64,000 bases of DNA from Sedimentisphaerales bacterium. GTDB taxonomy: Bacteria; Planctomycetota; Phycisphaerae; Sedimentisphaerales; UBA12454. The stretch spans positions 654,477 to 718,476 of the forward strand of contig JBEKRK010000001.1 in the NCBI GenBank assembly GCA_049518795.1, in the 5' to 3' direction. This document shows, piece after piece, positions 1 through 64,000 of the stretch. The position numbers and the translations under genes were made by a program. The notes under the pieces are model-generated. The model saw nothing but the letters and a program-made list of their open reading frames with translations, had not been told where the DNA came from and ran no database searches. Positions within the stretch are counted from its first letter, which is position 1. Each line of letters opens with the position of its first letter.

Positions 1-1
1 T

Positions 2-418
2 ATGAGAACATCATCATCGCACGAAGAAGGCTGTGAAAGAATCTGGGGCGTCAAAACGACAAAACTTTCAGGCGCCGAGACCAGCGTAAGCGAACTTCGA
101 GGCTGCCAGGTCGAATGGATAAAAACGCCGAGAGGCTGGAATATCAAAGAGATAGCCGGCACGGAGTTTTCAATAAAGACAGACCTTGTGGTTCTAGCTA
201 TGGGCTTTCTGCACGTCCAACAGGAAGGCCTCGTAAAAAGTCTGCAGCTTAAATTAGATGAAAACGGCAATATCGCTGTAAAGGATTTCCAGACCAGCGA
301 CCCTGCCGTTTTTGCCGCGGGCGATTCGGTGCTCGGCGCTTCGCTGGTGGTAAAGGCAATCGACACCGGAAGAAGAGCGGCCGAACAAATTAACAAATGG
401 ATTATGGACAAAGAATAA
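2..418 (+). CDS. C-terminal fragment of a glutamate synthase small-subunit-like NAD(P)/FAD oxidoreductase (5' end outside window)
   Basis: ORF enters from the window edge. The C-terminal DLVVLAMGF ... FAAGDSVLGASLVVKAIDTGRRAA pattern is typical of GltD-type pyridine-nucleotide oxidoreductases. Confidence 0.6.
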   Translation: MRTSSSHEEGCERIWGVKTTKLSGAETSVSELRGCQVEWIKTPRGWNIKEIAGTEFSIKTDLVVLAMGFLHVQQEGLVKSLQLKLDENGNIAVKDFQTSDPAVFAAGDSVLGASLVVKAIDTGRRAAEQINKWIMDKE

Positions 419-454
419 ATAATCTGTAAAATAGGCTCTAAAACGGAAAATAAA

Positions 455-2092
455 ATGAGCTTAAGAACAGGTCTTGCACAAATAAACACAACCGTCGGGG
501 ACATTACCGCAAATTTGAATAAAATTCGGCAGATGTCCACCCGCGCGCAGCGGGAAGGAGTCGAACTGCTCGTTTTTCCGGAGTTAACTGTCTGCGGCTA
601 TCCACCGGAGGATTTGCTGCTCAAAAAGCACTTTCTCGCGGAAAATAAAAAGGCAGTTCAGAAAATTGCCGAAAGCTGTCCGGATATGACTATGATGGTC
701 GGCTTTGCCGAAGCCGATAACGGAACTTGTTTCAACTCTCTTGCCGTAATTGGCGGCGGTAAAATCATAAAAATTTACCGCAAAGCTCTGCTGCCGAACT
801 ACGGGGTATTCGATGAGAAAAGATATTTCAGCAGCGGCACTGAACCGGCATTAATAAAAATAAAAGACCTGTCCGTAGCCTGCACAATATGTGAAGACAT
901 CTGGGAACTGAAATGGCTGAAAAAATTCCTGTCTCCGGTAGCTGAAAAAAGCCTTATCGTAAATATATCCGCTTCGCCGTTCCACGCGGGAAAAATTAAC
1001 CAAAAACTCGAAATGCTTGAGGATTGCGCCAAGACATTGGGATGCTGTGTCGCATACTGCAATACCATCGGCGGACAGGACGAGCTGGTCTTCGACGGCA
1101 GAAGTATGTTTGTTGATTCGAGCGGCAAACTCGTTACCGGCGCAAAGGCATTCGAAGAAGACCTGCTTATCGCCGATATTGATAAAAACGGACAGATAAA
1201 GGCGGAATCGAAACAGTTAAAGACCGACTATATAGAAGAAATTTATCAGGCTCTTGTGCTTGGAACAAGAGATTACATCAAAAAGAACGGCTTTAAAAAA
1301 GTAATTATCGGTTTAAGCGGCGGAATAGATTCATCGCTTACAGCCTGTTTGGCCGTCGATGCGCTCGGGAAAGAAAACGTCATCGGCGTAACGATGCCGA
1401 CAAGATTTAACGCGGCAGAAACCATAAGCGACGCTGAAAAAACCGCGAAAAACCTCGGTATAGAATTTCACAATATACCCATAGAAAAAATACTGCAAAG
1501 TTTCAATCAGGAAATAGGAAAAATTCCCGGCTGGAATGAAAAAGGTCTTGCTTATGAAAATTTACAGGCAAGAATCAGAGGCACTATCCTGATGTCGATG
1601 AGCAACCAGTTCGGATACCTTGTTTTGACAACAGGCAATAAAAGCGAGACCGCGGTCGGCTATTCAACGCTTTACGGCGATACTGCCGGCGGTTTTGCCG
1701 TAATAAAAGATGTGCCGAAAACGGTTGTTTATCAGTTAAGCGAATACGTAAATAAGATTCAGGGCAAAGAAATCATTCCGCAAAGCGTAATCAAAAGAAT
1801 TCCCACTGCAGAACTCCGCTTCGGACAGAAAGACAGCGATTCGCTGCCGGAATACGATATTCTCGACGGCATATTAAAAGCCTATATCGAAGAAGAAAAA
1901 TCGTTGGCTGAAATTGTCGAAAGCGGTTTCGACGCCCAAACAGCAGCAAAAGTTATAGGAATGGTTGACCGGAACGAATATAAACGGCGTCAATGTCCGC
2001 CGGGGGTCAAGATTACGCCAAAAGCATTCGGAAGGGACAGAAGGATGCCGATTACAAATCACTATCGGCAATCTCCTGATAAAAATAATTAG
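455..2092 (+). CDS. nadE: glutamine-dependent NAD+ synthetase (N-terminal nitrilase/CN-hydrolase domain plus C-terminal NAD synthetase domain)
   Basis: 545 aa. The CN-hydrolase part has the ELTVCGYPPEDL motif; the ATP-pyrophosphatase part has the SGGIDSS P-loop. Confidence 0.9.
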   Translation: MSLRTGLAQINTTVGDITANLNKIRQMSTRAQREGVELLVFPELTVCGYPPEDLLLKKHFLAENKKAVQKIAESCPDMTMMVGFAEADNGTCFNSLAVIGGGKIIKIYRKALLPNYGVFDEKRYFSSGTEPALIKIKDLSVACTICEDIWELKWLKKFLSPVAEKSLIVNISASPFHAGKINQKLEMLEDCAKTLGCCVAYCNTIGGQDELVFDGRSMFVDSSGKLVTGAKAFEEDLLIADIDKNGQIKAESKQLKTDYIEEIYQALVLGTRDYIKKNGFKKVIIGLSGGIDSSLTACLAVDALGKENVIGVTMPTRFNAAETISDAEKTAKNLGIEFHNIPIEKILQSFNQEIGKIPGWNEKGLAYENLQARIRGTILMSMSNQFGYLVLTTGNKSETAVGYSTLYGDTAGGFAVIKDVPKTVVYQLSEYVNKIQGKEIIPQSVIKRIPTAELRFGQKDSDSLPEYDILDGILKAYIEEEKSLAEIVESGFDAQTAAKVIGMVDRNEYKRRQCPPGVKITPKAFGRDRRMPITNHYRQSPDKNN

Positions 2093-2113
2093 ACTACAAC
2101 ACGGATTAAAAAA

Positions 2114-5100
2114 ATGCCCAAAAGAACAGATATCCACAAAATAATGATAATAGGCTCCGGTCCTATAGTAATAGGCCAGGCTTGTGAATTTGACTATTCC
2201 GGCGCCCAGGCCTGCAAGGCCCTGAAAAAAGAAGGTTTCGAGGTCGTGCTGGTCAACAGCAATCCTGCAACTATTATGACCGACCCGGAACTGGCCGACC
2301 GCACCTATATCGAGCCGATTACTCCGGAAATGGTTGAAAAAATCATTAAAAAAGAAAAGCCGGACTGCCTCCTGCCGACACTCGGCGGACAAACCGGACT
2401 TAATACCGCTGTCGCACTTGCGGAAAGCGGCGTCCTGAAAAAATATAATGTCAAACTTATCGGCGCTGATTTGGCCACGATAAAAAAGGCTGAGGAACGC
2501 GACAGATTCAAGAAAATCATTCTCGATATCGGCCTGAAAGTGCCGAAAAGCGGCTACGCCCACAACTGGGAAGAAGCTCAAAAAATTGTCGAGCAGGTCG
2601 GTTTTCCCGCGATTATCCGCCCTTCTTATACATTAGGCGGAACAGGCGGAAACGTCGCTTATAACGCTGAAGAATACAAGGAATTCATATGTTGGGGATT
2701 GAATCTGAGTCCAAAAAGACAGGTGTTGGTTGAAGAATCGGTCCTTGGCTGGAAAGAATATGAACTGGAAGTGATGCGCGACAAAAAAGACAACGTTGTG
2801 ATTGTCTGCTCGATAGAAAATCTTGACCCGATGGGAATCCATACCGGCGACAGCATAACAGTGGCACCTGCTCAGACGCTCACCGACAAGGAATACCAGA
2901 CGATGCGCGATGCGGCGCTGAAAATTATGAGGGCCATCGGCGTCGAAACAGGCGGCTCGAATATCCAGTTTGCCGTTAATCCCGAAACCGGCAAAATGTG
3001 TGTAATCGAAATGAATCCGCGAGTTTCGAGAAGCTCGGCACTTGCCTCAAAGGCTACCGGTTTCCCGATTGCAAAAATCGCCTCGCTGCTGGCCGTAGGT
3101 TTCTCCCTCGATGAAATACCAAACGACATAACCAAAAGGACGCCTGCCTGCTTTGAGCCTACAATCGACTACTGTGTAGTTAAATGGCCAAGATTCACCT
3201 TCGAAAAATTTCCGGCAACAAAACCGGAACTGACTATCCAGATGAAAAGCGTCGGCGAAGCAATGGCAATCGGAAGAACATTTAAGGAGGCATTCCAGAA
3301 GGCAATCCGCTCGCTTGAAATAAACAGATATTCGCTTGATAGAAAACATATCGACTCAACAATCGACAACGACCGGCTCAAACAATTGCTGCGGACCAAC
3401 CGCTGGGACAAAATCTGGTATGTCGCCGAGGCTCTCAGAAGAAAACTGCCGGTGAGTGAAATTTATGAGCTTACAAAAATCGACCCCTGGTTTTTGAACA
3501 ACATAGACCAGATTGTCCAGTTCGAGGACAAAATAAGCATTAAAAATCTCAAACAAGCCAAAAAATTAGGCTTCAGCGATAAATATATAGCGTCAAAATT
3601 GAATATTACCGAGCCGCAGCTTAGAAAACAGCGGGTTACAGATAGAATTTCCGCCGTTTATAAGATTGTCGATACCTGCGGCGCAGAATTTGAGGCAAAT
3701 ACGCCTTATTTGTATTCGACTTATGAAGACCAGTGCGAGGCAAACCCGACAAAGAGAAAAAAAGTCATAATTCTCGGCGGCGGGCCAAACCGAATCGGGC
3801 AGGGAATCGAATTCGACTACTGCTGCTGCCATGCGGCATTTGCACTGAAAGAAATCGGTATCGAATCCATAATGGTCAACTGCAACCCCGAAACGGTAAG
3901 CACGGATTACGACACATCAGACAGACTTTATTTTGAGCCTTTGACTTATGAAGACGTGATGAACATTGTCGAAAAAGAAAAGCCCGACGGCATTATCGTT
4001 CAGTTCGGAGGCCAAACGCCGCTGAAACTTTCAAACGCCCTTTCAAAAGCCGGCGTGAAAATCATCGGCACAAGTCCCGACAGCATCGACGCCGCCGAGG
4101 ACAGAAAACGGTTTAACAAAATAGTCGAAAAATTAAAGCTCAATCAGCCGCCGAGCGGAACAGCTATGAATTATGAGCAGACAGTCAAAATCGCAAAGAA
4201 ATTAGGCTATCCTCTGCTTATACGGCCATCGTTCGTATTGGGCGGAAGAGCGATGCAAATAGTTTATGACGAAACAGAATTGAAAAGCTGCGTCGAAAAC
4301 GCAATAGCCGTTTCGGAGCAGCATCCGATACTCATCGACAAATTCCTCGACGACGCAATGGAACTTGACGTTGACGCAATAAGCGACGGCAAAATTGTCG
4401 TTATCGGCGGAGTTATGGAACATATCGAGGAGGCGGGTATCCATTCGGGCGACAGCGCCTGCTCTCTGCCGCCGTTTTCGTTAAGCCCCGCCTTAATCAA
4501 GGAAATAAAACGGCAGACTAAAATGCTCGCACTGGAACTGAATGTGATAGGCTTGATGAATGTCCAGTTCGCTGTAAAAGACGGCCAGATTTATATACTC
4601 GAAGTCAATCCGCGAGCTTCAAGAACAGTGCCGTTTGTCAGCAAGGCAATCGGCGTGCCGCTGGCCAAGCTGGCCGCGAAGGTTATGGCAGGAAAAACAC
4701 TTAAAGAACTCGGATTCACAGAAGAGGTGCATCGCAGTTACTTTTCCGTTAAGGAAGCGGTATTTCCATTCCTGAAATTCCCCGGCTGCGATACGCTGCT
4801 TGGGCCTGAAATGCTATCGACCGGCGAAGTAATGGGACTGTCAGATGATTTCGGTATCGCTTACGCGAAATCACAAATTGCCGCGGGCAATTCTCTGCCG
4901 ACAAACGGAAATGTTTTTATCAGCGTTAAAGACGCTGATAAGCCAAAGGCTGTTCAAATAGCCAAAAAACTTCACCAGATGGGATTTAAACTCCTCGCTA
5001 CAAAGGGAACCTGTATCGAGTTAATTAAGAACAACGTGCCTTCTGAATTCGTATTGAAAATGGCCGAAGGCAGACCGCACATAGTAGATTTAATTATAAA

Positions 5101-5299
5101 TAATCAGATTGCATTGATTATAAATACTACAATCGGCAAACAAACTATTAAAGATTCGTTTGCGATAAGAAGAACCGCTCTTGACCGCAACATGCCTTAT
5201 ACCACGACAATCAGGGGCGCAGCGGCGGTTACAAAAGCAATCGAATCGCTGAAACAGAAAAAAACTGAAGTTAAGCCAATACAATTGTATTACGGATAA
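2114..5299 (+). CDS. carB: carbamoyl-phosphate synthase large subunit
   Basis: 1061 aa with duplicated ATP-grasp halves ([21 protein letters not shown] and [21 protein letters not shown]) and a C-terminal MGS-like domain. Confidence 0.97.
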
Positions 5300-5309
5300 G
5301 GAAATATGA

Positions 5310-5420
5310 ATCCCGCACCTTCTAAATATTCAATTCGGAGGTATGGGATGGTCCTTAAGAATTTAAAGATTTACATAAAAACACATAAAAATTAAAAATG
5401 AATTAAAGAAGGTGCGGGAT
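5310..5420. repeat. inverted-repeat cassette A (111 nt, 14 bp perfect arms) between carB and carA
   Basis: 5310-5323 atcccgcaccttct is the exact reverse complement of 5407-5420 agaaggtgcgggat. Confidence 0.9.
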
Positions 5421-6549
5421 GAAAGGCATATTACTACTCGAAGATGGAACCTGTTTTAAAGGCTGCGGATTCGGAGCCGAAGGCAAAAAGTGCGGCGAAG
5501 TCGTCTTTAATACCGCTATGACCGGCTATCAGGAAATCCTTACAGACCCTTCCTATCACGAACAGATTGTAACTATGACCTATCCTTTAATAGGAAACTA
5601 CGGCACAAATCTGCTCGATGTTGAATCCAATAAACCTTTCCTGAGCGGTTTTGTTGTAAAGGAAAACTGCAATTTTCCAAGCAACTGGAGAAACGACTTA
5701 TCGCTTGATGAATATCTTAAAAAATATAATATCCCCGCTATTGAGGACATCGACACCAGAAAATTGGTTATGCTCCTGCGTCAAACCGGTGCGATGAGAG
5801 GGATTATCTGCACAGATGGAACAAGTATCAAAGAGCTGAAAGGCGAACTTGATAAATACCCCGGCCTTGTTGACAGAGACATTGTGAAAAACGTCTGCAC
5901 AAAAAAGAGCTATATTTGGGACAAACCCGTCGAAAATGAATTCGGCCAGGCTGTCCGACCACAGGCTAAATATAACGTTATAGCCTTTGATTACGGCATA
6001 AAGCAGAATATACTGCGGCTTTTAGTTTCGCACGGCTGTAAAGTTACAGTTGTTCCGCCGCAGACGACCGCTGAGGAAATACTTAAGCAAAAACCCGACG
6101 GCGTATTTTTGAGCAACGGCCCCGGCGACCCCGGTCCTATAAGTTATGCAATCGAAACGATACACAGACTGCTCGGCAAAGTGCCGATATTCGGGATTTG
6201 CCTGGGACATCAGCTTTTGGGTCTTGCAATCGGCGGCAAAAGTTTCAAACTAAAATTCGGCCATCACGGCGCAAACCATCCAGTCAAGAATCTTATTACC
6301 GAGAAAATCGAAATTACCAGTCAGAACCACGGCTTTTGCATCGACCCGGATTCGATTTTAGATAAAGACGTGCAGATTACACATATAAATCTCAATGACA
6401 ACACACTGGAAGGTTTCCGCTGCAAAAATGCCCCTGCTTTTGCCGTTCAATATCACCCCGAAGCATCGCCCGGCCCGCACGATTCTAACTACCTGTTCGA
6501 CGAATTTATCGAACTGATGAATCCCGTTAGAAATCACCTATTGAGATAA
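5419..6549 (+). CDS. carA: carbamoyl-phosphate synthase small (glutaminase) subunit
   Basis: 376 aa. Class-I glutamine amidotransferase motif GICLGHQLL, plus HGANHPV and YHPEASPGPHD. Confidence 0.95.
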   Translation: MKGILLLEDGTCFKGCGFGAEGKKCGEVVFNTAMTGYQEILTDPSYHEQIVTMTYPLIGNYGTNLLDVESNKPFLSGFVVKENCNFPSNWRNDLSLDEYLKKYNIPAIEDIDTRKLVMLLRQTGAMRGIICTDGTSIKELKGELDKYPGLVDRDIVKNVCTKKSYIWDKPVENEFGQAVRPQAKYNVIAFDYGIKQNILRLLVSHGCKVTVVPPQTTAEEILKQKPDGVFLSNGPGDPGPISYAIETIHRLLGKVPIFGICLGHQLLGLAIGGKSFKLKFGHHGANHPVKNLITEKIEITSQNHGFCIDPDSILDKDVQITHINLNDNTLEGFRCKNAPAFAVQYHPEASPGPHDSNYLFDEFIELMNPVRNHLLR

Positions 6550-6620
6550 AATTTAAGGGATAGCTTCTTTTCGAAATATTGTTGCAAAAGGGTTATAATT
6601 GGAAAGATTTCTAACGGGAT
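6521..6620. repeat. inverted-repeat cassette B (100 nt, 15 bp perfect arms) spanning the carA 3' end
   Basis: 6521-6535 atcccgttagaaatc is the exact reverse complement of 6606-6620 gatttctaacgggat. Confidence 0.9.
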
Positions 6621-6702
6621 GAACAAAGAATCGAGAAAATAACAGGATTCTGCGTTCAGGAGATTTGTTGCAATCAATATCTAAAACGATTACTATGAGG
6701 GA

Positions 6703-7416
6703 ATGGGCGAACAGATAAAGCAACAAAAAAGAAGACTGCCAAAAGCAGGAACTATCGAGGTCGCGCCATCAGTTCTAAGCGCGGATTTCGCAAATCTTGC
6801 CGCTGAAATCGCGGATATCGAAAAGGCAGGCGTGAAAATAGTCCACCTCGACGTGATGGACGGCCATTTCGTGCCGAACATAACCTTTGGCCCCCCTGTT
6901 ATTGAAAAGCTGCGAAAATACTCGAACCTCGTTTTCGACGCCCATTTAATGATAAGCGAGCCGGAAAGATACGCCGATGATTTTATAAAGGCAGGCGTTG
7001 ACCATATCACCTTCCATATAGAAGTAGTGCCAAACCCAACAGACTTTATCAAAAAACTCCACGGTTCCGGCATTACGGCAGGATTGTGTCTTAATCCAGA
7101 AACGCCGGTATCGAAAATCGAAAAATACGCTTCACTGGCGGATATGATTCTTGTAATGACGGTCCATCCGGGGTTTGGAGGTCAGCATTTCATTCAGGAC
7201 GCTGCTGAGAAAATAAAGCCTATTCGTCAAATAGTCGGACCGAATATCCGCATTGAGGTTGACGGCGGAATCGACCCGGATACCACTCCTATTGTTACCT
7301 CTCTTGGAGCAGATACGCTCGTAGCAGGCAATGCAATATTCTCAAAGCCCAATCGCGCTGCGGCTATTGAAGCAATCCGAAAAGCTTGTAAACCCCCACA
7401 CCTATTTATATTATGA
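6703..7416 (+). CDS. rpe: ribulose-phosphate 3-epimerase
   Basis: PSVLSADFANL, HLDVMDGHFVPN and VDGGI motifs. SD gaggga lies upstream of the ATG. The last 8 codons lie inside inverted-repeat cassette D. Confidence 0.93.
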   Translation: MGEQIKQQKRRLPKAGTIEVAPSVLSADFANLAAEIADIEKAGVKIVHLDVMDGHFVPNITFGPPVIEKLRKYSNLVFDAHLMISEPERYADDFIKAGVDHITFHIEVVPNPTDFIKKLHGSGITAGLCLNPETPVSKIEKYASLADMILVMTVHPGFGGQHFIQDAAEKIKPIRQIVGPNIRIEVDGGIDPDTTPIVTSLGADTLVAGNAIFSKPNRAAAIEAIRKACKPPHLFIL

Positions 7417-7496
7417 CGTCAAAATGGAAGAAATACCCAAAATTACTTTGGCCGGCTTTAAAAAAAACACAACCAAAGGATAAATAGGTGTGGGGG
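7393..7496. repeat. inverted-repeat cassette D (104 nt, 17 bp perfect arms) spanning the rpe 3' end
   Basis: 7393-7409 cccccacacctatttat is the exact reverse complement of 7480-7496 ataaataggtgtggggg. Confidence 0.9.
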
Positions 7497-7526
7497 TAAA
7501 TAACACTCGATTTTTACAAACAATTC

Positions 7527-7535
7527 TGATATAAT
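7527..7535 (+). promoter_or_regulatory. extended -10 promoter element (TGaTATAAT) upstream of accD
   Basis: TG at 7527-7528 and TATAAT at 7530-7535. No good -35. Confidence 0.4.
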
Positions 7536-7551
7536 CTCCCCTGCTTTAACA

Positions 7552-8424
7552 ATGAGTATGATTAAAACTATGGCTAAAAAACCAAAAGCAAGCTGGGACG
7601 GCTTTAGTCTAAAGCCAAGAAAAGAGATGCCGGAAGGCCTGTGGCTCAAATGCCCCGGATGCGGGAAAACTCTCTTCAAAAAGTCTGTTACAGAAAATAT
7701 GGATGTCTGTCCAGAATGTAACTATCATTTTCGTATTGGAGCAGGCAAAAGGCTCAAATACCTCGTTGACGAAGGCTCCTTTGAAGAGATGCTGGCTGAT
7801 ATGGTTACGGCTGACCCGCTGGATTTCCAATTTCGCGGGACTTCATATAAAGAACGTGCAAAGGAGGCTGAAAAGGCTGCGGCAGGCAAAGAGGCAATGC
7901 TTATCGGCAAGGCATTTATAAAGGGAAGGCCGTTGATGCTCGCTGTAATGGATTTCGACTACTTAGGCGGTTCAATGGGTGCTGTTGTGGGCGAAAAATT
8001 GAGCGTCGCTATTGAAAAGGCAATAGAAGATTCACTGCCTCTTGTTGTAGTAAGCTCGACAGGCGGGGCAAGAATGCACGAAGGCGTTGTTTCGCTTGGT
8101 CAAATGGCAAAGACCAGCGCGGCACTGGCCAAATTAGACGATAGCGGTGGTCTTTTTATATCGGTTTTGACAGACCCGACTACTGGCGGAGTTACGGCAA
8201 GCTATGCGATGTTAGGAGATGTTATTATCGCTGAACCCGGCGCGTTAATAGGTTTTGCCGGGCCGCGAACAATATATGAGACAATTAAGGTCGCATTGCC
8301 TAAAGGTTTTCAAAGGGCTGAATTCCTGCTCGAACACGGCTTTGTCGATTCGATTGTCCACCGCAAAGACTTAAGAAGCGAGATAGCCCGCCTGATAGAC
8401 TACTGCGGTAAAAATCCAACGTAA
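7552..8424 (+). CDS. accD: acetyl-CoA carboxylase carboxyltransferase beta subunit
   Basis: N-terminal Zn ribbon CPGCGKTL...CPECNYH followed by a carboxyltransferase domain (GGSMG, GGARMHEG). Confidence 0.93.
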   Translation: MSMIKTMAKKPKASWDGFSLKPRKEMPEGLWLKCPGCGKTLFKKSVTENMDVCPECNYHFRIGAGKRLKYLVDEGSFEEMLADMVTADPLDFQFRGTSYKERAKEAEKAAAGKEAMLIGKAFIKGRPLMLAVMDFDYLGGSMGAVVGEKLSVAIEKAIEDSLPLVVVSSTGGARMHEGVVSLGQMAKTSAALAKLDDSGGLFISVLTDPTTGGVTASYAMLGDVIIAEPGALIGFAGPRTIYETIKVALPKGFQRAEFLLEHGFVDSIVHRKDLRSEIARLIDYCGKNPT

Positions 8425-8434
8425 AAATCATACT

Positions 8435-8462
8435 TTGCAATCCACATTTTTCTGCGTATAAT
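8435..8462 (+). promoter_or_regulatory. sigma70-type promoter TTGCAA-N16-TATAAT directly upstream of hisC (near-leaderless)
   Basis: -35 at 8435-8440 and -10 at 8457-8462. The hisC ATG is at 8473 with no SD in between. Confidence 0.55.
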
Positions 8463-8472
8463 CCAAACCATT

Positions 8473-9531
8473 ATGGGTTATTTCCGTGAAAATATCGAAA
8501 AAATGGCAGGCTATGAGCCGGGATTTCAGCCAAAAGAAGCCGATGTAGTCAAGCTCAATACCAATGAAAATCCATACCCGCCAAGTCCAAAAGCAATCGA
8601 AACAATAAGGAATATAAACCCAGACCAGCTAAGAAGATACCCTCAGTCAATGGCCGATACCTTCAGAGAGGCTGTTGCTGAAATTTTAGACGTTGAATGC
8701 GAAAATATTATCTGCACCAACGGCGGCGATGAATTATTAAATATGACAATCAGGGCTTGTTGCGATGAAAACCGGCCGCTTGCGTATCCGACGCCGAGCT
8801 ATACGCTTTATCCAGTGCTGGCTCAAATCGCAAATGCCCCTGTAATTGAAATTCCATTCGACAGCGAATTTAATCTGCCTGCGAAACTCGCTTCAAGCGG
8901 CGCGGCATTGACAATCGTCTGCAATCCAAACGCACCAAGCGGAACATTCACACCAAAAGAAGAACTGGCGCAGCTTGCCGAGGAATTAAAAGGACTGCTT
9001 CTGATTGATGAGGCTTATGTAGATTTCGCAGAGGACAACTGCCTTGAGCTTGTCCAAAAATTCGACAATGTGATTATCCTCCGCTCGATGAGCAAGGGCT
9101 ATTCGCTGGCAGGACTTCGATTCGGGTTCGGCATAGCAAACGAAAAAATAATTAAAGGTCTTGAAAAGGTAAAAGATTCTTATAATGCAGATGCTGTTTC
9201 AATAGCGGCAGCCACAGCGGCAATACAAGACCAGCAGTATTTTAAAAATAATGTTCAGAAAATAAAAATTGAAAGAAAATTCCTGACTGAAAAATTAACG
9301 GAATTAGGTTTTGAGGTGCCTGCCAGCCAGGCAAATTTCGTATTCGCAAAGCCTGCGAAAATCAGGGCTATCGATGTCTATGGGAAACTTAAGGACAGAA
9401 ATATATATGTCCGATACTGGGCTTATCCGGATATAAACGATAAGCTCAGAATTACAGTCGGAACAGGTGAGCAAAATGAAAAACTCATAGGCGCATTAAA
9501 AGAAATCGTAACCGCGGATTTCACAGATTAA
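8473..9531 (+). CDS. hisC: histidinol-phosphate aminotransferase
   Basis: 352 aa class-II aminotransferase: LNTNENPYPPSP, and SMSKGYSLAGLRFG with the PLP lysine. Confidence 0.9.
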   Translation: MGYFRENIEKMAGYEPGFQPKEADVVKLNTNENPYPPSPKAIETIRNINPDQLRRYPQSMADTFREAVAEILDVECENIICTNGGDELLNMTIRACCDENRPLAYPTPSYTLYPVLAQIANAPVIEIPFDSEFNLPAKLASSGAALTIVCNPNAPSGTFTPKEELAQLAEELKGLLLIDEAYVDFAEDNCLELVQKFDNVIILRSMSKGYSLAGLRFGFGIANEKIIKGLEKVKDSYNADAVSIAAATAAIQDQQYFKNNVQKIKIERKFLTEKLTELGFEVPASQANFVFAKPAKIRAIDVYGKLKDRNIYVRYWAYPDINDKLRITVGTGEQNEKLIGALKEIVTADFTD

Positions 9532-9716
9532 CGCGGATTAAATTTGTCTATGTTTTGTGTCTTGCCTGCCCCAGCAAGTTTTTGGCAGGGGTTTCTTACG
9601 AAAAATGTTCTTAGCAACCACCAATCTATGAGTTTTTCGGCTATCTTGGACACCAACTTTGGAATATTTTAAAAAAATTCAATACGGATTCTCGCCATCT
9701 CGCCACGAAAAAATTG

Positions 9717-9745
9717 TTGACTCCTTCATTATTCAATAATATAAT
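9717..9745 (+). promoter_or_regulatory. consensus sigma70 promoter TTGACT-N17-TATAAT for the hisC/hisB insert
   Basis: -35 at 9717-9722 and -10 at 9740-9745, about 50 nt upstream of the ATG at 9795. Confidence 0.65.
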
Positions 9746-9794
9746 ACTTATTCAAAGCCGGAAGAAGGAATTTTGTATCGTAAGGGAAATAAGT

Positions 9795-10265
9795 ATGGCG
9801 TCTCCTGAATTCCAGAAAGACCGTAATATGTCGAGGAACTTATCAGCAAGTCGATCAGACGCAATACAAATCATTGTTTTTACGTTTATCTTGGTGGTCA
9901 TTGCATTTTTTGTTCACTTGAAGTACGGTCCTTTCTTTGTGCAAGTCATATGGGTCGATCGGATTCTTTTTGTCTGCTTTGGGGTTCTACTGGGAGAGAA
10001 TTCCTCACGTTTTGAGTGGCTCCATAGAAAGAAAAGGCAGGGTGTTCTACCGTCGGAGACAATGAGTCTCATGCAGAATCTTGAGGTTAAATTAGTTGCC
10101 TACTGTATTAGTGGCTATATACTCTATAAGGTGCTTGGTTTGACAATTGGTCAAGGCAAAGCGCTCTTAGTTGGGCTTATTCTGACGTTTGGATTAGTTC
10201 GGTGGGAGCTTAAGCGAATTTTCAGCACCATACCGAACTCCAAAAATATGGGGAAAAAGGAGTGA
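9795..10265 (+). CDS. hypothetical polytopic membrane protein (about 4 TM), first gene of the hisC/hisB insert
   Basis: Long ORF with hydrophobic segments. I chose the ATG at 9795 (SD-like aaggga upstream) because a consensus promoter lies inside the longer 9714 ORF call. Confidence 0.5.
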   Translation: MASPEFQKDRNMSRNLSASRSDAIQIIVFTFILVVIAFFVHLKYGPFFVQVIWVDRILFVCFGVLLGENSSRFEWLHRKKRQGVLPSETMSLMQNLEVKLVAYCISGYILYKVLGLTIGQGKALLVGLILTFGLVRWELKRIFSTIPNSKNMGKKE

Positions 10266-10694
10266 ATGAATGTGGAGAACCGAGTGATTTTAATTGCCGC
10301 AGCTCTCAGTGCATTATATTTCGGCGTGCAGTTTTTACGCATTTTGCCGATTTCTCTGCGTCTTGTTCAGGCATTGTGGATAGGTAAGGTTCGTTGGCCA
10401 GGGTCTCCGACTCACGATCCAGATTCCAGAATAAGACTGGCAGAACAGTGGCTATGTAGTCCGCCACAATACCTCTTTCCATCCTTTTTCAAGCATGCAT
10501 TGGGCGTCTTGGCTGCCTTTGTACTATCCACCATAATCACTTTGAATTATTTCTTCTTCTGGCTTGTTCCCTTACCCGGAAGGGACTGGATTGTATTTGG
10601 ACTTCTGCTATTTGCTGTCGTTATTGGTGGGTGTTTATATCTCAAGCGAGCCCTATACTATTTGCAGATCATTAAAACAATGTTATCAGAGTAA
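10266..10694 (+). CDS. hypothetical membrane protein (about 3 TM)
   Basis: Its ATG directly abuts the stop of the previous gene (tgaATG). Three hydrophobic helices; no recognisable motif. Confidence 0.5.
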   Translation: MNVENRVILIAAALSALYFGVQFLRILPISLRLVQALWIGKVRWPGSPTHDPDSRIRLAEQWLCSPPQYLFPSFFKHALGVLAAFVLSTIITLNYFFFWLVPLPGRDWIVFGLLLFAVVIGGCLYLKRALYYLQIIKTMLSE

Positions 10695-10709
10695 TAGGAG
10701 AATAAAAGA

Positions 10710-11420
10710 ATGGATAATGCAATTGATTCTAAGATTCTCGAAAAAGTTATGGAATCGCCACTAGTTGTTGACGACTTATGGCAAGCAAAACATGGTACTC
10801 CACAAGACCCGCACGGATTGAATGCATGCCTTCGTTTAGACAAACTTCTAGGTGGCACGGGAAAACCAGACAGTGATATTGCCATCGAATTAAGCTATAA
10901 TGCTGGTAATTATATAGATTTTCTTATGACGCCTGATGAATATCCTGAACATTTGAAAATGAAGGCCGACCGCGAATTCCAACCATTTGGAAAAGAACCG
11001 GAGTGGATAATTCCACAGGGCTTTCATAAGGATGGATGGTTTTGGGCTTCTTTCGATAAGTTAGTCAATAAGCAAATACAAGCTAAACTTAGGAGCCGAT
11101 TTTCTATGGCTTTAATAGCTATTGATAAACCAGCTCGAACCAGATATATATATCCTTGGCAACAGGCCGTCAGCGCCAATCATACATTAGCGGTTTGGAA
11201 CCCTTCGACTTTAGAGCCGATATTTATGAGAATTTCTTCATGTTATATTAAGATTAGGCACACAAAAGCTTACCAAGTACATTATAGCCAGCAAGGCCGT
11301 GAATGTATTAAAGTCCCGATTTTAATTAAACCTGGTTTTGAACAGATGTTTACGTTTCAGACAATTCTCTCAGGTGAAGAAAAAACTGTGTTTGACGCTT
11401 TTATATCAAATCTGGCATGA
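10710..11420 (+). CDS. hypothetical soluble protein, 236 aa, no recognisable domain
   Basis: Intact ORF 15 nt after the previous gene. Codon choices (cca, ggt, cta) look different from the flanking his genes. Confidence 0.55.
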   Translation: MDNAIDSKILEKVMESPLVVDDLWQAKHGTPQDPHGLNACLRLDKLLGGTGKPDSDIAIELSYNAGNYIDFLMTPDEYPEHLKMKADREFQPFGKEPEWIIPQGFHKDGWFWASFDKLVNKQIQAKLRSRFSMALIAIDKPARTRYIYPWQQAVSANHTLAVWNPSTLEPIFMRISSCYIKIRHTKAYQVHYSQQGRECIKVPILIKPGFEQMFTFQTILSGEEKTVFDAFISNLA

Positions 11421-11643
11421 ATTGCCGCAGATATGATATTTGGTTACCTTATGAAGAAGTGTCCTATAACCATAAGCTGACTGAAGCATAAGAAAACCTT
11501 ATCCCGTAATAATCAAACCGAATGTCCCATATTTTTAATTCGTCGCTTGTGTTGTGAATCTTGCGCCTTTTTGCGCTGAAAAAAATTCGTGCAATCCGCG
11601 AAATCTGCGGTTAAAATAAGCAAAACTTGATAAGGATACCTTT

Positions 11644-12228
11644 ATGAAAGAAAGAATCGCAAAAATAACGAGAAAAACAAAAGAAACGGACATCAGCGTT
11701 CAAATCAACCTCGACGGCGAAGGCAAATATGAAATAGATAGCGGCATAGGCTTTTTAGACCATATGCTCTGCCATCTGAGCAAACACAGCAAGATAGATT
11801 TGGTCCTTAAAGCAAAAGGCGACCTTGAAGTTGACCAGCATCACACGGTCGAAGATGTAGCGATATGCTTAGGAGAGGTGATTATCGAGGCGCTCGGCGA
11901 TAAAAAAGGCATCGCCCGCTATGGCAACAGCTCTGTGCCGATGGAAGATGCACTTGCGAATGTCGCTGTTGACCTTTCAGGCAGACCTTTCTGCGTTTAC
12001 AACGTGCAGTATAGAACGGAAAAGGTCGGCGATTTCGATGTCGAGTGCGTTGAGGAGCTACTGAGAAGTTTCTCAAATCACGGAAAGTTCAACCTGCATA
12101 TAACCGTGCCGCACGGCACAAACAGTCATCATATCGCTGAGGCAGTATTCAAGGCATTGGGACAGGCATTAGGACAGGCTGTTAAAATCAGCGGCAAGGA
12201 TATTCCAAGCACAAAGGGTTCGCTGTGA
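11644..12228 (+). CDS. hisB: imidazoleglycerol-phosphate dehydratase
   Basis: RKTKETDI, GFLDHML, DQHHTVED and NSHHIAEA motifs. Confidence 0.93.
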   Translation: MKERIAKITRKTKETDISVQINLDGEGKYEIDSGIGFLDHMLCHLSKHSKIDLVLKAKGDLEVDQHHTVEDVAICLGEVIIEALGDKKGIARYGNSSVPMEDALANVAVDLSGRPFCVYNVQYRTEKVGDFDVECVEELLRSFSNHGKFNLHITVPHGTNSHHIAEAVFKALGQALGQAVKISGKDIPSTKGSL

Positions 12229-12737
12229 ACGGCGATATAAACTACGAATATAGAACGGGTATCGGAACTGATATTCACCGCCTTGTTGAAGGCAGAGAGC
12301 TGAAACTTGGCGGCATAGCTGTTCCCTTTGAAAAAGGATTGCTCGCCCATAGCGACGGCGATGTCGCGCTGCACGCTTTGATAGATGCAATCCTCGGAGC
12401 AGCAGGGCTTGGCGATATAGGAACAATTTTCCCCGATAGCGACCCGCAGTTTAAAGATATAGACAGCAAGGAACTCGTCCTGAAAATCAAAGACTATATA
12501 GCCTCAAAAAACTGGGAAGTTGTAAACGCAGATATAACGATTACCGCTGAAGAACCAAACCTTGGGCCGTATAAAGCGCAAATGAAAAGATGTATTGCCA
12601 GCCTTTTGGGAATCGATTTTCTAAACGTAAATGTAAAAGCGAAAACAAACGAGGGTTTAGGTGATATAGGAACAGGGTTAGCAATATCAGCGATAGCTAC
12701 AGTATTATTAAGAAGAAGAATAAAAAGAACATTATAA
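12225..12737 (+). CDS. ispF: 2-C-methyl-D-erythritol 2,4-cyclodiphosphate synthase
   Basis: GTDIHRL, HSDGDVALHAL and GDIG motifs. Overlaps the hisB stop by 4 nt. Confidence 0.92.
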   Translation: MNGDINYEYRTGIGTDIHRLVEGRELKLGGIAVPFEKGLLAHSDGDVALHALIDAILGAAGLGDIGTIFPDSDPQFKDIDSKELVLKIKDYIASKNWEVVNADITITAEEPNLGPYKAQMKRCIASLLGIDFLNVNVKAKTNEGLGDIGTGLAISAIATVLLRRRIKRTL

Positions 12738-14167
12738 TGCCTCTGAAATTATATAACACGCTTACACGCAAAATCGAAGAATTTGTCCCGATGCAGCAAG
12801 GCAAAGTCGGGATGTATAGCTGCGGGCCGACGGTATATTCGCATCCGCATATAGGAAATTTCAGGAGTTTTCTCGTAGCTGATTTATTGAAGCGGTTCCT
12901 GGAATTCAAAGGCTTCAAAGTTACTCATATAATGAATATAACCGATGTCGGACACCTGGTTGACGACGCGGATGAAGGAGCCGACAAGCTTGAAGAAACT
13001 GCCAGAAAGCAAAAAAAAGACCCTTTAGAAATCGCAAAAGTCTATACTGACTCATTTATGGAGGCAAGCAGACTTCTTAATATAAAGCCTCCCAACAAAT
13101 TCCCGAAAGCAACAGAGCATATCAGCGAAATGATAGATATGATTAAAACCCTTATTGAAAAAGGGTACGCTTATGTTGTCGGGCATAATGTTTATTATGA
13201 TGTAACCAAGTTTCCCAATTACGGACAGCTTTCCGGTAATACCTTAGACGAATTAAACGCAGGCGCCAGGATTGAAGTTAATCCGGAAAAGAAAAATCCT
13301 CAAGACTTTGCTCTCTGGAAGCACGACCCGAAACATCTTCAGCAGTGGGACAGTCCGTGGGGCAGAGGATTTCCCGGCTGGCATATAGAATGTTCGGCAA
13401 TGAGCTCAAAATATCTGGGGGCGGAATTTGACATTCATACCGGCGGCGAAGACAACATTTTCCCGCACCACGAATGCGAAATCGCTCAATCAGAAGCGGC
13501 AAGCGGCAAAAAGTTTGTCCATTACTGGCTACATACACGATTTCTGGTTTTCAACGGCGAAAAAATGTCCAAATCAAAAGGCAACCTATACACAATTCAG
13601 GAACTTGTCGAGAAGGGTTTTAAGAAAAACGCCATACGGTATGCTCTTATCTCCTCGCATTATAAACAAAATTACAATTTTACTTTCGACGGTCTAAAAG
13701 CAGCCGAGCAGGCGATAGACAAAATACAGCAATGCGTTTTACATCTTGAAGATTTTCGCAAAAATAAAAAAGATGGTAAAATCAGAGAGCAGATACAAGA
13801 CCTGGTATCTGTCTGCCTGGCGGATTTCGATGAGGCTCTTTGTGACGATTTGAATATTTCAAAAGCCCTGGCTGTATGTTTTGATTTCCTTCGGGAAGTC
13901 AATAAGGTCAATGATATGAATTCGACCGAGGCCGGTGTCCTGCTCGATACCATTAACAAAATTGATTCGGTGCTCGGCGTTCTGGAAACCACAGGCCCGG
14001 AAGTGCCGAGTAAGATAATAGAGCTTGCTGAGAAGCGAAAGGCCGCTAAATTAAGCAAGGACTGGAAAACGGCCGATGCCGTGCGGTCAGAAATTTTGGC
14101 CGAGGGCTGGATAGTTGAAGATACTCCCGGCGGAGGCTACAGAATAAAACGCAGGGAGGAAGCTTAA
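12737..14167 (+). CDS. cysS: cysteine--tRNA ligase
   Basis: Class-I aaRS with HIGN and KMSKSKGN signatures. Opens [12 protein letters not shown] as is typical for CysRS. Confidence 0.95.
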
Positions 14168-14676
14168 TGAAGATTCTCGGCATAGACCCCGGCTTGCAGG
14201 TTTGCGGATATGCCGTGATTGAAGCCGACAGAAACCAATTTAAACTTCTTGAAGCAGGCGTTTGCAGGACAAACTCGAAATTACCGATTGAGAAAAGATT
14301 ATTGCAGATAGTACAGGATATAAATTCGCTGATTGAAAAATTTAGGCCGGCCTGCGTCGCGGTTGAGGATTTGTATTCTCATTATGCCCATCCGAAAACA
14401 GCGATATTGATGGGGCACGCAAGAGGCGTTATACTTGCACAGGCCTGCAAAGACGGAACAGACGTCAAGAGTTTCGCCGCGACAAGAATTAAAAAATCGC
14501 TGACTGGCAACGGCAGAGCATCTAAATTGCAGATGCAAAGGAGTATAAAAAGTCTCCTCGGTCTTGCAAAGATGCCTGAACCGGCAGATGTCGCCGATGC
14601 GATTGCGACGGCGATTTGCTGTGCCAACTCACTTGATAACAAGGGTATCTATCGCCTGATGAAAGGGCTGCTATGA
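14167..14676 (+). CDS. ruvC: crossover junction endodeoxyribonuclease RuvC
   Basis: Opens ILGIDPGL, followed by an RNase-H-like fold pattern. 169 aa. Confidence 0.9.
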   Translation: MKILGIDPGLQVCGYAVIEADRNQFKLLEAGVCRTNSKLPIEKRLLQIVQDINSLIEKFRPACVAVEDLYSHYAHPKTAILMGHARGVILAQACKDGTDVKSFAATRIKKSLTGNGRASKLQMQRSIKSLLGLAKMPEPADVADAIATAICCANSLDNKGIYRLMKGLL

Positions 14677-15854
14677 AAAAACAAGTTAAAAAGGCAGGTT
14701 TCTCCACTACGGCTGTGCATGCCGGCGAAATACGCTACAATGAATACGGCTCAATAACCACACCTATTGTCCAGACATCCACGTTTATTTTCAAAAACAT
14801 CGATGAGATAAAAAAACTTGCCCAAGGCGCGATCGACAGATTCGAATACGGCCGATACGGCCATCCGACACAGGTCGCTGCCGAGCGAAAACTTGCCGCT
14901 CTCGAAAATGCTGAGGATGCCGTGCTGTTTTCTTCGGGAATGAGTGCTATAACAACCACCCTTTTCGCGCTGCTAAAGGCAGGCGACCATATCATAATAA
15001 CAGACGATGCCTATAAACGGACACTCGATTTCTGCTTGAGCTGTCTCGACAGATTTGATATCGAATGTATGGTTGTGAAAATGGGCGATTATGAAGCGAT
15101 AGAAAAGGCGATAAAACCAAATACGAAGCTTTTCTTTTCCGAATCGCCGACAAATCCATATCTAAATATAATGGATATGGAACGGCTGATGGGCATTTTC
15201 AAGGGAAAAGGCATACTTGTCATATCGGACAGCACTTTCGCAACGCCTTACAATCAAAGACCGCTGGAATACGGGATCGACTTGGTCATACACAGCGGTA
15301 CCAAATATCTCGGCGGGCACAACGACCTTCTCAGCGGCGTTGTGCTGGGAAGAAAAGAATTGACCAACGTCGTTCGTGAATATCTCAAGATAACGGGCGG
15401 CTGCATCGACCCGCATTCTTCTTATCTTCTAATCCGCGGCCTGAAAACATTCGAACTCCGTATGCAGCGTCATAACGAGAGCGGCCAAAAGGTCGCTGAA
15501 TATCTTGAGAGCCATCCAAAAGTCAAACGCGTATATTATCCGGGCCTTAAAAGCCATCCGCATTATGAAATTGCGAAAAAACAAATGAAAGGCTTCGGCG
15601 GTGTGGTTACATTCGAAGTGGAAGATAATGTTTCGTATGCCCTGGAGTTTTTAAGCCGGCTGAAAATCATAAACATCGGACCAAGCCTCGGTGGTGTGGA
15701 ATCGCTCGTAACGCACCCCGCTACGATAAGCTACTACGGCATAACCAGAGAAGAACGCCTGGCATTAGGCATCAAAGACGGACTTATCAGGCTTGCGGTC
15801 GGGGTAGAAAATGTGGAAGATATTATAGAAGATATAAAACAGGCATTATTGTGA
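14673..15854 (+). CDS. PLP-dependent Cys/Met metabolism enzyme (cystathionine gamma-synthase / beta-lyase / gamma-lyase family)
   Basis: YGRYGHPT, and SGTKYLGGH with the PLP lysine. 393 aa. Confidence 0.85.
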   Translation: MKKQVKKAGFSTTAVHAGEIRYNEYGSITTPIVQTSTFIFKNIDEIKKLAQGAIDRFEYGRYGHPTQVAAERKLAALENAEDAVLFSSGMSAITTTLFALLKAGDHIIITDDAYKRTLDFCLSCLDRFDIECMVVKMGDYEAIEKAIKPNTKLFFSESPTNPYLNIMDMERLMGIFKGKGILVISDSTFATPYNQRPLEYGIDLVIHSGTKYLGGHNDLLSGVVLGRKELTNVVREYLKITGGCIDPHSSYLLIRGLKTFELRMQRHNESGQKVAEYLESHPKVKRVYYPGLKSHPHYEIAKKQMKGFGGVVTFEVEDNVSYALEFLSRLKIINIGPSLGGVESLVTHPATISYYGITREERLALGIKDGLIRLAVGVENVEDIIEDIKQALL

Positions 15855-15863
15855 TAGCTGATT

Positions 15864-16493
15864 ATGATTGCACGGATAGAAGGAAAACTTGTTAATCTCG
15901 CCAGCGATACGGCACTTGTGCAAATCGGACAGATTTGCTATGAGATACTTTTGCCGGGCTATCTTGCGAGTTTTCTTTCCAGTAAAATCGGACAGGATAT
16001 CACGCTTTGCATTATGGAATATTACGAAGGCAATATGGCAGGCGGAAATCTTGTGCCGCAAATGGTTGGTTTTTTAACGCCTGGCGAAAAGGATTTTTTC
16101 AAACGCTACACATCTGTCAGCGGTATTGGAATTAAAAAAGGTCTGAAATCCCTGGCTTTGCCGATTGCAACAATAGCCTCGGCAGTGGAAAACAGCGATG
16201 AAAAAACGCTTATCGCCCTGCCGGGAATCGGTAATAGACTTGCTCAGCATATAATAGCCGAATTAAAAGGAAAATTAGCGAATTTTGCTGTGGGTGAATC
16301 CGCGAAAGGTCTTCAGGAGCCTGCATTTAAAGCTTATCAGATTGAAGCGCTTGAGATTTTGATTGCCTGGGGCGAAAAACGGATTGAGGCAACCGAGCTT
16401 ATCAATTTGGCGTGCAAGAAGCATCCACAAATTAAAACCGCAGAAGAACTTGTGCCGCTGGTGTATAGAATAAAGCAAGGGATTGAGGTGTAA
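15864..16493 (+). CDS. ruvA: Holliday junction DNA helicase subunit RuvA
   Basis: Opens MIARIEGKL; helix-hairpin-helix region LIALPGIGNRLAQHII. Confidence 0.88.
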   Translation: MIARIEGKLVNLASDTALVQIGQICYEILLPGYLASFLSSKIGQDITLCIMEYYEGNMAGGNLVPQMVGFLTPGEKDFFKRYTSVSGIGIKKGLKSLALPIATIASAVENSDEKTLIALPGIGNRLAQHIIAELKGKLANFAVGESAKGLQEPAFKAYQIEALEILIAWGEKRIEATELINLACKKHPQIKTAEELVPLVYRIKQGIEV

Positions 16494-16496
16494 AAA

Positions 16497-17531
16497 ATGG
16501 CGATAGACAGGGTATTGAACTCTGATTCGATGAACGAGCAGGAAGAGAATTTTAACGCTTCGCTGCGGCCGACAAAATTTGTCGAATGTGTAGGCCAGGA
16601 GAACGTCAAAGAAAAACTGGCTATCGCTATCGCTGCCGCTAAAAAGCGAGGCGAACCTTTAGACCATATTCTCTTTTACGGCCCGCCGGGGCTTGGCAAA
16701 ACCACTCTTGCTCACGTTATCGCAAATGAAATGAACGCAAAAATAAAGACCACTTCCGGCCCGGCACTTGTAAAACAAGGCGATGTGATGGGTCTTTTGA
16801 GTAATATAAACACAGGCGACATTCTCTTTATCGATGAAATACATCGATTAAGCACGCCGGTTGAGGAATTTATATATCCCGCGATGGAGGAATTCAGGAT
16901 CGATTTTACGGTTGACAGCGGGCTTCACGCAAAGACGATAAATTTCCCATTGAAGCGATTTACCCTCATCGGCGCGACAACACGGGCAGGTCTTTTGAGC
17001 GCGCCGCTCAGGGGCAGGTTCGGGATGTTGTATCATCTTGAATTTTACAGTGCCGATGAGCTGGCGAAGATTCTTATCCGCTCGGCAAAATTGCTTAACT
17101 TATCCTGCCAAGATGGCACACTTGAGCTAATCGCATCGCGCAGCCGCGGCACGCCGAGAATTGCAAACCGGCTTTTAAAAAGGGTCCGTGACTACGCACA
17201 GGTCAAAGGAAAAGGCAAACTCACAGATGATATTGTCGGAAATGCTTTGCAGATGGAGCAAATCGACGAACTCGGTCTTGATGAGTTAGACAGGTCGTTT
17301 TTGAGAGCGATTGCAAATGTCTATAACGGCGGGCCGGCTGGTATTGAGGCATTGGCTGCAACACTTGGCGAAGAAAAAGATACGCTTGAAGACGTTGTAG
17401 AGCCGTATTTATTACAGATTGGATTTGTCCGCAGAACAAAAAGGGGCAGGGAAATAACCGATTCGGCTTGCAAACATTTGGGGATTAAGCTAAAAGAAAA
17501 AACTCAGCAGGAAACAAGCGAATTATTTTAG
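16497..17531 (+). CDS. ruvB: Holliday junction DNA helicase RuvB
   Basis: LRP..F.E.VGQE, Walker A GPPGLGKTT, Walker B ILFIDEIHRL, and RGTPRIANRLL. Confidence 0.96.
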   Translation: MAIDRVLNSDSMNEQEENFNASLRPTKFVECVGQENVKEKLAIAIAAAKKRGEPLDHILFYGPPGLGKTTLAHVIANEMNAKIKTTSGPALVKQGDVMGLLSNINTGDILFIDEIHRLSTPVEEFIYPAMEEFRIDFTVDSGLHAKTINFPLKRFTLIGATTRAGLLSAPLRGRFGMLYHLEFYSADELAKILIRSAKLLNLSCQDGTLELIASRSRGTPRIANRLLKRVRDYAQVKGKGKLTDDIVGNALQMEQIDELGLDELDRSFLRAIANVYNGGPAGIEALAATLGEEKDTLEDVVEPYLLQIGFVRRTKRGREITDSACKHLGIKLKEKTQQETSELF

Positions 17532-17553
17532 AAATAAAAACAATCTAAAGGGA

Positions 17554-18519
17554 ATGAAAATGAGAAAAACTGCTTCACTGATTTTATCGTCTGTTTTTGT
17601 GATATTCGCGGCGGCAGGCTGCCAGCAGTCCGCAAAACAAGCGGCAGGCAAGCCGGCTCTTGCCGGCGAACAATTAGTCAATGTTTATTATCTTGCAGGC
17701 AGACTCGGAATGACACTGTCTCTAACGAGCAAGGAAAAAGTAATATTTAACGACGGCGTAAATACCGTAACAATTCTTACAAATCAGGACCAGGTTTTCG
17801 TCAACAGCGATTCCATCGGCCAGCTCGGCAAAACAAAAATTATTGATGATTTGCTTAATGTCAGAAGTTCTCTTGAAGATGAAATAAAAAGCAAACTTAC
17901 AAAATCCATAATTGAAAAACCGGCGCCTATTGTTCCGAAACTCCAAAAACAGGTTGAGAAACCTGTTACAAATTTTTCTAATAAAACTATCGTAATTGAC
18001 CCAGGCCACGGCGGAAAAGACCCCGGCGCTACAAGCACCTACGGTTATGAGGAAAAAACCGTCAATCTCGATGTCGCTTTACAGATAGCACAGATGTTAC
18101 GCGACAAGGGATTAAAAGTTATAATGACCCGTAATAATGATGAGTTTATCGAACTCGAAGAACGGGCTAACATCGCCAATCGAAACTGGGCCGATGTTTT
18201 TGTAAGCATTCACTCGGATTCTTCCGAAAAGAGCAATAAAAATGGCTTTACTGTTTATATTAGAAGGAGTGGTTCATCGGAATCTTCAAGACTTGCAAGG
18301 GCTATTAATCATCGTATGGCTCAAACTGATATAAGCAGCAATGGCGTTAATAGCGCCGATTACAGGGTTCTGACACATACGAGCTGCCCTGCCGTTTTGG
18401 TTGAGCTGGGGTATTTATCAAACTACTGGGAAGCAAAACAGCTTAAAAATACCGGAAAACAAAGACAACTTGCACAGGCAATCTCCGACGGCATAATTGA
18501 TTTTATATCCAAAGAATAG
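17554..18519 (+). CDS. N-acetylmuramoyl-L-alanine amidase (Amidase_3), probable lipoprotein
   Basis: Signal peptide with a lipobox-like AAGC. Catalytic-domain motifs IVIDPGHGGKDPGA and SIHSDS. Confidence 0.85.
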   Translation: MKMRKTASLILSSVFVIFAAAGCQQSAKQAAGKPALAGEQLVNVYYLAGRLGMTLSLTSKEKVIFNDGVNTVTILTNQDQVFVNSDSIGQLGKTKIIDDLLNVRSSLEDEIKSKLTKSIIEKPAPIVPKLQKQVEKPVTNFSNKTIVIDPGHGGKDPGATSTYGYEEKTVNLDVALQIAQMLRDKGLKVIMTRNNDEFIELEERANIANRNWADVFVSIHSDSSEKSNKNGFTVYIRRSGSSESSRLARAINHRMAQTDISSNGVNSADYRVLTHTSCPAVLVELGYLSNYWEAKQLKNTGKQRQLAQAISDGIIDFISKE

Positions 18520-18528
18520 CGGACAATT

Positions 18529-19341
18529 ATGATATTACATAATGTTCCAGCGGCATTCGGCCTGACACTGCTTGCAGGGCTTTCGACCGGCATCGGAAGC
18601 GCAACGGCCTTCTTTGCCAAAAGGACCAGCACCAGATTTCTCTCGACATCGCTGGGCTTTTCGGCAGGTGTTATGATTTATGTCTCCCTGGTTGATATAT
18701 TTGCACAGGTAAAAACCGATCTGATTGCCGAACTGGGACCGGCAAAAGGCTACTGGGCAACAGTCGGAGCATTCTTTGCCGGTGTTTTTATAATGTCAGT
18801 TATTGATAAACTAATACCGGCAGTGGATAACCCCCACGAATTACGAAGCACCGAAATGAGCGATTATCCCGGAACAGCATCGCTAGACCGCGGTCTGTAT
18901 CGCACCGGATTATTTACTGCTATTGCAGTTGCGATACATAACTTTCCTGAAGGCCTTGCGACTTTTGCTTCATCTCTTATAAACCTGCGGCTTGGCATAC
19001 CAATTGCCATTGCCATAGCTATTCACAATATACCAGAAGGGATTGCGGTCTCAGTGCCGCTGTTCTACGCAACAGGCAATAGAAAAAAAGCGTTCTGGTT
19101 TTCTTTTCTTTCCGGTCTTGCCGAACCTGCCGGCGCGGTGATAGGATATTTCATCCTCCTTAAAACTCAAAGCAATGTTATGTGCAATGCCATATTTGCC
19201 GCTACAGGCGGCATAATGGTATTTATCTCCATCGATGAGCTTTTGCCGGCTGCGGAAAAATACGGTAAACATCATTATGCTGTTTATGGTTTTGTCGCAG
19301 GTATGATTGTAATGGCGATAAGTCTGTTATTATTTGTGTAA
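18529..19341 (+). CDS. zupT: ZIP-family zinc transporter ZupT
   Basis: Polytopic, with a repeated HNFPEG / HNIPEG metal-binding signature. Confidence 0.88.
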   Translation: MILHNVPAAFGLTLLAGLSTGIGSATAFFAKRTSTRFLSTSLGFSAGVMIYVSLVDIFAQVKTDLIAELGPAKGYWATVGAFFAGVFIMSVIDKLIPAVDNPHELRSTEMSDYPGTASLDRGLYRTGLFTAIAVAIHNFPEGLATFASSLINLRLGIPIAIAIAIHNIPEGIAVSVPLFYATGNRKKAFWFSFLSGLAEPAGAVIGYFILLKTQSNVMCNAIFAATGGIMVFISIDELLPAAEKYGKHHYAVYGFVAGMIVMAISLLLFV

Positions 19342-19345
19342 ATAA

Positions 19346-20290
19346 ATGAATCCTTATCCCCTGAAATTCAGACCGATTTACAAAGAGCTTATCTGGGGCG
19401 GCGATAAGCTGAAAAAATTCTTCGGCAAAGATATTCCTGCAGGTAAAAAAATCGGCGAAAGCTGGGAACTTGCCGATTTGCCAAATGGCAAATCTATTAT
19501 CACAAACGGCGAATTTGCCGGCAAAACAATCACAGAAATTTTACAAAAATTTCCCCAGCAGCTTACGGGACAAAAAGAATATAAGCCCCTTTTCGGACTG
19601 CTTATAAAATTTATCGACGCTTGTGATGTTTTGAGCGTTCAGGTCCACCCCGATAAAGAAGCGGTAAAAAAACTCAAAACAGGAACGCCCAAAACCGAGT
19701 GCTGGTATATAATTGATAGCGAACCTAATGCCTGTATTTACAAAGGATTAAAGACAGGCACAACAAAAGAGCGGTTTGCCGCGTCGATAAAAAACGGCAC
19801 CTGTGTAGAACTTCTCAATAAAGTGCCTGTAAAACCGGGGCAGTGTCATTCTCTGCCTGCCGGCACTGTTCATGCAATAGGCGCAGGCATTCTAATTGCT
19901 GAAATTCAAACGCCTTCGGACACGACATTCCGCGTATTTGACTGGAACAGGCTTCAAAACAGCAAACCCCGGCAGCTTCATATAGCAGAGGCTCTTGAAA
20001 GTATCAATTTCAACCAGAAACCGGACGACCTGCCTATAACTACCAGCGGCAGACTTGTCGATACTGAATTTTTCAAGGTTGATAAAATCACGATACAGGC
20101 AGGCTCAAAAAGACAAATTCCCGAGGGGATAATGAAAGTCATTATCGTTATAAAAGGAGGCGGAAAAATAGAATCAAAAGATTCACAGGCTGTTGAATTT
20201 TCAAAAGGTCAGACAATCCTTCTGCCAGCTGCCTTTTCCGGCAATTTTCATTTCAACGATTATACCGAATATCTAACAACAATTCTGTAA
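19346..20290 (+). CDS. manA: class I mannose-6-phosphate isomerase
   Basis: 314 aa cupin with SWELADLPNG and LSVQVHPDK motifs. Confidence 0.8.
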   Translation: MNPYPLKFRPIYKELIWGGDKLKKFFGKDIPAGKKIGESWELADLPNGKSIITNGEFAGKTITEILQKFPQQLTGQKEYKPLFGLLIKFIDACDVLSVQVHPDKEAVKKLKTGTPKTECWYIIDSEPNACIYKGLKTGTTKERFAASIKNGTCVELLNKVPVKPGQCHSLPAGTVHAIGAGILIAEIQTPSDTTFRVFDWNRLQNSKPRQLHIAEALESINFNQKPDDLPITTSGRLVDTEFFKVDKITIQAGSKRQIPEGIMKVIIVIKGGGKIESKDSQAVEFSKGQTILLPAAFSGNFHFNDYTEYLTTIL

Positions 20291-20306
20291 TTCAAGATTG
20301 ATTTTA

Positions 20307-20335
20307 TTGACAGTTATATCAATAACATATACAAT
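20307..20335 (+). promoter_or_regulatory. sigma70 promoter TTGACA-N17-TACAAT upstream of the NusG paralog (predicts a leaderless transcript)
   Basis: -35 at 20307-20312 and -10 at 20330-20335. The ATG at 20342 is 7 nt after the -10. Confidence 0.55.
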
Positions 20336-20341
20336 GTTTTT

Positions 20342-20896
20342 ATGCTAAAGCCTGAAGAAAATCCGCCAATGATATGGCCTGCCGGTTCGAGTTTAAAAGA
20401 CTTCCAGGGAACCTGGTGGGTTGCACATACTAAAAGCAGAAACGAAAAGGCCCTTGCCTGGCAGATGCAAAAGAAAAATATTAGTTATTTTTTGCCTCTG
20501 ACAGAAAAAGTTTACAGGAAAAGCCGAAGAGTGTTTCGTTCAATGCTGCCGCTGTTTGGCGGATATGTTTTTTTCTGCGGAAATGAAAATAACAGGTTAG
20601 ATGTGCTAAAGACAAACCGTGTTGCCGGGCTTTTGGAGGTAAAAAATCAGCAGCATTTGATTACGGAGCTTTTGCCGATTGAAAAGGCCCTTACAAGCGG
20701 CATAAACCTTGCGCCATACACCTATATCAAGGCGGGCCAGCGATGCAAGGTTATTGCAGGCCCTCTTATGGGAACGGAAGGTCTGGTTAGCAGCGACCAG
20801 AACAAGACAAGACTCATTCTCCAGGTCGATATACTCGGCAAGGCTACGTGTCTTGAAATAGATTCCGCTTTGCTCGAAGTGATTGGGGAAAACTGA
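20342..20896 (+). CDS. NusG paralog (RfaH/UpxY/LoaP-like transcription antiterminator)
   Basis: NGN-like start WWVAHTKSRNEKALAWQM and a C-terminal KOW-like GQRCKVIAGPLMGTEGLV. Sits at the head of the glycan cluster. Confidence 0.75.
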   Translation: MLKPEENPPMIWPAGSSLKDFQGTWWVAHTKSRNEKALAWQMQKKNISYFLPLTEKVYRKSRRVFRSMLPLFGGYVFFCGNENNRLDVLKTNRVAGLLEVKNQQHLITELLPIEKALTSGINLAPYTYIKAGQRCKVIAGPLMGTEGLVSSDQNKTRLILQVDILGKATCLEIDSALLEVIGEN

Positions 20897-20930
20897 TTTT
20901 TAAATGATATTTTTAACATGGAGGTGATTT

Positions 20931-21293
20931 ATGATTTTATTGCTGAAAATCATTGCAATTCTCATCATTCTCGATGGCATAGTGCTTCTATTTAGACCGG
21001 ATTTTTTGAAAAAATATATTGAGATATTCACCGGCGGAAAAAGAATTTACCTCGCTGCTGTTCTCAAGGCGGCAATTGGAGCGATTTTTCTCATTGGCGC
21101 TTCAGGATGCAAAATGCCCGCGGTGATAATTCTATTTGGAATTCTGGCGCTTGGCGGCGCAGTTTTTATCGTAATCAGCCCTCAAAAAGCCAGGGCTATG
21201 GCCGAATGGTTCGCGGCAAAAAATAATACGACTCTGCGGGTCTTGTCGATAATCTATATGCTTATCGGCGCCCTTTTGGTATCGTGCGTATAG
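20931..21293 (+). CDS. small membrane protein (about 4 TM; the N-terminus resembles DUF2065/YjeT)
   Basis: Strong SD ggaggtg upstream; hydrophobic throughout. Confidence 0.45.
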   Translation: MILLLKIIAILIILDGIVLLFRPDFLKKYIEIFTGGKRIYLAAVLKAAIGAIFLIGASGCKMPAVIILFGILALGGAVFIVISPQKARAMAEWFAAKNNTTLRVLSIIYMLIGALLVSCV

Positions 21294-21358
21294 TTATAAC
21301 TCCATTAAAATAAAATACTTATACGCATAAAATGGTTATATCTTTGTTGTAAATAATT

Positions 21359-21367
21359 TGATATAAT
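21359..21367 (+). promoter_or_regulatory. extended -10 element (TGaTATAAT) upstream of the GtrB-like GT2 gene
   Basis: TG at 21359-21360 and TATAAT at 21362-21367. Confidence 0.4.
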
Positions 21368-21394
21368 TCAACTTTTGGTAAGAAACTCATAATA

Positions 21395-22369
21395 ATGCAA
21401 AAAAATTTAGATATCTCGGTAATAGTTCCTGTCTATAACGAGCAGGAAAATCTGGAGAACATATATCAGCAGATTGTTGATGCCCTTGGGCTTAAATATT
21501 CATTCGAGATAATATTTGTCGATGATGGCAGCAAAGACGACAGCCAAAAAATTCTTGAAAAGATACATCAAAGAGATTCAAGGGTCAGGATAATTATATT
21601 CCGCAGAAATTTCGGCCAAACTGCAGCAATGAGCGCAGGTTTCAATCACGCAAAAGCCGAGATAATAGTTCCCCTCGACGCGGACGGTCAAAACGACCCT
21701 GCGGATATTCCGGCTCTGGTAGAAAAATTAAAAGAAGGCTACGACATAGTAAGCGGCTGGCGAAAAGACAGGAAAGACAAAACTATCAGCAGAAAAATCC
21801 CATCAATGACCGCAAACTGGATAATCGGGAAAATGACCGGCGTTAAGCTGCATGATTACGGCTGCAGTCTGAAAGCATACAGACGAGAAATACTCGATAC
21901 GATTAATTTATATGGCGAAATGCACAGATTTATCCCTGCTATTGCAAGCTGGTATGGGGCAAGAATTACGGAAATGGCAGTGAACCATCGGCCGAGAGTA
22001 ACAGGTGTCGCAAAATACGGCCTTGAAAGAACGGTTAAAGTCTTTCTTGACCTGATGACAATCAAATTTTTAGGTTCTTATGCCACTAAGCCCATATATA
22101 TCTTCGGCGGTATGGGGATTTTCAGCGGCATTGCCTCTGTCTTAATCGGGCTTTGCGTTCTATATAAGAAATATATAAGCTCCGAGCAATTGCCGATGAA
22201 CCGCAACCCGCTTCTGCTGCTTGCCGCACTGCTTATGATTACGACCGTTCAGCTTGTTCTTATGGGTCTGCTTGCGGAGATGATTGTCCGCACCTACCAC
22301 GAATCGCAAAAACGGCCGATATATGTGATTCGTAAAATCCTCGAATCATCCACGGGAGACGGTAAATGA
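21395..22369 (+). CDS. family 2 glycosyltransferase, polyprenyl-phosphate sugar synthase type (GtrB/ArnC/DPM1-like)
   Basis: ISVIVPVYNE, FVDDGSKD and LDADGQNDP motifs, plus two C-terminal TM helices. Confidence 0.88.
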   Translation: MQKNLDISVIVPVYNEQENLENIYQQIVDALGLKYSFEIIFVDDGSKDDSQKILEKIHQRDSRVRIIIFRRNFGQTAAMSAGFNHAKAEIIVPLDADGQNDPADIPALVEKLKEGYDIVSGWRKDRKDKTISRKIPSMTANWIIGKMTGVKLHDYGCSLKAYRREILDTINLYGEMHRFIPAIASWYGARITEMAVNHRPRVTGVAKYGLERTVKVFLDLMTIKFLGSYATKPIYIFGGMGIFSGIASVLIGLCVLYKKYISSEQLPMNRNPLLLLAALLMITTVQLVLMGLLAEMIVRTYHESQKRPIYVIRKILESSTGDGK

Positions 22370-24264
22370 CGAAGCTTCCTGCAAAAAGCAGGCAGCCGGA
22401 CAGGCCGGTGCATAAAAATAAAAAACCGGCCGCGACAACAGACAAAACCGGCTCGGAACTAACCGCTATTCTAATCGTTCTAATTTTTGCAGGAATCCCA
22501 TTTGCACTGGGACGATATTTTGAATTCAACTATCCGGACCCTTTCGACAGCGCCGCAAATGTTTATTCCGCTCAACATATTCTCAATGGAGCAAAAATCG
22601 GGATAGATGAAATACCAAGCGAAGCATTGGGAACATTGCTGGTTAATATTTTAGGTGTGAAGCTGTTTGGTTTTAGCGAATTCGGGCCGAAGCTGATTCA
22701 AACAATTATGCAGGCCGGCGCATTGATAATAATGTATATCGTCGTCAAAAAAATAATGGGCAAATTACCGGCGGCCGTCAGCGTAATTGTCGCTTCAATT
22801 TATCTTTCAGCTCCTTTTTTAGCAAAGTTCGGCAACGTCAAAGAACAGTTTATGATAGCCTGTATGGTAACGGCAGTAAGCCTATTTATACTCAGGCAAT
22901 CAGGCGGAGGCTGGTGGAACAGCTTGCTTACAGGAGTGTTTTTAAGCTGGGCACCTCTTTTTAAGGCAACGGGTATCTCCGCGATAGGGGCAATCGGATT
23001 ATTCGTTATATTGCAGCCGATATTTAAGAACAGGACATGGAAACAAACTGGAATTGACATCGTTTTACTGTTTGCAGGTTTTCTGGCGGCAATGGCGCCA
23101 CTATATATCTGGACAATATATATATGGATAATAGGATGGAAAGTTGAATGGGTGGTGCCGTATTACTTCGTATGGGAAAACATCAGGGGATTTCTGCCGG
23201 CACATCAGGCAGCACAGGCAGCGGCGCCGCAGGCAGAATCTTTTGTCTCTTCTTTAAGAGCGGTAATGCCTTTTTCCGAGCAGTGGCCGAGAGTGCTGCG
23301 ATTTTATCTCGCACTTAGTGTCCCAGTCTTTTTGGCTATCATTTCAATTTTGGCAAGATTATTTGGTAAGCCTATTGCAAAATTGTTACATACTTCTTTT
23401 CCAAACAATTACGACAAATTTGTTTTGCTGTTAGGGCTTTGGTGGGTCTTCGATATGGGGCTTGTTTGGGTAAGCGCAGCTTCTTATGAACAATATTACC
23501 TGCCTCTGACCGCTTCAGGCGCTATGACAGGCAGTTATCTAATAGCTGTTTGGCGAGATACACTCGCTAAAGCGGTAATTAAAACAAAATGGGTTTTTGC
23601 CGGAATAGCTGGCGTAGTCTTGATGATAATTATGTCCTGGCATATATTTTTCGGTCTTCCGAGAAGTCCATATTCAGGTGTAATATATCATGAAAAACGG
23701 AATGGCTATGCTCAGCGATGGAACGAAATTGAGCAGCGCAAAAGCAGAGGCTGGAAAGGTTCGTGGGAAACAACGGGCGAATACATACGGACAAATACTC
23801 AGCCGAACGACAAAATTTATGTATGGGGCTGGGTGCCGGGTATATATTTGTCGGCACAGAGATTCTGCCCCGCTCCTGTCGCATTTGAAAGTGAAATGCA
23901 TACCAAATCCCCACAGCAGCTTGAACAGATGATTGACGAGCTTCTTAGTTATTTCAAAAAAGATATGCCCAAATATATTGTTGATGCCAGAAAGCAGCAT
24001 TTGCCGCTGAATCGTTTTAAATTCGAGCTTTGGCCAATTATAGGCTATTCGAGTCAGGGACAGCCGCAATTTTTGCCGCCAGACCCGCAAATGGTGGAAA
24101 AATTTGAACAACAATGGGAGCAGATAACCCGTGAAAGATTCGGAGACGATGAGGCCAAAAGATTTGAGATTATGGGCAAATTCAGGAAGTTTATAAGAGA
24201 TAATTATGATATAGTTCAAATGTTCGGCGATTGTGTTGTATTTAAGCTCAAGAACAGTAAATGA
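22366..24264 (+). CDS. large polytopic GT-C-like glycosyltransferase (ArnT/PMT-like) with a C-terminal soluble domain
   Basis: 632 aa with more than 10 predicted TM helices. Translationally coupled to the GtrB-like gene, the classic GtrB plus GT-C pairing. Confidence 0.6.
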   Translation: MTKLPAKSRQPDRPVHKNKKPAATTDKTGSELTAILIVLIFAGIPFALGRYFEFNYPDPFDSAANVYSAQHILNGAKIGIDEIPSEALGTLLVNILGVKLFGFSEFGPKLIQTIMQAGALIIMYIVVKKIMGKLPAAVSVIVASIYLSAPFLAKFGNVKEQFMIACMVTAVSLFILRQSGGGWWNSLLTGVFLSWAPLFKATGISAIGAIGLFVILQPIFKNRTWKQTGIDIVLLFAGFLAAMAPLYIWTIYIWIIGWKVEWVVPYYFVWENIRGFLPAHQAAQAAAPQAESFVSSLRAVMPFSEQWPRVLRFYLALSVPVFLAIISILARLFGKPIAKLLHTSFPNNYDKFVLLLGLWWVFDMGLVWVSAASYEQYYLPLTASGAMTGSYLIAVWRDTLAKAVIKTKWVFAGIAGVVLMIIMSWHIFFGLPRSPYSGVIYHEKRNGYAQRWNEIEQRKSRGWKGSWETTGEYIRTNTQPNDKIYVWGWVPGIYLSAQRFCPAPVAFESEMHTKSPQQLEQMIDELLSYFKKDMPKYIVDARKQHLPLNRFKFELWPIIGYSSQGQPQFLPPDPQMVEKFEQQWEQITRERFGDDEAKRFEIMGKFRKFIRDNYDIVQMFGDCVVFKLKNSK

Positions 24265-25397
24265 ATATTTTAATGTTAAATTATGAATTTCCTCCAATCG
24301 GGGGCGGTGCAGGCAAGGTGCATTTGAATATACTTAGGGAATATTCAAAGCAAAATGACCTCAATATCGATGTGCTTACTTCGGCGCCGCAGCCGCCAAA
24401 CCAGATTATCAAACTCTACGATAATATAAACATTCATAAAGTCGGAGTTCATAAAAAAAATCTGCATTTCTGGAGAAAAATTGAAATTCTTGAGTGGCTT
24501 GTCAAGGCCGGCGTTTATTATAAAAAACTAATTAAGAGTAAAAAATATGATATTGTTCATTCGTTTTTCGGTTTCCCAACAGGCTGGTTCTGCTATAAAA
24601 GCAGAAAAAAAATACCATATATAATCTCGCTAAGGGGTTCGGATGTTCCCGGAAAAAATTTAAGATTTGCATTCGAATACAAACTGCTGGGACTTGCATT
24701 TAAAGCTATCTGGAAAAACGCATCCTGTTTGGTAGCGTGCAGCGAGGGTCTGAAACAGCGGGCATTAAGATTCTACCCACAAGTAAAAATAGAGGTTATA
24801 CCCAATGGCGTTGACATCGAGAAATTTTACCCTATATCTGAAAACAGAACAAAAAAATCCGATTTAATCAGACTTATCACAGTCGGCAGACTCAGCATTA
24901 CCAAAAGGGTCAATATTCTAACAGATGCAGTAAAAATTCTTGTCGGACAGGGAAAAAACGTCAAGCTGCTTGTTGTCGGCGGAGGCTCGCTTAAAGATTC
25001 CCTTGAAAAAACCGCCGCCCGGAAAAATCTTTCCAATTATATTGAATTCAGGGGCATTGTGGACTCGGAACAAATGCCTCAATTTTATCAAAACAGCGAT
25101 TTGTATGTCAGCGCAACAATGCAGGAAGGAATGAGCAATGCTATGCTTGAAGCAATGGCCTGCGGCCTGCCGATTATAACAACTCCCTGCGAGGGCGTTG
25201 ACGAACTAATTAAAGGAAATGGCGTAATAGTCAAGAAAGAAACGGCGGGCGGAATCGCAAAGGCAATATCAGAGCTGGTTATGAACACCGAAAAACTGGA
25301 GTCGATGTCCAAGGCAGCGAGAAAACACGCTGAAAATTTCACCTGGAAATCTATTTCGCAGACTTATCTGAATTTTTATCAGAAGATTTTATCATGA
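24261..25397 (+). CDS. family 4 (GT-B) glycosyltransferase
   Basis: The N-terminus reads EFPPIGGGAG; the C-terminus reads SATMQEGMSNAMLEAMACGLPIITT (EX7E region). Confidence 0.85.
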   Translation: MNILMLNYEFPPIGGGAGKVHLNILREYSKQNDLNIDVLTSAPQPPNQIIKLYDNINIHKVGVHKKNLHFWRKIEILEWLVKAGVYYKKLIKSKKYDIVHSFFGFPTGWFCYKSRKKIPYIISLRGSDVPGKNLRFAFEYKLLGLAFKAIWKNASCLVACSEGLKQRALRFYPQVKIEVIPNGVDIEKFYPISENRTKKSDLIRLITVGRLSITKRVNILTDAVKILVGQGKNVKLLVVGGGSLKDSLEKTAARKNLSNYIEFRGIVDSEQMPQFYQNSDLYVSATMQEGMSNAMLEAMACGLPIITTPCEGVDELIKGNGVIVKKETAGGIAKAISELVMNTEKLESMSKAARKHAENFTWKSISQTYLNFYQKILS

Positions 25398-26314
25398 AAA
25401 CATATTGTATAACCATTGATACCGAACCAGACTGTGATATTCACTGGAAAAGGTCGCAGCCACTGACTTTTGAATCTGTTTTGTTCGGTATTCCGAATAT
25501 TTTAAGGCCTATCTGGGACTTATATGACATCAGGCCGGTATATTTTGTTTCGCCGGAAGTAATCAATAATGTCCAATGCTGTCAGGTGCTAAAAAATGAG
25601 ATTAAGTCCGGAGCAGAAATAGGCACACATTTACATTCAGAATATATAGAACCACAAATGAAATTTACACAAGCCGATGGAACCGCAAGCAATGAATTCC
25701 CCTGTATCGCGTATAGTGATGATGTCGAATTTGAAAAAATAAAAAATCTTACAGATTTGATAAAGCAAAAATTGAATATCCAGCCAGTCTCTTACAGGGC
25801 AGCAAGATATGGAGCGGATTTGGCAACAATAAAGTCCCTCGAAAAGCTGGGTTATAAAGTTGACAGTTCTGTTACGCCAAATACCAATTGGTCCTATGCA
25901 GGAGGTCCAAATCATTCAACTGCACCAAAACAGCCGTATTTTATCAGCGACGATAATATGTATAAGTCCGGCAGTATGAAAATCCTTGAAGTGCCGATTA
26001 CTGTTTCCAAAAAACGATTCCCTTTCCTGCCTGATAAATGGTTGTTTACTCGCTGGCTAAGGCCGACACATATGACCGTTTTCGAGATGAAAATGGTTGT
26101 AAACGAATTTCTTGCAAATTTTGAAAATCCTGTTTTAAATATGATGTTTCACTCGATGGAAATAATACCCGGCAAGACGCCATTTGTCCGGACAAAGTTC
26201 GGACAAAAACTTTTTATTCGCAGGCTTGAAAAAATCATACAATACATAATGAAAAAAGGTTTTAAAAACAAGACTTTGGCTTCTGTTTATGCGGAGCAAA
26301 TATGTGCGGGATAG
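25394..26314 (+). CDS. polysaccharide deacetylase-like protein (WalW-like)
   Basis: ITIDTEPD and GTHLHSE motifs resemble NodB-type metal sites. Assignment is tentative. Confidence 0.5.
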   Translation: MKTYCITIDTEPDCDIHWKRSQPLTFESVLFGIPNILRPIWDLYDIRPVYFVSPEVINNVQCCQVLKNEIKSGAEIGTHLHSEYIEPQMKFTQADGTASNEFPCIAYSDDVEFEKIKNLTDLIKQKLNIQPVSYRAARYGADLATIKSLEKLGYKVDSSVTPNTNWSYAGGPNHSTAPKQPYFISDDNMYKSGSMKILEVPITVSKKRFPFLPDKWLFTRWLRPTHMTVFEMKMVVNEFLANFENPVLNMMFHSMEIIPGKTPFVRTKFGQKLFIRRLEKIIQYIMKKGFKNKTLASVYAEQICAG

Positions 26315-28125
26315 CCGGCTTTAACTGGTCAAGTCAGGAAGCAGCCGAAAAGATGACTGTTACTCTGCGCCACAGAGGGCCGGACGATAATGGTATTTTT
26401 ACGGATACAAATGTTTCGCTGGGACATACAAGATTATCCATCCTCGACCTTTCACCAAAAGGCCATCAGCCTATGGAATCACAAGACCTTGTCCTTGTAT
26501 ATAATGGGGAAATATATAATTTCAAAGAGCTGAAAAATCAGCTCGAATTAAAAGGTTATCAGTTTAACTCCGGAACGGATACGGAAGTTTTATTATACAG
26601 TTATCACTGCTGGGGGCCGTCCTGCGCTGAAAAATTCGATGGTATGTGGGCGTTTTGTATATACGACAAAAAGAAAAACATTCTTTTTCTTTCGAGGGAC
26701 AGGTTCGGAATAAAACCTCTTTATTACTACTTCGACGGCAGCAGGTTTATCTTTGCTTCAGAAATAAAGGCAATAAAAACTCATAACATAAATCTCAAAA
26801 TAGACACTCGTGCCGTCAATTTCTTCTTTTACCAGAAATATATCGGAAATAATCTGACGATATTTAAAAATTGCTTTAAACTCAGGCCTTCTGAGAATTT
26901 ATTTTTTGATTTAAACCGCAAAGAAATCCGTCTGGAAAAATATTATAATCTTCTTGAAGATATAGCCCACCATCAGGCAATACCGCTTGAACAAAGGCTC
27001 GAATCGATTGAAAGCACGTTGACCCAAGCGGTTGAGGAAAGACTCGTGGCGGATGTGCCGGTGGGGAGCTTCCTGTCCGGCGGAATAGACTCTTCGCTGA
27101 TTTCCGCTATTATCAGCCAAAGACACAAAGCTTTTGATACTTTTTCCATTGGCTTTAAAGACGAATCGTATGACGAGCTAAAATACTCGATATTCGTTTC
27201 GGATTATATTCATACTAAACATCATTATGAGTATATGGAAGTCGATGAAAATGTTCTTAAATTTGTTCTGGAAAATATGGATGAACCGTTCGGGGATTCT
27301 TCCTTATTGCCGACATATTTACTTTCTAAAATAACCCGTCAAAAAGTAACTGTTGCCCTGTCAGGTGATGCCGGCGATGAGGTTTTCGGCGGTTATGATA
27401 CCTATAAAGGTTATAAATACGCTAAATATTTCCCAACTGCTCTGCTGAAATCGGCAAGATATTGTGCTGATTTAATTGCCCCTTCTGAAAAAAAAGTAAC
27501 ATTTGCTTTTAAGACAAAGAGATTCCTGCGGGATTTCGAAGCAGAGGTCAATAGAAGGCATTTAGACTGGATGGCAACTTTTAACGATTTACAGAGGCAG
27601 AAACTACTTAATCAGAATTTCGTCCCTGCTGAATCCTTGATTGATTGCGACTATGGGACAGACCTTCTATCTATTCAGCTTAACGATATACACAACTATC
27701 TTGCGGAAGATATTCTTAAAAAGGTCGATATTGCCTCTATGCTGAATTCTCTTGAGGCGCGGGTGCCTTTTCTCGACCATCAATTGCTTCCGCTTGTTTT
27801 AAGCCTGCCGGAGAAATACAAAATTAGTCTATTCGAAACAAAACGGATTTTGAAAAAAATCGCTGCAAAATATCTGCCTGAAAATATAATCCATCGACCA
27901 AAAAGAGGGTTTACAGTTCCGATTTCCAAATGGATAAGGCAAAGTGAGTTAATTGGCAATTTTTTAACCAACGCTGATTTTTATAAACATAATTTTCTGA
28001 ATTATGATTATGTTCAAACTCTCTTTAAATCCCATACAGACAAAAGTCAGGATAACGCCAGAGAATTATGGCTTGTGTTTATTTTTAATTACTGGATGAA
28101 TAAAAATTCCAAATATATAAGATAA
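26302..28125 (+). CDS. asnB: asparagine synthase (glutamine-hydrolysing) family amidotransferase
   Basis: N-terminal MCGIAGF Ntn nucleophile and the SGGIDSS PP-loop. 607 aa. Confidence 0.9.
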   Translation: MCGIAGFNWSSQEAAEKMTVTLRHRGPDDNGIFTDTNVSLGHTRLSILDLSPKGHQPMESQDLVLVYNGEIYNFKELKNQLELKGYQFNSGTDTEVLLYSYHCWGPSCAEKFDGMWAFCIYDKKKNILFLSRDRFGIKPLYYYFDGSRFIFASEIKAIKTHNINLKIDTRAVNFFFYQKYIGNNLTIFKNCFKLRPSENLFFDLNRKEIRLEKYYNLLEDIAHHQAIPLEQRLESIESTLTQAVEERLVADVPVGSFLSGGIDSSLISAIISQRHKAFDTFSIGFKDESYDELKYSIFVSDYIHTKHHYEYMEVDENVLKFVLENMDEPFGDSSLLPTYLLSKITRQKVTVALSGDAGDEVFGGYDTYKGYKYAKYFPTALLKSARYCADLIAPSEKKVTFAFKTKRFLRDFEAEVNRRHLDWMATFNDLQRQKLLNQNFVPAESLIDCDYGTDLLSIQLNDIHNYLAEDILKKVDIASMLNSLEARVPFLDHQLLPLVLSLPEKYKISLFETKRILKKIAAKYLPENIIHRPKRGFTVPISKWIRQSELIGNFLTNADFYKHNFLNYDYVQTLFKSHTDKSQDNARELWLVFIFNYWMNKNSKYIR

Positions 28126-28691
28126 TGGAAAATTACGAAAGATATAAAAATATAACTGCTGACTCCTACGAGAAAAAAAGGATTATGTATTATCTTTGCC
28201 AGATTCCCTCAGATAAAAAAATTCTCGATGTCGGCTGCGGCAGCGGTCTCTATACAAAATTTTTAATTAAAAAAAACAAAGTCGTCGGCATTGACCAGAA
28301 TCCTCATCTTTGCAGACTGTCTATCCCCTTGCACAAAGGCGACGCGACACAACTTTCAAAGATTATCGGTGATGAAAAATTCGATATGGTGTTCTCAACT
28401 TGGATGACAAAATACCTGAATCCTGAGCAATTAAGCGCCTTTTTAAGTGAGGCCGAAAAAGTTTTAAACAAACAGGGAATTTTTATAAGCACATTTATTT
28501 CAAATTATTGCCTTGGATGTGCATACATAAAATTTGCAAAACAATTGAAAAATGTCGATAAACACCGCTATAGCAAAAAACAGATATCGGAACTTATCGA
28601 CCGGGTAGGTTTCAGAAATATTGAAATCATCAATATAAACTCCCGGTTGAATATTCCATGGGCATATCTGGCAACCGCGGAGAAAATTTGA
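28125..28691 (+). CDS. class I SAM-dependent methyltransferase
   Basis: Motif I ILDVGCGSGLYT. Confidence 0.8.
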   Translation: MENYERYKNITADSYEKKRIMYYLCQIPSDKKILDVGCGSGLYTKFLIKKNKVVGIDQNPHLCRLSIPLHKGDATQLSKIIGDEKFDMVFSTWMTKYLNPEQLSAFLSEAEKVLNKQGIFISTFISNYCLGCAYIKFAKQLKNVDKHRYSKKQISELIDRVGFRNIEIININSRLNIPWAYLATAEKI

Positions 28692-28705
28692 AGCAGAGAA
28701 ACAAT

Positions 28706-29476
28706 ATGGAACGAGGAATCTCAACAGAACAAAGGGCACACGAACAACTTCAATCCTTTCTGTCCGATTGTAATATTGAAAACCCCCAAGGCAAAAAAAC
28801 ACTGGAAATCGGTTTCAAGAATGGCCTATTTCTCGATGAATGCCGCAAAGCTGGCTTAATAGCAACCGGATTGGAGATAAACAAAGAATACCTTGAAAAA
28901 GTTAAAAAAGAATTTCCTCATCTCGATTTGCGATGGTATGATGGCGGCAAATTCCCCATCCCTGACAATTATTTCGACTTTGTCGTTTCTTTCCAGGTTC
29001 TGGAACATGTCAATTCGACAGAACATATTATTAAAGAATGTTTAAGAGTCCTAAAAGACGGCGGCATTATGTACCATATTTGTCCCAATTACCATTCTTT
29101 CTACGAGGGTCATTATCAGGTTTTCTGGCTCCCATTTTTAAATAAGAAAACAGCTCGTATATACCTGAAACTGCTCGGCCATTACACGTCTTACTTTGAA
29201 GGGCTTAACATTATTAAACCGAAGCATATAATAAAAGTCTTCAAAAAATATCAAAATGAGCTGGAAATGATTTCATTGGGAAAAAAGGAATTTATTAGGA
29301 AATTCAACCCTGAACAAATAGAGAAAGTAAATCAGCGTTTCCTGAAGAAATGCCTGAAAGTATTGAACGCTATCCCTGCAATTAAAAAATGTTTCCTTTG
29401 GACAGCTTGTGCAACCGGATTTTATTATCCGATTACCGTGATTTCCAGGAAAAAAACCTCATTTCAGGAAAAATGA
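28706..29476 (+). CDS. class I SAM-dependent methyltransferase
   Basis: LEIGFKNG, and FDFVVSFQVLEHV. I chose the internal ATG at 28706 to avoid overlap with the upstream gene; the 28658 start is not excluded. Confidence 0.7.
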   Translation: MERGISTEQRAHEQLQSFLSDCNIENPQGKKTLEIGFKNGLFLDECRKAGLIATGLEINKEYLEKVKKEFPHLDLRWYDGGKFPIPDNYFDFVVSFQVLEHVNSTEHIIKECLRVLKDGGIMYHICPNYHSFYEGHYQVFWLPFLNKKTARIYLKLLGHYTSYFEGLNIIKPKHIIKVFKKYQNELEMISLGKKEFIRKFNPEQIEKVNQRFLKKCLKVLNAIPAIKKCFLWTACATGFYYPITVISRKKTSFQEK

Positions 29477-29477
29477 A

Positions 29478-30581
29478 GTGATAAATAATGCTAAAATTCG
29501 CGTTTGTTTTATCGCCCCTAAGGGGTATCCCATATTTAATCCCAATGTGGGGACTTATTTTGGGGGGGCGGAGGTTGACCTCTATTATCTGGCAACTGAA
29601 CTGGCTAAAGACAATGCGTTTGAAGTCAGCTTCATTGTTGCCGATTACGGGCAACCTAATGAGGAATTTATCGAAAATGTAAGAGTGATAAAAACGATAG
29701 ATTTCAAAAAACCTGTTAAGGGTATTTTTAAGGTCTGGAATGGTCTGAAATCGGCTAATGCCGATATTTACTTCCTCAAGTGCGCTTCACCTGGTGTGCC
29801 GCTGGTTGCGTGGTTTTGCAAATTGTATAAGCGGATATTTGTTTACCGGCTCGCCAGTCTGCTTGAGAGTAACGGCACTTATGTCAGACAGCATCCCATT
29901 TGGGGAAAATTGTTTGCCTGGTCATTGAAACGGGCAGACTTAGTCTTTGCCCAGAATGCAATTGACGTTGAAAATCTGACCAGAACTATGAATATTTCTT
30001 CACAAGTCATCCCCAACGGCCATCCCCTGCCGCCAATGCAGCAACAACCCCGCGATACGATTCTGTGGGTCGGCCGTGATGACCCAATCAAAAAACCCGA
30101 ACGGTTTCTCGACTTGGCCAAGGCCGTTCCAAATGAACATTTCACTATTGTGTGCCAGACGTTCAACGACGACCAGAACTATGCGAATCTTGTTACACGG
30201 GCCGGTAAAATCCCCAATCTGACATTTATTCGACATGTCCCCTTCAATAAAATTGACGCTTACTTTCAGCGTGCCAAAATATTCGTCAATACCAGCGACG
30301 CGGAGGGCTTCCCAAATACATTCATCCAGGCCTGCAAATCCAGCACAGCGATACTGTCTTTCAAGGTAAATCCTAACGGTTTTCTGGACACCCACGCTTG
30401 TGGTTTGTGTTGCAATGGCGACTTCAGTCGGCTAATATATAACCTGCGGTTTATGCTGGAAAACAATCGCTATGTCGAGTATAATTCCAATGCCCGCAGA
30501 TATGTCGAGCAGTATCATGACATAGTGAAAATTGCTGCCGAGTATAAGTTCATCTTTACACGGTTGGCCAAAAATCGATAA
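29478..30581 (+). CDS. family 4 glycosyltransferase
   Basis: GTG start 1 nt after the previous stop. N-terminal FGGAEVDLYYLA; C-terminal NTSDAEGFPNTFIQA. Confidence 0.75.
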   Translation: MINNAKIRVCFIAPKGYPIFNPNVGTYFGGAEVDLYYLATELAKDNAFEVSFIVADYGQPNEEFIENVRVIKTIDFKKPVKGIFKVWNGLKSANADIYFLKCASPGVPLVAWFCKLYKRIFVYRLASLLESNGTYVRQHPIWGKLFAWSLKRADLVFAQNAIDVENLTRTMNISSQVIPNGHPLPPMQQQPRDTILWVGRDDPIKKPERFLDLAKAVPNEHFTIVCQTFNDDQNYANLVTRAGKIPNLTFIRHVPFNKIDAYFQRAKIFVNTSDAEGFPNTFIQACKSSTAILSFKVNPNGFLDTHACGLCCNGDFSRLIYNLRFMLENNRYVEYNSNARRYVEQYHDIVKIAAEYKFIFTRLAKNR

Positions 30582-30677
30582 CCAGCACAGCTGTCCGATG
30601 TCCCCGGCAGCGTCTGAAAAAGCTATCAAAAAGTAATATGGATATACAAAAGGAAAAAGTTTGGATGGTGTCGGGAT

Positions 30678-31775
30678 ATGATTAGAAACCAAGATTTTAA
30701 GTTCAAATTACGGTTAGAAGAAATTCTTGTATGCCCCATTTGCAACGGAGATTTAGCGTTTGACGTAGTAAAACAAGATAATTTAGGAATCGAGGAAGGA
30801 ATAATTACTTGTCTTTCCTGTAAACAGACATATTTAATTAATGAGGGTATATTTGATTTTTGGGTTGGCGAAAAAGAAAGAGAAGGAAATAAAGGCGATT
30901 TTTGGTCCCAGAATGAATTTGAGAAGCTGTATCAAAGAACGGGCTACTATGAGAATGACTACGAATGGCGGGATAAACAGGGTGTCCCAAGGCAAGTTAC
31001 TGATTATGATTACCCGCTAATTGAAGGAAGGCTCTTAGAGTGGCTTAAGCCCCACGAGGGGGACATCATTTTAGATGTAGGTTGTGGGGTGGGGGACAAA
31101 GAGTTTGCTATTTTGGATGGATACTCTCTTGATTTGTTTTTCATAGGTGTGGAAATTTCCAGAAATCGCTTAAAATCATTGATAAAGAGGGCACAAAAAG
31201 AAAAATACCCGATTGTGCCCATATTAGCTGATGCCGAGAAACTGCCAATAAGAACTCAAAAGATGGACCTGGTTTTGTGCACTGAAGTATTAGAGCACAT
31301 ATTTGATAAAAAGAGGGCGCTGCGGGAGATGAGCCGAGTTCTAAAAAACAGAGGAAGATTATTACTGTCCACTCCGTCAAGATTTGCAGAATCATTTTGG
31401 TCTAATATGTATGGAATTATTTTAAACTTACTACATTTTTGGAAGATTCCGAAGAAGATTTTGGGCCGTTTGTTTCCCGCTAATGCAGCTTATTCGGAGA
31501 TTGCAAAAAAGAAACGTGAAAGAGCATACGATAATCCTTTATTCAGTTGGGAATTACGGAAACTTTTACGCTCCAATAATTTTAACATTCTGAATTATGA
31601 GCTCAATGTTATAATACCTGAAAGGAATGTTTTCAGGGTATTGCCTCATTCGTGGAGTGTGATTTTGCTAAGGATTTGTTCATTTGTAGAAAACAACTTG
31701 AAATTTATATTTAAGTTTATGGCTCTCCATATAGTTACAAATAGTGAGAAGATAAATCCGCGAGAACAGGAATGA
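30678..31775 (+). CDS. Trm112-like zinc ribbon fused to a class I SAM methyltransferase
   Basis: CPICNGDL...CLSCKQTY ribbon, then ILDVGCGVGD and VLCTEVLEHI. Confidence 0.75.
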   Translation: MIRNQDFKFKLRLEEILVCPICNGDLAFDVVKQDNLGIEEGIITCLSCKQTYLINEGIFDFWVGEKEREGNKGDFWSQNEFEKLYQRTGYYENDYEWRDKQGVPRQVTDYDYPLIEGRLLEWLKPHEGDIILDVGCGVGDKEFAILDGYSLDLFFIGVEISRNRLKSLIKRAQKEKYPIVPILADAEKLPIRTQKMDLVLCTEVLEHIFDKKRALREMSRVLKNRGRLLLSTPSRFAESFWSNMYGIILNLLHFWKIPKKILGRLFPANAAYSEIAKKKRERAYDNPLFSWELRKLLRSNNFNILNYELNVIIPERNVFRVLPHSWSVILLRICSFVENNLKFIFKFMALHIVTNSEKINPREQE

Positions 31776-32896
31776 TACCAGTATTTAGACCTAAAATGAT
31801 AAAAGAGGAAATCCTCCGGGAGCTGGAAAAGATATTTGACTCCGGCTGGATCGGACTTGGTCCAAAAACGGAGGAGTTTGAACAAAAGTTTGCGGAGTAT
31901 ATAGGTGTCAAGTATGCGGTCGGCGTAAATTCTGCCACGGCTGCGCTGCATCTGGCAAATCTGGCCTTAGGGATAGGCCCAGAGGATGAGGTTATAGTCC
32001 CCTCTATGACTTTTGTCTCAACGGCGCTGGCTCCTTTATATTGCGGAGGCACCCCTGTTTTTGCTGATATAGAGGAAGATACGCTTTGTATTGACCCGGC
32101 CGATGTTGAGAAAAAAGTGACATCAAAAACAAAAGCGGTAATCCCTGTTCATTACGGAGGCCATGCCTGCAGGATGGATGAAATAATGGAAATAGCACGT
32201 AAACACAATCTTTATGTCGTAGAAGACGCGGCTCATGGCTGTGGTAGTAAATATAAGAACTGCATGCTGGGTTCTGTTGGTGTTATGGGATGTTTTAGTT
32301 TTCATGCCGTAAAGAACTTGCCCACGGGTGATGGCGGAATGATAACCACTAACGATGAGAAAATATATAACGACCTCAAGAAATTAAGGTGGGTGGGGAT
32401 CGACAAAGGCACTTGGGATAGATCCACAAAAAAAGGCTACTCCTGGCAATACGCCGTAAATAAATTGGGCTTTAAGTACCATATGAATGATATAACGGCA
32501 GTTATTGGGTTAGCACAACTTAAGGCACTTGATGAACATAACTTAATTCGTCGAGAGTCCGCTCGAAAATATGATGAAGCATTTAAAGATGTGGCCTGGA
32601 TTAAGACTCCGGTGGAAAAAGATTATACTTATAGTTGTCGTCACAATTATGTTGTGAAGGTCCCGTTCAGAAATGAGTTGAATGAGTATCTTGGCACGAA
32701 GGGCATTTCTACGGGTGTCCATTATGAGCCAATTCATCACTTCAAGATTTTTGGTGATGCGAAGACTGATTTACCAATTACCGAAATGGTATGGCCACGG
32801 CTGCTTACGCTTCCACTTTATCCAGATATGACAAAAGGCGAACTTGATAAAGTCGTAACTGAAGTCATTATGTTCGGCAGGCAAAAAAGGCTGTAG
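31772..32896 (+). CDS. DegT/DnrJ/EryC1/StrS-family sugar aminotransferase
   Basis: WIGLGPKTEEFE, and SFHAVKNL with the PLP lysine. Confidence 0.9.
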   Translation: MIPVFRPKMIKEEILRELEKIFDSGWIGLGPKTEEFEQKFAEYIGVKYAVGVNSATAALHLANLALGIGPEDEVIVPSMTFVSTALAPLYCGGTPVFADIEEDTLCIDPADVEKKVTSKTKAVIPVHYGGHACRMDEIMEIARKHNLYVVEDAAHGCGSKYKNCMLGSVGVMGCFSFHAVKNLPTGDGGMITTNDEKIYNDLKKLRWVGIDKGTWDRSTKKGYSWQYAVNKLGFKYHMNDITAVIGLAQLKALDEHNLIRRESARKYDEAFKDVAWIKTPVEKDYTYSCRHNYVVKVPFRNELNEYLGTKGISTGVHYEPIHHFKIFGDAKTDLPITEMVWPRLLTLPLYPDMTKGELDKVVTEVIMFGRQKRL

Positions 32897-32905
32897 GATA
32901 TTTGT

Positions 32906-34066
32906 ATGAAGGTATTGTTTCTAACATACGGGCCGCCGGTGGTAGCAAGCAGCAGAACACGTGTATTTCAATACCTGCCTTTTTTTCAAAAAGAAGGTAT
33001 AAGATACAAAGTAATCACTAATAGTACCGGATTAACTTATTGGCCATCTGCATTCCCTTTCAGCAAAGCCACACAGAAGGTTACCGGCAAAAGTAAGCGT
33101 TTTGAAAAAGTTTCTTATTACTTAACCAAGTTTTTTTGTTCCGACACCCTTGTTATAAGAATGACAAAAGTATCTGCAGCCAAGATGGTACAAATGTTCG
33201 ATGCACTTTTTTCATTTTTTCAAATTGGAAGATTTATTTTTTTGGCGATGTTTTACGATGTGCTTTTCATTCAAAAGGTTTTTATTCCAACTTTTGTTTT
33301 TAAATTGTATTCAGGCATTTTCAAGAAGAAATTTGCTTTCGATTTTGATGATGCTATTTATGCAAATCCCAAAGACTTTAATAAAAGGAGACTCGACCAA
33401 CAATTGCCCTTGTGCAATCTTTTAGTGCTTGAAAACACATTCACGGAAGAATACGCCCGCCAATTTACAGATAATAATATACTGGTCATTTTAGGCCCTA
33501 TAGACTGTAATCGCTATTATCCCAAAAATCAGATTAGAAGAGATGCCGTCGTTGTTGGGTGGATCGGCAGTCCTGCCACACAAGCTTATCTTGATATGCT
33601 CGAAGATGTATTCAAAAGATTGAACGAAACCCATACAAATTTAATTTTCGAATTTATTGGCACTCGAAGCACGAAATTTATGAGAGAGCCCTTCAGGCAA
33701 AAAATGTGGAATTTAGATACTGAGGTTGCAGACTTGCAGAACTTCGACATAGGGATTATGCCGCTGCCTGATGATGAATGGACAAGAGGCAAGGGTGGTT
33801 ACAAACTTTTGCAATATATGGCGGTGGGTATTCCCTGCATTGCTTCACCGGTAGGAATAAATATGGAACTGATTAAGGACGGGGAAAATGGATTTTTAGC
33901 TGCCACAGAAGACGAATGGTACGAAAAAATTTCACTTCTTATTCGGGACCCGGAACTAAGAAAAAACATAGGGATGAGAGGGAGGAATTTTGTGGTTAAA
34001 AATTACTCATTTGAAGTTGCAGCTCCAAAGCTAATCTCGGTTTTAGAGCAACTGAATTGCCGGTAA
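32906..34066 (+). CDS. GT-B glycosyltransferase (GT4-like C-terminal domain)
   Basis: C-terminal GKGGYKLLQYMAVGIPCIASPVG...GENGFL. Confidence 0.7.
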   Translation: MKVLFLTYGPPVVASSRTRVFQYLPFFQKEGIRYKVITNSTGLTYWPSAFPFSKATQKVTGKSKRFEKVSYYLTKFFCSDTLVIRMTKVSAAKMVQMFDALFSFFQIGRFIFLAMFYDVLFIQKVFIPTFVFKLYSGIFKKKFAFDFDDAIYANPKDFNKRRLDQQLPLCNLLVLENTFTEEYARQFTDNNILVILGPIDCNRYYPKNQIRRDAVVVGWIGSPATQAYLDMLEDVFKRLNETHTNLIFEFIGTRSTKFMREPFRQKMWNLDTEVADLQNFDIGIMPLPDDEWTRGKGGYKLLQYMAVGIPCIASPVGINMELIKDGENGFLAATEDEWYEKISLLIRDPELRKNIGMRGRNFVVKNYSFEVAAPKLISVLEQLNCR

Positions 34067-34167
34067 GCGGTCATATATTGTCTGATGCGAAATCCTGCTG
34101 CCGGTGTTTTAACGCCGCCTGTAAGTATTGCTATTTTAATCTGGTCAACCATATCAATTATCTATTA

Positions 34168-35448
34168 TCAATTTGATAAATGCAGGCCTGGTTTAATTTT
34201 TGTTCTGAAATATGTTTCATATATCACTACACGGGCCGCATAGCTGATTACCGTCGCAACCGCCGTCCCTTTGATTCCCATAATCGGCACAAGGACAATA
34301 TTCAAAATCAGGTTCAGTAAAACATGCAACACATTGACAGTCTGAGTTACCTTATATTTTTTCAAGGAGTTGAAAACCACTTCATAAAAAATATTGTAAA
34401 GGGCCAGCGCTGCAGCTATAAGCAAAATTCTGAGAACTGCTGCCGAACCTTCATATACGTTCTGATAGACAATTCTAAAGGCGAAAGGCGCAAAAATAAA
34501 AATCAGCGAGATAACCGCAAGCCCAACAAAGAATATACGCGGTCTTTTGCGCCACAGATATTCATGAATCTTTGTCCTGTCCTGAATATGCTGACTGACG
34601 AATGGCAGAAAATAAATGTATATGAGAAATATCAACATCAGAATACTTCTATAAATATCACAGCCGAGGTTGTATGTGCCTATATTGCTCGTCGAAGTAT
34701 TAAATCTCAGGACGATATTGTCGTTGCCCCATGAGATAAAATATGAGGCGGTGGCACCGATGAAAACCCACTTCGCAAAAGCAATAGTGTCCCTGAATTG
34801 CTGCCTGTCAAACAAAAAAGGCGTCAACAGCCTGAAATCAACTCCTTTAATAAACACAATAAGAACCAGCAGGCCTGCAACAAAATAAACGCTAAATACG
34901 GTTTTCAGATTAACCGAACCAGTCAGACAAAGTGTAATAATGCATATAAGAATAACGCTGCCAAACACAAATTCAGCAAGAGCATTTTTCATCCTCTGGC
35001 CAAGCGCCAGAAAAAGGTCGCAGATGAATGTCTTCATCGCAATTCCGGCAAATGCCGCGATTACGATAAATATGTCAGCGGGGGGAATTTTTGCGAAATC
35101 GGTAATTTTTTTTGAACCAGAAACAATTAAAAGTAAAAATACTGTCAGACTAAAAGCATAAAATGCACACAGCACCGAAAAAGATTTGTTTATTTTGCCT
35201 GATTTTTCCTTTTCCTGATTCGCAAAAACAACAAAAGGAGTCTGCATATAATACAAAAGCTGCGTTGTGAAAAAGAACACTGCCGTTTTTGTCAGATAGT
35301 AGTTACCCATTAATGCAGGTGTCAGGAACTTTGCAATAATCAGTGGTGTTAACATCCCAAGCCCCTGTCCAAAAGCAGCAAGAATACCGAACTGTAAAAA
35401 AACTCTGCCTTCTGCCAGCTCGCCTTTGATTTTACTTAGGACTTGCAT
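34168..35448 (-). CDS. wzx: MOP-superfamily polysaccharide flippase (Wzx-like)
   Basis: 426 aa, about 12 TM, with the composition typical of O-unit flippases. Confidence 0.75.
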   Translation of the reverse strand: MQVLSKIKGELAEGRVFLQFGILAAFGQGLGMLTPLIIAKFLTPALMGNYYLTKTAVFFFTTQLLYYMQTPFVVFANQEKEKSGKINKSFSVLCAFYAFSLTVFLLLIVSGSKKITDFAKIPPADIFIVIAAFAGIAMKTFICDLFLALGQRMKNALAEFVFGSVILICIITLCLTGSVNLKTVFSVYFVAGLLVLIVFIKGVDFRLLTPFLFDRQQFRDTIAFAKWVFIGATASYFISWGNDNIVLRFNTSTSNIGTYNLGCDIYRSILMLIFLIYIYFLPFVSQHIQDRTKIHEYLWRKRPRIFFVGLAVISLIFIFAPFAFRIVYQNVYEGSAAVLRILLIAAALALYNIFYEVVFNSLKKYKVTQTVNVLHVLLNLILNIVLVPIMGIKGTAVATVISYAARVVIYETYFRTKIKPGLHLSN

Positions 35449-36059
35449 ATAATGAAATCTTCTTTTGTAAATGTTACCCCTACTGCCCTGCAGGGCAGCA
35501 TATAACAGAGATTTTCTTCGTAAAACTCCTGAATTAACGAGTTCAGATTAAATATAATCTGAAGCAGACGTTTAAAAATTTTTCCTAACAGAAACGGCGA
35601 ATCAAAGAGAATTTTCTGCGAAAGAATTCTGATTTTAAAAGGAAAATAGTAATCAGGGACTTTGCGCCTGAGCTGATGCTTTGATTCAACAAAATAGTAG
35701 AAACTATACAATCCGAAGAACCTTCTGTGCGTCGGGTCGGAATAATAGTAAGGATTTGAAAAATGAGGCACCTCGACAACAACTTTTCCACCTTTCTTCA
35801 GAACCCTTATCATTTCACTCATCAGCTTTTCAAAATTAGATATATGCTCCAGACAACTAAGACAATATATCGTATCAATTGAATTATCCGGTATGAATTC
35901 AAGTCCATCTTCGATATCCGCAACGATATCCACCTGGGGTAAATCCGCCCTGTCAATACCAATTGCCCCGGTTTTTTTCTGTTTGCCGCAGCCAATATCC
36001 AACACAACCGGCTTGCAGCTTAAAACCCGCTCCAAATCTATTTTTATCTGAGGCTTCAT
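35436..36059 (-). CDS. class I SAM-dependent methyltransferase
   Basis: VLDIGCGKQKK, CLSCLEHI, and LKKGGKVVVEVP. Confidence 0.75.
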   Translation of the reverse strand: MKPQIKIDLERVLSCKPVVLDIGCGKQKKTGAIGIDRADLPQVDIVADIEDGLEFIPDNSIDTIYCLSCLEHISNFEKLMSEMIRVLKKGGKVVVEVPHFSNPYYYSDPTHRRFFGLYSFYYFVESKHQLRRKVPDYYFPFKIRILSQKILFDSPFLLGKIFKRLLQIIFNLNSLIQEFYEENLCYMLPCRAVGVTFTKEDFIICKS

Positions 36060-36071
36060 ATAAATCCCTTA

Positions 36072-37832
36072 TCAATATTCAAGTCGGAATACGTTGATAA
36101 ACCTTTCGCCACTTCTGATTTGCGTTACAAATTTATAAGGCCCTTCATCCCGGGGATTAACCAGAAAAGGAACTGTTTTGTGCATATTCAGCACCCGGTC
36201 GCCATAAGGGTCTTTGCTAAAGCCTTCCCTGCTTGCCCAGCAGACATAAGTAACATTTTGCTTCCGGAATTTCTCAACAAGCTCTTCTGGAGTTTCGGCA
36301 TAAGAAAAGCTAATAATACTCTCTTTGGATTGAGGCACAAATATTCCCACTGTCTCGCACATATACACTACCATTTTCTCATTTAATTTGGCATTTTCAG
36401 CATACCAGTCCGCCAGATATTTAAACTCAATGTCCTGTTTGCCGTCTCCCAACAGAGGTGAAAGAGAAAACTGATTAGATACAACGATAAAAATCATTAT
36501 TGCTGCAACTGCCGCATCAGATAATAAATATCTGAATTTATACAAAAAGATTCTCAATAGAACTATCAAAACAACCGCGAAAATTACGACAAAAGGCAAA
36601 AACCTGACCGCGGAACAAAACGCCGCAAGCTGGCTTAAATAAGGCACAAGAGGTGTTATCAAAAATAATATAATAACCAATATGGCGGCCTGAAAAATCT
36701 TAATTATAACATTAGGCACAGGTGTTTTGCTGTTTATAATGTCCCAAACCTGTTTAATGCCATATATACTTATCAGCAAAACTATCCAAAAGGTTGTCGA
36801 ATAATACCTAGGTATCGGATAAGGATAAAAAGCGTGAATAAGAAAATAAGGAATTAAAAAAATCAGCAGGGGAAGTATCAGCCAGTTTTTCTTAATAAGA
36901 CCATAAATTGTTCCAAATGCAAAAATTGCTAACGTCATAAACTTATTCAGAAACCATAATGTTCCAAACGCTTCCTGACTCGACTTAGGGTCTATCATAA
37001 ATAAAGGCCTGAAACCCGCATTCCATATTAAACCCAAATGCATTATTATTCCAGTCCGATCCTTAATAATATAATATTGGTCATGTTTTTTCCCTTGAAT
37101 AAAAGTCGTTAGATAGTGTTCTCCGGCTGCCATGCTTGCACTATGTAAAAATGTGCCTACGAGCCATAACATTAAAGGAACAGAAGCCAGTGCGGAATAG
37201 ACAAATGCAATAATCCGCTCCTTTTTTGTTTTCTTATATATCATATCCATTATAAATGCAGCCAGAATTAACGCCGCTCCTTCGTATCGCACCATCGTTG
37301 TGACAGACGCTGTCAGATACGCCCAGCTCGAATTTCTGAAGATAAGACACACCGTCAGTAAAACGAAAAACAGCAGCGGTATGTCCGCAAGAGGTTCTCT
37401 GAGCAGATATACCGTCCAGGGATTTATCGCAACAATTATTGCAAGCCATATTGCGGTTTTGCCTATCATCCTTTTGCCGATTAACCACGTAAGAACAAGA
37501 ATCAACGGATAAAGGACGGCATTCAGAAACCAGCCTCCCCTTAAATCGGGAAATCTTCCGCCGGCAATTTTACCGAAAAGAACCTGCAAAACACCTGTTA
37601 CGGGCCCTCTCTTGAAATCTGTGGGGCACTTAAACGACAAAATCTCATGGCCGGTTCGCACAAAAGCCGGAAAATCAGATATCGGTACAACTTTATGGCC
37701 GAAAAGAATGATACTTTGATAAACGCCGATAGCTATTAAAATGCAGACTGCAAAATATTCAAAAAACCTGTCCTGTTTGTCTGTATTTGGTTTCAGCTCA
37801 ACCGGTTTTATTTTTTGTTTTTTCGCTTTCAT
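36072..37832 (-). CDS. large polytopic membrane protein, GT-C / polymerase-like
   Basis: More than 12 TM segments plus a C-terminal soluble domain. Start placed at the MKAKKQK ATG (37832) to remove a 53 nt overlap; 37898 is possible. Confidence 0.5.
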   Translation of the reverse strand: MKAKKQKIKPVELKPNTDKQDRFFEYFAVCILIAIGVYQSIILFGHKVVPISDFPAFVRTGHEILSFKCPTDFKRGPVTGVLQVLFGKIAGGRFPDLRGGWFLNAVLYPLILVLTWLIGKRMIGKTAIWLAIIVAINPWTVYLLREPLADIPLLFFVLLTVCLIFRNSSWAYLTASVTTMVRYEGAALILAAFIMDMIYKKTKKERIIAFVYSALASVPLMLWLVGTFLHSASMAAGEHYLTTFIQGKKHDQYYIIKDRTGIIMHLGLIWNAGFRPLFMIDPKSSQEAFGTLWFLNKFMTLAIFAFGTIYGLIKKNWLILPLLIFLIPYFLIHAFYPYPIPRYYSTTFWIVLLISIYGIKQVWDIINSKTPVPNVIIKIFQAAILVIILFLITPLVPYLSQLAAFCSAVRFLPFVVIFAVVLIVLLRIFLYKFRYLLSDAAVAAIMIFIVVSNQFSLSPLLGDGKQDIEFKYLADWYAENAKLNEKMVVYMCETVGIFVPQSKESIISFSYAETPEELVEKFRKQNVTYVCWASREGFSKDPYGDRVLNMHKTVPFLVNPRDEGPYKFVTQIRSGERFINVFRLEY

Positions 37833-37845
37833 AATTTTAACCCAG

Positions 37846-40005
37846 TCAATTATTTTGTCCGATACCCAATACAGTCCGCAAGGTTGGCTTATATACAAAT
37901 TCTATACGATGCTCTCCTTTTTCGACAGCAACCGATTTAAATGTGCCGAAAAGTAGTTCTATTTTCTTCCCTTTGCCGTCAACAAACACTTTCCAGCTGC
38001 TGTCCCAGTTATCAATAAAACTAACATACCCGTTTGCAGGAGCATCCATTCTCCAATCCAATTTATCGCCCGTGTATAACCACGGATAACCTGAATTTCC
38101 ATACCGTAAAGCGTCGTTTAAAAAATCTCTTACGGTATTATAGGCTATGGATTCGGAAAAGAATACTTTCCGTCCGCCGAATACGCCAAGTAGAATTCGT
38201 TGTGCCTCTAAATCATCGGATTTCCCCTCGAAAAATTTTATATAACGCTCAAAATACCAGTTTGGCAATATACCGACGCTAAAGACAGGTTGAAGTGAGA
38301 TTGAAAACCTGCGATGGTCGTCGCCTTCTATTCTTACATAATTAAATGATGCCTGATTTATCTTGGCAACATCCATATTAATTCTAAAATCCAGCGGTCG
38401 GCCCTTAATCGTCCAAGTATGTGTTCCAACCGGCCACATCTCAAGAACAGAGGTAGCTGCCAATAAAACGGAAATTATAATCAAAGCTTTATTGTTCCCG
38501 AATGCATATTTTTTAGCTACTATCAATATTAACAGGATAACCGCAAAAGCCGCGATTCCCAGATATACGAACCATATCCCATCAGATTGAGAATATCCCA
38601 GATACTCTCCCCAATAGAAGTCATATACTTTATTCTTAACAAGATAAAGCTGGGCACCCAGAATTACAGCATAAACCAAAATTAGCGTTGTAATTGTCTG
38701 ATTTTTCTTCCAGAAACCTTTTTGTTCCACTGAAATAGAAACAGAGATTATACTTTCAAAATAGTTAAGGGCTAACGTTAGCAGCCACGCCAATATAGGC
38801 AGAAGAATAATATTCATTCTGCCCCAGATACGAAGGCTGGAAAAGCCCGGCATATATTTCCATAAAAATATGAAAAGATATGAATTCTTGCCGTAACTTA
38901 TGTAACTTATGATTGCAATCCAAAGAACAAAAAATATTTTTACAATTCCTTCCGAAGACGAAGAACCTGCGGGCGATTTTTCAGCAGATTTTGCTAATAA
39001 ATATAAAAGAATTATCAACAAAGCTGTTATGCTGAAGAAATACCAGCCCTCCGCCCGCGACGCAGGAGGGTAAACTAACGACCCAATCGTATCAACTAAA
39101 TTAAATGGGTTGTCTGTTGAATAACCAAAGTCATGACCTGCACGGTCAGTTACCTGGGCCATCAGATTTTTAATAGCCAGCAGGTAAGGCATACAAATCA
39201 AACTGCTTAAAACGCCGGAGACTGTCAAAGTAATAATGACAGGCTTCCATTCTATTGTATCCATACCAAGCAGATACCGGCGTAATGGCCTGACAAGAAA
39301 GATGAGAATATACGGCAAAAATAAGAACTGGGAATAATAAACATAGTATGGGTATCCTCCTGTGCACATACATATTATAAAGAAAACAAATATCAAACCC
39401 GAAAATATTCTGCTTGTCAGAGACCTGCTTATAAACATTTTTGTTATCGCGTAAAGAACCCACGGATACCACGCAGCGGTATGCACTGCATTGGGAAATC
39501 TCAATAACTCCGTCATTTTAAAACTTACGGAAATAATAATGGTGCTCAGTATCACGGCTCTTATATTTTTGTTGATTAATCGAAGCCATTTGTATAATCC
39601 CAGCGCGAATATTGAAATGCCGATTATTGTGAAAACCTGGTGGTCTAACGGATTATATCCGCCGCTTATTTTATACCATATAGTCAAAGGTATATTTAAT
39701 GGATAAAACGCCTGGGCAAATGGGTTTGTAAAGAATGGAAATCCAGCAGATTCTGAAGGCGACCAGAGAGGAAATTTAAATTTGGCAAGGCACGCAAGTA
39801 AATAAATCTTATACCTATAATACAATACCATAAAATCATTGGAAGCCGCTACATATTGTCCATTTATGGGAATAATATGATTAAATAAATATATCATCGG
39901 CCAGAAAAACACAAAAAAACCCGCCAGCCAGCCGAATCTGGTTTTGGTTCCGCCGTTCAAGGATACTTCCTTCTTTAAATCAGATCGGTTATTTTTTGCT
40001 ATCAT
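37846..40005 (-). CDS. large polytopic membrane protein, YfhO-like glycosyltransferase candidate
   Basis: 719 aa with many TM helices and a C-terminal beta-rich domain. Size and architecture resemble YfhO family proteins. Confidence 0.5.
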   Translation of the reverse strand: MIAKNNRSDLKKEVSLNGGTKTRFGWLAGFFVFFWPMIYLFNHIIPINGQYVAASNDFMVLYYRYKIYLLACLAKFKFPLWSPSESAGFPFFTNPFAQAFYPLNIPLTIWYKISGGYNPLDHQVFTIIGISIFALGLYKWLRLINKNIRAVILSTIIISVSFKMTELLRFPNAVHTAAWYPWVLYAITKMFISRSLTSRIFSGLIFVFFIICMCTGGYPYYVYYSQFLFLPYILIFLVRPLRRYLLGMDTIEWKPVIITLTVSGVLSSLICMPYLLAIKNLMAQVTDRAGHDFGYSTDNPFNLVDTIGSLVYPPASRAEGWYFFSITALLIILLYLLAKSAEKSPAGSSSSEGIVKIFFVLWIAIISYISYGKNSYLFIFLWKYMPGFSSLRIWGRMNIILLPILAWLLTLALNYFESIISVSISVEQKGFWKKNQTITTLILVYAVILGAQLYLVKNKVYDFYWGEYLGYSQSDGIWFVYLGIAAFAVILLILIVAKKYAFGNNKALIIISVLLAATSVLEMWPVGTHTWTIKGRPLDFRINMDVAKINQASFNYVRIEGDDHRRFSISLQPVFSVGILPNWYFERYIKFFEGKSDDLEAQRILLGVFGGRKVFFSESIAYNTVRDFLNDALRYGNSGYPWLYTGDKLDWRMDAPANGYVSFIDNWDSSWKVFVDGKGKKIELLFGTFKSVAVEKGEHRIEFVYKPTLRTVLGIGQNN

Positions 40006-41558
40006 ATAGTTTCTTTACTTTTTTCTTCTATTTCCTGTATTTTTTTGTCCTTGGCCTTATGTGCATCGTCAAGCAGGTGTTCTAATGTCGGCAAAGGTTT
40101 TGCCATAACCGCAATCTGATAGGAAAACAGGGCTTTGGAAATCAAAATCAAAATTTTATTGACCCAAAGTAAAAAATCAGCCATTTTGCCCCGGCCTACA
40201 GCAAGCGGAAACGGAGCCGGGATGCCTTGTTTTTTTACGACTTCATATCCGGCATTTTCCAGCGTTCTTATTAACGAATAAAAACTGAACAAACGTGTAT
40301 GGCTTAAATCAAGAATACCCCTTTTGCCGTAATTAAAACTACCCCAAAGCAGGCTCAATCTCATAGGCAAAAAAGCGATATTTCCGGTTGTGATGATTAT
40401 AGCAGGATTATCTTTGGAAAATCTTTGCCGCAACGTAAGCAGAAATTGCTCCGGCGATTTGAGATGCTCGATAATATCAAGAGCCAGCACACAATCTACT
40501 TTGCCGAAATCATCGTTAAAATCATACTTTTCAACATCAGCTTCGACATATTTCCAGGAATTTTCTTTTACCTGCGGCTGAATCTGCAAATCAATCGAAA
40601 CGGTTTGGACGCCCTTCTCTTTAAGTTTTTCTGCTATAAATCCCGGACCGCAGCCAATATCAATAACAGTCGCACCCAGCTTGACATTATCCAGTGCAAA
40701 TTGCTGCGAGCTTGCGTATCCGAATTTACTTTCATAATGAGCATTTGAACCCCGGCCATAATCAAATTTGGGATGATAATACAAACCAATTTTGTTCAGA
40801 CGCGATCGTATGCAGGACCCGATAATCCGAATCGCATACCTGATACCGTTGACTCTGCAGATTTCATCGCCGTAGAAGGTGGGAATAGGGATTTCCTTGA
40901 TTCTTTTTCCTGTATCCACAAGCTGAATTATTATATCCGTATCAAAATCAAAATAATTTGAATTAAACTCGAAAGGTATTTCAGAAAGAGTTTTTATACT
41001 GTAAGCCCGATAGCCGCTGTGGAACTCCGAAAGCCGCGATTTTATGATTTTGTTCTGAATAGAAGTCAATATCTGATTGCCAATCCATTTATAAAAAGGC
41101 ATTCGGCCTTTAAGAGCGCTAATACGGTTAATCATCCGGGAGCCGAAAACCACATCAGCTTCGTTTTCAATAATCGGCTTTATCATCTGGTCAAGATATT
41201 CGGGAGCATATTGGCCGTCGCCGTGAAGCAAAACAACGGCATCGAAACCCTGCTTGATGGCATAGCAATAGCCTATTTTCTGATTGCCTCCGTAACCCTG
41301 ATTCCTCGGATTATACAGCACCGTAATATGACGTTCAGGATGAAGCCGGCAATAATTATGTGCCCTGTCAAAAGTCTTGTCGAAAGACTGGTCGTCTATA
41401 ATCAGCACCTCGCTGTTATAGTATTCATTATTCCATATTGTTTGCGGAATACGGTCAAGCACGGCTTCAATTGTGCTTTCCGCGTTATAGCAGACAATAA
41501 AAATTAAAACTTTCTTCTTGTCGGTATATAAATTTTCCGCAGTTTTATCATCCATCAT
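40002..41558 (-). CDS. bifunctional GT2 glycosyltransferase (N-terminal) / SAM methyltransferase (C-terminal)
   Basis: VLIFIVCYNAE, IIDDQSFD and LLHGDGQY, followed by VIDIGCGPGFIAEKL and ALDIIEHL. Confidence 0.8.
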   Translation of the reverse strand: MMDDKTAENLYTDKKKVLIFIVCYNAESTIEAVLDRIPQTIWNNEYYNSEVLIIDDQSFDKTFDRAHNYCRLHPERHITVLYNPRNQGYGGNQKIGYCYAIKQGFDAVVLLHGDGQYAPEYLDQMIKPIIENEADVVFGSRMINRISALKGRMPFYKWIGNQILTSIQNKIIKSRLSEFHSGYRAYSIKTLSEIPFEFNSNYFDFDTDIIIQLVDTGKRIKEIPIPTFYGDEICRVNGIRYAIRIIGSCIRSRLNKIGLYYHPKFDYGRGSNAHYESKFGYASSQQFALDNVKLGATVIDIGCGPGFIAEKLKEKGVQTVSIDLQIQPQVKENSWKYVEADVEKYDFNDDFGKVDCVLALDIIEHLKSPEQFLLTLRQRFSKDNPAIIITTGNIAFLPMRLSLLWGSFNYGKRGILDLSHTRLFSFYSLIRTLENAGYEVVKKQGIPAPFPLAVGRGKMADFLLWVNKILILISKALFSYQIAVMAKPLPTLEHLLDDAHKAKDKKIQEIEEKSKETI

Positions 41559-42328
41559 TGCTTTTCCAAAACAATTGTTTCAAACATCCCAATCCATTTG
41601 TTAAACGGACTTAGACAAATTTCCAAAAATTTCACAAAACCATACATAAATGAAGGAACAAATTGCCTGTAGGTTAATCCTCCACTTAATATATATTTGA
41701 AAGGGGTATGAAAATTAATACTCTTGACTCTTAAGCTTTTGAATTCCGATTCAAAAATTTCCCTGTCCCTTTGAAATATTATCCAGGCTAATGCCCCATT
41801 GGCATCAGATAACCGTCCCGTCTTGTTCATCTCCCATTCTGCCAATGTGTCAAATACTTCATGGTGAAAATTTTTAATTATTAACCGGTACCATACCGTA
41901 TTCGCAGGTTCAATCATAATCATTTTGCCGCCGCTTTTGAGGCACCTTTGCGCTTCAGCCAGAAAAACTTTTGGCTTCTTTATATGATGAAGCACATCTA
42001 TCATAAAAAACGCGTCAACACTGTTATTTTCGAAAGGCATCTGCTCTGCTGAAAATACCATGTCTATATTTGGCACATTCATAATATCAGAGGTAATCGC
42101 ATTAGGAATAACTTCCTTGATAAAGCCGCCCCCACTGCCCAACTCAATCATTTTGCAGGAATCTGGAGCAATTGACTTCCTGAAAATTTTATAAAAATCA
42201 GTATATAAATTTTTCAGAAAGACTTTTTCTTTTATAATCTGTGAGTGCAGAACCGTAGCCTGCGGGTCGTCAAGATTTCCAATTTTTTTCGACTGGGGTT
42301 GTCTTAAATATTCAAGTAAATTCAGCAT
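41555..42328 (-). CDS. class I SAM-dependent methyltransferase
   Basis: MIELGSGGGF, FFMIDVLHHI, and LKSGGKMIMIEP. Confidence 0.8.
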   Translation of the reverse strand: MLNLLEYLRQPQSKKIGNLDDPQATVLHSQIIKEKVFLKNLYTDFYKIFRKSIAPDSCKMIELGSGGGFIKEVIPNAITSDIMNVPNIDMVFSAEQMPFENNSVDAFFMIDVLHHIKKPKVFLAEAQRCLKSGGKMIMIEPANTVWYRLIIKNFHHEVFDTLAEWEMNKTGRLSDANGALAWIIFQRDREIFESEFKSLRVKSINFHTPFKYILSGGLTYRQFVPSFMYGFVKFLEICLSPFNKWIGMFETIVLEKQ

Positions 42329-42329
42329 T

Positions 42330-43736
42330 TTAACCTCTGCCCAGCCATTTAATTTTCTTAAAGGCTATCCAGCTCATCTTCAGCAGAAGCCAGCCGTGTT
42401 GAAATCTGCTTATATTTGTTGTGCCGTAAGTCCTGGCCTTGTAATTGACCGGCAGCTCGACTACTTTAAAATTTTGTTTTACGGCGCCGAAAATCAGGTC
42501 GAAATCTCCAAATGGGTCGAACTCTCCGAAATATGAGCGATTGGCGGCAATAAGTTCATAATTCTTTTTGCTTATCATTTTTGTGCCGCAAAGGGTATCT
42601 TTGAATCTCTGGCCTAAAATCCACGTAAACAAGGCGCTGAAAAATTTATTTCCAAGCAGATTAAGAAATCTCATCGCCTCTTTTTCCATAGGATAGACTA
42701 ATCTTGAGCCGTTGATAAATTCGCCTTTGCCCCGGCACAATGCCTGAAAAAATTTTAACTGGTCTTCAGGCGGCGCAGTTAAATCGGCATCCTGTATTGT
42801 CAGCACATCCCCGCTGGCCGCGGCAAAGCCTTTTCGCACCGCATCTCCTTTGCCTTTCCCCTCGACCTGATGAATCAGCTTAATGTCTCTGTCCGGATGA
42901 AGTTCTATTTGTTTTTCTATTTCTTCCACCGTCCCGTCAGTGCTGTTGCCGTCAACAAAAATAATTTCCGTCTTTCGTCCCATTTCAGGTATTCGCTTAA
43001 CTGCATCTTCGATATTGCCTTTTTCATTTCTGCAAGGCACTATCACCGAAATGGAAAGTTCATTTTCAGGAATCTGCCCAGTCACCGGCCTTGCGATTAT
43101 AAGATTTATAAGATTTAGATGCTTTAGTCCCGGCAGCAGAGATAGAAAATAATTGCAAATAGAAGTTATCGGCCAGATTCCCTTCGGAAGCAAAACATAC
43201 GAATCCTGCCTGATTACATCAAAATCTGCAAGGTTCAGCAGATTTATTATATCGCTTTGAGCAAGCCAGTTCTGATGTTTGTAAGGTCTTCTTAATCTTA
43301 TAAGAGAACCCAGCCGAAGCACAAACTCCCAAAGGTAATTATAATACGTTACTATAATTCGCGTTTCGGCAGTTGCAGCCGAACGCATATTTTCAAAAAT
43401 CTTTTGTATGTCTCGCCATTGACCAAGCGAATTGCAGATGATGATATAATCGAATTTTTCATCCGTTTTAAAACTATGAGGGTCGCCGATTTGAAAAACA
43501 AGGTTTGAAAATCTTTTTTTCGCAAGTTCTATATTCTCACCACTGGCGGCTATCCCGACCCCATAAGAAGGATTAAGGCTTGCCAGCAAATCTCCTGTTT
43601 CGCAGCCGATATGCAGAATCCTGCTGTTTGGCCTAACTATAAATTTATGAATCTTCTCTATCCAGCCGTAATAATAGGAATTTTTTTCCCTCCACTTCAA
43701 AACATTATTTACGTCAATATTATTTTCGTTCATCAA
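42330..43736 (-). CDS. bifunctional SAM methyltransferase (N-terminal) / GT2 glycosyltransferase (C-terminal)
   Basis: ILHIGCETGD, followed by ISVIVPCRNE, FVDGNSTDGT and IQDADL. Confidence 0.8.
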   Translation of the reverse strand: MMNENNIDVNNVLKWREKNSYYYGWIEKIHKFIVRPNSRILHIGCETGDLLASLNPSYGVGIAASGENIELAKKRFSNLVFQIGDPHSFKTDEKFDYIIICNSLGQWRDIQKIFENMRSAATAETRIIVTYYNYLWEFVLRLGSLIRLRRPYKHQNWLAQSDIINLLNLADFDVIRQDSYVLLPKGIWPITSICNYFLSLLPGLKHLNLINLIIARPVTGQIPENELSISVIVPCRNEKGNIEDAVKRIPEMGRKTEIIFVDGNSTDGTVEEIEKQIELHPDRDIKLIHQVEGKGKGDAVRKGFAAASGDVLTIQDADLTAPPEDQLKFFQALCRGKGEFINGSRLVYPMEKEAMRFLNLLGNKFFSALFTWILGQRFKDTLCGTKMISKKNYELIAANRSYFGEFDPFGDFDLIFGAVKQNFKVVELPVNYKARTYGTTNISRFQHGWLLLKMSWIAFKKIKWLGRG

Positions 43737-43747
43737 TGAACCTGACC

Positions 43748-45841
43748 CTACCTGTTGAAAAAGACCCTTATAATATCGTTATACGTGATTAACACAAACA
43801 ATGCTCCCAGCAGAGCAATGCCTGCATAAGTGAGCCACTCCTGAATTTTTATACTCACAGGCGAACCTTTGATTTTTTCAATTATCAGCATTACAACAAG
43901 TCCGCCGTCAAGTATCGGCAGCGGCAGAAAATTCATAACTGCAAGGCAGGCGCTTATTATTCCCATAAAGTGCAGATATTGAATAAATTCCTTTTCCGCT
44001 ATGATTCGTGAGCTTGCGGCTATCATTCCAACCGGCCCCATTAGGCTTTTCGGGCTTACGCTGCCGATGATTAGCCCCTTGAGTGTCATATAGCTCAGCG
44101 CAATGAACTCGACAGTTTTTGCGTAGCCCATTTTTATCGCGTCAATCGGCCCGGCCGCCCTGTAAAGCTTTTTTAACGGTTTGAAAGGCAGTTCCTGTGA
44201 AAGCGTAGCTTTGGCCTTAACAAAATTCGACTTGACTGAGCTCGCCGAAGCCTGGCCGGCAGGAACGGCAAAATCAAATTTTTTATCATCCAGGCCTTTG
44301 CTATATTCTATCTTTACAGTCTTGCCGCTGTCTTTTTCTAATATTGCCGCGATATCGAAATAATTTTTCACTTCTTTTCCGTCGATAGAAACTATCTTTG
44401 CTCCGCCTGCCAAATCCTGCGGCCAGGGAAACATATTCATATCTGTCCCAGCCGCAACAACAGGGTTACCGACATCCAGCCCGACGCCGATACCGATAAA
44501 TGCCCCGCCATCCGGCGATTTTCTCGGTGTTACTGTTACATTAACAAGTCTGTCGTCTCGCAAAATTCCTAAAGCCAGTTCCTTTTCCGCATAAGCGGTT
44601 GCAGCCTGCCGGAGTTGTTTAAATGTAGGATTGGCAACATTCGCTGTTTGAACGATGACATCATCCGCCCGCAGAACTTCGTTTACTTCCCACCGTTCAA
44701 TGGAGATAATTTTAAGCCTTGGTATCAAACCGTATATATAGGAATGAACAAAGTCATTCTGGCCTTTATATGCCAGAACAGGTTCAAAATTGAGTTTAGC
44801 CTCTTTGACTATCGGCTCAACCTGTCCTTCTCTTTGAAAAGTCAGTGTAACATTCGGCTCGAAAACATCCGCAAGTTTTGTGCTTACCTGCCAGTAGTAT
44901 TCGACCCTTTCATCATCGATACCAATCAGGGTATCGCCGGCCTTGAGGCCTGTTTGCTTATACAACTTTTCCGGTTCTTCGACCTTTGCGATTTCAAGCG
45001 ATAACGCGGGTAAAACGCCGAATCCTCTATAACCTGCTCCCGGCACTTTTTCTGCCACAATAGCAAGATTACTAATGCTTCCGTCTGTTCGTTTTACTTT
45101 CAGATTCACAGGCTCATTTATATCTGATAGAGCGCCTGCAAGGTCTATACCGCTGAAATATATGTTTGTTTTGCCGTCAATTTCAAGCACTTCATCGCCC
45201 GGCGCCAGTCCTGCCTTTTCAGCGGGAAAACCCGGCACAACATCTCCTATAATTGCAGGCGGTATTCTGATGCCAGCCGTGAAAACCACAATAAAAATCA
45301 CCAGTGCAAGGACTACATTCAGAAACACGCCGGCGCTGGCCACCACAATTCTTTTCCAGACAGGCTTGTTAAGAAATGAACGTGGGTCATCGCTGGGCTT
45401 ATCGGCTCCAATATCTTCCTGCCCGAGAAGTTTTACGAACCCGCCTATTGGAAAAATCCTCAACTGGTATTCCGTCTCGCCGGCTCTGCAGTTTAGCGGA
45501 ATTTTGAAACACAAAAGACCCTCATCATCCTGCTCATCATTTTTGACAAGAATTGTCGGCAGAATTCGCAGCCGCAAAAAATTCTCAAATTTCTTAACGC
45601 CTAAAACAATCGGCCCGAATCCGAGTGCAAATGCTTCGACATTTATATCAGTTAATTTTCCCGCGAGAAAATGTCCGAATTCATGCACAAATATCATCAC
45701 GCCAAGTCCGACAAGCGCGAATGTTACACTTGCTGCCCGTCCTGGATTTGTGCTGACCCAGTAAACAAAAATCCCTATTATCGCAACTAAAATTAGTGCG
45801 TTTGTAAGATTCCGCGATGCTATACTTTTCTTTTCAGACAT
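43748..45841 (-). CDS. rseP: RseP-type site-2 metalloprotease (M50) with an expanded PDZ region
   Basis: HEFGHFL zinc motif near the N-terminus, several PDZ-like GD.....DG repeats, and a C-terminal NFLPLPILDGG motif. Confidence 0.85.
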   Translation of the reverse strand: MSEKKSIASRNLTNALILVAIIGIFVYWVSTNPGRAASVTFALVGLGVMIFVHEFGHFLAGKLTDINVEAFALGFGPIVLGVKKFENFLRLRILPTILVKNDEQDDEGLLCFKIPLNCRAGETEYQLRIFPIGGFVKLLGQEDIGADKPSDDPRSFLNKPVWKRIVVASAGVFLNVVLALVIFIVVFTAGIRIPPAIIGDVVPGFPAEKAGLAPGDEVLEIDGKTNIYFSGIDLAGALSDINEPVNLKVKRTDGSISNLAIVAEKVPGAGYRGFGVLPALSLEIAKVEEPEKLYKQTGLKAGDTLIGIDDERVEYYWQVSTKLADVFEPNVTLTFQREGQVEPIVKEAKLNFEPVLAYKGQNDFVHSYIYGLIPRLKIISIERWEVNEVLRADDVIVQTANVANPTFKQLRQAATAYAEKELALGILRDDRLVNVTVTPRKSPDGGAFIGIGVGLDVGNPVVAAGTDMNMFPWPQDLAGGAKIVSIDGKEVKNYFDIAAILEKDSGKTVKIEYSKGLDDKKFDFAVPAGQASASSVKSNFVKAKATLSQELPFKPLKKLYRAAGPIDAIKMGYAKTVEFIALSYMTLKGLIIGSVSPKSLMGPVGMIAASSRIIAEKEFIQYLHFMGIISACLAVMNFLPLPILDGGLVVMLIIEKIKGSPVSIKIQEWLTYAGIALLGALFVLITYNDIIRVFFNR

Positions 45842-46980
45842 TCTTTGACCTCATTTCTCGCCCATTGGTCGGCTGAAAGCAATTCTTCCAGCGTCGCATT
45901 TGTTTTAACCTTATGTCTATCAAGACAATACTTAATAAGTTCGACTATCTTAACAAATTTTATTTTACCTTCCAGAAATTCTTTAACAGCTGTCTCATTT
46001 GACGCATTAAAGACCGCAGCAGCCGTGCCGCCGATTTTTGCCACCTCGTAACCGATTTTTAAGGCATTAAAGACCTCCATATTCGGCTTTTCAAAGGTTA
46101 GCCGGCCAATTTCTTCAAGCCGCAAATGTTTTGTCCTACTTTTTACTCGTTTCGGAAATGTCAGGGCATACTGTATCGGCAAACACATATCCGGCTCGGA
46201 CATTTGTGCAATAATTGAGCCATCGATGAATTCCACCATCGAATGAATAATGGATTCCGGATGAACAAGAACCTCAATTTTTTCTGCCGGCACGTCAAAA
46301 AGCCACTTTGCTTCGATTACTTCTAATGCTTTGTTCATCATTGTTGCAGAATCTATAGTGATTTTTTTGCCCATATTCCACGTCGGATGAGCTAATGCCT
46401 GCTCAATCGTTACATTCCTCATCTGCTCAGCGGTAATTCCTCTTAGCGGGCCCCCGCTTGCCGTCAGGATAATCCTGTTTATTTCTTTGGGATTTCCCGC
46501 CTGCAAAGCCTGAAAAATAGCCGAATGTTCGCTGTCAACCGGTAATATTTTTGCGTTATTTTCCTTCGCAATTTTCGTCAGCAGTTCGCCGGCAATAACT
46601 AACGGCTCTTTATTCGCAATGGCAAGGGTCTTTCCAGCCTTTGCCGCCGACAAAATTGCTTCGAGTCCTGCGGCGCCGACAATCGCCGCTATGACTATAT
46701 CCACATTTTCATTTGAAGCTGCTGCTGCAAGTTCTTTTTCGCCGCAAAGTATCTCGGTTTCGCTGCCTCTCACCAAAGTCTTAAATTCATCATACTTTTG
46801 TGGATTTGTAACTACCGCTATTTTCGGCTTAAATCTTTTAACCTGTTCCGCAAGCAATTTGACGTTATTATGAGCGCTAAGAACGGCCACCTCGAAATCC
46901 GCGCCGAGCGCTTCTATAACTCGAAGGGCATTTGTGCCTATCGAGCCTGTCGAACCAAGTATCGCTATTTTTTTCATCAT
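45820..46980 (-). CDS. dxr: 1-deoxy-D-xylulose 5-phosphate reductoisomerase
   Basis: ILGSTGSIG, LANKE, and PVDSEHSAIFQ motifs. Confidence 0.95.
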   Translation of the reverse strand: MMKKIAILGSTGSIGTNALRVIEALGADFEVAVLSAHNNVKLLAEQVKRFKPKIAVVTNPQKYDEFKTLVRGSETEILCGEKELAAAASNENVDIVIAAIVGAAGLEAILSAAKAGKTLAIANKEPLVIAGELLTKIAKENNAKILPVDSEHSAIFQALQAGNPKEINRIILTASGGPLRGITAEQMRNVTIEQALAHPTWNMGKKITIDSATMMNKALEVIEAKWLFDVPAEKIEVLVHPESIIHSMVEFIDGSIIAQMSEPDMCLPIQYALTFPKRVKSRTKHLRLEEIGRLTFEKPNMEVFNALKIGYEVAKIGGTAAAVFNASNETAVKEFLEGKIKFVKIVELIKYCLDRHKVKTNATLEELLSADQWARNEVKECLKRKV

Positions 46981-47020
46981 ATACTAATTATTAATACTTT
47001 GTGTCTTCGTGCCTTCGTGG

Positions 47021-48307
47021 CTACCGTCGTCTATTCATTTCCCGAAATTGTCTCGGCGGCACGCCGACTAATTCCTTAAACGTCCGTGTAAAATAACTCT
47101 GGTTATTATAGCCGGATTCGAAGCAGATTTCAGTGCAGTTTTTATTTGTGGAAATTAAAAGCGCCTTTGCGTGTTCAACGCGAACATTCGTCAGGTAATC
47201 TATTATTGTAAGTTCCGTCTGCTCCTTGAAAATATGACTGAGCCTTGAAACGCTCAAATGGGCAGCCCTGGCAATCTCTTCAAGAGAAAGCTGCTCTTTA
47301 TAATGCTGCTGAATATAGTCCGTCGCGGGTTTTATTTGTGAGACTCTTTTCTTGTCCTGTGCGGAATAAACAAGCTCAATAAAGTCGTTTAAAGCGTTTC
47401 CTATCCAGATGCACAAATCCTGCTGGTTGTCAATCTGCATCGCTTTATTGATATATTCGAGGTTTTTTTTGAGAAGGAAGTCAGCATCAGCTCCGCCTTC
47501 TACCGCGCTTCTACTGAGGATGCTCAAAAGTTCAAGCATCCTTGCTCTCAGCACTGCCAAATCTCCAGGGTCTTTAAGCATAATACTCGCAAGAATCATA
47601 TTGAGGATTTCTCTTGCTCCGATTCGGTCGCCGATTTTGACCTTGCCCATCAGTTGCTTTTCAGCCTCAATCGGGTATTGGCCTGCTCCGCTTTCTTCTT
47701 TATGTTCTCTAATGAATTCGCCGATTTCTGACTGCTGCTGACTTATTTGTCCGCGCCGCTGTATAACATTATGGTCGAGACCTGTCTTTTTATAAACGGT
47801 TGCAAACAGAAATTCGGCTGCATCGTGAACTTTTCTCCCCGGCACAATCGGCAGTTTTTTTATGGCCCGCAGCAGTTTTGCATTGTCTATATTTAACGAT
47901 TGTAATCGTTTATTTATGTCTTCAATTAGTATCGCATCCGGCTCATCCGGCCTGCCTCGACTTGCCGGCAAGGCGGGCAGGCATTTGCCGAAAAATATTC
48001 CGCCCAAAGGTTTGTCTTTGTCCATCACAGGTATACAGGCAAGCACAATTCCTGCGTGACAAATTGTTATATAAGGCTGGCCTGTTTCAAAAGCCATTTT
48101 GAGGCTTTTCAGTCTCTCCTGCCGGCAGCGTTTCAAACCTGTGGAATTTTTGCGGACAATTTTACAAAACTCAGGATGGCAGTCCCTGCTGCATACTTGA
48201 GTAATCTCTTTACCATAAGCATCAGTCGCCTCAAGAGCCATTTTGAAGCTGTCGCGAAAGCCGTCTTCTATTTCCGTAAGAGTCTTTTTTGTAAATAACG
48301 TTGGCAT
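47021..48307 (-). CDS. AraC-family transcriptional regulator with a Cys-rich PocR-like N-terminal sensor domain
   Basis: C-terminal HTH_AraC region (LSLEEIARAAHLSVSRLSHIFKE ... GYNNQSYFTRTFKE). The N-terminus carries C..HPEFC ... C motifs as in PocR domains. Confidence 0.8.
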   Translation of the reverse strand: MPTLFTKKTLTEIEDGFRDSFKMALEATDAYGKEITQVCSRDCHPEFCKIVRKNSTGLKRCRQERLKSLKMAFETGQPYITICHAGIVLACIPVMDKDKPLGGIFFGKCLPALPASRGRPDEPDAILIEDINKRLQSLNIDNAKLLRAIKKLPIVPGRKVHDAAEFLFATVYKKTGLDHNVIQRRGQISQQQSEIGEFIREHKEESGAGQYPIEAEKQLMGKVKIGDRIGAREILNMILASIMLKDPGDLAVLRARMLELLSILSRSAVEGGADADFLLKKNLEYINKAMQIDNQQDLCIWIGNALNDFIELVYSAQDKKRVSQIKPATDYIQQHYKEQLSLEEIARAAHLSVSRLSHIFKEQTELTIIDYLTNVRVEHAKALLISTNKNCTEICFESGYNNQSYFTRTFKELVGVPPRQFREMNRRR

Positions 48308-48330
48308 ATTGTATTGTCGGTTAATTATAC

Positions 48331-48365
48331 GCTAAAAAATAATTTTTAGCACTATTTTGCTAAAA
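48331..48365. promoter_or_regulatory. operator-like palindrome GCTAAAAA-taa-TTTTTAGC plus a third GCTAAAA half-site, in the AraC / Pta-N-like divergent region
   Basis: 48331-48350 is a perfect 8+8 palindrome. 48344-48350 tttagca pairs with 48358-48364 tgctaaa. Confidence 0.5.
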
Positions 48366-48409
48366 TTTTTATAACTACTTTAAAATTAGGAACTTACGTA
48401 ATATAAGTT

Positions 48410-48434
48410 GGTTTAGCCGTTGCCCGGTTTAGCC
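48410..48434 (+). promoter_or_regulatory. direct repeat GGTTTAGCC x2 (16 nt register)
   Basis: 48410-48418 and 48426-48434 are identical 9-mers containing the same TTTAGC core as the upstream palindrome. Confidence 0.45.
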
Positions 48435-48461
48435 ATCTCAAAGGGAGGCACGGTTGCGTTT

Positions 48462-48506
48462 CCTTACTTCCTTACTTCCTTACTTCTTTACTTCTTTACT
48501 TCTTTT
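48462..48506 (+). repeat. tandem 8-mer array (CCTTACTT x3, CTTTACTT x2, partial unit)
   Basis: Direct reading of the sequence. Pyrimidine-rich on the plus strand. Confidence 0.9.
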
Positions 48507-48540
48507 ATTAAACTGATAACTGATAACCGAGTAAATATGA

Positions 48541-48644
48541 ATCCCGTTAGACCTCTTTGATGTTTATGTTTTATAATGGTGAGAAAGTTATGCATTATTA
48601 TACAGATTTTCAAATTAATAGATTGCAGTGAGGTCTAACGGGAT
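48541..48644. repeat. inverted-repeat cassette C (104 nt, 15 bp perfect arms) on the start of the Pta-N-like gene
   Basis: 48541-48555 atcccgttagacctc is the exact reverse complement of 48630-48644 gaggtctaacgggat. Confidence 0.9.
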
Positions 48645-49743
48645 GAAACCACTTTATATTAGCGCAACCGTTCAGGATAGCGGCAAGACCGCCGTAATAT
48701 GCGGCCTGATTCAGCATTTGCGAAAACAAGGCTATAATCCCGGCTATATCAAGCCTGTCGGCCAGCGTTATGTCCAGTATGAAGGCCACAACATTGACGA
48801 AGATGCTGTGCTTGTGCATCAGGCCTTTGACTACGAGGACCACCCTTCCGATATGAGCCCAATCGCTGTTGAAGAAGGCTTCACTTCAAAATTCATTCAA
48901 AATCCCGATGTCTCCTCTCTTGAGCAGCGGATAATGAACAGTTTCAACAAACTGACACAAAAACATTCTATGATTATCGTCGAAGGCACGGGGCACGCCG
49001 GCGTTGGAAGCTGTTTTGGTCTGTCGAACGCCCGTGTCGCGCAGATGCTCGATGCAAGAGTCGTCATAGTCTCCTCCGGCGGCATCGGCAGGCCGATAGA
49101 TGAAGTATCTATGTCGCTTGCTTTATTTAAGCAATATAAGGTGGACGTTATCGGTGTCCTTTTGAATAAAATCTACCCGCAAAAATACGAAAAAATAAAC
49201 AAAATTGCGCCGAAGGGATTGGAGCTTATCGGCACAAAGCTCATCGGCCATATTCCTTACGATTCATCGCTTTCATTTTTCAGTATTGGCCAGGTAGCTG
49301 AGGAGCTTGAGTATGATGTCCTTTGCGGCCAGGAATCGCTTTCCAACAAAATCGGCCATACGGTTGTTGCAGCTATGGAGCCGCAGAACGTGCTTCGCTA
49401 CATCGAAAAAAACACCCTGATAATCACGCCCGGCGACCGTATTGACAATATATTACTCACTTTGGCATTGTCCGAATCAGTCGATTTCCACGATAAATTA
49501 TGCTCCTGTGGCCTGATTCTTACCGGCGGCTTAAAACCGGATTCGACTATTCTTTCGCTCCTTTTAAGGAGCACCCTTCCGGTGCTTCTTACTGATGAGG
49601 ACACATTTACGGTAACGGCAAAGATGAAGGATTTGCATTTTAAGATTCGTTCTAAAGACACCGACAAAATCGCCCGCACTTACGAACTCTTGCGCAACAA
49701 CGTCGATATCGATACAATTCTTAAAAGTTTGTCTGTTGATTAG
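48643..49743 (+). CDS. phosphotransacetylase N-terminal-like protein (BioD-like P-loop domain plus DRTGG domain), no Pta catalytic domain
   Basis: LYISATVQDSGKT P-loop and a later DRTGG-type region (ITPGDRID). I preferred the ATG at 48643, which has SD gaggt 8 nt upstream, over the GTG at 48628. Confidence 0.75.
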   Translation: MKPLYISATVQDSGKTAVICGLIQHLRKQGYNPGYIKPVGQRYVQYEGHNIDEDAVLVHQAFDYEDHPSDMSPIAVEEGFTSKFIQNPDVSSLEQRIMNSFNKLTQKHSMIIVEGTGHAGVGSCFGLSNARVAQMLDARVVIVSSGGIGRPIDEVSMSLALFKQYKVDVIGVLLNKIYPQKYEKINKIAPKGLELIGTKLIGHIPYDSSLSFFSIGQVAEELEYDVLCGQESLSNKIGHTVVAAMEPQNVLRYIEKNTLIITPGDRIDNILLTLALSESVDFHDKLCSCGLILTGGLKPDSTILSLLLRSTLPVLLTDEDTFTVTAKMKDLHFKIRSKDTDKIARTYELLRNNVDIDTILKSLSVD

Positions 49744-49766
49744 CCCCCACTTTCAGTGGGGGTTTT
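49744..49766 (+). terminator. rho-independent terminator of the Pta-N-like gene
   Basis: 8 bp stem cccccact/agtggggg with loop ttc, followed by tttt, immediately after the stop codon. Confidence 0.7.
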
Positions 49767-49860
49767 CCTTCGTGGTTAGCCCCGATCCCTGCGGTCGGGG
49801 GTTCTTCTCTTCGGCGTCATTGCGAGGCCGCTTCGGCTATCTCATCAGGGTCTGCCTTTT

Positions 49861-49916
49861 ATCCCCGCGATTACCTCCTCTCTTGCTTTCGCCAGAAAGC
49901 GCGGAGGTGCGGGGAT
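49861..49916. repeat. compound palindromic hairpin E1 (base ATCCCCGC/GCGGGGAT)
   Basis: Nested stems: atccccgc/gcggggat, acctcc/ggaggt, gctttc/gaaagc. Confidence 0.85.
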
Positions 49917-49926
49917 CACTATTTAC

Positions 49927-49964
49927 ATCCCCGCGCTTAGTTTCTGCAAGGAAACTGCGGGGAT
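49927..49964. repeat. palindromic hairpin E2 (same ATCCCCGC/GCGGGGAT base, different interior)
   Basis: Stems atccccgc/gcggggat and agtttc/gaaact. Overlaps the stop codon of the RF-1 domain gene. Confidence 0.85.
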
Positions 49965-50299
49965 CTCCGCCTTCTTCTGTCTTTCTGCTTCCTGATTTTT
50001 GCTATTTTTTTTGCTGCTGGGCTTTCTTTGCCTAATAATTTATTCTCCAGCAGTTCACACATTTGCTTTCTCGCATAATAACGGTTTAGTCCCTGGCTCC
50101 GGCTCTTTTGGACCTTGACTGCCAGCCCGCTGGGAATATGTTTTAAATGGACACAGGTGGAACTTTTATTGACTTTCTGCCCTCCTGCTCCGCTGCTTCG
50201 AACGAATGTTTCCTCGATATCATTCTCGAGCAGATTGCAGTTATGCATACGTTGCTCAAGCTCTTGTCTCTTCCGCTCTGTAATTCCAAAGTTAATCAT
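49937..50299 (-). CDS. RF-1 domain protein (ArfB/peptidyl-tRNA hydrolase-like, GGQ motif)
   Basis: SSGAGGQKVNKSST GGQ loop and a basic C-terminal tail. 120 aa. The last 8 codons and the stop lie inside palindromic hairpin E2. Confidence 0.75.
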   Translation of the reverse strand: MINFGITERKRQELEQRMHNCNLLENDIEETFVRSSGAGGQKVNKSSTCVHLKHIPSGLAVKVQKSRSQGLNRYYARKQMCELLENKLLGKESPAAKKIAKIRKQKDRRRRRSPQFPCRN

Positions 50300-50440
50300 A
50301 TATCTTCCCTATTCAGATTCTACTCCAACATAAATTACCGCCCTTTACTTATTTTATATTTTAAGAGCTTGTCCTGAGCGGCCTGTGGTGAGCATAGTCG
50401 AACAAAGTCGAAGGAGCTGACCCTACTTGATCCTATTTCT

Positions 50441-51481
50441 TCAATAGCCATATCTGTTTTTAATATATGATAGCCAGTCTTTCCACTTGCCGTTGGAGTC
50501 ATTCTCTCTAACCCAGCTTACAAACTGTTGGTGCGAGAAGCTTGCGAACCCAACCTTGCCTTCAAAAATGCTACCCCATCCGATTCTGAAATCATCTATT
50601 CCGGAAGATTTTAAGCAGCTTATAAGGGTTTGGTTGTCTTGGTCATACGCTACACACGATATAACAAATTCATACTTGCCTGACTGAGCAATGCCCTCTG
50701 CCAATGCCTGTTGCCGGAAAAGCTGGTAACCATTCGTAGCAGCCGGACATGTTTTGAGTGTTCGCTTTCCATTCTCAGAGACCTTAATAAAGTCCCAATA
50801 TTTCCTGTTGGTATGATTTCCAGCTTCCCATTTATTCATATAGCATGTGTCTTCTGTATTACCCAAGACCTTTTCAATATCCAGACACCTCTTAATATCC
50901 GGATTGCCATAATCGCTCTTCCGCCCCGAGCAAGGGTAGAATGAATGCTCAGTATATTTATTCTCCGTCAAGACGAGTCCTTTGCCTCCATTAACGACAA
51001 ATGCAACATCAGGCGAGGTCTGGTTTGCCCCTCTTGTCCCCTGTGGCTCCCCAAGGAGTTCAGATGGTTTCAATTTCCCGTCTTCAGCGTATTCCAACTC
51101 GATCCTATCTACAGTTTTGATTTTATTGTTTACAAATTTATTTAGAAATCCAGCCAGCATGTCCTTGTCATCTCGAAAAGAGAAATACAGATTTGCACAG
51201 AGCATCCACGAACTCTTGAGATTATGACAGCCTTTATGTCGCTGGACTCCTTCCTTGTTGAGATATTCAGGAAGAGAATCTTTTATTTCCTCCCACAACC
51301 CGTCCTTCCAGAGATTTTCGGGCAATATCCATGGCCTTTCCACACCGTTTTGTTTACCATGCTCTTGATTACCAATATGCTTTAAACGCCAATCAACCTG
51401 TCGCCTTTGAACATCTGCATCAAAATCTAACATCTTACTCTCCTGATTTTTTGGCCAGCCGGTGTGGGTATTGTTACTCAA
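50441..51481 (-). CDS. hypothetical protein with a PD-(D/E)xK nuclease-like motif
   Basis: SPDVAFVV-x9-LVLTENKYTE fits the PD...(D/E)xK beta-strand pattern. 346 aa and Cys-rich. No other recognisable domain. Confidence 0.45.
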   Translation of the reverse strand: MSNNTHTGWPKNQESKMLDFDADVQRRQVDWRLKHIGNQEHGKQNGVERPWILPENLWKDGLWEEIKDSLPEYLNKEGVQRHKGCHNLKSSWMLCANLYFSFRDDKDMLAGFLNKFVNNKIKTVDRIELEYAEDGKLKPSELLGEPQGTRGANQTSPDVAFVVNGGKGLVLTENKYTEHSFYPCSGRKSDYGNPDIKRCLDIEKVLGNTEDTCYMNKWEAGNHTNRKYWDFIKVSENGKRTLKTCPAATNGYQLFRQQALAEGIAQSGKYEFVISCVAYDQDNQTLISCLKSSGIDDFRIGWGSIFEGKVGFASFSHQQFVSWVRENDSNGKWKDWLSYIKNRYGY

Positions 51482-51496
51482 TATGGTGTCCCCAGA

Positions 51497-51973
51497 TTAT
51501 ACCCGTCTTATTAGATCCTTCATTTCTCTTCTTATCTTATTCAATTTATCTTGAAGTTCGTGATGCTTTTCAAACTTGCCTCTTGTGCCATTACCCTTTG
51601 GTCCGGCTATCCTCAAGATAACAGTTTCTATATCTTTGCTATATCGGTGCTTATCTATTACAAAAAAACTAACCTTATCCCAACGATTTTTGTGCTTATC
51701 CTTTGTATGCCAATCAACTCTACCTAATAAGTTCTGGGCAATACCAACATAATACAATTTTTTGCCTTTGTATAAAGCATAAATTCCGGAGCTATCCCCT
51801 ATTACTTCTTTATATCGTGGTAAAAGGAGCTCAAAACCTTTCCTGTCTTTTTTCTCAAGATACCCTTTTACCAAGGCGCCTTTACAACTCTGCTTGAATA
51901 TTTTTCGCTTTGTTTTCTTTCTTTTAAAACCGCTCATTTTACGCATAATGTTTTTCCTATATTTGCCTAACAT
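51497..51973 (-). CDS. GIY-YIG nuclease family protein with a basic N-terminal extension
   Basis: GIYALYKGKKLYYVGIAQNLLGRV gives GIY-x9-YVG plus the conserved Arg; downstream Glu in DIETVIL. Its stop is 15 nt upstream of the next gene's start. Confidence 0.7.
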   Translation of the reverse strand: MLGKYRKNIMRKMSGFKRKKTKRKIFKQSCKGALVKGYLEKKDRKGFELLLPRYKEVIGDSSGIYALYKGKKLYYVGIAQNLLGRVDWHTKDKHKNRWDKVSFFVIDKHRYSKDIETVILRIAGPKGNGTRGKFEKHHELQDKLNKIRREMKDLIRRV

Positions 51974-52082
51974 TGTTTATATTGATCCGCATAACATCCC
52001 AAATATCATTGCGCCACCTTAATATGGTAAATCAGGGTTTAAATCAATAAATCTGTACTAAAAACTTATCATCCCATGCTGT

Positions 52083-52190
52083 TTATGCGGAGAAACCTTC
52101 TTTCTTCATTCTCTTCGCAAGCCGTTTCTCTTTTAACGTTCTTTGTGCTTTCTTTTTTACATCTCTTTTAGCATCACGACCTTTAGACAT
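52083..52190 (-). CDS. 35-aa highly basic small protein (MSKGRDAKRDVKKKAQRTLKEKRLAKRMKKEGFSA)
   Basis: Not in the ORF track because it is under 60 aa. ATG is preceded by aggaaagga at good SD spacing, and a TTGAGT-N17-TAGAAT promoter lies upstream. Confidence 0.4.
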   Translation of the reverse strand: MSKGRDAKRDVKKKAQRTLKEKRLAKRMKKEGFSA

Positions 52191-52237
52191 ATATTATCCT
52201 TTCCTGTCTACTGAATTCTGTATTCTTTTATATCAAA

Positions 52238-52266
52238 ATTCTATCTCTTTTTCTTTTCAAACTCAA
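52238..52266 (-). promoter_or_regulatory. sigma70 promoter TTGAGT-N17-TAGAAT for the small basic protein / nuclease islet
   Basis: On the minus strand, -35 is at 52261-52266 and -10 at 52238-52243. It shares a 17-nt identical block with the promoter at 56944-56972. Confidence 0.55.
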
Positions 52267-52355
52267 CGATAAAATTTATATTTAGCCGCCGCCATTCAGG
52301 GCGGCGTTACTTCCTTCCTTTTTACTTTCTATATATTGAACGACCAAGGAATTCT

Positions 52356-52475
52356 TTTGCTTTAAGGCGTAATTGCGCAGCGGTAAAAAATTCAATTACA
52401 GACCCGTTGAAGTTTGACTTCAAAAAGGGGCTGTTTGAATTTTACAGTGTTCGCAGAACACCGCCTTAAAGCAAA
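52356..52475. repeat. inverted-repeat cassette F (120 nt, 14 bp perfect arms), intergenic upstream of fhs
   Basis: 52356-52369 tttgctttaaggcg is the exact reverse complement of 52462-52475 cgccttaaagcaaa. It also has internal sub-hairpins taattg/caatta and gaagt/acttc. Confidence 0.85.
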
Positions 52476-52646
52476 TCTTCGTGTTTCTTCGTGGTAAACC
52501 ATAAAACCGTGTAAATCTGTGTTAATCTGTGTCCAAAATAATCTCTCTGTGTTCTCCAGAACTCTGTGGCTAAAAAAAGACCGTGAAAACTTGTCCTCGC
52601 GAAGGCGGGGATCTGCGAGATCTGCGGTTAATCCTCGTTTTTACAT

Positions 52647-52671
52647 CCTTACTTCCTTACCTCCTTTACTT
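52647..52671 (+). repeat. tandem 8-mer array (CCTTACTT CCTTACCT CCTTTACTT)
   Basis: The first 16 nt are identical to 60702-60717. Confidence 0.85.
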
Positions 52672-52691
52672 GTGCCTTGTGCTCTTATTCC

Positions 52692-52719
52692 TATACCCTA
52701 AACCCTATCCCCTATACCC
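52692..52719 (+). repeat. tandem 7-mer array (TATACCC TAAACCC TATCCCC TATACCC)
   Basis: Direct reading of the sequence. Confidence 0.85.
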
Positions 52720-52830
52720 TGCTTTTTAGCACAATAGTTCAAAAAAATGCCTTTTCGTTATAGCTTTTTGGCCGTTTTTGAATGAGAATATGCAACTTAC
52801 CCTATGTTACTGATAATAAGGATTATATAG

Positions 52831-54594
52831 ATGAATCTTGACCCTACAAAACTTAAAGACTGGCAGATTGCCGAAGCTGCCGAGGCGAATGCGATACCCA
52901 TTGTCAAAGTTGCCGCCCAGCTTGGCATCAGGGAAGATGAAGTCATACCTATGGGCAAGCTCTTTGCGAAGATTGACTACAAAAAGGTTCTCGACCGCAT
53001 CGGCTCAAAACAAAAGGCAAAATACATTGATATTACCGCCATAACTCCGACGCCATTAGGCGAAGGAAAAACGACAACCACTATCGGTTTAATTCAGGGT
53101 TTAGCCAAGCTCGGCAAAAAGGTTTCCGGCGCAATACGCCAGCCGAGCGGTGGCCCGACGTTCAACATTAAAGGTTCAGCCGCCGGCGGAGGCCTGGCTC
53201 AGTGTATTCCGTTGGCTCCGCTTTCGATAAGGTTCACAGGCGATATTGATTCGATTACCAACGCCAACAATCTTGCTATGGTTGCCTTGACCAGCAGGCT
53301 TCAGCACGAGAACAATTACGATGATGCCCGGCTTGCAAAAAGCGGATTAAAAAGACTCGACATTGACCCAAAAAGAGTGCAGATGAAATGGGTGATGGAT
53401 TTCTGTGCGCAAAGTTTGCGGAATATAATTATCGGCAAAGGTGACAAGATGGACGGTTTTGAGATGGAATCAGGATTCGCGATATCCGTTTCCAGCGAGG
53501 TAATGGCAATTCTGGCTGTCGCTAAAGATTTAGCCGATTTACGCAAACGGATGTCCAAAATTGTCGTCGCCTACAGTAAAACCGGAAAAGAAATTACCAC
53601 CGCCGACCTCGAAGTCGATGGTGCGATGTCTGCCTGGATGCTCGATGCGCTGAATCCGAATTTGATACAGACTATTGAAGGGCAAGCGGTTTTTGTTCAC
53701 GCCGGGCCGTTTGCGAATATAGCTATCGGCCAAAGCTCAATCATAGCCGATATGCTCGGAACAAGACTTTCTGACTATCATATAACAGAAAGCGGGTTCG
53801 GAGCAGACGTCGGTTTTGAGAAATTCTGGAATTTAAAATGTCGATTGTCGGGAATTATGCCCGCAACAGTTGTAATTGTTGCTACGATTCGGGCATTAAA
53901 AATGCACGGCGGCGGACCTGCTGTCAAGCCCGGCGCGGCACTGAGCGAAGAATATACAAAAGAAAACCTCGGACTGGTCGAAAAAGGATGTGAAAACCTG
54001 CTCGCCCATATCGACATTGTCAAAAAAAGCGGCGTTCGTCCGGTCGTCTGCATAAACAGCTTCTACACCGATTCCAAAGCTGAAATCGAACTTGTAAAAA
54101 AAACAGCCGAGCAGGAGGAAGCTTTATGCGCTGTTTCGCAGCATTGGCTAAAAGGCGGCGACGGAGCAATCGAACTTGCAGAAGCAGTAATATCAGCCTC
54201 AAAAGAAAAACATAATTTCAAATTCCTATACGAACTCGAAACGCCATTAAGAGAGCGAATAGAACTGATAGCTAAAGAAGTTTATGGCGCTGACGGCGTG
54301 GAATATACGCCCGAAGCCCTGGAAAAAGCAAAAACACTCGAAAAAGACAGCGAGGCACAGAAACTGGGAACCTGTATGGTAAAGACCCATCTTTCGCTAT
54401 CACACGACCCGAATATCAAAGGCAGACCAAAAGGCTGGACACTGCCCGTCAGAGATATTATGATTTTCAAGGGCGCCGGCTTCATCGTGCCGGTGGCGGG
54501 CGATATAAAACTTATGCCGGGCACGGCTTCGAACCCGGCGTTTAGAAAAATCGACGTTGACGTTGAAACAGGAAAAGTAAAAGGCTTGTTCTAA
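52831..54594 (+). CDS. fhs: formate--tetrahydrofolate ligase
   Basis: 587 aa with PTPLGEGKTTTTIGL and other FTHFS signatures. Confidence 0.96.
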   Translation: MNLDPTKLKDWQIAEAAEANAIPIVKVAAQLGIREDEVIPMGKLFAKIDYKKVLDRIGSKQKAKYIDITAITPTPLGEGKTTTTIGLIQGLAKLGKKVSGAIRQPSGGPTFNIKGSAAGGGLAQCIPLAPLSIRFTGDIDSITNANNLAMVALTSRLQHENNYDDARLAKSGLKRLDIDPKRVQMKWVMDFCAQSLRNIIIGKGDKMDGFEMESGFAISVSSEVMAILAVAKDLADLRKRMSKIVVAYSKTGKEITTADLEVDGAMSAWMLDALNPNLIQTIEGQAVFVHAGPFANIAIGQSSIIADMLGTRLSDYHITESGFGADVGFEKFWNLKCRLSGIMPATVVIVATIRALKMHGGGPAVKPGAALSEEYTKENLGLVEKGCENLLAHIDIVKKSGVRPVVCINSFYTDSKAEIELVKKTAEQEEALCAVSQHWLKGGDGAIELAEAVISASKEKHNFKFLYELETPLRERIELIAKEVYGADGVEYTPEALEKAKTLEKDSEAQKLGTCMVKTHLSLSHDPNIKGRPKGWTLPVRDIMIFKGAGFIVPVAGDIKLMPGTASNPAFRKIDVDVETGKVKGLF

Positions 54595-54660
54595 CAACAC
54601 TGACTAACACAGACTAAAACACTGACTGACACAGACAGAATAGATTAAATGGAGTATTAA

Positions 54661-55545
54661 ATGGCAGCGAAAATTATTGACGGCAAACAAATCGCGGCGG
54701 ACATCAGGGCTGAATTAAAGGCTGAAGTTGAAAAACTTAAAGCCAAAGGCATAACCCCCGGACTTGGCGTAATCCTTGTCGGAGCAGATGCGGCGAGCAT
54801 CTCTTACGTTACCGCAAAGGAAAAGGCCTGCGCGGAAATTGGCATTTATTCAGATGATAACCGTCTGCCCGCCGAGACGAGCGAAAAGGATTTGCTCGCA
54901 CTTGTCAATACAATGAACAAAGACCAGAAGATTAACGGTATTCTCGTTCAATTGCCTTTGCCTAAACATATCGATGAGCAGAAAGTCCTGCTGGCAATCG
55001 ACCCGGCAAAGGACGTTGACGGCTTTCATCCGGTAAGCGTCGGCAAAATGTGCGTCGGGCAAAAAGCGTTTCTGCCCTGCACGCCGAATGGCGTTGTCCA
55101 ATTATTGCTCCGCAGCGGCGTGAAATTAGACGGCGCGGAAGTCGTGATTGTCGGCAGGAGCAATATCGTCGGTAAGCCGCTTGCGAATATGCTGATTCAA
55201 AAGTCCCCTACCGGCAACGCGACCGTTACTGTATGTCATACGAGAACAAAAGATGTGGCCGCTCATACGAGAAGGGCTGATATAGTTATCGCCGCGGCAG
55301 GCAAGGTAAATACTATAACGGCTGATATGGTCAAGGACGGCGTCGTCGTTATTGATGTCGGCGTGAACAGAGTTGAGGATTCGACAAAGAAAAATGGCTT
55401 TAGATTAGTCGGCGATGTGGATTTTGAAAACGTCAGCAAGAAGGCAAGTTTAATTACCCCCGTCCCCGGCGGCGTCGGGCCAATGACAATTACAATGCTA
55501 CTGTATAACACCGTTGAAAGTGCCAAGGCTGCTAACGACGTTTAA
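54661..55545 (+). CDS. folD: bifunctional methylenetetrahydrofolate dehydrogenase / methenyl-THF cyclohydrolase
   Basis: [30 protein letters not shown], and [10 protein letters not shown] motifs. Confidence 0.95.
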
Positions 55546-55738
55546 CGTTCACCACAGAGACACAGAGGAAAATATAGTTTTTTATTTTTGGCCGCGAAAA
55601 ACACTTGCTTTTCTTTCCAGTTTAACCTAACCGTAAAAAACTCCGCCACGATAAACTAGCGAAAAAAATCCAACATCTCTTTTTTATTCCCTTCTTAATA
55701 TCACTGAACTAAATATCGTCATCGTGGCATAACTTATT

Positions 55739-56482
55739 TCATAAATCTGCTTCATTGTCCGGTAAAGTATGGAGCCATTCAATGTGTTTGCAAATACCGC
55801 CTATGTCTGGGAACATTGTAGCTTCATTGATACCACAGCGATCAAGCTGATAACATATATCATTAAAGGCTGTGGCCAAAATAATCAATTTTGTTAATCG
55901 GTTGCAATACGGCAAATGCTTCTCCATTGTAATGAATCCTTCATCCTCATTATATCCATGCAAAGTAAATATTCCTCGCTGAGCTGTAATCTGAGGAGTA
56001 ACGTGGTTTGGTCTTTGAACATAAACTCCACTCTCGGGAAAGGCTGAACCATCTGGACGCCTAGACGGCCATTTATCTTCTGGAAAGTAAATCCAAACTA
56101 CACCGTCAAGCAATTTATCTTTATCACTTTTGGCAGGGGCTTTTCTAACTGCAAACCATAATGCAGCAAGAGGATTCAGTGACCAGTCAAGAAGCCGGGT
56201 AGCCATACCATTGTGTTGGGCAAAAGCAAGTGCTTCAACGCAAATTTCTTCCCCTTCTTTATGGAATTGAACATGCCCCACATAAGGATGACCAATCCGC
56301 TGCAAATCTACAATCATGTTCCTTTCAGTAGGCCTTAGACGCTGTTTCAGTTTTAATCGGGCAATTTTTGGCAACAAAGGCCAATCTTGTTGCTGTCCCC
56401 TGAACAGAACATTTTCTCCTTTACAATTTTTTTCAATAAACGAAATAAACTCCGTCAAAGTTTCTATTTTTTGTTCTATCAT
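55739..56482 (-). CDS. FRG-domain protein
   Basis: The eponymous LFRGQ motif sits near the N-terminus (ENVLFRGQQQDWPLLPK). 247 aa. Confidence 0.7.
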   Translation of the reverse strand: MIEQKIETLTEFISFIEKNCKGENVLFRGQQQDWPLLPKIARLKLKQRLRPTERNMIVDLQRIGHPYVGHVQFHKEGEEICVEALAFAQHNGMATRLLDWSLNPLAALWFAVRKAPAKSDKDKLLDGVVWIYFPEDKWPSRRPDGSAFPESGVYVQRPNHVTPQITAQRGIFTLHGYNEDEGFITMEKHLPYCNRLTKLIILATAFNDICYQLDRCGINEATMFPDIGGICKHIEWLHTLPDNEADL

Positions 56483-56581
56483 AACTTCCTTTGTCCTACA
56501 TATTATTTTATTGGGTAGATACTATAATTCCATATTTCTTTAGATTTTATAAGTTCATAGCCCTAATTTTTGTTTCAGCAA

Positions 56582-56890
56582 TTATCTTAACCCTCTTCGC
56601 TTTGCTTCATCAAAAAAGCATTGATTACGTTGTTCTTCAGTCATTTTCATATAACAATCAAGATGGTAAAAAAGAAATATTTTCTGAAATTTTAAATCTG
56701 ACATAAACCCAAGCCGGTCTGGTTTGCTACGTTTTTTTTCGACACAAAAAGATGCACTGCGGCAAACGTAACCTCCATTTTCAGGGTAAACTAGTTCTCT
56801 ACAGAAAGGACAAAATTGAGCCTCTTTAAATAACCATTCTTTGTTCCACTCCATCATGCCTCCATTCATATAATCAATAATAGGGGACAT
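56582..56890 (-). CDS. hypothetical small Cys-rich (zinc-ribbon-like) protein
   Basis: CPFC-x13-C-x5-C pattern. A consensus promoter TTGAGT-N17-TATAAT lies upstream. Confidence 0.4.
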   Translation of the reverse strand: MSPIIDYMNGGMMEWNKEWLFKEAQFCPFCRELVYPENGGYVCRSASFCVEKKRSKPDRLGFMSDLKFQKIFLFYHLDCYMKMTEEQRNQCFFDEAKRRGLR

Positions 56891-56943
56891 TTCCTATTTT
56901 TTTATTACAGTCCCATTGTTGCAAATCCTCGCTGCTTTGCGGA

Positions 56944-56972
56944 ATTATATCATTGTTTCTTTTCAAACTCAA
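56944..56972 (-). promoter_or_regulatory. sigma70 promoter TTGAGT-N17-TATAAT for the Zn-ribbon / FRG genes
   Basis: On the minus strand, -35 is at 56967-56972 and -10 at 56944-56949. Confidence 0.6.
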
Positions 56973-57025
56973 CCGAAAATTTGGGAACGGACCCCACCAT
57001 ACGGGGATGGCGGGGCTAACCACTT

Positions 57026-57607
57026 TTAATTGAAATTTAATTTTGCATATTCGCCGAAGAGGTCTTTGGCGGCATCATCGTAGGCCTTTGCGGCGTCGAT
57101 TTCATTTTCAAAAGAGCCAAGGCGAATAACATATCCTCTATATGAAATCATCGCACGATACCTTCCATTTCTCTTTTCACGGTGAACACCTTTATATATC
57201 GAGGAAGTTCCCGACCTTTTACTCATATTATAAGTATTTTGCGCGATTGTAACAATCCGCAGGTTGTCTCTTGTATTATTGAGGCCATCGCCGTCTTTAT
57301 GGTCAACAACGAAACCGGAAGGCGGATTCATAATTACCCGGTGCATCCTGAAATGCTTTTCAGCGCCATTAATGCGCTCAATTCGAATGGCATAAAAAAG
57401 GTCTTCGGTGGAATTTTTCTTCGCACGCCATTTATATTGATTAACATTTTCAAAATCCCGCTGGCTGACTTTGGCAACCATTCCATTTGTCAGATATATT
57501 TTGCGATATGCTGAGCCAGAACATATTTTTCTATATAAAAGCAGCGGAGCAACAAATAAATAATCCAAAAATGCGGGCACAGGAACTGGAAGATAATAGA
57601 TTTTCAT
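57026..57607 (-). CDS. HNH endonuclease fused to an AP2 DNA-binding domain (homing-endonuclease-like)
   Basis: HNH_3 pattern VDHKDGDGLNNTRDNLRIVTIAQN. AP2 pattern YKGVHREKRNGRYRAMISYRGYVIRLGSFENEIDAAKAYDDAA. Confidence 0.8.
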   Translation of the reverse strand: MKIYYLPVPVPAFLDYLFVAPLLLYRKICSGSAYRKIYLTNGMVAKVSQRDFENVNQYKWRAKKNSTEDLFYAIRIERINGAEKHFRMHRVIMNPPSGFVVDHKDGDGLNNTRDNLRIVTIAQNTYNMSKRSGTSSIYKGVHREKRNGRYRAMISYRGYVIRLGSFENEIDAAKAYDDAAKDLFGEYAKLNFN

Positions 57608-57920
57608 AAAAATCTCCTCCTATAAAAAAAGTGATAAATTCAGGATATAGGAATGCTTGTTTTGTGGTTTTGCAGTGGACTGTTTACCGTTCACAGTAAA
57701 TTTAGAAAAAATATCAGTTGTAACATGTTTACAGTAAAGTTTTTATGGCAATTATTGCCAAAAGTTAGCTAATTGTCAAATAACACTGGTATTTTACCAT
57801 ATTGCTTAACAAAAGTCAAGGAAAAAATAGCCACGAAGACACTAAGACACCAAGAAAGAGAAGGTAGAATATAGAATAATGCAGAAGGGAGGAAAGGCAT
57901 CAGGAACCTTTATGGGGGTG

Positions 57921-57957
57921 AAAAAAAACCGCCGAGGGGTAATCCATCGGCGGCTTT
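57921..57957 (-). terminator. rho-independent terminator of the PepSY-like gene
   Basis: On the minus strand: 7 bp stem ccgccga/tcggcgg, 11 nt loop, then a run of 8 T. Confidence 0.65.
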
Positions 57958-57975
57958 TATCAAGGAAGCTAAACA

Positions 57976-58500
57976 CTATTTTTCATCTTTATCGTCATTG
58001 TGTTTTTCTTTTTTCTCTTTCTTCTCTTCCTCTTCTTTCAGGATTTTGCCGTCATCGGCGATTTTCAATTCTATAGTCTTGCCCTTTTTCTCGACCTTGA
58101 CTTCATATTTTGTTACTGGGGCATCGAGCTTGACCAATTTGTATTTCGCGTGGACAATCTTTTTTTCGGCCTGGACGATTTTACCTTTAGAAGCGGCGGC
58201 CTTTTCAACAGCGGCAGGCAGAGCATCCGGCTTTTCCTTTGTCTCAACCGTGACAACAGTCCCCTCTTCATCCAGCATTATTTCCTTCTCTACGCCGTTA
58301 TCGTCAAGTTTGACTTCATAAAGCTCCAGGCATTTCTTCTTCATCTCGGATTTCTCAACCTTACCGGCAGGATACAGTGCCTTTATCGCGGCTCGGACAG
58401 CCTTGGGAAGCTCAATTTTGCCATCGTGTTTTTTCGCGTAAACAGCGGCACAAACAATGGCAATGACCATCACTATTACAATCATATTTTTCTTTGTCAT
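57976..58500 (-). CDS. secreted PepSY-like repeat protein with a Lys/Glu-rich tail
   Basis: N-terminal signal/anchor, then two LPxAV...YEVK...DGK modules, then a KEEEEKKEKKEK tail. Confidence 0.55.
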   Translation of the reverse strand: MTKKNMIVIVMVIAIVCAAVYAKKHDGKIELPKAVRAAIKALYPAGKVEKSEMKKKCLELYEVKLDDNGVEKEIMLDEEGTVVTVETKEKPDALPAAVEKAAASKGKIVQAEKKIVHAKYKLVKLDAPVTKYEVKVEKKGKTIELKIADDGKILKEEEEKKEKKEKHNDDKDEK

Positions 58501-58700
58501 TTTTAATCTCCTTATAATCTAACAGATATACCGGCACAACCGGTTTGAACGCTTATTTTGATGTTTTTGCGATGCACTTTCAGCCTTTTAATTTCTTCGG
58601 CATTTCACCGGGGTTTTCATTAAAACTGGTTCTGGCATTTTCAACGCGGATATGTATAATAAAAGGGCTGTTTTTTCTGAATAAGGATATTAAGATAAAA

Positions 58701-60686
58701 ATGAGCGAATATATTCCACTTACGAAAAAGCAAATCAAGCAGCTTCAAAAGCAAAACTGCTCATCCGGCAACTGGAAAGATGTGGCTGTTTCGCCTGATT
58801 TTAAGCCTGACAATATAAAAAATGCGATATTTTCAGGCAAAGTTAAATTAGGCAAATTTGATAAAATGATTAACTTTTACGGCGGAGTAAGCAAACCAGC
58901 CGGCATTTATAATGCCTATATTCATAACTGCACTGTGGGCGATAATGTGTATATTTCCAACGTATCGAATCATATAGCGAACTACATAATAGAAGACGAC
59001 TGCATAATCGACCATATAGACCTGCTTGCAGTTGAAGGCCAAACAACATTCGGCAACGAGACGAAAGCGGTGGTTATAAACGAAGCCGGCGGCAGAGAAG
59101 TTATAATATTCGATAATCTTTCCGCTCAGATTGCTTATATTTTAGCCCTGCACAGACATAGGACGATTGTTCGAGAAAAGATTGAAAAGCTGATAGCACA
59201 ATATGCCCAAAGCGTCAAATCCGACATCGGCACAGTAGGCAAAGGCGCTCATTTATCAAACTGCGGCACAATCAAAAATGTCCAAATCGGCGATGCGGCG
59301 ATTATCGGCAACGTAAAACGGCTTGAAAACGGCACAATAAAAAGCTGCTCACAAGACCCAACAGAGATCGGCGCAAGCGTTGTCGCAAAGGATTTTATAA
59401 TCGCCGAAGGCGTTAAAATAAGCGAGGGCTCAATAATTTTCAATTGCTTCATCGGCCAGGCAACAAAAATAAACAGGCAGTTTTCCGCGGAGAATTCAGT
59501 CTGTTTCGCCAACTGCGGCTTTCATCACGGCGAGATATGCTCGATTTTCGCCGGCCCTTATACTGTCAGTCATCACAAGTCCACACTTCTCATAGCCGGA
59601 CTGTTCAGTTTCTTCAACGCCGGCAGCGGAACAAACCAAAGCAATCATTTGTATAAAACCGGTGCAGTGCATCAGGGTATTTTCGAACGCGGCACAAAAA
59701 TGACCAGCGACGGCTACGTTATGTATCCTGTCTGGATTGGAGCGTTTTCGGTAGTTCTGGGCAGACATTACGCACATCCGCAGACTGCTGATTTGCCTTT
59801 TTCATATCTCTTCGAGGAACAGGGCAAAACTTTCGTCGTGCCGGGCATAAACCTGCGGACCGTAGGCACAGTCCGCGACGGCGAAAAATGGCCGAAACGC
59901 GACGAAAGAAAATCGCCGGACAAAACAGACTTGATTATCTTCGACGTTCTAAGCCCTTACACCGTCCAGAAAATCATAAGAGGACTCGATATCCTGCTGG
60001 GCCTCAAATCCGCTCAAACAGACTCTTCAAATACAGTCGCCTGCGGAAACCAGTATTTCAAGGTTCCGGCTCTCCTCAAAGGAATAGAATACTATACAAT
60101 CGCAATCAATAAATTCCTCGGCGACTGCCTGATTGAAAAATTACAGTCCTGCCGGCCGGGAACGGCTGCGGATATTGTAAAGCTTGTCAATGATGCGGAT
60201 TTGGAAGGCTGCGGCAAATGGCTCGATATCGCGGGACTACTTGTGCCGGAAAAATCTTTAAATTCCCTGCTCGGCAATATTGAAAATGAAAAATTAAATA
60301 CGCTCGATTCAATTTCGGAAAGATTCAAACGCCTTTATGAAAGATACGGCGAATATAAGTGGTCGTGGGCGGCTGAAAAAATCCGTAATATTATGAATAA
60401 CCAAAAAAACATACCCGAACCTGAAAAAATAATAAAGATTATTCAAGACTGGGCCGGCGCCTGCGAAAAATTAACTGCTCTCATTATCGAAGATGCGGGC
60501 AAGGAGTTTGCAGAGGAGCAGAGGCTCAGTTTCGGAATCGACGGCGGCAAAGAGACAAGGGACGCCGATTTTGATGCGGTCAGAGGCACCTTCCAGGGCA
60601 ATAGTTTCATTCGTCAGCTTAAAGGGCAAATCGAAACTACAAAAAAAACCGCCGAAGAAATGATAAGGAAAATCAAAGCACGATGA
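58701..60686 (+). CDS. DUF4954-like protein (predicted left-handed beta-helix N-terminal half)
   Basis: MSEYIPLTKKQIKQLQKQNCSSGNWKDV resembles the DUF4954 N-terminus as I recall it. Start set at the ATG 58701 rather than the hydrophobic, SD-less 58545 extension. Confidence 0.55.
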   Translation: MSEYIPLTKKQIKQLQKQNCSSGNWKDVAVSPDFKPDNIKNAIFSGKVKLGKFDKMINFYGGVSKPAGIYNAYIHNCTVGDNVYISNVSNHIANYIIEDDCIIDHIDLLAVEGQTTFGNETKAVVINEAGGREVIIFDNLSAQIAYILALHRHRTIVREKIEKLIAQYAQSVKSDIGTVGKGAHLSNCGTIKNVQIGDAAIIGNVKRLENGTIKSCSQDPTEIGASVVAKDFIIAEGVKISEGSIIFNCFIGQATKINRQFSAENSVCFANCGFHHGEICSIFAGPYTVSHHKSTLLIAGLFSFFNAGSGTNQSNHLYKTGAVHQGIFERGTKMTSDGYVMYPVWIGAFSVVLGRHYAHPQTADLPFSYLFEEQGKTFVVPGINLRTVGTVRDGEKWPKRDERKSPDKTDLIIFDVLSPYTVQKIIRGLDILLGLKSAQTDSSNTVACGNQYFKVPALLKGIEYYTIAINKFLGDCLIEKLQSCRPGTAADIVKLVNDADLEGCGKWLDIAGLLVPEKSLNSLLGNIENEKLNTLDSISERFKRLYERYGEYKWSWAAEKIRNIMNNQKNIPEPEKIIKIIQDWAGACEKLTALIIEDAGKEFAEEQRLSFGIDGGKETRDADFDAVRGTFQGNSFIRQLKGQIETTKKTAEEMIRKIKAR

Positions 60687-60701
60687 CAGGGTCTTCGTTT
60701 T

Positions 60702-60735
60702 CCTTACTTCCTTACCTTCTTACTTCCTTATTTCC
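60702..60735 (+). repeat. tandem 8-mer array (CCTTACTT CCTTACCT TCTTACTT CCTTATTT CC), abutting the pilT promoter -35
   Basis: Direct reading. Ends 3 nt before TTGACA at 60739. Confidence 0.85.
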
Positions 60736-60738
60736 ATA

Positions 60739-60768
60739 TTGACAAGGTCTTACGTTTTATAGTAGAAT
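60739..60768 (+). promoter_or_regulatory. sigma70 promoter TTGACA-N18-TAGAAT upstream of the pilT-like gene
   Basis: -35 at 60739-60744 and -10 at 60763-60768. Confidence 0.55.
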
Positions 60769-60871
60769 AAAATATTCTGATTTTAGCCTGAGCCTGGCGC
60801 GGCGGGCCGTAGCCGCAAATTATAGTCATCGTAACCTTCTTTTTAACAATAGGTTACAATTCGGAGCAAAA

Positions 60872-61999
60872 ATGGCCGAAAAGAAGCAGCCAATTGATAC
60901 ACATGTGCGTTTGGAGGTAGAGCCGGAGATAAACAGGTATTTTAAAGCCGCGATTAAGGCAAACGCCAGCGACCTGCATCTTAAAGTCGGACATCCGCTG
61001 AAGTTACGAGTCAACGAAGATATTAGAGATACAACGACGGAGCCGCTGACTGAAGAGGTAATTGAAAGGCTTATTTTTGAGATTATTAGTGAGCAGCAAA
61101 AACAATTTTTCCTCGAAAACGGCACTCTCGACTTCGCTCACGAAGTCGGCCAATCGGACAGATTCAGGGTAAACATTTTCAGACAAAGGTCTAAAATCAG
61201 TTTATCAGCAAGAAGAATGATTTCGAAAATTCCTCCCCTTGACTCACTTCATCTGCCCGCTGCGGTTAAAACTCTCGCTGACAAATCCTATGAAGGCCTG
61301 ATTCTCGTAACAGGACCATCACGATGCGGCAAAAGCACTACAATCGCATCAATGATAGACTACATAAATCAAACCCGCTCCTGCCATATAATTACTATAG
61401 AAGACCCGCTTGAATTTACCTTCGTCGATAAAAAAGCAATTGTCTCTCAAAGAGAAGTCGGCATCGATGTTAAGGATTACACAGGAGCGCTGGACTCGCT
61501 GACAAAACAGGACCCCGATGTGGTCCAGCTCGGCGAAATGCGGAATAAAGACACGCTGCTTGCGGCGATAAAAGCAGTGGAAACAGGCCGATTGGTCTTC
61601 GGCACCCTGCTTTCCACAAACGCCCTGCAAACCATACAGCGAATCGTTGACCTGTTCCCGCAGGAAGAAAGATATCTGGCAAGACAAAGATTCGCCAATG
61701 CCCTCAAGGCTATTGTATGCCAGTCAATTATTCCCGGAGCGAAAAAAGATATGCCAAGAGTGCCAGCTGTTGAAATACTCATCGCAAATCCAATCGTTAA
61801 AAACCTCATAGCAGAAGGACGGGAAAACGACATTAACGGAATTATAAGAACAAGCCCAAGCGAAGGAATGCAGAGCTTCACCGAAAGTCTCAGGGCGCTG
61901 GTTGAAAATGAATCGATTGACCTGAAGATAGCCCTGCAGTATGCTCCAAGCGCAGAAGAATTGAAAATGGCTCTTAAAGGAATTATGGCCAGAGCTTAG
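60872..61999 (+). CDS. pilT: PilT-like type IV pilus retraction ATPase with a degenerate His box
   Basis: ASDLHLKVG, Walker A GPSRCGKSTT, Asp box IITIEDPLEF, and Walker B DPDVVQLGEMRN. The His box reads TGRLVFGTLLSTN where TGHLVFGTLHT is expected. Confidence 0.8.
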   Translation: MAEKKQPIDTHVRLEVEPEINRYFKAAIKANASDLHLKVGHPLKLRVNEDIRDTTTEPLTEEVIERLIFEIISEQQKQFFLENGTLDFAHEVGQSDRFRVNIFRQRSKISLSARRMISKIPPLDSLHLPAAVKTLADKSYEGLILVTGPSRCGKSTTIASMIDYINQTRSCHIITIEDPLEFTFVDKKAIVSQREVGIDVKDYTGALDSLTKQDPDVVQLGEMRNKDTLLAAIKAVETGRLVFGTLLSTNALQTIQRIVDLFPQEERYLARQRFANALKAIVCQSIIPGAKKDMPRVPAVEILIANPIVKNLIAEGRENDINGIIRTSPSEGMQSFTESLRALVENESIDLKIALQYAPSAEELKMALKGIMARA

Positions 62000-62034
62000 G
62001 ACAATATTATACAAGGAAAATACCGGAGAACTTA

Positions 62035-63705
62035 ATGCCGACAGTTATAGCAGCAATACAATTAGGAGCTTATATTTCAATCATCAAGCTGGTTGTCTTT
62101 ATAATCGGATTTTTTGTCTGGTTTCCATTGCTTATCTGGGTCAATAATGACGCAAAAAATGTGCGCACCAACTCGTTCAAGTGGACTTTGACAGTTTTGA
62201 TAGCCGGCGCTGCAGGTATTCTTATTTGGCTGCTGATACCGCTTTTTATCATCGGACTTCCGATATATATAATAACGTTAGGCACAACCTCGATAGTCTA
62301 TGTTATGCACCGCAATAGTCTGGTTGGTGAATTTCAAAAAGTTTTGACAGTCGGCCATATAAAAGGGCTTTTTACCAATGAACAAAAGCAGATAGAAAAA
62401 ATCAACAAAGGCCTTCTATTTATAACGGCAAACAAAAACAAAGTTCCGCCCCCTCGACCGAAAACGCCGGAGTTTTTCGGCTTTAAAGTCGCACAGGATT
62501 TTTTCAATGACGCAATCTGGAAACGGACAAGCGATATAGTCCTGACACCTGCCGCCCAGCAATATCAGATACACTTTGCCATTGACGGCGTAATTGAAAA
62601 GCAGGAGCCCCGCCAAAGAGAAGAATGCGAATTTTTCATAAGGTATCTCAAAAATCTTGCAGACCTCGATGTCGAAGAAAAACGCAAACCCCAGACCGGC
62701 CGATTTACTGTTCAAAAAGACGAGCAGCCATTCGAATGGGAGGTTACCACAGCCGGCACAACAGCAGGAGAGCAGGTTAAATTAAGATTATTCGCAGCAC
62801 ATAATATTCTTAAACTGACTAATTTGGGACTTGCGCCCGAACAGCTTGAACAGTTTCAAAACCTTCGGGACGCCAAAGGCGTTTTTATCATATCCGGCCC
62901 CAAAAAGAGCGGCGTAACTTCAACTTTCTATGCCCTTATACGCAATCATGACCCATTTATGAACAATATAAACATACTCGAAAAAAGACCTATCGGCGAC
63001 CTGCCTAATGTTACACAGATTGTTTATTCACTAAGCGACACAGGAACAGTATCTTATGCCAAAAGATTCCAGGCAATACTCAGGACCGGGCCTGACATTG
63101 TCGGCGCTGAACACTGCGATGATGATAAAGGAATAGCCAAATTAGCCTGCGCATCGGCAAAAGACGGCAAGATGACCTATATAACTATGGAAGCGTCAGG
63201 CGTTATCGAAGCCATAGGCAAATGGATAAATTATGTAGGCGACAAGGATGCTGCAATCGACTATTTAGTGGGAATAAGCAATCAGCGGCTTATAAGAATA
63301 CTATGTGAAAAGTGCAGAGAACCTTATGAGCCAAACAGGGATATGCTGAGAAAATTGAATATTCCAGCCGACAAAATAAAGCAGTTTTACCGTCCCGGCC
63401 AACCTCAGGCCAAACGCGGCAGGCCGATTGTTTGCGAGCGATGCCAGGGCACCGGCTTTTATGGAAGAGAGGCTGTATTTGAAATTATTTTCCCGAACGA
63501 TGAAATCAAAAAACTCCTGAAACAGGCCAAAACGAAAGCTGATATCCAAAACATTTTCAGGCACGCAAGAATGTTATACCTGCAGGAACAGGCCATCAGG
63601 AAGGTGGCTACAGGTTTGACATCAATAAATGAAGCGATTCGCGTTCTGTCAGGCTCACAGGATGCGCAAGACAGCGGGAAAAAGAAAACCGAAACAACAG
63701 AATGA
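62035..63705 (+). CDS. membrane-anchored GspE/PilB-like protein with degenerate ATPase motifs
   Basis: Three N-terminal TM helices, then a GspE N2/CTD-like region (SDIVLTP, IDG) and a retained tetra-Cys cluster (CEKC...CERCQGTG). Walker A reads GPKKSGVTS, with no Lys. Confidence 0.65.
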   Translation: MPTVIAAIQLGAYISIIKLVVFIIGFFVWFPLLIWVNNDAKNVRTNSFKWTLTVLIAGAAGILIWLLIPLFIIGLPIYIITLGTTSIVYVMHRNSLVGEFQKVLTVGHIKGLFTNEQKQIEKINKGLLFITANKNKVPPPRPKTPEFFGFKVAQDFFNDAIWKRTSDIVLTPAAQQYQIHFAIDGVIEKQEPRQREECEFFIRYLKNLADLDVEEKRKPQTGRFTVQKDEQPFEWEVTTAGTTAGEQVKLRLFAAHNILKLTNLGLAPEQLEQFQNLRDAKGVFIISGPKKSGVTSTFYALIRNHDPFMNNINILEKRPIGDLPNVTQIVYSLSDTGTVSYAKRFQAILRTGPDIVGAEHCDDDKGIAKLACASAKDGKMTYITMEASGVIEAIGKWINYVGDKDAAIDYLVGISNQRLIRILCEKCREPYEPNRDMLRKLNIPADKIKQFYRPGQPQAKRGRPIVCERCQGTGFYGREAVFEIIFPNDEIKKLLKQAKTKADIQNIFRHARMLYLQEQAIRKVATGLTSINEAIRVLSGSQDAQDSGKKKTETTE

Positions 63706-63717
63706 AAGTGAAGAAAA

Positions 63718-64000
63718 ATGCTGGCTGAACTGGCAGTAATTTTGATTATACTTATGACGGTCGCCTTTACATATCTTAAAGGCTCAATTATCAAGGCGTT
63801 TTTGCTTCTGATAAGTACATTTATCGCTGCGACTATCGCATTTGCATACTTTGAAACACTGGGACAGCTGGTAATAGGCTATAAATTAATGCCGCAATGG
63901 GCATTCGGCGCCACTTTATTAATTATCTTCGCTTTTACATTGGCTATTTTAAATGCAATCGGCGGTAAACTGATAAAAACTGACATATACTTTGGCGATG
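63718..64000 (+). CDS. CvpA-like membrane protein, N-terminal fragment (runs off the window)
   Basis: ATG at 63718, open to the window end. Hydrophobic MLAELAVILIILMTVAFTYLKG... resembles CvpA-family N-termini. Confidence 0.35.
   Translation, partial: MLAELAVILIILMTVAFTYLKGSIIKAFLLLISTFIAATIAFAYFETLGQLVIGYKLMPQWAFGATLLIIFAFTLAILNAIGGKLIKTDIYFGD

Follow-up and report, generated by a model that had tools for sequence, protein, structure and literature searches.

Several classes of small, non-coding element have been described in bacteria that share features with the repeats analysed here. The closest are the bacterial MITEs, such as the Correia (or NEMIS) elements of Neisseria, ERIC, RUP and MITEAba12, which are small, non-coding and present in many dispersed copies, possess terminal inverted repeats, generate target-site duplications, vary in presence between relatives and can change both the ends and the expression of genes. 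Correia elements, for instance, have 26-bp repeats and duplicate TA. Rickettsia palindromic elements (RPEs), in-frame insertions within the genes of one genus, are palindromes of around 100 nt that are tolerated in genes, to which they add residues; we know of no start-codon rule for these repeats. REPINs, spread by RAYT transposases, and IS200/IS605-derived elements are also hairpin-forming, non-coding and inserted in one orientation beside a 4-5 nt motif. Integron attC sites, 57-141 nt in size and read in one orientation, conserve structure over sequence around a variable centre. IS1380 elements are reported to have CC ends and 4-5 bp duplications. The piggyBac transposon duplicates a 4-bp TTAA target, has ends CCCTAGAAAGATA and moves through hairpin intermediates in which the flanking 4 nt participate, allowing seamless excision (PMC7351741); IS1380 transposases serve as its prokaryotic outgroup (PMC10813416).

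The elements described here, found in a 64,000-nucleotide stretch of Sedimentisphaerales DNA (the window), differ from the known bacterial MITEs in conserving only around 5-10 nt of their ends, with a stem that covaries and interiors that do not align, in having the same ends in several phyla, in being inserted in only one orientation with respect to the target, and in having no known parent insertion sequence. Furthermore, copies beginning with T and ending with A (T...A copies) sit exactly at start codons, which they rebuild. Two of the insertions (B and D, below) add residues to genes as RPEs do, but most copies lie at a first codon and the family crosses phyla. No Rfam family or publication matching this hairpin superfamily was found, and we could not find it described elsewhere; the combination of start-codon residence and oriented insertion is unusual.

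Inverted repeats in the window

A repeat finder recovered the five perfect inverted repeats listed in a preliminary description of the window, with arms of 14-18 bp and loops of 70-92 nt: A (5310-5323/5407-5420; 14-nt arms, 83-nt loop), B (6521-6535/6606-6620; 15 nt, 70 nt), D (7392-7409/7480-7497; 18 nt, 70 nt), C (48541-48555/48630-48644; 15 nt, 74 nt) and F (52356-52369/52462-52475; 14 nt, 92 nt). The excess over chance claimed for them was borne out by 100 dinucleotide-preserving shuffles of the window, which contained a mean of 0.08 (at least 13 nt) or 0.05 (at least 14 nt) perfect inverted repeats with loops of 50-130 nt. Likewise, the common ATGAATCCCG...CGGGATGAA of A, B and C was verified, the interiors of these three showed no mutual alignment, and the placements on the starts and ends of carA, rpe and the gene at 48643 agreed with the earlier account.

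Although the inverted repeats themselves stand, each arm as first delimited extends by one base pair into the flanking sequence, and the corrected elements A to D, whose coordinates are given below for the plus strand, each have a perfect 4-bp direct repeat on both sides, TGAA in three cases and TAAA in one. The termini common to A, B and C are consequently not wholly part of the element, as had been thought: ATGAA is the duplicated target, such that ATGAATCCCG...CGGGATGAA comprises this duplication and the element ends TCCCG...CGGGA. Nor do the five loci constitute one family, since A, B and C (5'-YCCCG ends) form one lineage and D (5'-CCCCC) a sister lineage, and F could be linked to neither.

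Probable insertions at four gene boundaries

Element A (5311-5419; 109 bp, ends TCCCGCACCTTCT...AGAAGGTGCGGGA) is inserted at the start of carA. carA ancestrally began at the left target copy, ATGAA (5306-5310), whose ATG today initiates a 29-codon upstream ORF, MNPAPSKYSIRRYGMVLKNLKIYIKTHKN; the current carA ATG takes its A from the final base of the element, A5419, after which comes the right TGAA copy (5420-5423). In silico excision of the element and one repeat leaves a 6-nt carB-carA spacer, and the spacer is 6 nt on the contig of the closest relative. The start site is empty in one relative (L002), where it reads ATGAAAGGC, and in another (L003) is occupied by a different, 61-bp copy between GTGAA and TGAA. 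The arm type of A recurs at a gene start in a Planctomycetaceae metagenome-assembled genome (MAG; L048, 5852-5961).

Element B (6522-6619; 98 bp, ends TCCCGTTAGAAATC...GATTTCTAACGGGA) lies near the 3' end of the same gene, where its left ATGAA copy (6517-6521) encodes Met-Asn within the reading frame. The element now provides carA with its tail, PVRNHLLR, and its stop codon (6547-6549), while the ancestral tail is displaced to 6619-6642 (ATGAACAAAGAATCGAGAAAATAA, encoding MNKESRK and a stop), which includes the right TGAA copy (6620-6623). Five residues have thereby been replaced by eight. Excision in silico restores a 373 aa CarA ending ELMNKESRK; homologues in relatives end MNKAK.

Element D (7393-7496; 104 bp, ends CCCCCACACCTATTTAT...ATAAATAGGTGTGGGGG) is similarly positioned at the end of rpe, between a left TAAA copy (7389-7392), preceded by G7388, and a segment (7497-7503) consisting of the right TAAA copy (7497-7500) and the ancestral rpe stop codon TAA (7501-7503). 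It gives rpe seven extra residues, PPHLFIL, and a stop within the element (7414-7416), whereas excision yields a product of 230 aa ending ACK, the length found in the closest relative. The ends of D recur in a Saccharibacteria MAG (L061, 6884-6954) with the repeat TTAT.

Element C (48542-48643; 102 bp, ends TCCCGTTAGACCTC...GAGGTCTAACGGGA) occupies the start of an AAA_26/DRTGG gene. The left ATGAA copy (48537-48541) contains the ancestral start codon, now opening a seven-codon upstream ORF (MNPVRPL), and the final base of the element (48643) supplies the A of the rebuilt ATG, the right TGAA copy following at 48644-48647. The right arm contains GAGG 9 nt 5' of this ATG. The same arm subfamily is found at gene starts in MAGs of other Sedimentisphaerales, Planctomycetes and Omnitrophota (L040, L047, L051, L054 and L121).

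Distribution, stem covariation and target sites

Pattern scans uncovered over 240 additional copies, spread across Patescibacteria, Omnitrophota, Planctomycetota and other phyla. T...A copies were sought in genomes with the pattern TCCCGTTAGA-N60-90-TCTAACGGGA, giving at least 119 loci, and copies beginning with C and ending with G (C...G copies) in metagenomes, giving at least 120 additional loci. Around three quarters of the T...A matches listed are from Patescibacteria, with taxa as titled in the records, and the remainder of those listed include Omnitrophota, Planctomycetota, Gammaproteobacteria, Elusimicrobia, Nitrospirae, Desulfobacterota and Chloroflexota MAGs. Members of the superfamily are 60-120 bp non-coding sequences with perfect inverted repeats of 13-15 bp at their termini, enclosing an AT-rich interior that varies by copy and is mostly unique.

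Copies have in common a 13-bp terminal stem, the ends of which are conserved over only around 5-10 nt while the rest covaries. The earlier observation that arms differ yet stay complementary holds in general: at stem positions 11-13, the three left free by the search pattern, 90-94% of 120 independent copies have Watson-Crick pairs, with all four pair types represented, compared with 42-50% after shuffling. Selection on the hairpin at the RNA level, one of the possibilities previously drawn from this, is not indicated, as G:U (8) and A:C (6) are similarly frequent among the non-Watson-Crick pairs on the sense strand.

Perfect 4-bp repeats flank 77 of the 123 T...A copies among the matches listed (TGAA in 44, TGAG in 9 and TGGA in 8), and the base preceding the TGAA repeat is A in all 44. 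The terminal A and the following TG begin an ORF of at least 60 codons in 102 of these 123 listed copies, and the median length of the upstream frame before it closes is five codons. Insertion into A|TGAA gives ATGAA-element-A+TGAA, leaving an intact ATG directly 3' of the element so that the gene survives; T...A copies thus sit on true start codons because the terminal A and the duplicated TG re-create the ATG. The reported position at gene starts and ends is explained by this target duplication. Occupied ATGAA sites in the T...A loci listed comprise 45 that are start-like and three that are intragenic, with none among 255 non-coding-like sites.

By comparison, the C...G copies among the matches listed favour GTAAA and are for the most part intergenic, with repeats of TAAA (36), TGAA (18) and TTGA (7), although the two types were sampled from different collections and host taxa may confound the comparison. 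Where listed C...G copies lie at TGAA, the left flank is ATG in 11, GTG in three and TTG in one. The fifth flanking base is often the same as the element's last base, such that the duplication may be 4 or 5 bp in length. Orientation relative to the repeat was the same in 80 of 80 pairs of elements with similar interiors, a set that includes a subfamily inserted independently around 11 times at (G)TAAA.

Origin and mobilization

Elements A to D are likely to have arisen by insertion of members of a widespread, MITE-like superfamily of mobile DNA hairpins, which generates a 4-bp T-R-A-A duplication, inserts in a fixed orientation and, in its T...A lineages, is found almost only at ATGAA-type starts. 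The MITE-like mobility first suggested for these loci is supported by the target duplications, by empty or differently occupied sites in relatives and by the hundreds of copies elsewhere; an empty site was found at the carA start of L002 and extra copies in the scans. The mobility and arm complementarity of the preliminary description are therefore retained, and its RNA-hairpin selection, single family and termini are not. Several observations count against this explanation: around 40% of copies have no perfect repeat; the flanks of a minor class read CTTG to the left but TGAA to the right; subfamilies within one genome have only around 5 nt of their ends in common; upstream reading frames are not preferentially open on the sense strand compared with the antisense strand; and fixed orientation at a non-palindromic target is unlike that predicted for a symmetric DDE transpososome.

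A putative enzyme encoded elsewhere would move the element in trans, and start-codon residence would reflect target preference combined with the survival of harmless insertions. The old ATG would start a short upstream ORF running into the left arm, and ribosomes translating it may melt the hairpin that buries the new ATG, allowing expression to continue. As had been noted, no transposase is encoded in the window, according to Pfam searches, and no autonomous partner or transposase was found there or in the approximately 1.7 Mb around other copies. A piggyBac/IS1380-like transposase, making staggered cuts of 4 bp, may tentatively be put forward as the mover: the duplications are alike in being 4 bp of the form T...A (TTAA in the former; TGAA, TAAA and TTGA here), and the short terminal repeats of both piggyBac (CCCTAGAAAGATA) and these elements (YCCCGTTAGAAAT) start CCC. 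However, piggyBac has a palindromic target and inserts without orientation, whereas the hairpin elements are oriented, and no such transposase was found near any copy, making the resemblance a lead only.

Alternative explanations

It is possible, if somewhat doubtful, that the elements are instead moved without DDE cut-and-paste, by an enzyme that recognizes the hairpin in its folded, single-stranded form together with a short, asymmetric target and inserts it in one orientation, either of HUH/Y1 type or a recombinase acting as integron integrases do on attC, in which case part of the flanking repeat could move with the element. Such an enzyme would fit the invariant orientation, including at (G)TAAA, the covarying stem kept as structure rather than sequence, the arm types of single genomes with only around 5 terminal nt in common, the fifth flanking base that follows the element's terminal base, the perfect arms beside many imperfect repeat pairs and the negative searches for a transposase. 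Yet repeats within one subfamily vary (TGAA, TGAG, TGGA, TGCA, TAAA and TTGA) while matching on both sides, as from a staggered cut and unlike IS200/IS605 or REP elements; C...G copies at start codons read ATGAA on the left and GTGAA on the right, meaning that the repeat does not just move with the element; and no HUH or recombinase gene was linked with the elements.

That the hairpins are mainly host regulatory modules, selected at start codons to control translation and with mobility only their route of arrival, appears improbable. The ATG and ribosome-binding site would be sequestered in the hairpin, which either an upstream ORF or a competing local hairpin would open, a scheme consistent with the occupation of start-like but no non-coding-like ATGAA sites among the loci listed, with GAGG or GGAG 9-12 nt 5' of the ATG in some arm types and with fold energies 4.5-6.5 standard deviations under those of shuffled sequence. 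Among the matches listed, 25 of 77 upstream ORFs end at a right-arm TAA or ATG-overlapping TGA, and 17 of 107 copies have an internal CGGGA, always gene-distal, able to pair with the left end. Against this, close relatives differ in the presence of an element at a housekeeping gene, B and D occupy gene ends and the majority of C...G copies fall between genes, stem mismatches show no sense-strand preference for G:U, and promoter-like hexamers have no orientation bias.

RAYT-mobilized palindromes of the REP/REPIN type, or palindrome-associated elements derived from IS200/IS605, are very unlikely, despite being non-coding hairpins of around 100 nt with oriented insertion beside a short motif. Those families are genome-specific and do not duplicate their target, whereas here the ends are identical across phyla and the direct repeats are variable and duplicated; each end of a REPIN is its own hairpin, whereas the two ends pair together here, the arms are not palindromes and lack the conserved GTAG-type head, most copies extend over a gene start and are not intergenic, and the window encodes no Y1 transposase. 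Still less credible are integron attC sites or empty gene cassettes, with carA and rpe as cassettes: the 60-120 nt size, paired ends, variable centres and GTTAGA/TCTAAC motifs recall attC core sites, but the order GTTAGA...TCTAAC on both strands is the reverse of the attC RYYYAAC...GTTRRRY, A lacks the motif entirely, the sites are in housekeeping operons without cassette arrays, carB and carA remain adjacent in relatives without the element and the window encodes no integrase. The reversed motif order and the 4-bp flanking duplications are sufficient to reject this reading. Chance or assembly artefact can practically be dismissed, for although every source is a metagenome assembly, five repeats were observed where 0.05 were expected, independent assemblies contain the same locus and hundreds of copies from many studies have consistent flanks.

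A dissimilar hairpin upstream of fhs

Element F (52356-52475) is located in the spacer 5' of fhs. The searches did not connect it with the superfamily of A to D: no clear direct repeat was seen beside it, no relatives were found in a search for them and its spacer did not align with those of related genomes. It also differs in kind, being a near-complete 120-nt hairpin, a single structure over nearly its whole length, with a predicted fold of -50.7 kcal/mol (z = -7.4).

Inserted elements in the window

A repeat finder located five perfect inverted repeats in the window at the positions previously described; their arms measure 14-18 nt and their loops 70-92 nt. They correspond to the elements termed A (5311-5419), B (6522-6619), D (7393-7496), C (48542-48643) and F (52356-52475). 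Only 0.05 such pairs were expected on average (at least 14 nt in each arm, loops of 50-130 nt), based on 100 dinucleotide-preserving shuffles of the window. Each of the five cassettes folds 4.5-7.4 standard deviations better than shuffled sequence; strong pairing is confined to the terminal stem in A to D and extends over nearly the entire length in F. The termini ATGAATCCCG...CGGGATGAA are common to A, B and C, the interiors of which could not be aligned between copies. The window belongs to a metagenome-assembled genome (MAG) of the Sedimentisphaerales (Planctomycetota); the carA product is identical to an NCBI MAG protein, and independent assemblies contain the same locus. Two further inverted-repeat pairs, at 9478/9626 and 22376/22484, were dropped as ordinary sequence without direct repeats, as was a sixth candidate at 49862-49963, with only seven perfect pairs and no direct repeat. 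No tRNA genes were found in the window.

At single-base resolution, TGAA direct repeats flank A, B and C, each of which is a TCCCG...CGGGA element, and TAAA direct repeats flank D, a CCCCC...GGGGG element. Excision in silico, through removing the element and one copy of the repeat, leaves the carB stop codon, GGAAAT and ATGAAAGGC at the start of carA; removal of B yields a 373 aa CarA with the C-terminus ELMNKESRK, and that of D a 230 aa Rpe ending in RKACK. In the closest relative, which has a carA 94% identical to that of the window, the carB-carA spacer is 6 nt long and Rpe is 230 aa; CarA homologues have the C-terminus ...MNKAK. A comparison of orthologous junctions revealed both an empty and a differently occupied site: in locus L002, from a relative with 89% identity, the carA site is empty (...AAAATGAAAGGC), and L003, from one at 86% identity, carries a different 61 bp copy at the same spot, arranged as GTGAA, TCCCGTTAGAATC...GATTCTAACGGGA, TGAA.

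The direct repeats, the excision products and the relatives' sites together mean that the shared outer termini noted in the preliminary description include the real ends of the elements, but that the remainder is duplicated target, (A)TGAA. Similarly, the exact placement of the elements on gene starts and ends is genuine, but follows from where they landed: A and C, at the starts of carA and an AAA_26/DRTGG gene, respectively, each end in the A of the present ATG, and B and D landed five codons and one codon, respectively, before the stop codons of carA and rpe, replacing the tails of the proteins. Mechanical ORF calling places the beginning of the AAA_26/DRTGG gene at a GTG in the right arm of C (48628-48645); a start at the rebuilt ATG (48643) is more likely.

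These elements are small, measuring 98-109 bp within the window and 45-121 bp outside it, and have perfect terminal repeats of 13-17 bp and no ORFs other than short upstream ones (7-29 codons). They share with MITEs a small, non-coding form, terminal inverted repeats, target site duplication, empty sites and many dispersed copies. The suggestion that they represent MITE-like mobile biology is borne out by 4 bp repeats at all four window copies A to D and by the empty site in a relative.

Distribution and association with start codons

A scan of one genome per species with the pattern TCCCGTTAGA-N60-90-TCTAACGGGA found copies with TCCCG...CGGGA ends, here termed T...A, at 119 or more loci. Among those listed, around three quarters were in Patescibacteria (Saccharibacteria, Paceibacterota and many others, as named in the individual records), with the others in Omnitrophota, Planctomycetota, uncultured Gammaproteobacteria, Elusimicrobia, Nitrospirae, Desulfobacterota, Stahlbacteria and one Chloroflexota MAG. 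Binning errors may lengthen this list of hosts; nonetheless, at least three phyla are well represented.

Perfect 4 bp repeats flank 77 of the 123 T...A copies listed, most commonly TGAA/TTCA (44 copies), followed by TGAG (9), TGGA (8) and single-base variants. The terminal A forms an ATG with the adjoining TG in 107 of these 123 copies, and in 102 cases this ATG heads an ORF of at least 60 codons. Where the repeats are intact, the reading frame leading into the ancestral start is closed at a median distance of five codons, and only four of 64 sites look internal to a gene. All 44 TGAA repeats among the listed copies are preceded by A. Of all ATGAA sites within these loci, those occupied comprise 45 that are start-like and three that are intragenic, with none at the 255 that are non-coding-like, and TGAA outside genes outnumbers NTGAA at gene starts by about 8:1. 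A preference for the word ATGAA, combined with the loss of gene-breaking insertions, is therefore not a full explanation of this pattern. Residence at start codons may stem from targeting or from survival.

Composite arrangements were observed in three of the scanned loci (L136 615-800, L029 around 1440-1640 and L061 around 6130-6364); these include a head-to-head pair with one common TGAA, a copy nested within a CCCCGTTAGAAAA...TTTTCTAACGGGG copy, and a degenerate copy directly upstream of an intact one.

Sister lineages and insertion orientation

The loci containing T...A copies also harbour C...G elements, with the ends CCCCGTTAGAAATT, CCCCGCACCTTCT and CCCCGCCC. D-type ends, CCCCCACACCTAT, flanked by the repeat TTAT, were found in a Saccharibacteria MAG; D is accordingly placed within the same superfamily. 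A scan for C...G elements, made on metagenomes, identified at least 120 loci. Among the matches listed, 69 of 126 copies have 4 bp repeats, principally TAAA/TTTA (36), TGAA (18) and TTGA (7). The base preceding TAAA is G in 30 of the 36 cases, and these sites are mostly non-coding. Where C...G elements occupy TGAA, the left flank is ATG in 11 cases, GTG in three and TTG in one, which is the order of start codon usage, and the rebuilt start is GTG. Among the listed matches, 25 of 126 C...G copies head an ORF, compared with 102 of 123 T...A copies, the former coming from metagenomes and the latter from a one-per-species collection.

The fifth flanking base is identical to the last base of the element in 132 of 160 repeat-bearing copies. 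A strict 5 bp duplication is supported by some copies but contradicted by C...G copies at ATGAA; the duplication is probably 4 bp long, and agreement of the fifth base with the element is frequent rather than invariable. A minor class, including both T...A and C...G copies, has (A)CTTG to the left and TGAA to the right, such that only TG is repeated (L027 4812, L029 1532, L061 6262, L066 5101, L076 2013, L167 7474, L196 1830 and L244 1839).

Insertion occurs in a fixed orientation. When elements were oriented by their asymmetric repeats, TGAA or TAAA, and their interiors compared, all 80 pairs with similar interiors lay on the same strand relative to the repeat. For instance, the CCCCGTTAGAAATTCC...ATTATTTCTAACGGGG subfamily comprises approximately 11 independent insertions that share a single orientation.

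Structure of the elements

Stem positions 11, 12 and 13, which were not fixed by the search pattern, form Watson-Crick pairs at frequencies of 93%, 94% and 90%, respectively, across 120 distinct copies, using all four types of pair; this falls to 42-50% after shuffling of partners. Positions 14 and 15 are paired in about half of the copies, and pairing is at the level of chance from position 16. The stems therefore covary, in agreement with the earlier observation that arms differ between copies yet stay complementary. Selection on the hairpin, as RNA or single-stranded DNA, had also been proposed; mismatches are mostly transitions and G:U pairs are not preferred on the sense strand (8 versus 6), hence nothing points specifically to RNA.

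Interiors are highly diverse, with 122 of 131 being singletons. Element lengths gather near 80 bp and 96-108 bp, smaller forms span 45-71 bp, and no helical periodicity was evident within a length range bounded by the search patterns. A 45 bp copy, TCCCATTAGAAATC...GATTTCTAACGGGA, with a single arm mismatch (L048 4521-4565), demonstrates that very short forms exist. The interior is polar: among 107 gene-oriented copies, 17 have an internal CGGGA able to pair with the left end, and the mirror image of this motif occurs just once.

The conserved right arm places TAA 4 nt upstream of the ATG, and an ATGA overlap yields TGA; 25 of 77 upstream ORFs stop at one or other of these. Sense and antisense frames are equally open, providing no sign of selection for an open upstream ORF. 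Likewise, no outward promoter was apparent, with TATAAT-like hexamers equally frequent in both orientations, and promoter-like matches inside A, B, C and D were no more numerous in window scans than AT-richness would give.

Candidate mechanisms of mobilization

The absence of a transposase from the window was corroborated by a comparison of 50 ORFs with Pfam, the sole recombinase match being RuvABC; these ORFs are housekeeping, cell-envelope or defence-like genes. No Y1 (HUH) transposase gene was detected within the 64 kb, and no parent insertion sequence with the same ends in either the window or around 1.7 Mb of flanking loci. Searches for the same ends spaced 300-4000 bp apart returned nothing beyond noise and pairs of distinct small elements, and carriage by phage is rare, with only two matches in 2.9 million viral contigs. 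A unit of around 1.2 kb in a Sungiibacteriota MAG (L096 1-1179), with inverted repeats of 32 and 59 nt and a 314-codon ORF, is probably an unrelated insertion sequence.

A transposase of the piggyBac/IS1380 kind would be the most likely type of enzyme, a proposal we make tentatively from the resemblance of ends and repeats. IS1380 elements have CC ends and generate duplications of 4-5 bp. The piggyBac transposon duplicates TTAA, has the end CCCTAGAAAGATA, forms hairpin intermediates encompassing the 4 nt at its flanks and excises seamlessly (PMC7351741), and IS1380 transposases serve as its prokaryotic outgroup (PMC10813416). The elements here similarly have 4 bp T...A repeats, mostly TNNA (TGAA, TAAA, TTGA, TGGA and TGTA), and their YCCCG or CCCCC ends, on a 13 bp stem, recall the CCC or CC of these systems. 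However, unlike in piggyBac, the repeat is never required to be TTAA, and the orientation of all 80 pairs differs from the insertion in either direction typical of both systems. This fixed orientation argues against the simple version of such a mechanism; indeed, it is the strongest hint of something unusual, as a symmetric transpososome acting on a perfect 13 bp repeat should produce both orientations.

Other known systems fit less well. The Correia elements of Neisseria duplicate TA and have 26 bp terminal repeats, as opposed to the 4 bp repeats (TGAA, TAAA) and 13-17 bp stems seen here. REP/REPIN-RAYT sequences and IS200/IS605 derivatives cause no target duplication and retain a fixed flanking tetra- or pentanucleotide; they do not agree with duplicated repeats that vary within arm subfamilies. 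In integron attC sites, R'' (RYYYAAC) lies on the 5' side of R' (GTTRRRY). This reading was rejected since the motif order here, whichever strand is read, is GTTAGA...TCTAAC, the motif is missing from A, and duplications are present; furthermore, there is no integrase in the window, and the carB-carA operon is kept without the elements. Searches of Rfam gave nothing at the gathering threshold or at E-values up to 1, with only miRNA-like matches far below threshold.

Interpretation

Overall, these sequences are rated as MITE-like, but with covarying ends, a spread across phyla, oriented insertion, and residence at start codons in which the ATG is repaired by the element itself. A literature search of incomplete coverage, which extended to the end sequence, found no account of elements of this type, and earlier work may exist. 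It is conceivable, if on balance doubtful, that they constitute an undescribed class of mobile DNA hairpin, recognised by shape rather than sequence, which homes in a fixed orientation to ATGAA starts and related T-R-A-A sites across many phyla, the small genomes of Patescibacteria included. Such hairpins would be moved by an enzyme other than a classical symmetric DDE transposase and, when at gene starts, would act as translational switches comprised of an upstream ORF and a hairpin hiding the start. The insertions and their duplications, distribution, link with start codons, covariation and orientation are observed here; the mobilizing enzyme, the translational coupling and the origin of start-codon residence are inferred.

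Were the overall interpretation correct, a single kind of tiny mobile element would have colonised first codons in hundreds of genes, from host lineages as distant as Patescibacteria, Omnitrophota and Planctomycetota, and the start codon, rebuilt by the element itself, would represent a safe harbour for selfish DNA in compact genomes. It would also account for a class of mistakes in gene annotation, including incorrectly placed starts, spurious N-terminal extensions and changed C-termini, of which carA and rpe are examples. The combination of fixed orientation, covarying stems and no known transposase makes these elements a test case for short-hairpin mobilization, and an upstream ORF followed by a hairpin and an ATG is a candidate form of translational control in uncultured bacteria, the regulation of which is barely known.

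Element F and other features of the window

Element F lies in the spacer upstream of fhs. It has no clear direct repeat, and no relatives of it were found in 1.7 Mb of loci; the corresponding spacer in related genomes is too diverged to align, or to call an empty site. F might represent another kind of mobile hairpin, or a feature of some other nature. Several fhs homologues (proteins P0169-P0173, P0180, P0190, P0193 and P0211) are called at 609-615 aa, versus 587 aa, and these longer calls may be N-terminal over-extensions of the kind that inserted elements would cause.

Approximately 130 nt directly upstream of fhs (around 52700-52830) is conserved with relatives (L246, around 260-387; L247 and L249, around 2370-2500), containing TAGCA[CG]AATAGTTCAAAAAAA..., and the remaining spacer is not conserved. 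This block has no Rfam match, and could be a promoter or leader element. The motif CTTACTTCCTTAC forms short tandem arrays on the forward strand, each upstream of a forward-strand gene: at 48463-48499 (AAA_26/DRTGG), 52648-52660 (fhs) and 60703-60731 (T2SSE ATPase), giving seven matches where 0.14 were expected. A GC-rich cluster of small hairpins 3' of the AAA_26/DRTGG gene (49743-49970) includes repeated ATCCCCGCG...GCGGGGAT units and terminator-like stems. Near element F are defence- or homing-like genes on the reverse strand, identified through Pfam as encoding a REase-ARP/PD-(D/E)XK nuclease (50441-51481), an FRG-domain protein (55739-56482) and an HNH_3 endonuclease (57026-57607).

Follow-up and report, generated by a model that had tools for sequence, protein, structure and literature searches.

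The carB-carA junction of this genome raises the question of why the start of carA is embedded in an inverted repeat and preceded by a short open reading frame. Within the window (the whole stretch of 64,000 nucleotides that was analysed), the first-pass annotation had read this arrangement as a built-in regulator of a pyrimidine/arginine pathway gene, in which a ribosome that translates the leader ORF exposes the carA start. Our analysis points to another origin: the insert is probably a decayed, gene-less MITE copy of a mobile element that occupies start codons, and not a purpose-built regulator.

The structural description of the locus held throughout: the coordinates of the inverted repeat, the ATGAA flanks and the 29-codon ORF were all re-found, as was the position of carB before carA, an order that is conserved across the taxonomic order (26/30 inspected loci). 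All features lie on the + strand. The gene carB, encoding the large subunit of carbamoyl-phosphate synthase (2114-5299; NCBIfam equivalog NF003671, E=0), ends with the stop codon TAA at 5297-5299, and carA, encoding the small subunit (5419-6549; NCBIfam TIGR01368, E=2.7e-152), is intact (376 aa) and has a start codon that was rebuilt by the element. The native Shine-Dalgarno (SD) motif AAGGA of the original carA start was recognized from the sequence at 5298-5302 and is shared with the empty sites of relatives. It is followed by the upstream target copy ATGAA (5306-5310), whose first three bases (5306-5308) are the original start codon and whose last four (5307-5310) are the left target-site duplication TGAA. 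The non-autonomous MITE itself, a 109-bp member of what we term subfamily A, spans 5311-5419, and the right duplication TGAA (5420-5423) completes the second ATGAA copy (5419-5423). A comparison of inverted repeats placed the left terminal repeat TCCCGCACCTTCT at 5311-5323 and the right terminal repeat AGAAGGTGCGGGA at 5407-5419, the final A of the latter serving as the first base of the rebuilt carA start codon. The terminal repeats are perfect over 13 bp, or over 14 bp when the overlapping A/T pair is included (ATCCCGCACCTTCT at 5310-5323 and AGAAGGTGCGGGAT at 5407-5420, with an inter-arm distance of 83 nt). Over the entire 64-kb window, chance alone would produce about 0.03 pairs of this kind.

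Two potential ribosome sites are thus connected to the insert. The element brought its own SD-like GAAGGTG (5408-5414; AAAGAAGGTG matches the ideal AAAGGAGGTG at 9/10 positions), with GAAGG located 6 nt before the rebuilt ATG, and, as had been proposed, the 3' arm overlaps both this motif and the carA AUG. The upstream ATG has retained the native AAGGA, which now serves as the SD of the 'leader' ORF (5306-5395; 29 codons plus TAA at 5393-5395; peptide MNPAPSKYSIRRYGMVLKNLKIYIKTHKN up to the stop). The frame of this ORF crosses the 5' arm, with which its codons 2-6 coincide, and it starts 6 nt behind the carB stop and terminates 23 nt upstream of the carA ATG and 11 nt upstream of the 3' arm. 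Its ATG lies just 3 nt from the native SD, a spacing that may weaken translation of the leader.

The genomes of relatives contain the junction in its unoccupied form, which bears out the earlier proposal that carB and carA were tightly joined before the insert separated them. Three genomes of the same genus (G001, G003 and G004) have no insert at the carA site, nor do many others in the family; the spacer of these genomes is 15-17 nt long and reads TAAGGAAATAAAGTGAAAGGC. The reconstruction by deletion of 5311-5423 indeed yields TAAGGAAATATGAAAGGC, as had been claimed, but the true empty site of the relatives is near and not identical to it, having a GTG start and 3 extra bases; correspondingly, the upstream junction in the present genome is 3 nt shorter than the site of the relatives and carries ATG in place of GTG. 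In two further genomes, G002 and G005, an element of a different subfamily (ends TCCCGTTAGAATC) has been inserted at the identical TGAA of carA, with GTGAA still upstream and ATGAA downstream. Since a different subfamily occupies the same TGAA, at least two independent insertions must have struck the carA start in this one genus. A second locus with an empty counterpart is xthA, whose site is filled in this genome and empty in four genomes of the same genus.

The insert belongs to a dispersed family. Ends with the sequence TCCCGCACCTTCT, arranged as inverted pairs 107-112 bp apart, occur at ~8 places in this genome, and a wider scan recovered about 40-42 related elements whose ends start with (T/C)CCCG and whose 4-bp flanks match. 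These flanks are TGAA in 27 copies, and the others include CGCA, TACA, CCAG, TTAA, TAAA and TCAA; because the flank varies among copies it represents a genuine target-site duplication and not element sequence. The two main subfamilies are A (ends TCCCGCACCTTCT), to which the carB-carA copy (cassette A of the first-pass annotation) belongs, and B (ends TCCCGTTAGACC or TCCCGTTAGAAA), which includes its cassettes B and C. The subfamily A pattern was found in 18/25 genomes of the same family, where a single genome may have as many as 29 hits, and in only 2/175 other genomes of the order, with one mismatch each. The family has the properties by which MITEs are recognized: terminal inverted repeats, a target duplication that varies with the site, dispersed small copies without a gene, and longer elements (268, 301 and 342 bp) with the same ends, in which a GIY-YIG ORF is the only gene. 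A conventional transposase partner was not found among spans of 0.4-8 kb that share these ends and are bordered by a matching duplication. One hit of this search for large elements turned out to consist of two separate MITEs that share a TTCA flank by chance.

The insertions are strongly associated with gene starts. The base that precedes TGAA in the 27 TGAA-flanked copies is A in 26 cases and G in one, and 21 of these 27 copies are found at start-like ATGAA sites (defined by a downstream ORF of ≥ 80 aa and < 30 open codons upstream), compared to 9.7% of the 9017 genomic ATGAA sites (binomial P 9e-17). The genes with an occupied start codon include rplM, xthA, surE and a gene encoding a Xaa-Pro peptidase. 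The internal polarity relative to the host gene is identical in all A copies, and likewise among the B1 copies. The enrichment at start codons could reflect selection after insertion instead of targeting.

The origin of the leader ORF became apparent from the full-length relatives, which are 268-342 bp long and carry a GIY-YIG nuclease ORF of 91-99 aa as sole gene. This ORF usually opens at the host's own start codon and ends at or adjoining the rebuilt ATGA. In the 268-bp element with B ends at C1:105311-105578, the ORF (91 aa; PF01541, E 2.7e-13) starts at the original ATG of the host gene and stops at the TGA of the rebuilt A|TGAA; in the 342-bp A-type element at C1:227518-227859, an 11-codon leader overlaps the nuclease ORF (C1:227557-227856; 99 aa; PF01541, E 2.4e-15) by ATGA; and in the 301-bp A-type element of genome G024 (locus L063), the nuclease ORF (96 aa) starts at the retained upstream GTGAA. 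More than 500 homologues of the nuclease were recovered, in MAGs labelled Phycisphaerae, Sedimentisphaerales, Planctomycetes and Omnitrophota. Among the 120 homologues listed most are 91 aa long, and most of the 27 that were fetched begin with MNPVRP and end with GLTG, both of which are encoded by the inverted repeats. The MITEs are in-frame internal deletions of such nuclease ORFs, as exemplified by the 109-bp copy in G001, which reads MNPAPSKYSIYHVYLLKSRKNNRITKGLEKIEWKEGAG up to its stop; the ORF of intact 109-bp relatives (MNPAPSKYSIYHVYLLKSRK...KEGAG and stop) is open to the ATGA. The MNPAPSKYSIRRYGMVLKNLK... of cassette A is a heavily diverged version with premature stops. By this sequence comparison the leader is homologous to the nuclease ORF and constitutes its decayed relic. 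We infer that the GIY-YIG nuclease mobilises the family, although we know of no GIY-YIG enzyme that acts as a DNA transposase.

The element thus inserts in one orientation into (A/G)TGAA, is located overwhelmingly at gene start codons, and duplicates TGAA in the process. As the element ends with ...GGGA, the downstream junction re-forms ATGAA and so provides a start codon for the host gene, and the right repeat brings the SD-like AAAGAAGGTG, whose spacing is close to optimal. With the host SD before it, the former start codon now opens the ORF of the element, which is the nuclease in full copies and the 29-codon relic at the present locus. For the carB-carA mRNA the following course of events can be proposed. 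Its two repeats would pair and hide the new ribosome site of carA. Ribosomes that arrive from carB, or that load on the native SD, would read the relic ORF through the 5' arm and open the stem, upon which carA could initiate at the SD of the element, perhaps assisted by re-initiation over the 23-nt gap. Given that the carB stop precedes the leader ATG by 6 nt, the former coupling of carA to carB plausibly persists by way of the leader, which would take it over from carB and pass it on to carA. Such an RNA-unfolding relay would come with the element in general, as a by-product or as a feature that makes the insertion tolerable, and would not be a sensor of pyrimidines or arginine.

Folding predictions are consistent with this course of events. 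The RNA of 5290-5440, for which the first-pass annotation had suggested such a prediction, folds with -33.3 kcal/mol (z = -3.75 with respect to shuffled sequences), and the predicted pairing between the arms amounts to -25.9 kcal/mol. The 3' end of the 16S rRNA gene (...GATCACCTCCTTTCT) contains the anti-SD CACCUCCUU. The predicted cost of opening the carA region from -14 to +3 is 12.7 kcal/mol in the present sequence and 3.8 kcal/mol in the reconstructed empty site, and it likewise falls to 3.8 kcal/mol when 5300-5330 is kept single-stranded, as it would be under a leader ribosome; the model hence agrees with the earlier suggestion that a ribosome on the leader would expose the carA start. 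The ribosome site of the leader itself has a predicted opening cost of 1.2 kcal/mol. The same holds for the family: averaged over 23 MITE copies, the predicted cost is 16.4 kcal/mol in the present state, 7.6 with the 5' arm occupied and 6.0 for the empty site. From these predictions it is plausible that pairing of the arms makes the carA ribosome site inaccessible and that a leader ribosome relieves the block, so that the insert acts as a translational relay. Such a relay would be a by-product shared by the whole family, as opposed to an attenuator dedicated to one pathway.

The reading frames of the MITEs provide a further view on the relay. The comparison covered 52 distinct A-type MITEs of this genome and its relatives, the copies in related genomes not being independent of each other. 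The length keeps the frame into the ATGA in 33 of them (P = 8.5e-6 with respect to one third), and 20/52 are open right up to the ATGA, compared to 0 and 1 in the other two frames and to 5.5% expected of a random interior. The B1 copies of this genome are open in 8 of 13 cases. A simulation of drift could be interpreted for the 115-bp class only, where 5/6 copies are open versus 1.36 expected (P ~0.001); the results for the 109-bp and 112-bp classes were discarded because mixed lineages put stop codons in the majority consensus. The relay peptides differ widely, which suggests that the translation matters rather than the product. The openness of the relic ORFs could partly stem from recent descent from a real ORF and not from selection. 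Cassette A is one of the truncated copies. Its ORF stops before it reaches the carA ATG, and the relay via the ATGA overlap that intact copies possess has therefore been lost at this locus.

A tolerated insertion could in principle do without a relay, in case carA is read directly from the SD of the element when the stem breathes or when the kinetics of transcription and translation keep it open. The near-complete match and good spacing of the SD in the right repeat agree with this idea, as does the 83-nt loop, which implies that the stem forms only once the whole element has been transcribed, and the leader is not conserved in length among the A copies (8-40 codons), 32/52 A-type copies having their stop 14-86 nt before the host ATG. 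However, the strength of the predicted arm pairing and the predicted rise in opening cost by ~9 kcal/mol (~10 when averaged over the copies) argue against direct initiation, and neither the frame-preserving lengths with their surplus of fully open relic ORFs nor the upstream start codon that is kept in every copy, and that forces ribosomes across the 5' arm, are in line with it. We consider an insertion without relay unlikely.

The reading that the first-pass annotation had favoured, a leader-peptide/hairpin attenuator or coupling switch that was evolved by the host and that tunes carA to the supply of pyrimidines or arginine, fares much worse and must be called highly improbable. It derives its appeal from a hairpin that hides the SD and AUG of carA, from a leader ORF that passes over the 5' arm, and from two neighbouring Arg codons in the leader. 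Yet the junction lacks the insert in the three genomes of the same genus mentioned above and in most genomes of the family, ~20 unrelated genes of this genome have the same architecture at their start codons, the leader is a relic of a nuclease ORF, and conservation is lacking in the interior of the insert (elsewhere, the best full-length match to cassette A is 78% identical). An RR(Y/C) motif is repeated in the MITE leaders at other, unrelated genes, and the Arg-Arg pair thus is a trait of a lineage of such MITEs, for which reason we reject the arginine-sensing interpretation. The search for regulatory signals gave the same picture: a terminator scan of 5200-5500 revealed no terminator-like site, a promoter scan recovered a single weak promoter-like site within the element, at chance level, and an Rfam search of 5000-5800 returned nothing beyond a plant miRNA hairpin that scored below threshold (23.9 bits versus a gathering score of 85 bits) and was rejected. 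The traits of a leader-peptide attenuator, namely conservation at the orthologous locus, a terminator or antiterminator and pathway-specific codons, were accordingly absent at this junction.

A role in mRNA processing or stability, in which the hairpin would act as substrate for a double-strand-specific RNase or as 3' stabiliser and so uncouple the levels of the carB and carA transcripts, an effect that certain Correia and REP elements are reported to have, has a negligible probability, because the stem predicted for the mRNA, perfect over 14 bp, is short for RNase III and neither the position at the start codon nor the retention of frame calls for such a role.

The preferred reading, a decayed MITE at a start codon, allows a comparison with described systems. 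Bacterial MITEs such as the Correia/NEMIS elements of Neisseria, ERIC and the RPE of Rickettsia (PMC10969869) are likewise ~100-150 bp long and gene-less, with terminal repeats, a target duplication and multiple copies that form RNA hairpins, and some give in-frame fusions or alter the expression of neighbouring genes. The family at carA differs from these in that its autonomous partner encodes a 91-99-aa GIY-YIG nuclease and not a DDE transposase, and in that it is orientation-specific and resides nearly always on (A/G)TGAA start codons, which it rebuilds together with an SD; MITEs at start codons are not mentioned in the review (PMC10969869). The full-text literature that was searched yielded no description of GIY-YIG MITEs or of MITEs that target start codons.

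The closest described system is that of the Ssn nucleases with their NTS/SRM hairpin repeats (Chenal et al. 2025, PMC11893778). Ssn proteins are single-strand-specific GIY-YIG nucleases of ~94 aa that stand alone and have on both sides repeats of a type scattered over the genome, and the authors likened their layout to that of an insertion sequence (PMC11893778). The nuclease of the present family is similarly a single-domain GIY-YIG protein of ~90-100 aa, as follows from the PF01541 hits of the 91-aa and 99-aa proteins, and the NTS core TCATTCCCGCG...CGCGGGAAT resembles the TTCA-TCCCGCACC...GGTGCGGGA of the family. In contrast to the Ssn repeats, which each form their own hairpin, the ends here pair across the element, and they are accompanied by a 4-bp target duplication and by the occupancy of start codons. 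The SRM pattern HGTCWYN(0-2)YYVSBRHN(0-5)WNVSBRGN(0-2)RNCYNB had no match on either strand of cassette A and both full elements, and its 13 matches genome-wide correspond to the level in shuffled sequence; because of this mismatch we do not class the elements as Ssn/SRM members. The nearest solved structures by sequence are those of UPF0213/YhbQ-like GIY-YIG proteins (PDB 1zg2, BH0048, E 1.5e-6; 1ywl, EF2693, E 2e-3). These proteins are of equal size and have a single domain, like the nuclease of the element. To our knowledge they are neither mobile nor bounded by inverted repeats.

The predicted relay itself has well-described counterparts. In the RNA-unfolding coupling of rpmI-rplT, of phage f1 genes VII-IX and of MS2 coat-lysis (PMC12548453), upstream translation melts a stem that hides a downstream ribosome site, and by prediction the carA leader similarly crosses the stem that would hide the ribosome site of carA. 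The ATGA overlap of intact family members corresponds to the classic -4 spacing. What sets the present arrangement apart from these systems is that it is delivered ready-made by a mobile element, with the (relic) gene of that element as upstream ORF.

Taken at face value, the junction carries a transposon insertion and not a metabolic regulator. The element is unusual in what its inverted-repeat ends do: a tiny nuclease takes its first and last codons from them, and they also rebuild the start codon of the host gene and bring an SD, by which the element can occupy essential genes without killing them. For the annotation of these genomes it implies that gene callers will misplace starts or report spurious ORFs of 20-40 codons at such sites. 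A more far-reaching reading holds both that the 91-99-aa GIY-YIG protein is the own mobiliser of a start-codon-recognising mini-transposon and that the gene-less copies have been selected by the host for a translated stem-unfolding relay; we advance this combination tentatively, and rather doubt than expect that both parts apply. If the nuclease does move the element, prokaryotic DNA transposons would gain a new enzymatic class and the element would be the smallest self-contained bacterial transposon, and this would provide a biological role for relatives of the Ssn-type ssDNA nucleases. The element would then borrow the promoter, SD and ATG of its host and return the ribosomes via its own SD and the ATGA. 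The relay, if real, would constitute a natural and portable cassette for translational coupling, and dozens of housekeeping genes of this organism, carA, rplM, xthA and surE among them, would be translated via a coupling device that was installed by a parasite.

The upstream junction of cassette A, the A-type MITE that separates carB from carA in the window, reads TAAGGAAATATGAA (5297-5310), whereas the empty sites of relatives at the carB-carA junction read TAAGGAAATAAAGTGAA. Compared with these empty sites, three bases (AAG) are absent from the window, and the ATG of the leader ORF is therefore placed just 3 nt from the native Shine-Dalgarno sequence. A B2-type MITE with ends TCCCGTTAGAAA and a TGAA duplication was found within the 3' end of carA, where it occupies an internal ATGAA (window 6522-6619; C1:660998-661095 in the genome of the window, G000), so that members of the family occur at both ends of carA.

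Two other MITE copies in G000 (C2:602856-602920 and C3:267452-267546) contain no stop codon and have a length that, together with the duplication, is a multiple of three; one of them constitutes an in-frame insert of 23 aa within an ORF and the other a 33-aa N-terminal extension on a 487-aa protein. The same genome carries a third subfamily, made up of hairpins 63-65 bp long that have CCCCGCACCTAT/ATAGGTGCGGGA as their ends and TCAA/TTGA as duplications (e.g. C1:431614-431676, C2:664859-664922 and C5:56628-56691), as well as 46-47-bp hairpins that bear A-type ends (e.g. C1:42542 and C2:149351). Composite A-type elements, in which one MITE contains a second MITE or a solo end, were found in two same-genus genomes (L075, a 237-bp element on G003:C26; L124 and L121 in G001), and their relic ORFs run through both components.

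On both sides of a small GIY-YIG gene outside the window (G000:C2:722060-722248), which lies directly 3' of a tRNA gene, ~37 bp of the tRNA 3' end (GGGGTTCGAATCCCCTTGGGGCTATTTGATTTTTTTA) are present as a direct repeat; this GIY-YIG insertion belongs to another, tRNA-targeting type. A second small GIY-YIG gene (G000 C1:375817-376032) is flanked by two tRNA genes. In the window, a weak PF01541 (GIY-YIG) match of 21.8 bits, below the cut-off (51629-51787, minus strand; G000:C1:706105-706263), is contained in a 159-aa open frame.

The carB-carA junctions of the same-genus genomes that are closest by CarA sequence, G002 (L022) and G005 (L023), contain a MITE of a different subfamily (ends TCCCGTTAGAATC), whose insertion point, the TGAA of the carA start, is precisely the one occupied in G000. 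In both, GTGAA is retained upstream of the element and ATGAA is found downstream, which indicates that the element turns a GTG start into ATG.

What the first reader, a model, noticed from the sequence alone, without database searches (positions are those of the whole stretch)
6517..6642. Cassette B appears inserted inside the carA 3' end: it recodes the CarA C-terminus and leaves the ancestral tail as an orphan mini-ORF
carA now ends ...FIELMNPVRNHLLR*, with MNPVRN encoded by the 5' arm. The 3' arm is followed by ATGAACAAAGAATCGAGAAAATAA (6619-6642; MNKESRK*). Deleting the cassette plus one copy of the flanking ATGAA joins them in frame to give ...FIELMNKESRK*. That tail has a plausible length for CarA: from memory, E. 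coli CarA has about 9 residues after FIEL. This is the signature of an insertion with a 5-bp direct duplication (ATGAA). The interior also carries a TATAAT (6594-6599) oriented toward rpe, so the cassette may have brought a promoter, as Correia elements do in Neisseria.
Basis: partly seen in the sequence, partly recalled or inferred. Interest (0 to 1): 0.6.

Follow-up and report, generated by a model that had tools for sequence, protein, structure and literature searches.

The report
Mobile hairpin element recodes CarA tail
A 98-base, gene-less copy of a tiny jumping element has landed in the last codons of the carA gene of an uncultivated planctomycete and replaced the enzyme's last six amino acids; it is an off-target copy of a widespread, barely described family that normally lands on start codons and whose full copies carry only a 91-residue nuclease gene.

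Summary
A 98-bp element with perfect 15-bp inverted ends sits in carA between the codons for Met367 and Asn368. It is flanked by a duplicated TGAA, which reads as ATGAA on both sides. All 18 relatives whose carA end I could read lack it, and their CarA ends ...M(N/D/E)K(T/V/A)K*. One same-genus genome has CTGATGAACAAA at the site, which is the predicted empty site. The "orphan" MNKESRK* is therefore the old tail.

The duplication is 4 bp, not 5. The A of the right-hand ATG is the element's own last base. Other copies carry other 4-mers (TACA, TTTA, TTAA, CGCA, CCAG).

The element is one of at least 33 copies in this genome. Twenty of the 23 ATGAA-flanked copies sit exactly on a gene's start codon. 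A 270-bp full-length relative is a single 91-codon GIY-YIG nuclease gene that starts at the left ATG and stops at a TGA overlapping the rebuilt host ATG.

The same ends occur in many phyla. The closest published system is Ssn/NTS (PMC11893778), which describes no transposition. This scan has found the same class before, in candidate-phyla-radiation (CPR) genomes and elsewhere in this genome. The promoter idea is untested, and the tool for finding sequencing runs was closed.

The parts
5419..6549 (+). carA as it now reads (376 aa). The last 9 residues (NPVRNHLLR) are encoded by the inserted element.
   Evidence: ORF list. Pfam CPSase_sm_chain plus GATase; the GATase match ends at residue 365, just before the insertion.
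6518..6521 (+). Left copy of the 4-bp target-site duplication TGAA, inside codons ATG-AAx of carA.
6522..6619 (+). Inserted element core (98 bp, TCCCG...CGGGA): a gene-less 'T3' subfamily copy of the GIY-YIG micro-element family.
   Evidence: Family census; absent from relatives; T3 copies in relatives share its layout.
6521..6535 (+). Left terminal inverted repeat arm ATCCCGTTAGAAATC. In the carA frame it encodes (N)PVRN, the same residues that open the family's nuclease ORF (MNPVRP).
6547..6549 (+). New carA stop codon (TAA) inside the element.
6594..6599 (+). TATAAT box, conserved in position among T3 copies. A candidate -10, untested.
6606..6620 (+). Right terminal inverted repeat arm GATTTCTAACGGGAT.
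6620..6623 (+). Right copy of the target-site duplication TGAA. Together with the element's last base A (6619) it forms ATG.
6619..6642 (+). Orphaned ancestral carA tail (MNKESRK*), including the old stop codon at 6640-6642.
   Evidence: It aligns with the relatives' tails MNKTK*, MDKVK* and INKAK*.
6703..7416 (+). rpe (ribulose-phosphate 3-epimerase), the downstream gene. It is now 153 nt from the carA stop instead of 60 nt.
5306..5423 (+). Sister copy (T2 subfamily, arms ATCCCGCACCTTCT) sitting exactly on the carA start codon.
   Evidence: Relatives have TAAGGAATAACAGTGAAAGGC with no element.
48537..48647 (+). Sister copy (T1 subfamily, arms ATCCCGTTAGACCTC) on the start codon of the gene whose product begins MKPLYISAT.
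   Evidence: Four same-genus relatives have the empty site ...ATGAAACCACTT.

Best explanation
**What it is.** Cassette B is a non-autonomous, gene-less copy of a family of very small mobile elements with terminal inverted repeats.

**What is shown.**
- It inserted into the word TGAA that spans codons Met367-Asn368 of carA and duplicated those 4 bases.
- carA now reads into the left arm, acquires NPVRNHLLR and stops at a TAA inside the element.
- The former last six codons plus stop codon are left behind the right arm. There the element's last base A and the duplicated TGAA rebuild an ATG, so they look like a 7-codon mini-ORF.
- Full-length family members (270 bp between the flanks) consist of one ORF for a 91-aa single-domain GIY-YIG nuclease. 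The first codons (MNPVRP) and the last codons (GLTG) are encoded by the two arms.
- That ORF starts at the left ATG(AA) and stops at the TGA that overlaps the rebuilt ATG of the host gene.
- Most copies sit exactly on start codons.

**What is inferred.**
- The nuclease recognises the hairpin that the two arms form in single-stranded DNA and cuts next to it, as shown for Ssn nucleases. Host repair then completes insertion at TNNA words, above all TGAA.
- At a start codon the element borrows the host's ribosome-binding site and ATG for its own ORF, and hands back a Shine-Dalgarno sequence (SD), an ATG and an ATGA stop/start overlap. This keeps the host gene translated.
- Cassette B is an off-target landing on an internal in-frame ATGAA. 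It was tolerated because it lies one residue beyond the last Pfam-domain residue, in a tail that varies among relatives.
- It most likely has no function for the host. A contribution of its TATAAT box to downstream transcription is possible but untested.
For: **Anatomy at the stated coordinates**.

**Empty sites in relatives.**
- carA 3' end: 18 of 18 relatives whose carA end could be read are empty, and G004 reads CTGATGAACAAAACAAAATAA.
- carA start: relatives read TAAGGAATAACAGTGAAAGGC with no element. G002 and G005 carry a different subfamily there, with left GTGAA and right ATGAA.
- The element at 48537: 4 of 4 relatives are empty.

**The flank is a real target duplication.**
- Other identical 4-mers flank other copies: TACA, TTTA, TTAA, TGAG, CGCA, CCAG.
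- In other phyla, 58 of 81 copies have identical 4-mers in register, and 43 of those are TGAA or TTCA.

**Family size.** There are 33 copies in this genome. The pattern is present in 21 of 26 genomes of the taxonomic family, with 0 control hits.

**Start-codon seat.**
- In 20 of 23 ATGAA-flanked copies, the right ATG opens an ORF of 86-1029 aa.
- Only 32-43% of tolerable ATGAA words (candidate starts plus intergenic) are candidate starts. The binomial p is at most 5e-7.

**Parent element.**
- G000:C1:105310-105579 is a 91-aa ORF, Pfam GIY-YIG E = 2.7e-13. Its best solved relative is the UPF0213 protein 1zg2, E = 1.5e-6.
- Intact copies exist in G001, G002 and G018.
- T1 gene-less copies are internal deletions of the parent, with peptides MNPVRPVWFYISVLMCEK...GGLTG. 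The ATG-to-ATG distance is 2 mod 3 in 26 of 35 copies, and 7 keep the ATGA overlap.
- Genomes with an intact parent have a median of 29 pattern matches, against 4 in genomes without one.

**Translation signals.** The 16S tail is CCUCCU, and the T1 and T2 right arms carry AAGGAGGT or AGAAGGTG 4-8 nt before the ATG.

**Published biochemistry.** Ssn GIY-YIG nucleases bind hairpin repeats in ssDNA and cut a few nt 5' of them. They also cut when the stem is formed by two separate strands (PMC11893778).
Against: - No transposition event was observed and no enzyme activity was tested. GIY-YIG nucleases hydrolyse DNA and are not known to join strands, so the insertion chemistry is unexplained.
- No full-length element with cassette B's own inner arm sequence (TTAGAAAT) exists in the 26 genomes of the family. 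Its mobilisation by the T1 nuclease, which shares the outer 11 nt, is an assumption.
- The start-codon enrichment could partly reflect selection after insertion rather than targeting. Copies and genomes are related, so the p-values overstate the case.
- T2 and T3 copies do not keep the 2-mod-3 frame.
- The published SRM (Ssn-related motif) search consensus does not match these ends.
- No RNA or read data could be consulted.
Confidence: 0.85

Rival explanations
1. It is an ordinary MITE moved in trans by a conventional transposase (DDE or similar) encoded elsewhere. On this view the small GIY-YIG gene found between the same ends is cargo or coincidence.
For: Terminal inverted repeats plus a fixed-length target duplication are the classic footprint of DDE transposases (established knowledge). 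GIY-YIG nucleases have no known strand-transfer activity. 4-bp TNNA duplications and CCC-type ends recall the IS1380/piggyBac group (my own knowledge, a lead only).
Against: There is no IS1380-family transposase in the genome. No longer element bounded by these ends was seen among unpaired arms. The only coding versions in four genomes carry the nuclease ORF alone, and its first and last codons are the arms themselves. The gene-less T1 copies are in-frame deletions of that ORF. Only one transposase family was searched, so this rival is weakened but not excluded.
Confidence: 0.1
2. The hairpin is a native regulatory structure between carA and rpe (terminator, attenuator or mRNA stabiliser), and MNPVRNHLLR is the natural CarA tail.
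For: The region folds strongly as RNA (-36.1 kcal/mol, z = -4.0) and lies at a gene boundary.
Against: It is absent from all 18 relatives whose carA end could be read. It has at least 33 sister copies at unrelated loci. It is flanked by a duplication of the empty-site word. No T-run follows the stem, and no Rfam family matches.
Confidence: 0.02
3. The insertion was kept because it matters to the host. Its TATAAT box (6594-6599) would act as a portable promoter for rpe, as the first reader suggested by analogy with Correia elements.
For: TATAAT or TTATGG sits at the same place, 20-25 nt before the right ATG, in most T3 copies of five genomes. The scan finds TCGAAA-17-TATAAT, 10 of 12 matches.
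Against: The scan finds one promoter-like site in the region, against 1.2 on average in shuffles. The -35 region is not conserved among copies. rpe has a candidate promoter of its own, TTGCAA-N17-TACTAT, ending 6 nt before its ATG (read). No transcript data were available.
Confidence: 0.2
4. It is an invertible (phase-variable) DNA segment bounded by inverted repeats.
For: Inverted repeats bracket a short AT-rich segment that contains a -10-like box.
Against: In all long copies the interior has the same orientation relative to the host gene. Copies are flanked by target duplications and have empty sites in relatives. Reads that could show both orientations were not available.
Confidence: 0.02

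Closest known systems
Ssn nucleases with NTS/SRM hairpin repeats (Chenal et al. 2025, Nat Commun, PMC11893778)
   Same: Both have a single-domain GIY-YIG protein of about 90-95 aa whose gene is bracketed by copies of a hairpin-forming repeat, and that repeat is scattered in many gene-less copies over the genome. The foot of the hairpin is alike: NTS reads TGTCAT-TCCCGCG, and here the bottom strand reads TTTCAT-CCCGCAC or GTTCAT-CCCGTTAG. The authors themselves note that NTS-ssnA-NTS looks like an insertion sequence.
   Different: The paper describes no target duplication, empty sites, start-codon seat or deletion derivatives. It proposes a role in natural transformation. Here the two arms lie 70-270 nt apart rather than forming a 28-nt hairpin, and the published SRM consensus does not match them. 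Membership of the protein in cd10448 could not be tested. Canonical NTS-like hairpins also exist in this genome as a separate repeat.
Bacterial MITEs such as Correia/NEMIS elements of Neisseria (my own knowledge)
   Same: Both are short gene-less elements with terminal inverted repeats and a target duplication. They are co-transcribed with neighbouring genes, can alter gene ends, and sometimes carry promoter-like boxes.
   Different: Correia elements duplicate TA, have 26-bp ends and are about 100-155 bp with no known coding parent. Here the duplication is 4 bp (TNNA), the ends differ, and the parent is a 270-bp nuclease gene.
Rickettsia palindromic elements (RPE) (my own knowledge)
   Same: Both are small palindromic repeats that insert in frame into protein-coding genes and become part of the protein. 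Here that applies to CarA's new tail and to an in-frame 72-bp copy inside an acetate-kinase-like ORF.
   Different: RPEs have no known coding parent or start-codon preference. Chenal et al. do list Rickettsia among the SRM-rich genera.
IS200/IS605 with their PATE derivatives, and REP/RAYT systems (my own knowledge; discussed in PMC11893778)
   Same: Both involve small elements or repeats that are handled as single-stranded DNA hairpins by a small nuclease, and both have sequence-specific target words.
   Different: Those systems use HUH tyrosine transposases, have separate subterminal hairpins and make no target duplication. Here one hairpin is formed by both ends, a 4-bp duplication is made, and the protein is a GIY-YIG nuclease.
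Free-standing GIY-YIG homing endonuclease genes such as the seg genes of phage T4 (my own knowledge)
   Same: Both are a selfish GIY-YIG nuclease gene wedged between host genes.
   Different: Homing copies a gene into the same locus of a naive genome and leaves no inverted ends or target duplication. This family occupies dozens of unrelated loci.

Membership tests
Bacterial MITE (non-autonomous element with terminal inverted repeats) | Terminal inverted repeats | tested here: met
   Perfect 15-bp arms at 6521-6535 and 6606-6620.
Bacterial MITE (non-autonomous element with terminal inverted repeats) | Target-site duplication of fixed length, with a single copy at empty sites | tested here: met
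   TGAA lies on both sides. G004 has a single CTGATGAACAAA. Other copies carry other identical 4-mers.
Bacterial MITE (non-autonomous element with terminal inverted repeats) | Many dispersed copies, small size, no transposase gene | tested here: met
   At least 33 copies of 60-120 bp. Cassette B's only reading frame is the 10-codon run-in from carA.
Bacterial MITE (non-autonomous element with terminal inverted repeats) | A coding parent element with the same ends | tested here: inconclusive
   A parent exists for T1 arms, which share the outer 11 nt ATCCCGTTAGA. No parent with cassette B's full arm exists in 26 genomes.
Ssn/SRM system (PMC11893778) | Single-domain GIY-YIG protein of about 94 aa with catalytic Tyr, Tyr and Glu | tested here: met
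   The parent ORF is 91 aa, Pfam GIY-YIG over residues 9-75. By my reading, Y12, Y23 and E69 are spaced like Y6, Y17 and E64 of SsnA.
Ssn/SRM system (PMC11893778) | Protein belongs to CDD family cd10448 | not testable with these tools
   No CDD search was on hand. The nearest solved proteins are UPF0213 proteins 1zg2 and 1ywl.
Ssn/SRM system (PMC11893778) | Repeat matches the SRM search consensus HGTCWY..YYVSBRH..WNVSBRG..RNCYNB | tested here: not met
   The regex gives no hit on cassette A, cassette B or the parent. It gives 13 hits elsewhere in the genome against 4 in the reversed control, including canonical TGTCATTCCCGCGCAAGCGGGAATCCAG.
Ssn/SRM system (PMC11893778) | Nuclease gene flanked by the repeat on both sides | tested here: met
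   The arms bracket the ORF in G000, G001, G002 and G018.
Ssn/SRM system (PMC11893778) | ssDNA-specific cleavage a few nt 5' of the hairpin | not testable with these tools
   This needs purified protein and oligonucleotides.
Correia element (CREE/NEMIS) | TA target duplication and the Correia 26-bp ends | tested here: not met
   The duplication is TGAA and the ends are ATCCCGTTAGA.... The comparison with Correia ends is from my own knowledge.
Homing endonuclease gene | Spread confined to the cognate locus, with no inverted ends or target duplication | tested here: not met
   Dozens of unrelated loci carry copies with ends and duplications.

The most novel reading that the evidence does not exclude
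The family is a new class of autonomous prokaryotic transposon, the smallest known at about 270 bp. Its only protein is an Ssn-like GIY-YIG single-strand nuclease. It carries no promoter, ribosome-binding site, start codon or stop codon of its own.

It lands on (N)TGAA at a host start codon, is translated from the host's own initiation signals, and returns an SD, an ATG (made with its own last base) and an ATGA stop/start overlap to the host gene. Identical ends in CPR bacteria, Omnitrophota, Planctomycetota, Proteobacteria, Desulfobacterota and Chloroflexota would mean it crosses phyla.

Cassette B would then be a natural off-target event. It shows that the enzyme reads the word TGAA and not the start-codon context.
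Probability: 0.45. Interest if true: 0.85.

Novelty: new variant of a known kind. Interest (0 to 1): 0.6.

Why it matters
**For this gene.** CarA's annotated C-terminus is element-derived, and the "mini-ORF" is a fossil of the old tail. This is a clean, datable example of a mobile element rewriting a protein end. Proteins that begin MNPVR/MNPAP or end GLTG in these lineages should be read with that in mind.

**For the family.** An in-gene, non-start copy with a perfect empty site in a relative is direct evidence that the element moves and duplicates TGAA. It also separates what the insertion machinery recognises (a 4-base word) from where copies survive or thrive (start codons).

**More broadly.** If the 91-aa nuclease is the mover, this would be a transposition mechanism outside the DDE, HUH, serine and tyrosine classes. 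It would also give the published Ssn/NTS system a biological rationale as a selfish element. The identical ends across phyla point to wide horizontal spread in uncultivated bacteria.

Tried and rejected
- **Rfam.** A scan of 5000-8000 at permissive E-values gave only two chance-level hits.
- **IS1380-family transposase.** I suspected it from the CCC-type ends and 4-bp duplication, but it is absent from the genome. Unpaired arms did not reveal a longer element.
- **Parent with cassette B's own arm.** A full-length parent with TTAGAA...TTCTAA arms was not found in 26 genomes.
- **Empty allele in metagenome contigs.** The first pattern gave 0 hits. The second gave one hit, which is an unrelated HEPN/DUF86 gene start and not carA.
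- **5-bp versus 4-bp duplication.** The fifth base matches in most copies, but fails where the native start is GTG or the left flank reads CTGAA. I settled on 4 bp.
- **Published SRM consensus.** It does not match these ends.
- **Literature.** Searches for start-codon-targeting elements, and for GIY-YIG elements with inverted ends, found nothing beyond Chenal et al..
Full report
**1. The observation**

The window carries carB (2114-5299), carA (5419-6549) and rpe (6703-7416), confirmed by Pfam. At the end of carA the sequence reads GAACTG-ATGAA-TCCCGTTAGAAATC...70 nt...GATTTCTAACGGG-ATGAA-CAAAGAATCGAGAAAATAA.

- The arms 6521-6535 and 6606-6620 are a perfect 15-bp inverted repeat.
- carA ends ...FIELMNPVRNHLLR*, with its stop at 6547-6549.
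- The 24 nt after the right arm read MNKESRK*.
- TATAAT is at 6594-6599.
- As RNA the region folds at -36.1 kcal/mol, z = -4.0 against shuffles.

**2. It is an insertion: empty sites**

I fetched carA from 30 related genomes; the end of the gene could be read in 18 of them. None has the cassette.

- Same-genus genomes end ...FIELMDKVK*, ...FIELMGKVK*, ...FIELINKAK* and ...FIKLMNKTK*.
- Other genera of the family end mostly ...M(E/D)KAK*.
- G004 reads AAGCTGATGAACAAAACAAAATAA. Removing the cassette and one TGAA from the window gives GAACTGATGAACAAAGAATCGAGAAAATAA, which has the same junction.

The mini-ORF is therefore the old tail. It is two codons longer than in relatives, and downstream synteny also differs. 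The Pfam GATase match ends at residue 365, and the insertion follows Met367. Tails after this Met vary from 3 to 14 residues among relatives, which explains why the insertion was tolerated.

I searched metagenome contigs for an empty allele of this very species and found none.

**3. It belongs to a family, and the flank is a true duplication**

The genome (G000, 2.9 Mb, 8 contigs, 43.5% G+C) holds 33 pairs of ATCCCG...CGGGAT arms 60-270 bp apart. They fall into subfamilies whose arms co-vary:

- T1: TTAGACCT.
- T2: GCACCTTCT.
- T3: TTAGAAAT, which includes cassette B.
- Short 61-73-bp forms with two internal hairpins.

Most copies are flanked by ATGA...GAA. Others carry TACA, TTTA, TTAA, TGAG, CGCA or CCAG on both sides. 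Where the outermost "repeat" base pair differs, the flanks change with it. So the core is TCCCG...CGGGA and the duplication is 4 bp.

Two further empty sites confirm this:

- At the carA start, relatives read TAAGGAATAACA-GTGAA-AGGC. G002 and G005 carry a different, T3-like element there, with left GTGAA and right ATGAA. The A of the rebuilt ATG is therefore the element's last base.
- At 48537, four same-genus relatives read ...ATGAAACCACTT with no element.

The strict pattern occurs in 21 of 26 genomes of the taxonomic family, 2 to 43 times each, with 0 hits for the reversed control. The exact ends ATCCCGTTAGA...TCTAACGGGAT occur in more than 118 contigs of species-representative genomes. These span Patescibacteria, Omnitrophota, Planctomycetota (Sedimentisphaerales, Pirellulales), Gammaproteobacteria, Smithellaceae and Limnocylindrales. 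In that set, 58 of 81 copies have identical 4-mers in register on both sides, and TGAA or TTCA accounts for 43.

**4. Where copies normally sit**

Of the 23 copies flanked by ATGAA on both sides, 20 have the right ATG as the first start of an ORF of 86-1029 aa. The exceptions are:

- cassette B;
- an in-frame copy inside an acetate-kinase-like ORF;
- one copy followed by only 6 codons.

A crude gene call gives 7230 ATGAA words in coding sequence, 1047 in intergenic sequence and 492-778 at candidate starts. If only non-disruptive sites were tolerated, 32-43% of copies should be at starts. The observed 20 of 21 gives p of 5e-7 or less.

So the target word alone does not explain the seat. Either there is further targeting, or selection acts for the element, whose ORF is only translated at a start. 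Copies are not independent, which overstates the p-value.

**5. The coding parent**

Translating from the left ATG of each copy showed that one 270-bp copy, G000:C1:105310-105579, is a single 91-codon ORF. It reads MNPVRPIWFYTYVLMCEK...YLKTGMGKRYLNNRLKRGLTG*.

- It is a GIY-YIG domain (Pfam E = 2.7e-13). Its nearest solved relatives are the UPF0213 proteins 1zg2 and 1ywl.
- The arms encode its first and last residues.
- The ORF begins at the left ATG(AA) and its TGA stop overlaps the rebuilt host ATG (ATGA).
- Intact copies with the same layout occur in G001, G002 and G018.
- A T2 parent is at G000:C1:227542. A third family, with arms ACCCTCACACCAATGGT, has parents in G001 and G002.

T1 gene-less copies are internal deletions of the parent, for example MNPVRPVWFYISVLMCEKTDIFYAGCTIKGGLTG. 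The ATG-to-ATG distance is 2 mod 3 in 10 of 11 copies here and in 16 of 24 in relatives. Lengths step by 3 (98, 101, 104, 107, 110), and 7 copies keep an open frame ending in the ATGA overlap.

The organism's 16S ends CCUCCU. T1 and T2 right arms carry AAGGAGGT or AGAAGGTG 4-8 nt before the ATG.

The four genomes with an intact T1 parent have 22-43 pattern matches. The other 22 have a median of 4.

Cassette B's subfamily has no parent of its own in these 26 genomes. It shares only the outer 11 nt with T1. It has a third, degenerate arm inside, so its layout is hairpin, then spacer, then arm.

**6. How it most likely works**

*Shown:* insertion with a 4-bp duplication at TNNA words, chiefly TGAA; presence/absence between species; a nuclease-only parent that uses host start and stop signals.

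*Inferred from published work:* Ssn GIY-YIG nucleases bind hairpin repeats only as ssDNA and cut a few nt 5' of the stem. The three bases before the stem matter most. The enzymes still cut when the stem is formed by two separate molecules (PMC11893778). The bottom strand of these elements reads (T/G)TTCAT-CCCG..., against NTS TGTCAT-TCCCG.

*Inferred here:* at a start codon the host's ribosome-binding site drives the element's ORF. Ribosomes open the arm hairpin that buries the element-borne SD and ATG, and they terminate at ATGA. In this way the host gene stays translated.

For cassette B none of this applies. It hit an internal in-frame ATGAA, so carA reads the arm in the nuclease's own frame (NPVRN) and soon meets a stop codon. 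I see no evidence of benefit to the host. The conserved TATAAT is a lead for an outward promoter, but the scan finds no more sites than in shuffles, and rpe has its own candidate promoter next to its ATG.

**7. Comparison with what is known**

The closest published system is Ssn/NTS. The authors remark that NTS-ssnA-NTS looks like an insertion sequence. They report no duplications, empty sites, deletion derivatives or start-codon seat. Their SRM consensus does not match these ends, and cd10448 membership could not be tested.

It works like a MITE, but it is not a Correia element: the duplication, the ends and the existence of a parent all differ. Literature searches found no description of start-codon-seeking GIY-YIG elements.

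This scan has met the same class before. It was reported in CPR genomes (e1-867853, e1-795260, e1-1054707, e1-1565459, e1-4796877, e1-1061459, e1-1072575, e1-4816315) and twice elsewhere in this genome (e1-5253998, e1-2401308). I found the parent ORF before reading those notes. They gave me the lead to the Chenal paper.

**8. Verdict**

The copy itself is an ordinary, probably neutral mobile-element insertion. Its value is as a clean off-target case for an unusual and apparently undescribed element family.

Limits: no reads or transcripts could be consulted, no enzymology was done, and the genomes compared are related.

Noticed in passing
window 5306-5423: A T2-subfamily copy sits exactly on the carA start. 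Relatives have a GTG start with an SD and no element. G002 and G005 carry a different (T3-like) element at the same site, with left GTGAA and right ATGAA. The same start codon was therefore hit independently or the element was replaced, and a GTG start was converted to ATG.
   Followed up: yes
window 48537-48647: A T1 copy sits on the start of the gene whose product begins MKPLYISAT. Four relatives have the empty site. In three of them TATAAAT lies 6 nt before the ATG, which suggests a leaderless mRNA. The element would then have inserted into a leaderless start.
   Followed up: partly
window 7392-7497: A cassette with 18-bp arms ACCCCCACACCTATTTAT sits in the last codons of rpe, flanked by (G)TAAA. 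Removing it leaves ...KACK*. Its arms resemble those of a third GIY-YIG-carrying element (ACCCTCACACCAATGGT, 299 bp) found in G001 and G002 (loci L045, L047).
   Followed up: partly
G000:C2:602851-602924 (outside the window): A 67-bp structured copy (arms plus two small hairpins) adds 72 bp including the duplication. It is inserted in frame in an acetate/butyrate-kinase-like ORF and adds 23 residues (NPVRNKASMMPDGCQRQPVSNGM), much like a Rickettsia palindromic element.
   Followed up: partly
G000:C1:372603, C1:399280, about C1:226536, about C2:104990, C4:47607 (outside the window): Canonical Neisseria-type NTS/SRM hairpins (TGTCATTCCCGCGCAAGCGGGAATCCAG) are present in this planctomycete as a separate repeat. 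There are 13 regex hits against 4 in the reversed control.
   Followed up: no
L188 632-657 (metagenome contig JAEEGL012263327.1): The reconstructed empty site ACTGATGAACAAAGAATCGAGAAAATAA matches 28 nt exactly at the start of an unrelated HEPN/DUF86-type gene that follows a nucleotidyltransferase gene. This is probably chance in an A-rich coding word, but I estimate fewer than 0.1 such hits are expected.
   Followed up: partly
G000 genome-wide; in the window, for example 52356-52475: Several other families of short inverted-repeat elements are present: AAAACTTGCGCG...CGCGCAAGTTTT (112 bp, at least 12 copies with conserved flanks), TTTGCTTTAAGGC...GCCTTAAAGCAAA (120-143 bp) and TTTGTTTCAACAA...TTGTTGAAACAAA (about 128 bp).
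   Followed up: no
G000:C1:375805-376029 and C2:722063-722275 (outside the window): Two further small GIY-YIG genes without the inverted ends lie next to or between tRNA genes. The second lies inside a direct repeat of a tRNA 3' end at a contig end.
   Followed up: no
window 6668-6702: TTGCAA-N17-TACTAT ends 6 nt before the rpe ATG (GAGGGA-ATG). This is a candidate promoter for a near-leaderless rpe mRNA, below the scan tool's threshold.
   Followed up: no
G002:C34 (L053) versus G000:C1:105310-105579: The orthologous gene (product begins MKTN(G/I)QY(T/A)Q(R/K)LKKL) carries a T3 gene-less copy at its start in G002 and the full-length T1 nuclease element in G000. This is a second case of one start codon occupied by different subfamilies in different species.
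   Followed up: partly

Follow-up and report, generated by a model that had tools for sequence, protein, structure and literature searches.

The window, by which we mean the whole 64-kb stretch of DNA that was analysed, carries hisC (8473 to 9531, forward strand; Aminotran_1_2, 1.3e-58) and hisB (11644 to 12228, forward strand; IGPD, 3e-63) with 2.1 kb between them. In about 60 Sedimentisphaerales relatives the gene order accD-hisC-hisB-ispF-cysS is conserved, and the two genes are separated by 5 to 28 nt in most of them and by 14 to 15 nt in the closest ones. The expectation of an earlier reading of the letters alone (the sequence-only reading), namely, that hisC and hisB are usually adjacent, therefore holds in this lineage, and the coordinates given in that reading were all verified. 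From the alignment to six tight-junction relatives, the gaps in 60 relatives, and an NJ tree, we delimited the whole insert to positions 9517 to 11622 (forward strand, about 2.1 kb). In the NJ tree the window groups with L018 and L019, both of which are tight-junction genomes, and a long-standing vertical resident, which would have been syntenic between hisC and hisB across the lineage, is ruled out by the synteny in the approximately 60 relatives and by the phylogeny. Furthermore, two additional assemblies match the locus at 100% identity over 20.4 kb and 3.3 kb, which rules out an artefact of assembly. These data support an insert that is derived, lineage specific, and horizontally acquired, with a promoter-like site of its own.

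Compared with the empty site of close relatives, the last hisC codons, the 7-nt spacer, and the first five or so hisB codons have been replaced by the insert; according to the alignment to tight-junction relatives, about 38 nt of the junction were exchanged rather than duplicated. The C-terminal tail of hisC is thereby changed, the new one ending in VTADFTD before the stop codon and being overlapped by the left repeat array described below, and the first five codons of hisB read MKERI, as opposed to MADRK in close relatives, and resemble those of the distant L043 and L047. Only housekeeping genes lie in the 20 kb around the cassette. An accessory islet acquired horizontally would have entered the translationally coupled hisC|hisB junction and slightly remodelled it. 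Other genes are found at the same place: a type II restriction-modification (R-M) pair (REase_II 1.9e-102, MTase_II 7.8e-173) occupies the hisC|hisB junction in L030 and L034, and a GH43 gene is the cargo there in L043. Moreover, PDDEXK_3 and HNH genes occur at the ispF|cysS junction in relatives. We propose that hisC|hisB and the nearby ispF|cysS are junctions that repeatedly gain accessory genes in this lineage.

The insert contains three tightly packed genes on the forward strand, with about four, three, and no transmembrane (TM) segments, an arrangement proposed by the sequence-only reading and confirmed here by coordinates and hydropathy. orf1 (9795 to 10265) encodes a predicted 156-amino-acid membrane protein with about four TM segments and a basic loop, GENSSR..WLHRKKRQGVLPS, that is strongly conserved; since a homologue begins at the second Met, the true start may be at 9828. 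orf2 (10266 to 10694), whose ATG directly abuts the TGA of orf1, encodes a predicted 142-amino-acid membrane protein with three long helices, corresponding to three TM segments by hydropathy, and the conserved motifs YFG.Q.LRILP, KHALGV, and VPL.G. The predicted model of orf2 (pLDDT 71.5) gave only nonsignificant helical-bundle matches to known structures. orf3 (10710 to 11420) encodes a soluble protein of 236 amino acids, here called A like the family to which it belongs. The three ORFs have homologues at 48 to 63% identity with many invariant positions, which indicates that they are real genes. Searches of Pfam, NCBIfam, PADLOC, and PHROGs with orf1, orf2, and orf3 returned nothing significant, including any toxin, nuclease, or NTPase domain; no transporter family was matched, and no PDB match was obtained for any of them. 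The blank HMM searches agree with the earlier statement that none of the proteins shows a recognised motif, and on sequence grounds they support the view that the three proteins represent rare families without prior description. Holin identity was considered and discarded, as the matches to holin_5 (E 0.26) and to phrog_6597 (E 0.33 over 23 residues) are noise and no lysin is present.

The AF2 model of orf3 (pLDDT 91.6, pTM 0.86) consists of an N-terminal five-helix domain and a C-terminal alpha/beta domain of the Mog1/PsbP/DUF1795 type, similar to that of Eag chaperones. Foldseek matched it to PsbP, DcrB, LpqN, SciW, EagT6, and Tsi3 (E 1e-4 to 1e-2); the match is moderate (TM 0.49 to 0.59 on the target) and concerns a very generic binding fold. 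In BFVD, phage lipoproteins of the PsbP/DcrB/LpqN/Mog1 type also match orf3. No TM segment, signal-like segment, or lipobox is present in the protein. Family A is very rare, with 19 representatives among 1.84 billion, and the only residues invariant across them are L, Y, P, W, Y, and F. Because these are aromatic or proline, orf3 is, judging from the model and the alignment, probably a binder and not an enzyme. The conserved aromatic face of the protein includes W150, Y148, Y179, F214, F228, and F231. Neither orf3 nor any of the 19 family members matched Pfam, sequence searches of the PDB with orf3, the 19-member profile, and the C-family profile found nothing, and no orf3 homologue was found in phage collections, plasmid collections, or IMG/VR. 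A profile search with a 10-sequence alignment of family A retrieved only two divergent metagenome loci.

The consensus promoter noticed earlier was recovered as a sigma-70-type promoter-like site, TTGACT-N17-TATAAT (9717 to 9745, forward strand), which lies 50 nt 5' of the orf1 ATG and matches the consensus at 11 of 12 positions; sites of such quality number 5 in the 64 kb, against 2.2 expected. A consensus scan also detected a terminator-like GC hairpin followed by a T-run just past the hisC stop codon (9561 to 9596, forward strand). The three genes would be transcribed from the insert's own promoter-like site, and, since the same type of scan showed no terminator-like site 3' of orf3, read-through into hisB-ispF-cysS is probable.

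With regard to codon usage, the bias described by the sequence-only reading is real in its direction: relative to the neighbours, the insert is enriched in CCA (0.36 versus 0.19), GGT (0.35 versus 0.16), and CTA (0.12 versus 0.05) and depleted in GGC (0.23 versus 0.49) and CTG (0.09 versus 0.24). Gene by gene, however, it stands for orf1 and orf2, whose codon use is foreign (as low a score was found in 2 and 0 of 5,000 host segments, respectively), and fails for orf3, which is host-like, 2,589 of 5,000 host segments scoring as low. The three genes may therefore have different histories.

The gene partners at other loci point to a flexible assortment, albeit in a tiny sample of homologous loci that lie mostly on short contigs. 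The order orf1-orf2-A of the window becomes D-orf1-orf2 in L011, A-D-C in L009 (D-D similarity E 4e-15), and A-B-C in L001 and L003, where B, C, and D are other membrane proteins found with the orf3 family elsewhere; a relationship of orf1 or orf2 to B, C, or D was rejected, as BLASTP and hhalign detected no homology. In L005, A occurs with a distant full-length homologue of orf2 (tblastn 7e-5; hhalign 89.8%, E 2e-7), with a 249-amino-acid gene and an IS insertion between them. The trio is thus not a conserved co-occurring unit: the membrane proteins that accompany orf3 vary from locus to locus, and orf2 is found either by itself or together with orf1. The partnership of A with membrane proteins is itself loose: the A-family members of L099 and L100 have no adjacent small membrane gene, and the orf2 homologues of L012 to L015 lack both orf1 and A as neighbours. 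As a side observation, a TIR-domain protein adjoins the A-B-C locus of L003; together with the R-M system at the hisC|hisB junction of two relatives, it is an indirect contextual hint of defence.

The edges of the insert are formed by two inverted copies of a repeat array. The left array (9509 to 9539, forward strand) reads TAAC followed by CGCGGATT-t-CACAGATT-aa-CGCGGATT, that is, three units of 9 to 10 nt, and the right one (11584 to 11613, reverse strand) reads AATTCGTG-c-AATCCGCG-a-AATCTGCG-GTTA and is followed by AAATA and then by AAGGATACCTTT-ATG of hisB. The inverted repeat extends to 21 nt with 18 of 21 positions complementary (9509 to 9529 versus 11593 to 11613), or to about 30 nt if one indel is allowed. 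When up to three mismatches are allowed, the 64 kb contain the 21-mer at these two sites and nowhere else (expected 0.00), and the zones at the two breakpoints were equalled in score in 2 of 2,000 shuffles and by 2 of 995 equally spaced control pairs. The bracketing inverted repeats reported earlier are therefore genuine, but they are not private ends of the cassette, since the same array is found in intergenic DNA throughout the lineage. In fact, the repeat unit, CRCGGATT within 9 to 10 nt, recurs as arrays in viral contigs and between the genes of relatives, each arm being a tandem array of two to four units with the end GGTTAAAA. A count over 728 kb gave 29 arrays, of which 20 fall in the 8.9% of the sequence outside ORFs of at least 100 amino acids; in IMG/VR the arrays are multicopy within contigs, and 25 stretches carry one. 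Many arrays are single and stand just 5' of start codons or just 3' of stop codons, while others lie back-to-back as an empty hairpin (L072 and L066) or bracket other cargo (L024, L034, and L064); in relatives and viral contigs, the arrays often enclose other cargo, including nucleases and a GH43. The window has one other array, some 540 nt away from a REase-ARP/GIY-YIG gene pair (measured to the closer of the two genes), and no partner array was found beyond that islet. A -10-like TAAAAT is present in GGTTAAAAT of the arrays, for which a promoter or a CsrA-type site was considered and is not claimed here. A search of Rfam with positions 9300 to 11800 found nothing, and literature searches on GxxExxY and on REP elements in Sedimentisphaerales yielded nothing relevant.

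As to how the insert arrived, it is possible to hypothesize that the cassette is cargo, carried by a mobile element that terminates in the arrays, a nonautonomous, MITE-like or "landing pad" element mobilised in trans or swapped by recombination. Such a mode of arrival, compatible with any function of the genes, is conceivable but on balance doubtful. The inverted arrays lie exactly at the insert edges, the cargo-bracketing and empty-hairpin arrays of relatives and the multicopy viral ones would be its counterparts, and the hisC tail of the window, together with a stretch of about 45 nt that runs from before hisB into the gene, shows homology to the corresponding sequences of the distant L043, with its GH43 cargo, the intervening lineages being tight. 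On the other hand, no direct repeat flanks the arms as a target-site duplication, no transposase or integrase is encoded in the insert or within 10 kb, and the left array overlaps hisC sequence that is possibly ancestral. Furthermore, the single arrays near start and stop codons fit a regulatory or REP-like element that decorates intergenic DNA, and arrays are missing from the R-M inserts found at this junction.

In our opinion, the best explanation of the locus, held tentatively at a probability of roughly 0.45, is a horizontally acquired islet at the hisC|hisB junction that carries a putative orf1-orf2 membrane module and a cytoplasmic orf3 adaptor. The products of orf1 and orf2 would form a small inner-membrane complex, and orf3 would act as a nonenzymatic adaptor or chaperone in the cytoplasm, its Mog1/PsbP/Eag-like domain docking onto or holding the membrane partners and so gating their assembly or activity. 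The role would lie in inter-genomic conflict and not in metabolism, with a membrane effector restrained or triggered by its soluble partner; that such conflict is the likeliest role of the putative module is a guess. The candidacies for defence, toxin/immunity, or transport put forward by the sequence-only reading are not supported by the searches, PADLOC being blank and the holin matches being noise.

Among more specific functions, anti-phage abortive infection, in which A would sense a phage cue and release or activate the small membrane proteins so that the membrane is depolarised, appears unlikely. A soluble protein encoded with small polytopic membrane proteins behind a promoter-like site of its own suits such a system, as do the type II R-M genes that L030 and L034 carry at this junction, the TIR-domain protein of L003, and the proximity of the window's other array to the REase-ARP/GIY-YIG pair; against it stand the lack of any PADLOC match for orf1 to orf3, B, C, and D, the absence of orf3 homologues from the phage, plasmid, and IMG/VR collections, the housekeeping neighbours of the cassette, and the extreme rarity of the family. 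If orf1 and/or orf2 were instead membrane toxins, possibly holin-like, with A as antidote, the whole could be an addiction module that stabilises the islet, a scenario that we deem very improbable. The genes are small and tightly packed, the T6SS immunity proteins Tsi3 and Tli5/PA3488 share the fold class of A, and the exchange of partners from locus to locus recalls polymorphic toxin systems. However, the holin matches are not significant, A occurs without membrane partners, and orf2 homologues without adjacent A or orf1 would be odd for a toxin that depends on an antidote. A harmless accessory role at the membrane (small-solute transport, envelope stress, or signalling, for example), in which A would be a peripheral subunit, would agree with the behaviour of PsbP-, DcrB-, and LpqN-type proteins as peripheral partners of membrane complexes and with the lack of toxin, nuclease, and NTPase domains, yet the patchy and very rare distribution, the reshuffled partners, the foreign codon use of orf1 and orf2, and a size and number of TM segments too low for known transporter families make it decidedly unlikely. 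A joint proposal, which we regard as rather improbable as a whole, would combine two elements: the CRCGGATT arrays would serve as termini or as recombination handles for a family of cargo-carrying elements, without prior description, in Sedimentisphaerales and their viruses, which move accessory and defence genes into intergenic hairpin loops at operon junctions and re-create the downstream translation start, and orf3 with the interchangeable orf1, orf2, B, C, and D would be an undescribed modular conflict system, with a membrane effector under the control of a cytoplasmic Mog1/Eag-like protein.

The islet with its putative membrane module and adaptor adds three very rare uncharacterised protein families to the candidate membrane-acting accessory systems, one of which has been modelled with confidence and is linked to small membrane proteins by a network of gene neighbourhoods. 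It also indicates that a translationally coupled junction of a core biosynthetic operon can recurrently receive accessory genes in an uncultured lineage and that a lineage-wide repeat array, common to viral contigs, is found at the borders of such inserts. Should the arrays prove to mediate cassette exchange, they would serve to locate accessory and defence genes in metagenomes of Phycisphaerae and could represent a new mechanism of operon-internal gene gain.

Among known systems, the Eag (DUF1795) T6SS chaperones SciW and EagT6, members of a group that holds TM helices of effectors (PMC7773334), are matched by the Mog1/PsbP-like alpha/beta fold modelled for the C-terminal domain of orf3 (Foldseek E 9e-4 to 2e-2, TM about 0.5, for a fold common to many unrelated binders). 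Like them, orf3 is predicted to be cytoplasmic and is encoded beside proteins made mostly of TM helices; different from them, it shows no DUF1795 sequence match, has an extra 90-residue helical domain, and has as partners free-standing small membrane proteins instead of prePAAR/Rhs effectors. No T6SS gene, prePAAR, PAAR, or Rhs effector, or VgrG was found in the 20 kb surrounding the cassette. The best fold matches of orf3 (3lyd, 2xb3, 1v2b, 6e8a, and 6e5d) belong to the PsbP/DcrB/LpqN/Mog1 superfamily, whose proteins are secreted or lipid anchored, whereas orf3 lacks a signal peptide, a lipobox, and sequence similarity to them. The insert shares the hisC|hisB junction with the R-M islets of L030 and L034, but its cargo has no recognisable domains, and it replaced junction sequence instead of settling between the stop codon and the ribosome-binding site. 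As regards a defence-island context, there are those R-M genes and the TIR gene next to one orf3 homologue, and the cassette itself is flanked by housekeeping genes. Terminal inverted repeats are present at the insert ends, as in IS elements and MITEs, yet no target-site duplication accompanies them. An integron gene cassette was rejected, given the insert's own promoter-like site, the lack of an integrase within 10 kb, and the tandem 9- to 10-mers at both ends in place of a single attC. Within the 64-kb window, neither a RAYT nor any other mobilising enzyme was identified. The arrays resemble REP/BIME elements in being short, lineage specific, enriched in intergenic DNA, and present in many copies, with hairpins where they lie back-to-back, although an array arm is made of tandem 9- to 10-nt units and not of a single palindrome. 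In T4-type phages, the PeSL are mobile regulatory cassettes that flank shuffled genes, and the arrays are similar to them in that they bracket variable cargo genes.

The genome under study belongs to the Sedimentisphaerales (Phycisphaerae, Planctomycetota), and the best matches of the HisC encoded in the window are MAGs from that order. The genes are arranged in the order carA, rpe, accD, hisC, insert, hisB, ispF, cysS, and ruvC, which differs from a classical his operon: the operon around the insert is mixed and conserved, and hisC and hisB are translationally coupled within it. We retrieved 80 loci around HisC homologues and positioned accD, hisC, hisB, ispF, and cysS in each of them. The hisB gene follows hisC in some 60 loci from the Sedimentisphaerales and Phycisphaerae, with a spacing of 5 to 28 nt in most cases versus 2.1 kb in the window, which bears out the claim, made in an earlier sequence-only reading, of an insertion between two normally adjacent genes. 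In particular, the spacing is 14 to 15 nt in the closest relatives, L018 (HisC identity, 88%) and L019, and a neighbor-joining tree of HisC, HisB, and IspF places the window as their sister within a tight-junction clade; since this clade encloses the window, the 2.1-kb state is derived. An assembly chimera was rejected, because two further assemblies (L016 and L017) share 100% identity with the window over the region.

Alignment to the empty site located the breakpoints at ~9516/9517 and ~11622/11623 and showed that the event replaced sequence as much as it added it. The tail of hisC changes from EILSEG* to EIVTADFTD*, and the first five hisB codons, which encode MADRK in the closest relatives, encode MKERI in the window (11644 to 11660). 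The MKERI N terminus matches those of distant spacer-bearing relatives, namely, MKKRT in L043 and MKERT in L047, which suggests that the translation start of hisB came in with the insert.

The three ORFs (orf1, 9795 to 10265; orf2, 10266 to 10694; and orf3, 10710 to 11420), the promoter-like site, and the positions of the repeats had all been correctly described. No significant match for the insert proteins was found in Pfam, NCBIfam, PADLOC, PHROGs, or PDB sequences. Among 5.8 billion proteins, we could identify six homologues of orf3 (48 to 58% identity), one of orf1 (63%), and three of orf2 (53 to 59%), with many invariant positions for all three genes. A profile search recovered only 19 relatives of orf3 among 1.84 billion representatives, and this very rare family (hereafter, A) was not found in the phage, plasmid, and IMG/VR collections searched. 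The observation made from the sequence is confirmed, the insert being a genuine lineage-specific accessory one of undescribed families, while its interpretation as an acquired three-gene cassette is supported in part only. Foreign codon choice holds for orf1 and orf2, whose synonymous codon usage falls beyond that spanned by 36 long host ORFs (2 and 0 of 5,000 length-matched host segments, respectively, score as low), but not for orf3, which is host-like (2,589 of 5,000) with a low GC3 of 0.32.

Five sites in the 64 kb match at 11 or more of 12 positions, 2.2 being expected, and among them is the promoter-like site TTGACT-N17-TATAAT (9717 to 9745), located inside a 263-nt noncoding stretch, 50 nt upstream of the orf1 ATG. 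A terminator-like hairpin (9561 to 9596) follows the hisC stop codon, and none was found after orf3, from which we infer that the promoter of the insert would also drive hisB-ispF-cysS.

About four TM segments are predicted for the orf1 product, which also has a basic loop of striking conservation, and the model of orf2 consists of three long helices (pLDDT, 71.5) with no meaningful fold match. Although built from only seven sequences, the model of orf3 reached a pLDDT of 91.6 and a pTM of 0.86, and it predicts a two-domain soluble protein, with five helices (residues 1 to 90) followed by an alpha/beta sandwich (residues 100 to 236); neither a signal nor a TM segment was found. Foldseek assigned the sandwich to the Mog1/PsbP-like class (E, 1e-4 to 5e-2; target TM, 0.45 to 0.59), the matches including PsbP, DcrB, LpqN, and Apa, the immunity proteins Tsi3 and PA3488, and the T6SS Eag chaperones SciW and EagT6, whose structures have been solved in complex with effector TM helices (PMC7773334). 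Phage lipoproteins of the same type were matched in BFVD. Across the 19 family members, L23, Y78, P102, W150, Y179, and F228 are invariant and no conserved acid, base, or nucleophile set occurs, a pattern that leads us to read A as a putative binding protein, not an enzyme.

Co-occurrence of the three genes as a trio was not recovered in other genomes; the partners of these genes vary among L001, L003, L005, L009, L010, and L011, and the neighborhoods form a network linking A, orf2, orf1, and two membrane-type families, D and C. In particular, orf1-orf2-A in the window compares with D-orf1-orf2 in L011, where D is a 103-aa membrane protein, with A-D-C in L009, whose D is homologous to that of L011 (E, 4e-15), and with A-B-C in L001 and L003, B and C being TM-plus-soluble proteins of 230 to 268 aa. 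In L005, a 249-aa gene lies downstream of A and, beyond an IS (rve) insertion, a 201-aa protein is encoded that is distantly homologous to orf2 over its full length (tblastn, 7e-5; hhalign, 89.8%, E 2e-7). The IS (2175 to 3694), with an rve integrase-type transposase and an HTH_Tnp_1 ORF, separates the 249-aa gene from the orf2 homologue and apparently splits a formerly contiguous cluster. In L010, unrelated small membrane proteins occur on either side of A, on the opposite strand. Against a strict partnership, the orf2 homologues at L012 to L015 have neither orf1 nor A adjacent, and no small membrane gene adjoins the A-family members of L099 and L100. Furthermore, no homology of orf1 or orf2 to B, C, or D was detectable. 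A TIR protein adjoins A-B-C in L003, and by eye a P-loop/TPR protein and a protein with an RNHLAH (HEPN-like) motif adjoin A in L099 and L102, respectively; these neighbors are weak hints of conflict biology. C itself (262 to 268 aa; L001, 9462 to 10259; L003, 3818 to 4624; L009, 1424 to 2212) combines a multi-TM N terminus with a conserved soluble C-terminal domain, strand rich and with a Rossmann-like pattern (VVALLDHRKTGY ... LIVLDARADSP ... TIFIVG), and has no Pfam, PADLOC, or PDB match.

The hisC|hisB junction is a recurrent landing site. A type II R-M pair (REase_II, 1.9e-102; MTase_II, 7.8e-173) occupies exactly this position in L030 (5581 to 7760) and L034, as a clean insertion with the MADRK start of hisB intact and no arrays. 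L043 is a distant relative (HisC identity, 65%) with tight-junction sister lineages, and it carries a GH43 glycosidase (beta-xylosidase-type) gene at this site (7050 to 9090). The hisC tail of L043 (TTDL*, encoded by ACCACGGATTT) and its right end (AATCTGTGGTTAAAATA...AAGGATACCTTTATGAAAAAACGA) are homologous to those of the window, as are its right array, its RBS, and its initial hisB codons, with the intervening lineages tight; this homology would indicate either that an element of the same kind struck the site twice or that a "landing pad" with different cargo moved between lineages. The next junction of the operon, ispF|cysS, is a landing site too, with array-bracketed PDDEXK_3 (GxxExxY) genes, an HNH endonuclease, and an unknown 188-aa gene in L024 (3940 to 5056), L034 (8500 to 9084), and L064 (7205 to 8819). 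In the window, ispF and cysS overlap.

The inverted repeats proposed at the boundaries are real, the arms being 18/21 complementary and the 21-mer occurring nowhere else in 64 kb (expected, 0.00), but repeats of this kind are not confined to the cassette. Three tandem units of 9 to 10 nt (consensus, CRCRRATT) make up each arm, and a scan of 63 loci (the window and 62 relatives; 728 kb) found 29 arrays of 2 to 4 units in 17 loci, with the unit consensus ACACGGATT / AATCCGTGT, often terminating in GGTTAAAA. The repeat is a lineage-wide intergenic element: DNA outside long ORFs makes up 8.9% of the sequence and contains 20 of the 29 arrays (after shuffling, 0.0 arrays). Arrays are single, split around accessory genes (L024, 3972/4998; L034, 8565/9028; L064, 7207 and 7646/8712), or arranged as back-to-back hairpins, which are cargo free with an AT-rich loop in L072 (4290 to 4373) and L066 (~4850 to 4930). 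L043 has array sequence at 9023 to 9063. The window holds only three, two of which edge the insert (9509 to 9539, plus strand; 11584 to 11613, minus strand). The third (52514 to 52531, minus strand) is found in the noncoding DNA separating fhs from a REase-ARP/GIY-YIG pair, the closer gene of which is ~540 nt away. This pair (50441 to 51973, minus strand), a REase-ARP/PD-(D/E)XK nuclease gene (2.1e-56) and a weak, subthreshold GIY-YIG gene (7.9e-4), is a probable second accessory islet, and the unusually long (~850 nt) noncoding stretch after it (51974 to 52830) also contains GCCACAGAG-type motifs. GCCACAGAG(G/A), a second short motif that also takes variant forms, often goes with the arrays (L043, 7050 to 7100; L072, 4270 to 4290; the L047 hisC|hisB spacer; window, 52540 to 52572).

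Querying IMG/VR with the 18-nt two-unit array core CACGGATTWACACGGATT returned 25 stretches (L103 to L127; e.g., IMGVR_UViG_3300031885_000054 and IMGVR_UViG_3300009285_002914), the highest copy number being 8, on a 38-kb contig; there GGTTAAAA frequently comes after the units, and many arrays are located from a few to some tens of nucleotides upstream of a start codon. The element is thus common to these bacteria and their (pro)viruses. As to how the insert arrived, the array could represent the end of a mobile element; however, no target-site duplication was found at the insert and no transposase or integrase in or near it, and the R-M inserts at the same junction are array free, so that we keep this as a hypothesis and consider it rather doubtful. 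Alternatively, the arrays may be REP-like or regulatory elements accumulating wherever intergenic DNA exists.

We suggest that the three genes may be cotranscribed, that orf1 and orf2 could form a membrane complex, and that A would serve as a cytoplasmic adaptor or chaperone binding them; our guess is that the module might act in conflict (abortive infection or toxin/antidote), not in metabolism. A DUF1795 sequence match, a T6SS context, and a PADLOC match were each sought for the cassette and not found, and its mode of action would at most resemble that of an Eag chaperone with its TM client or of a small membrane-effector defense pair; it belongs to neither group. Of the by-products, the repeat-array family edging this and other inserts is the most interesting: the bracketing repeats resemble REP/BIME elements and, presumably, also the promoter/stem-loop cassettes flanking shuffled genes in T4-type phages.
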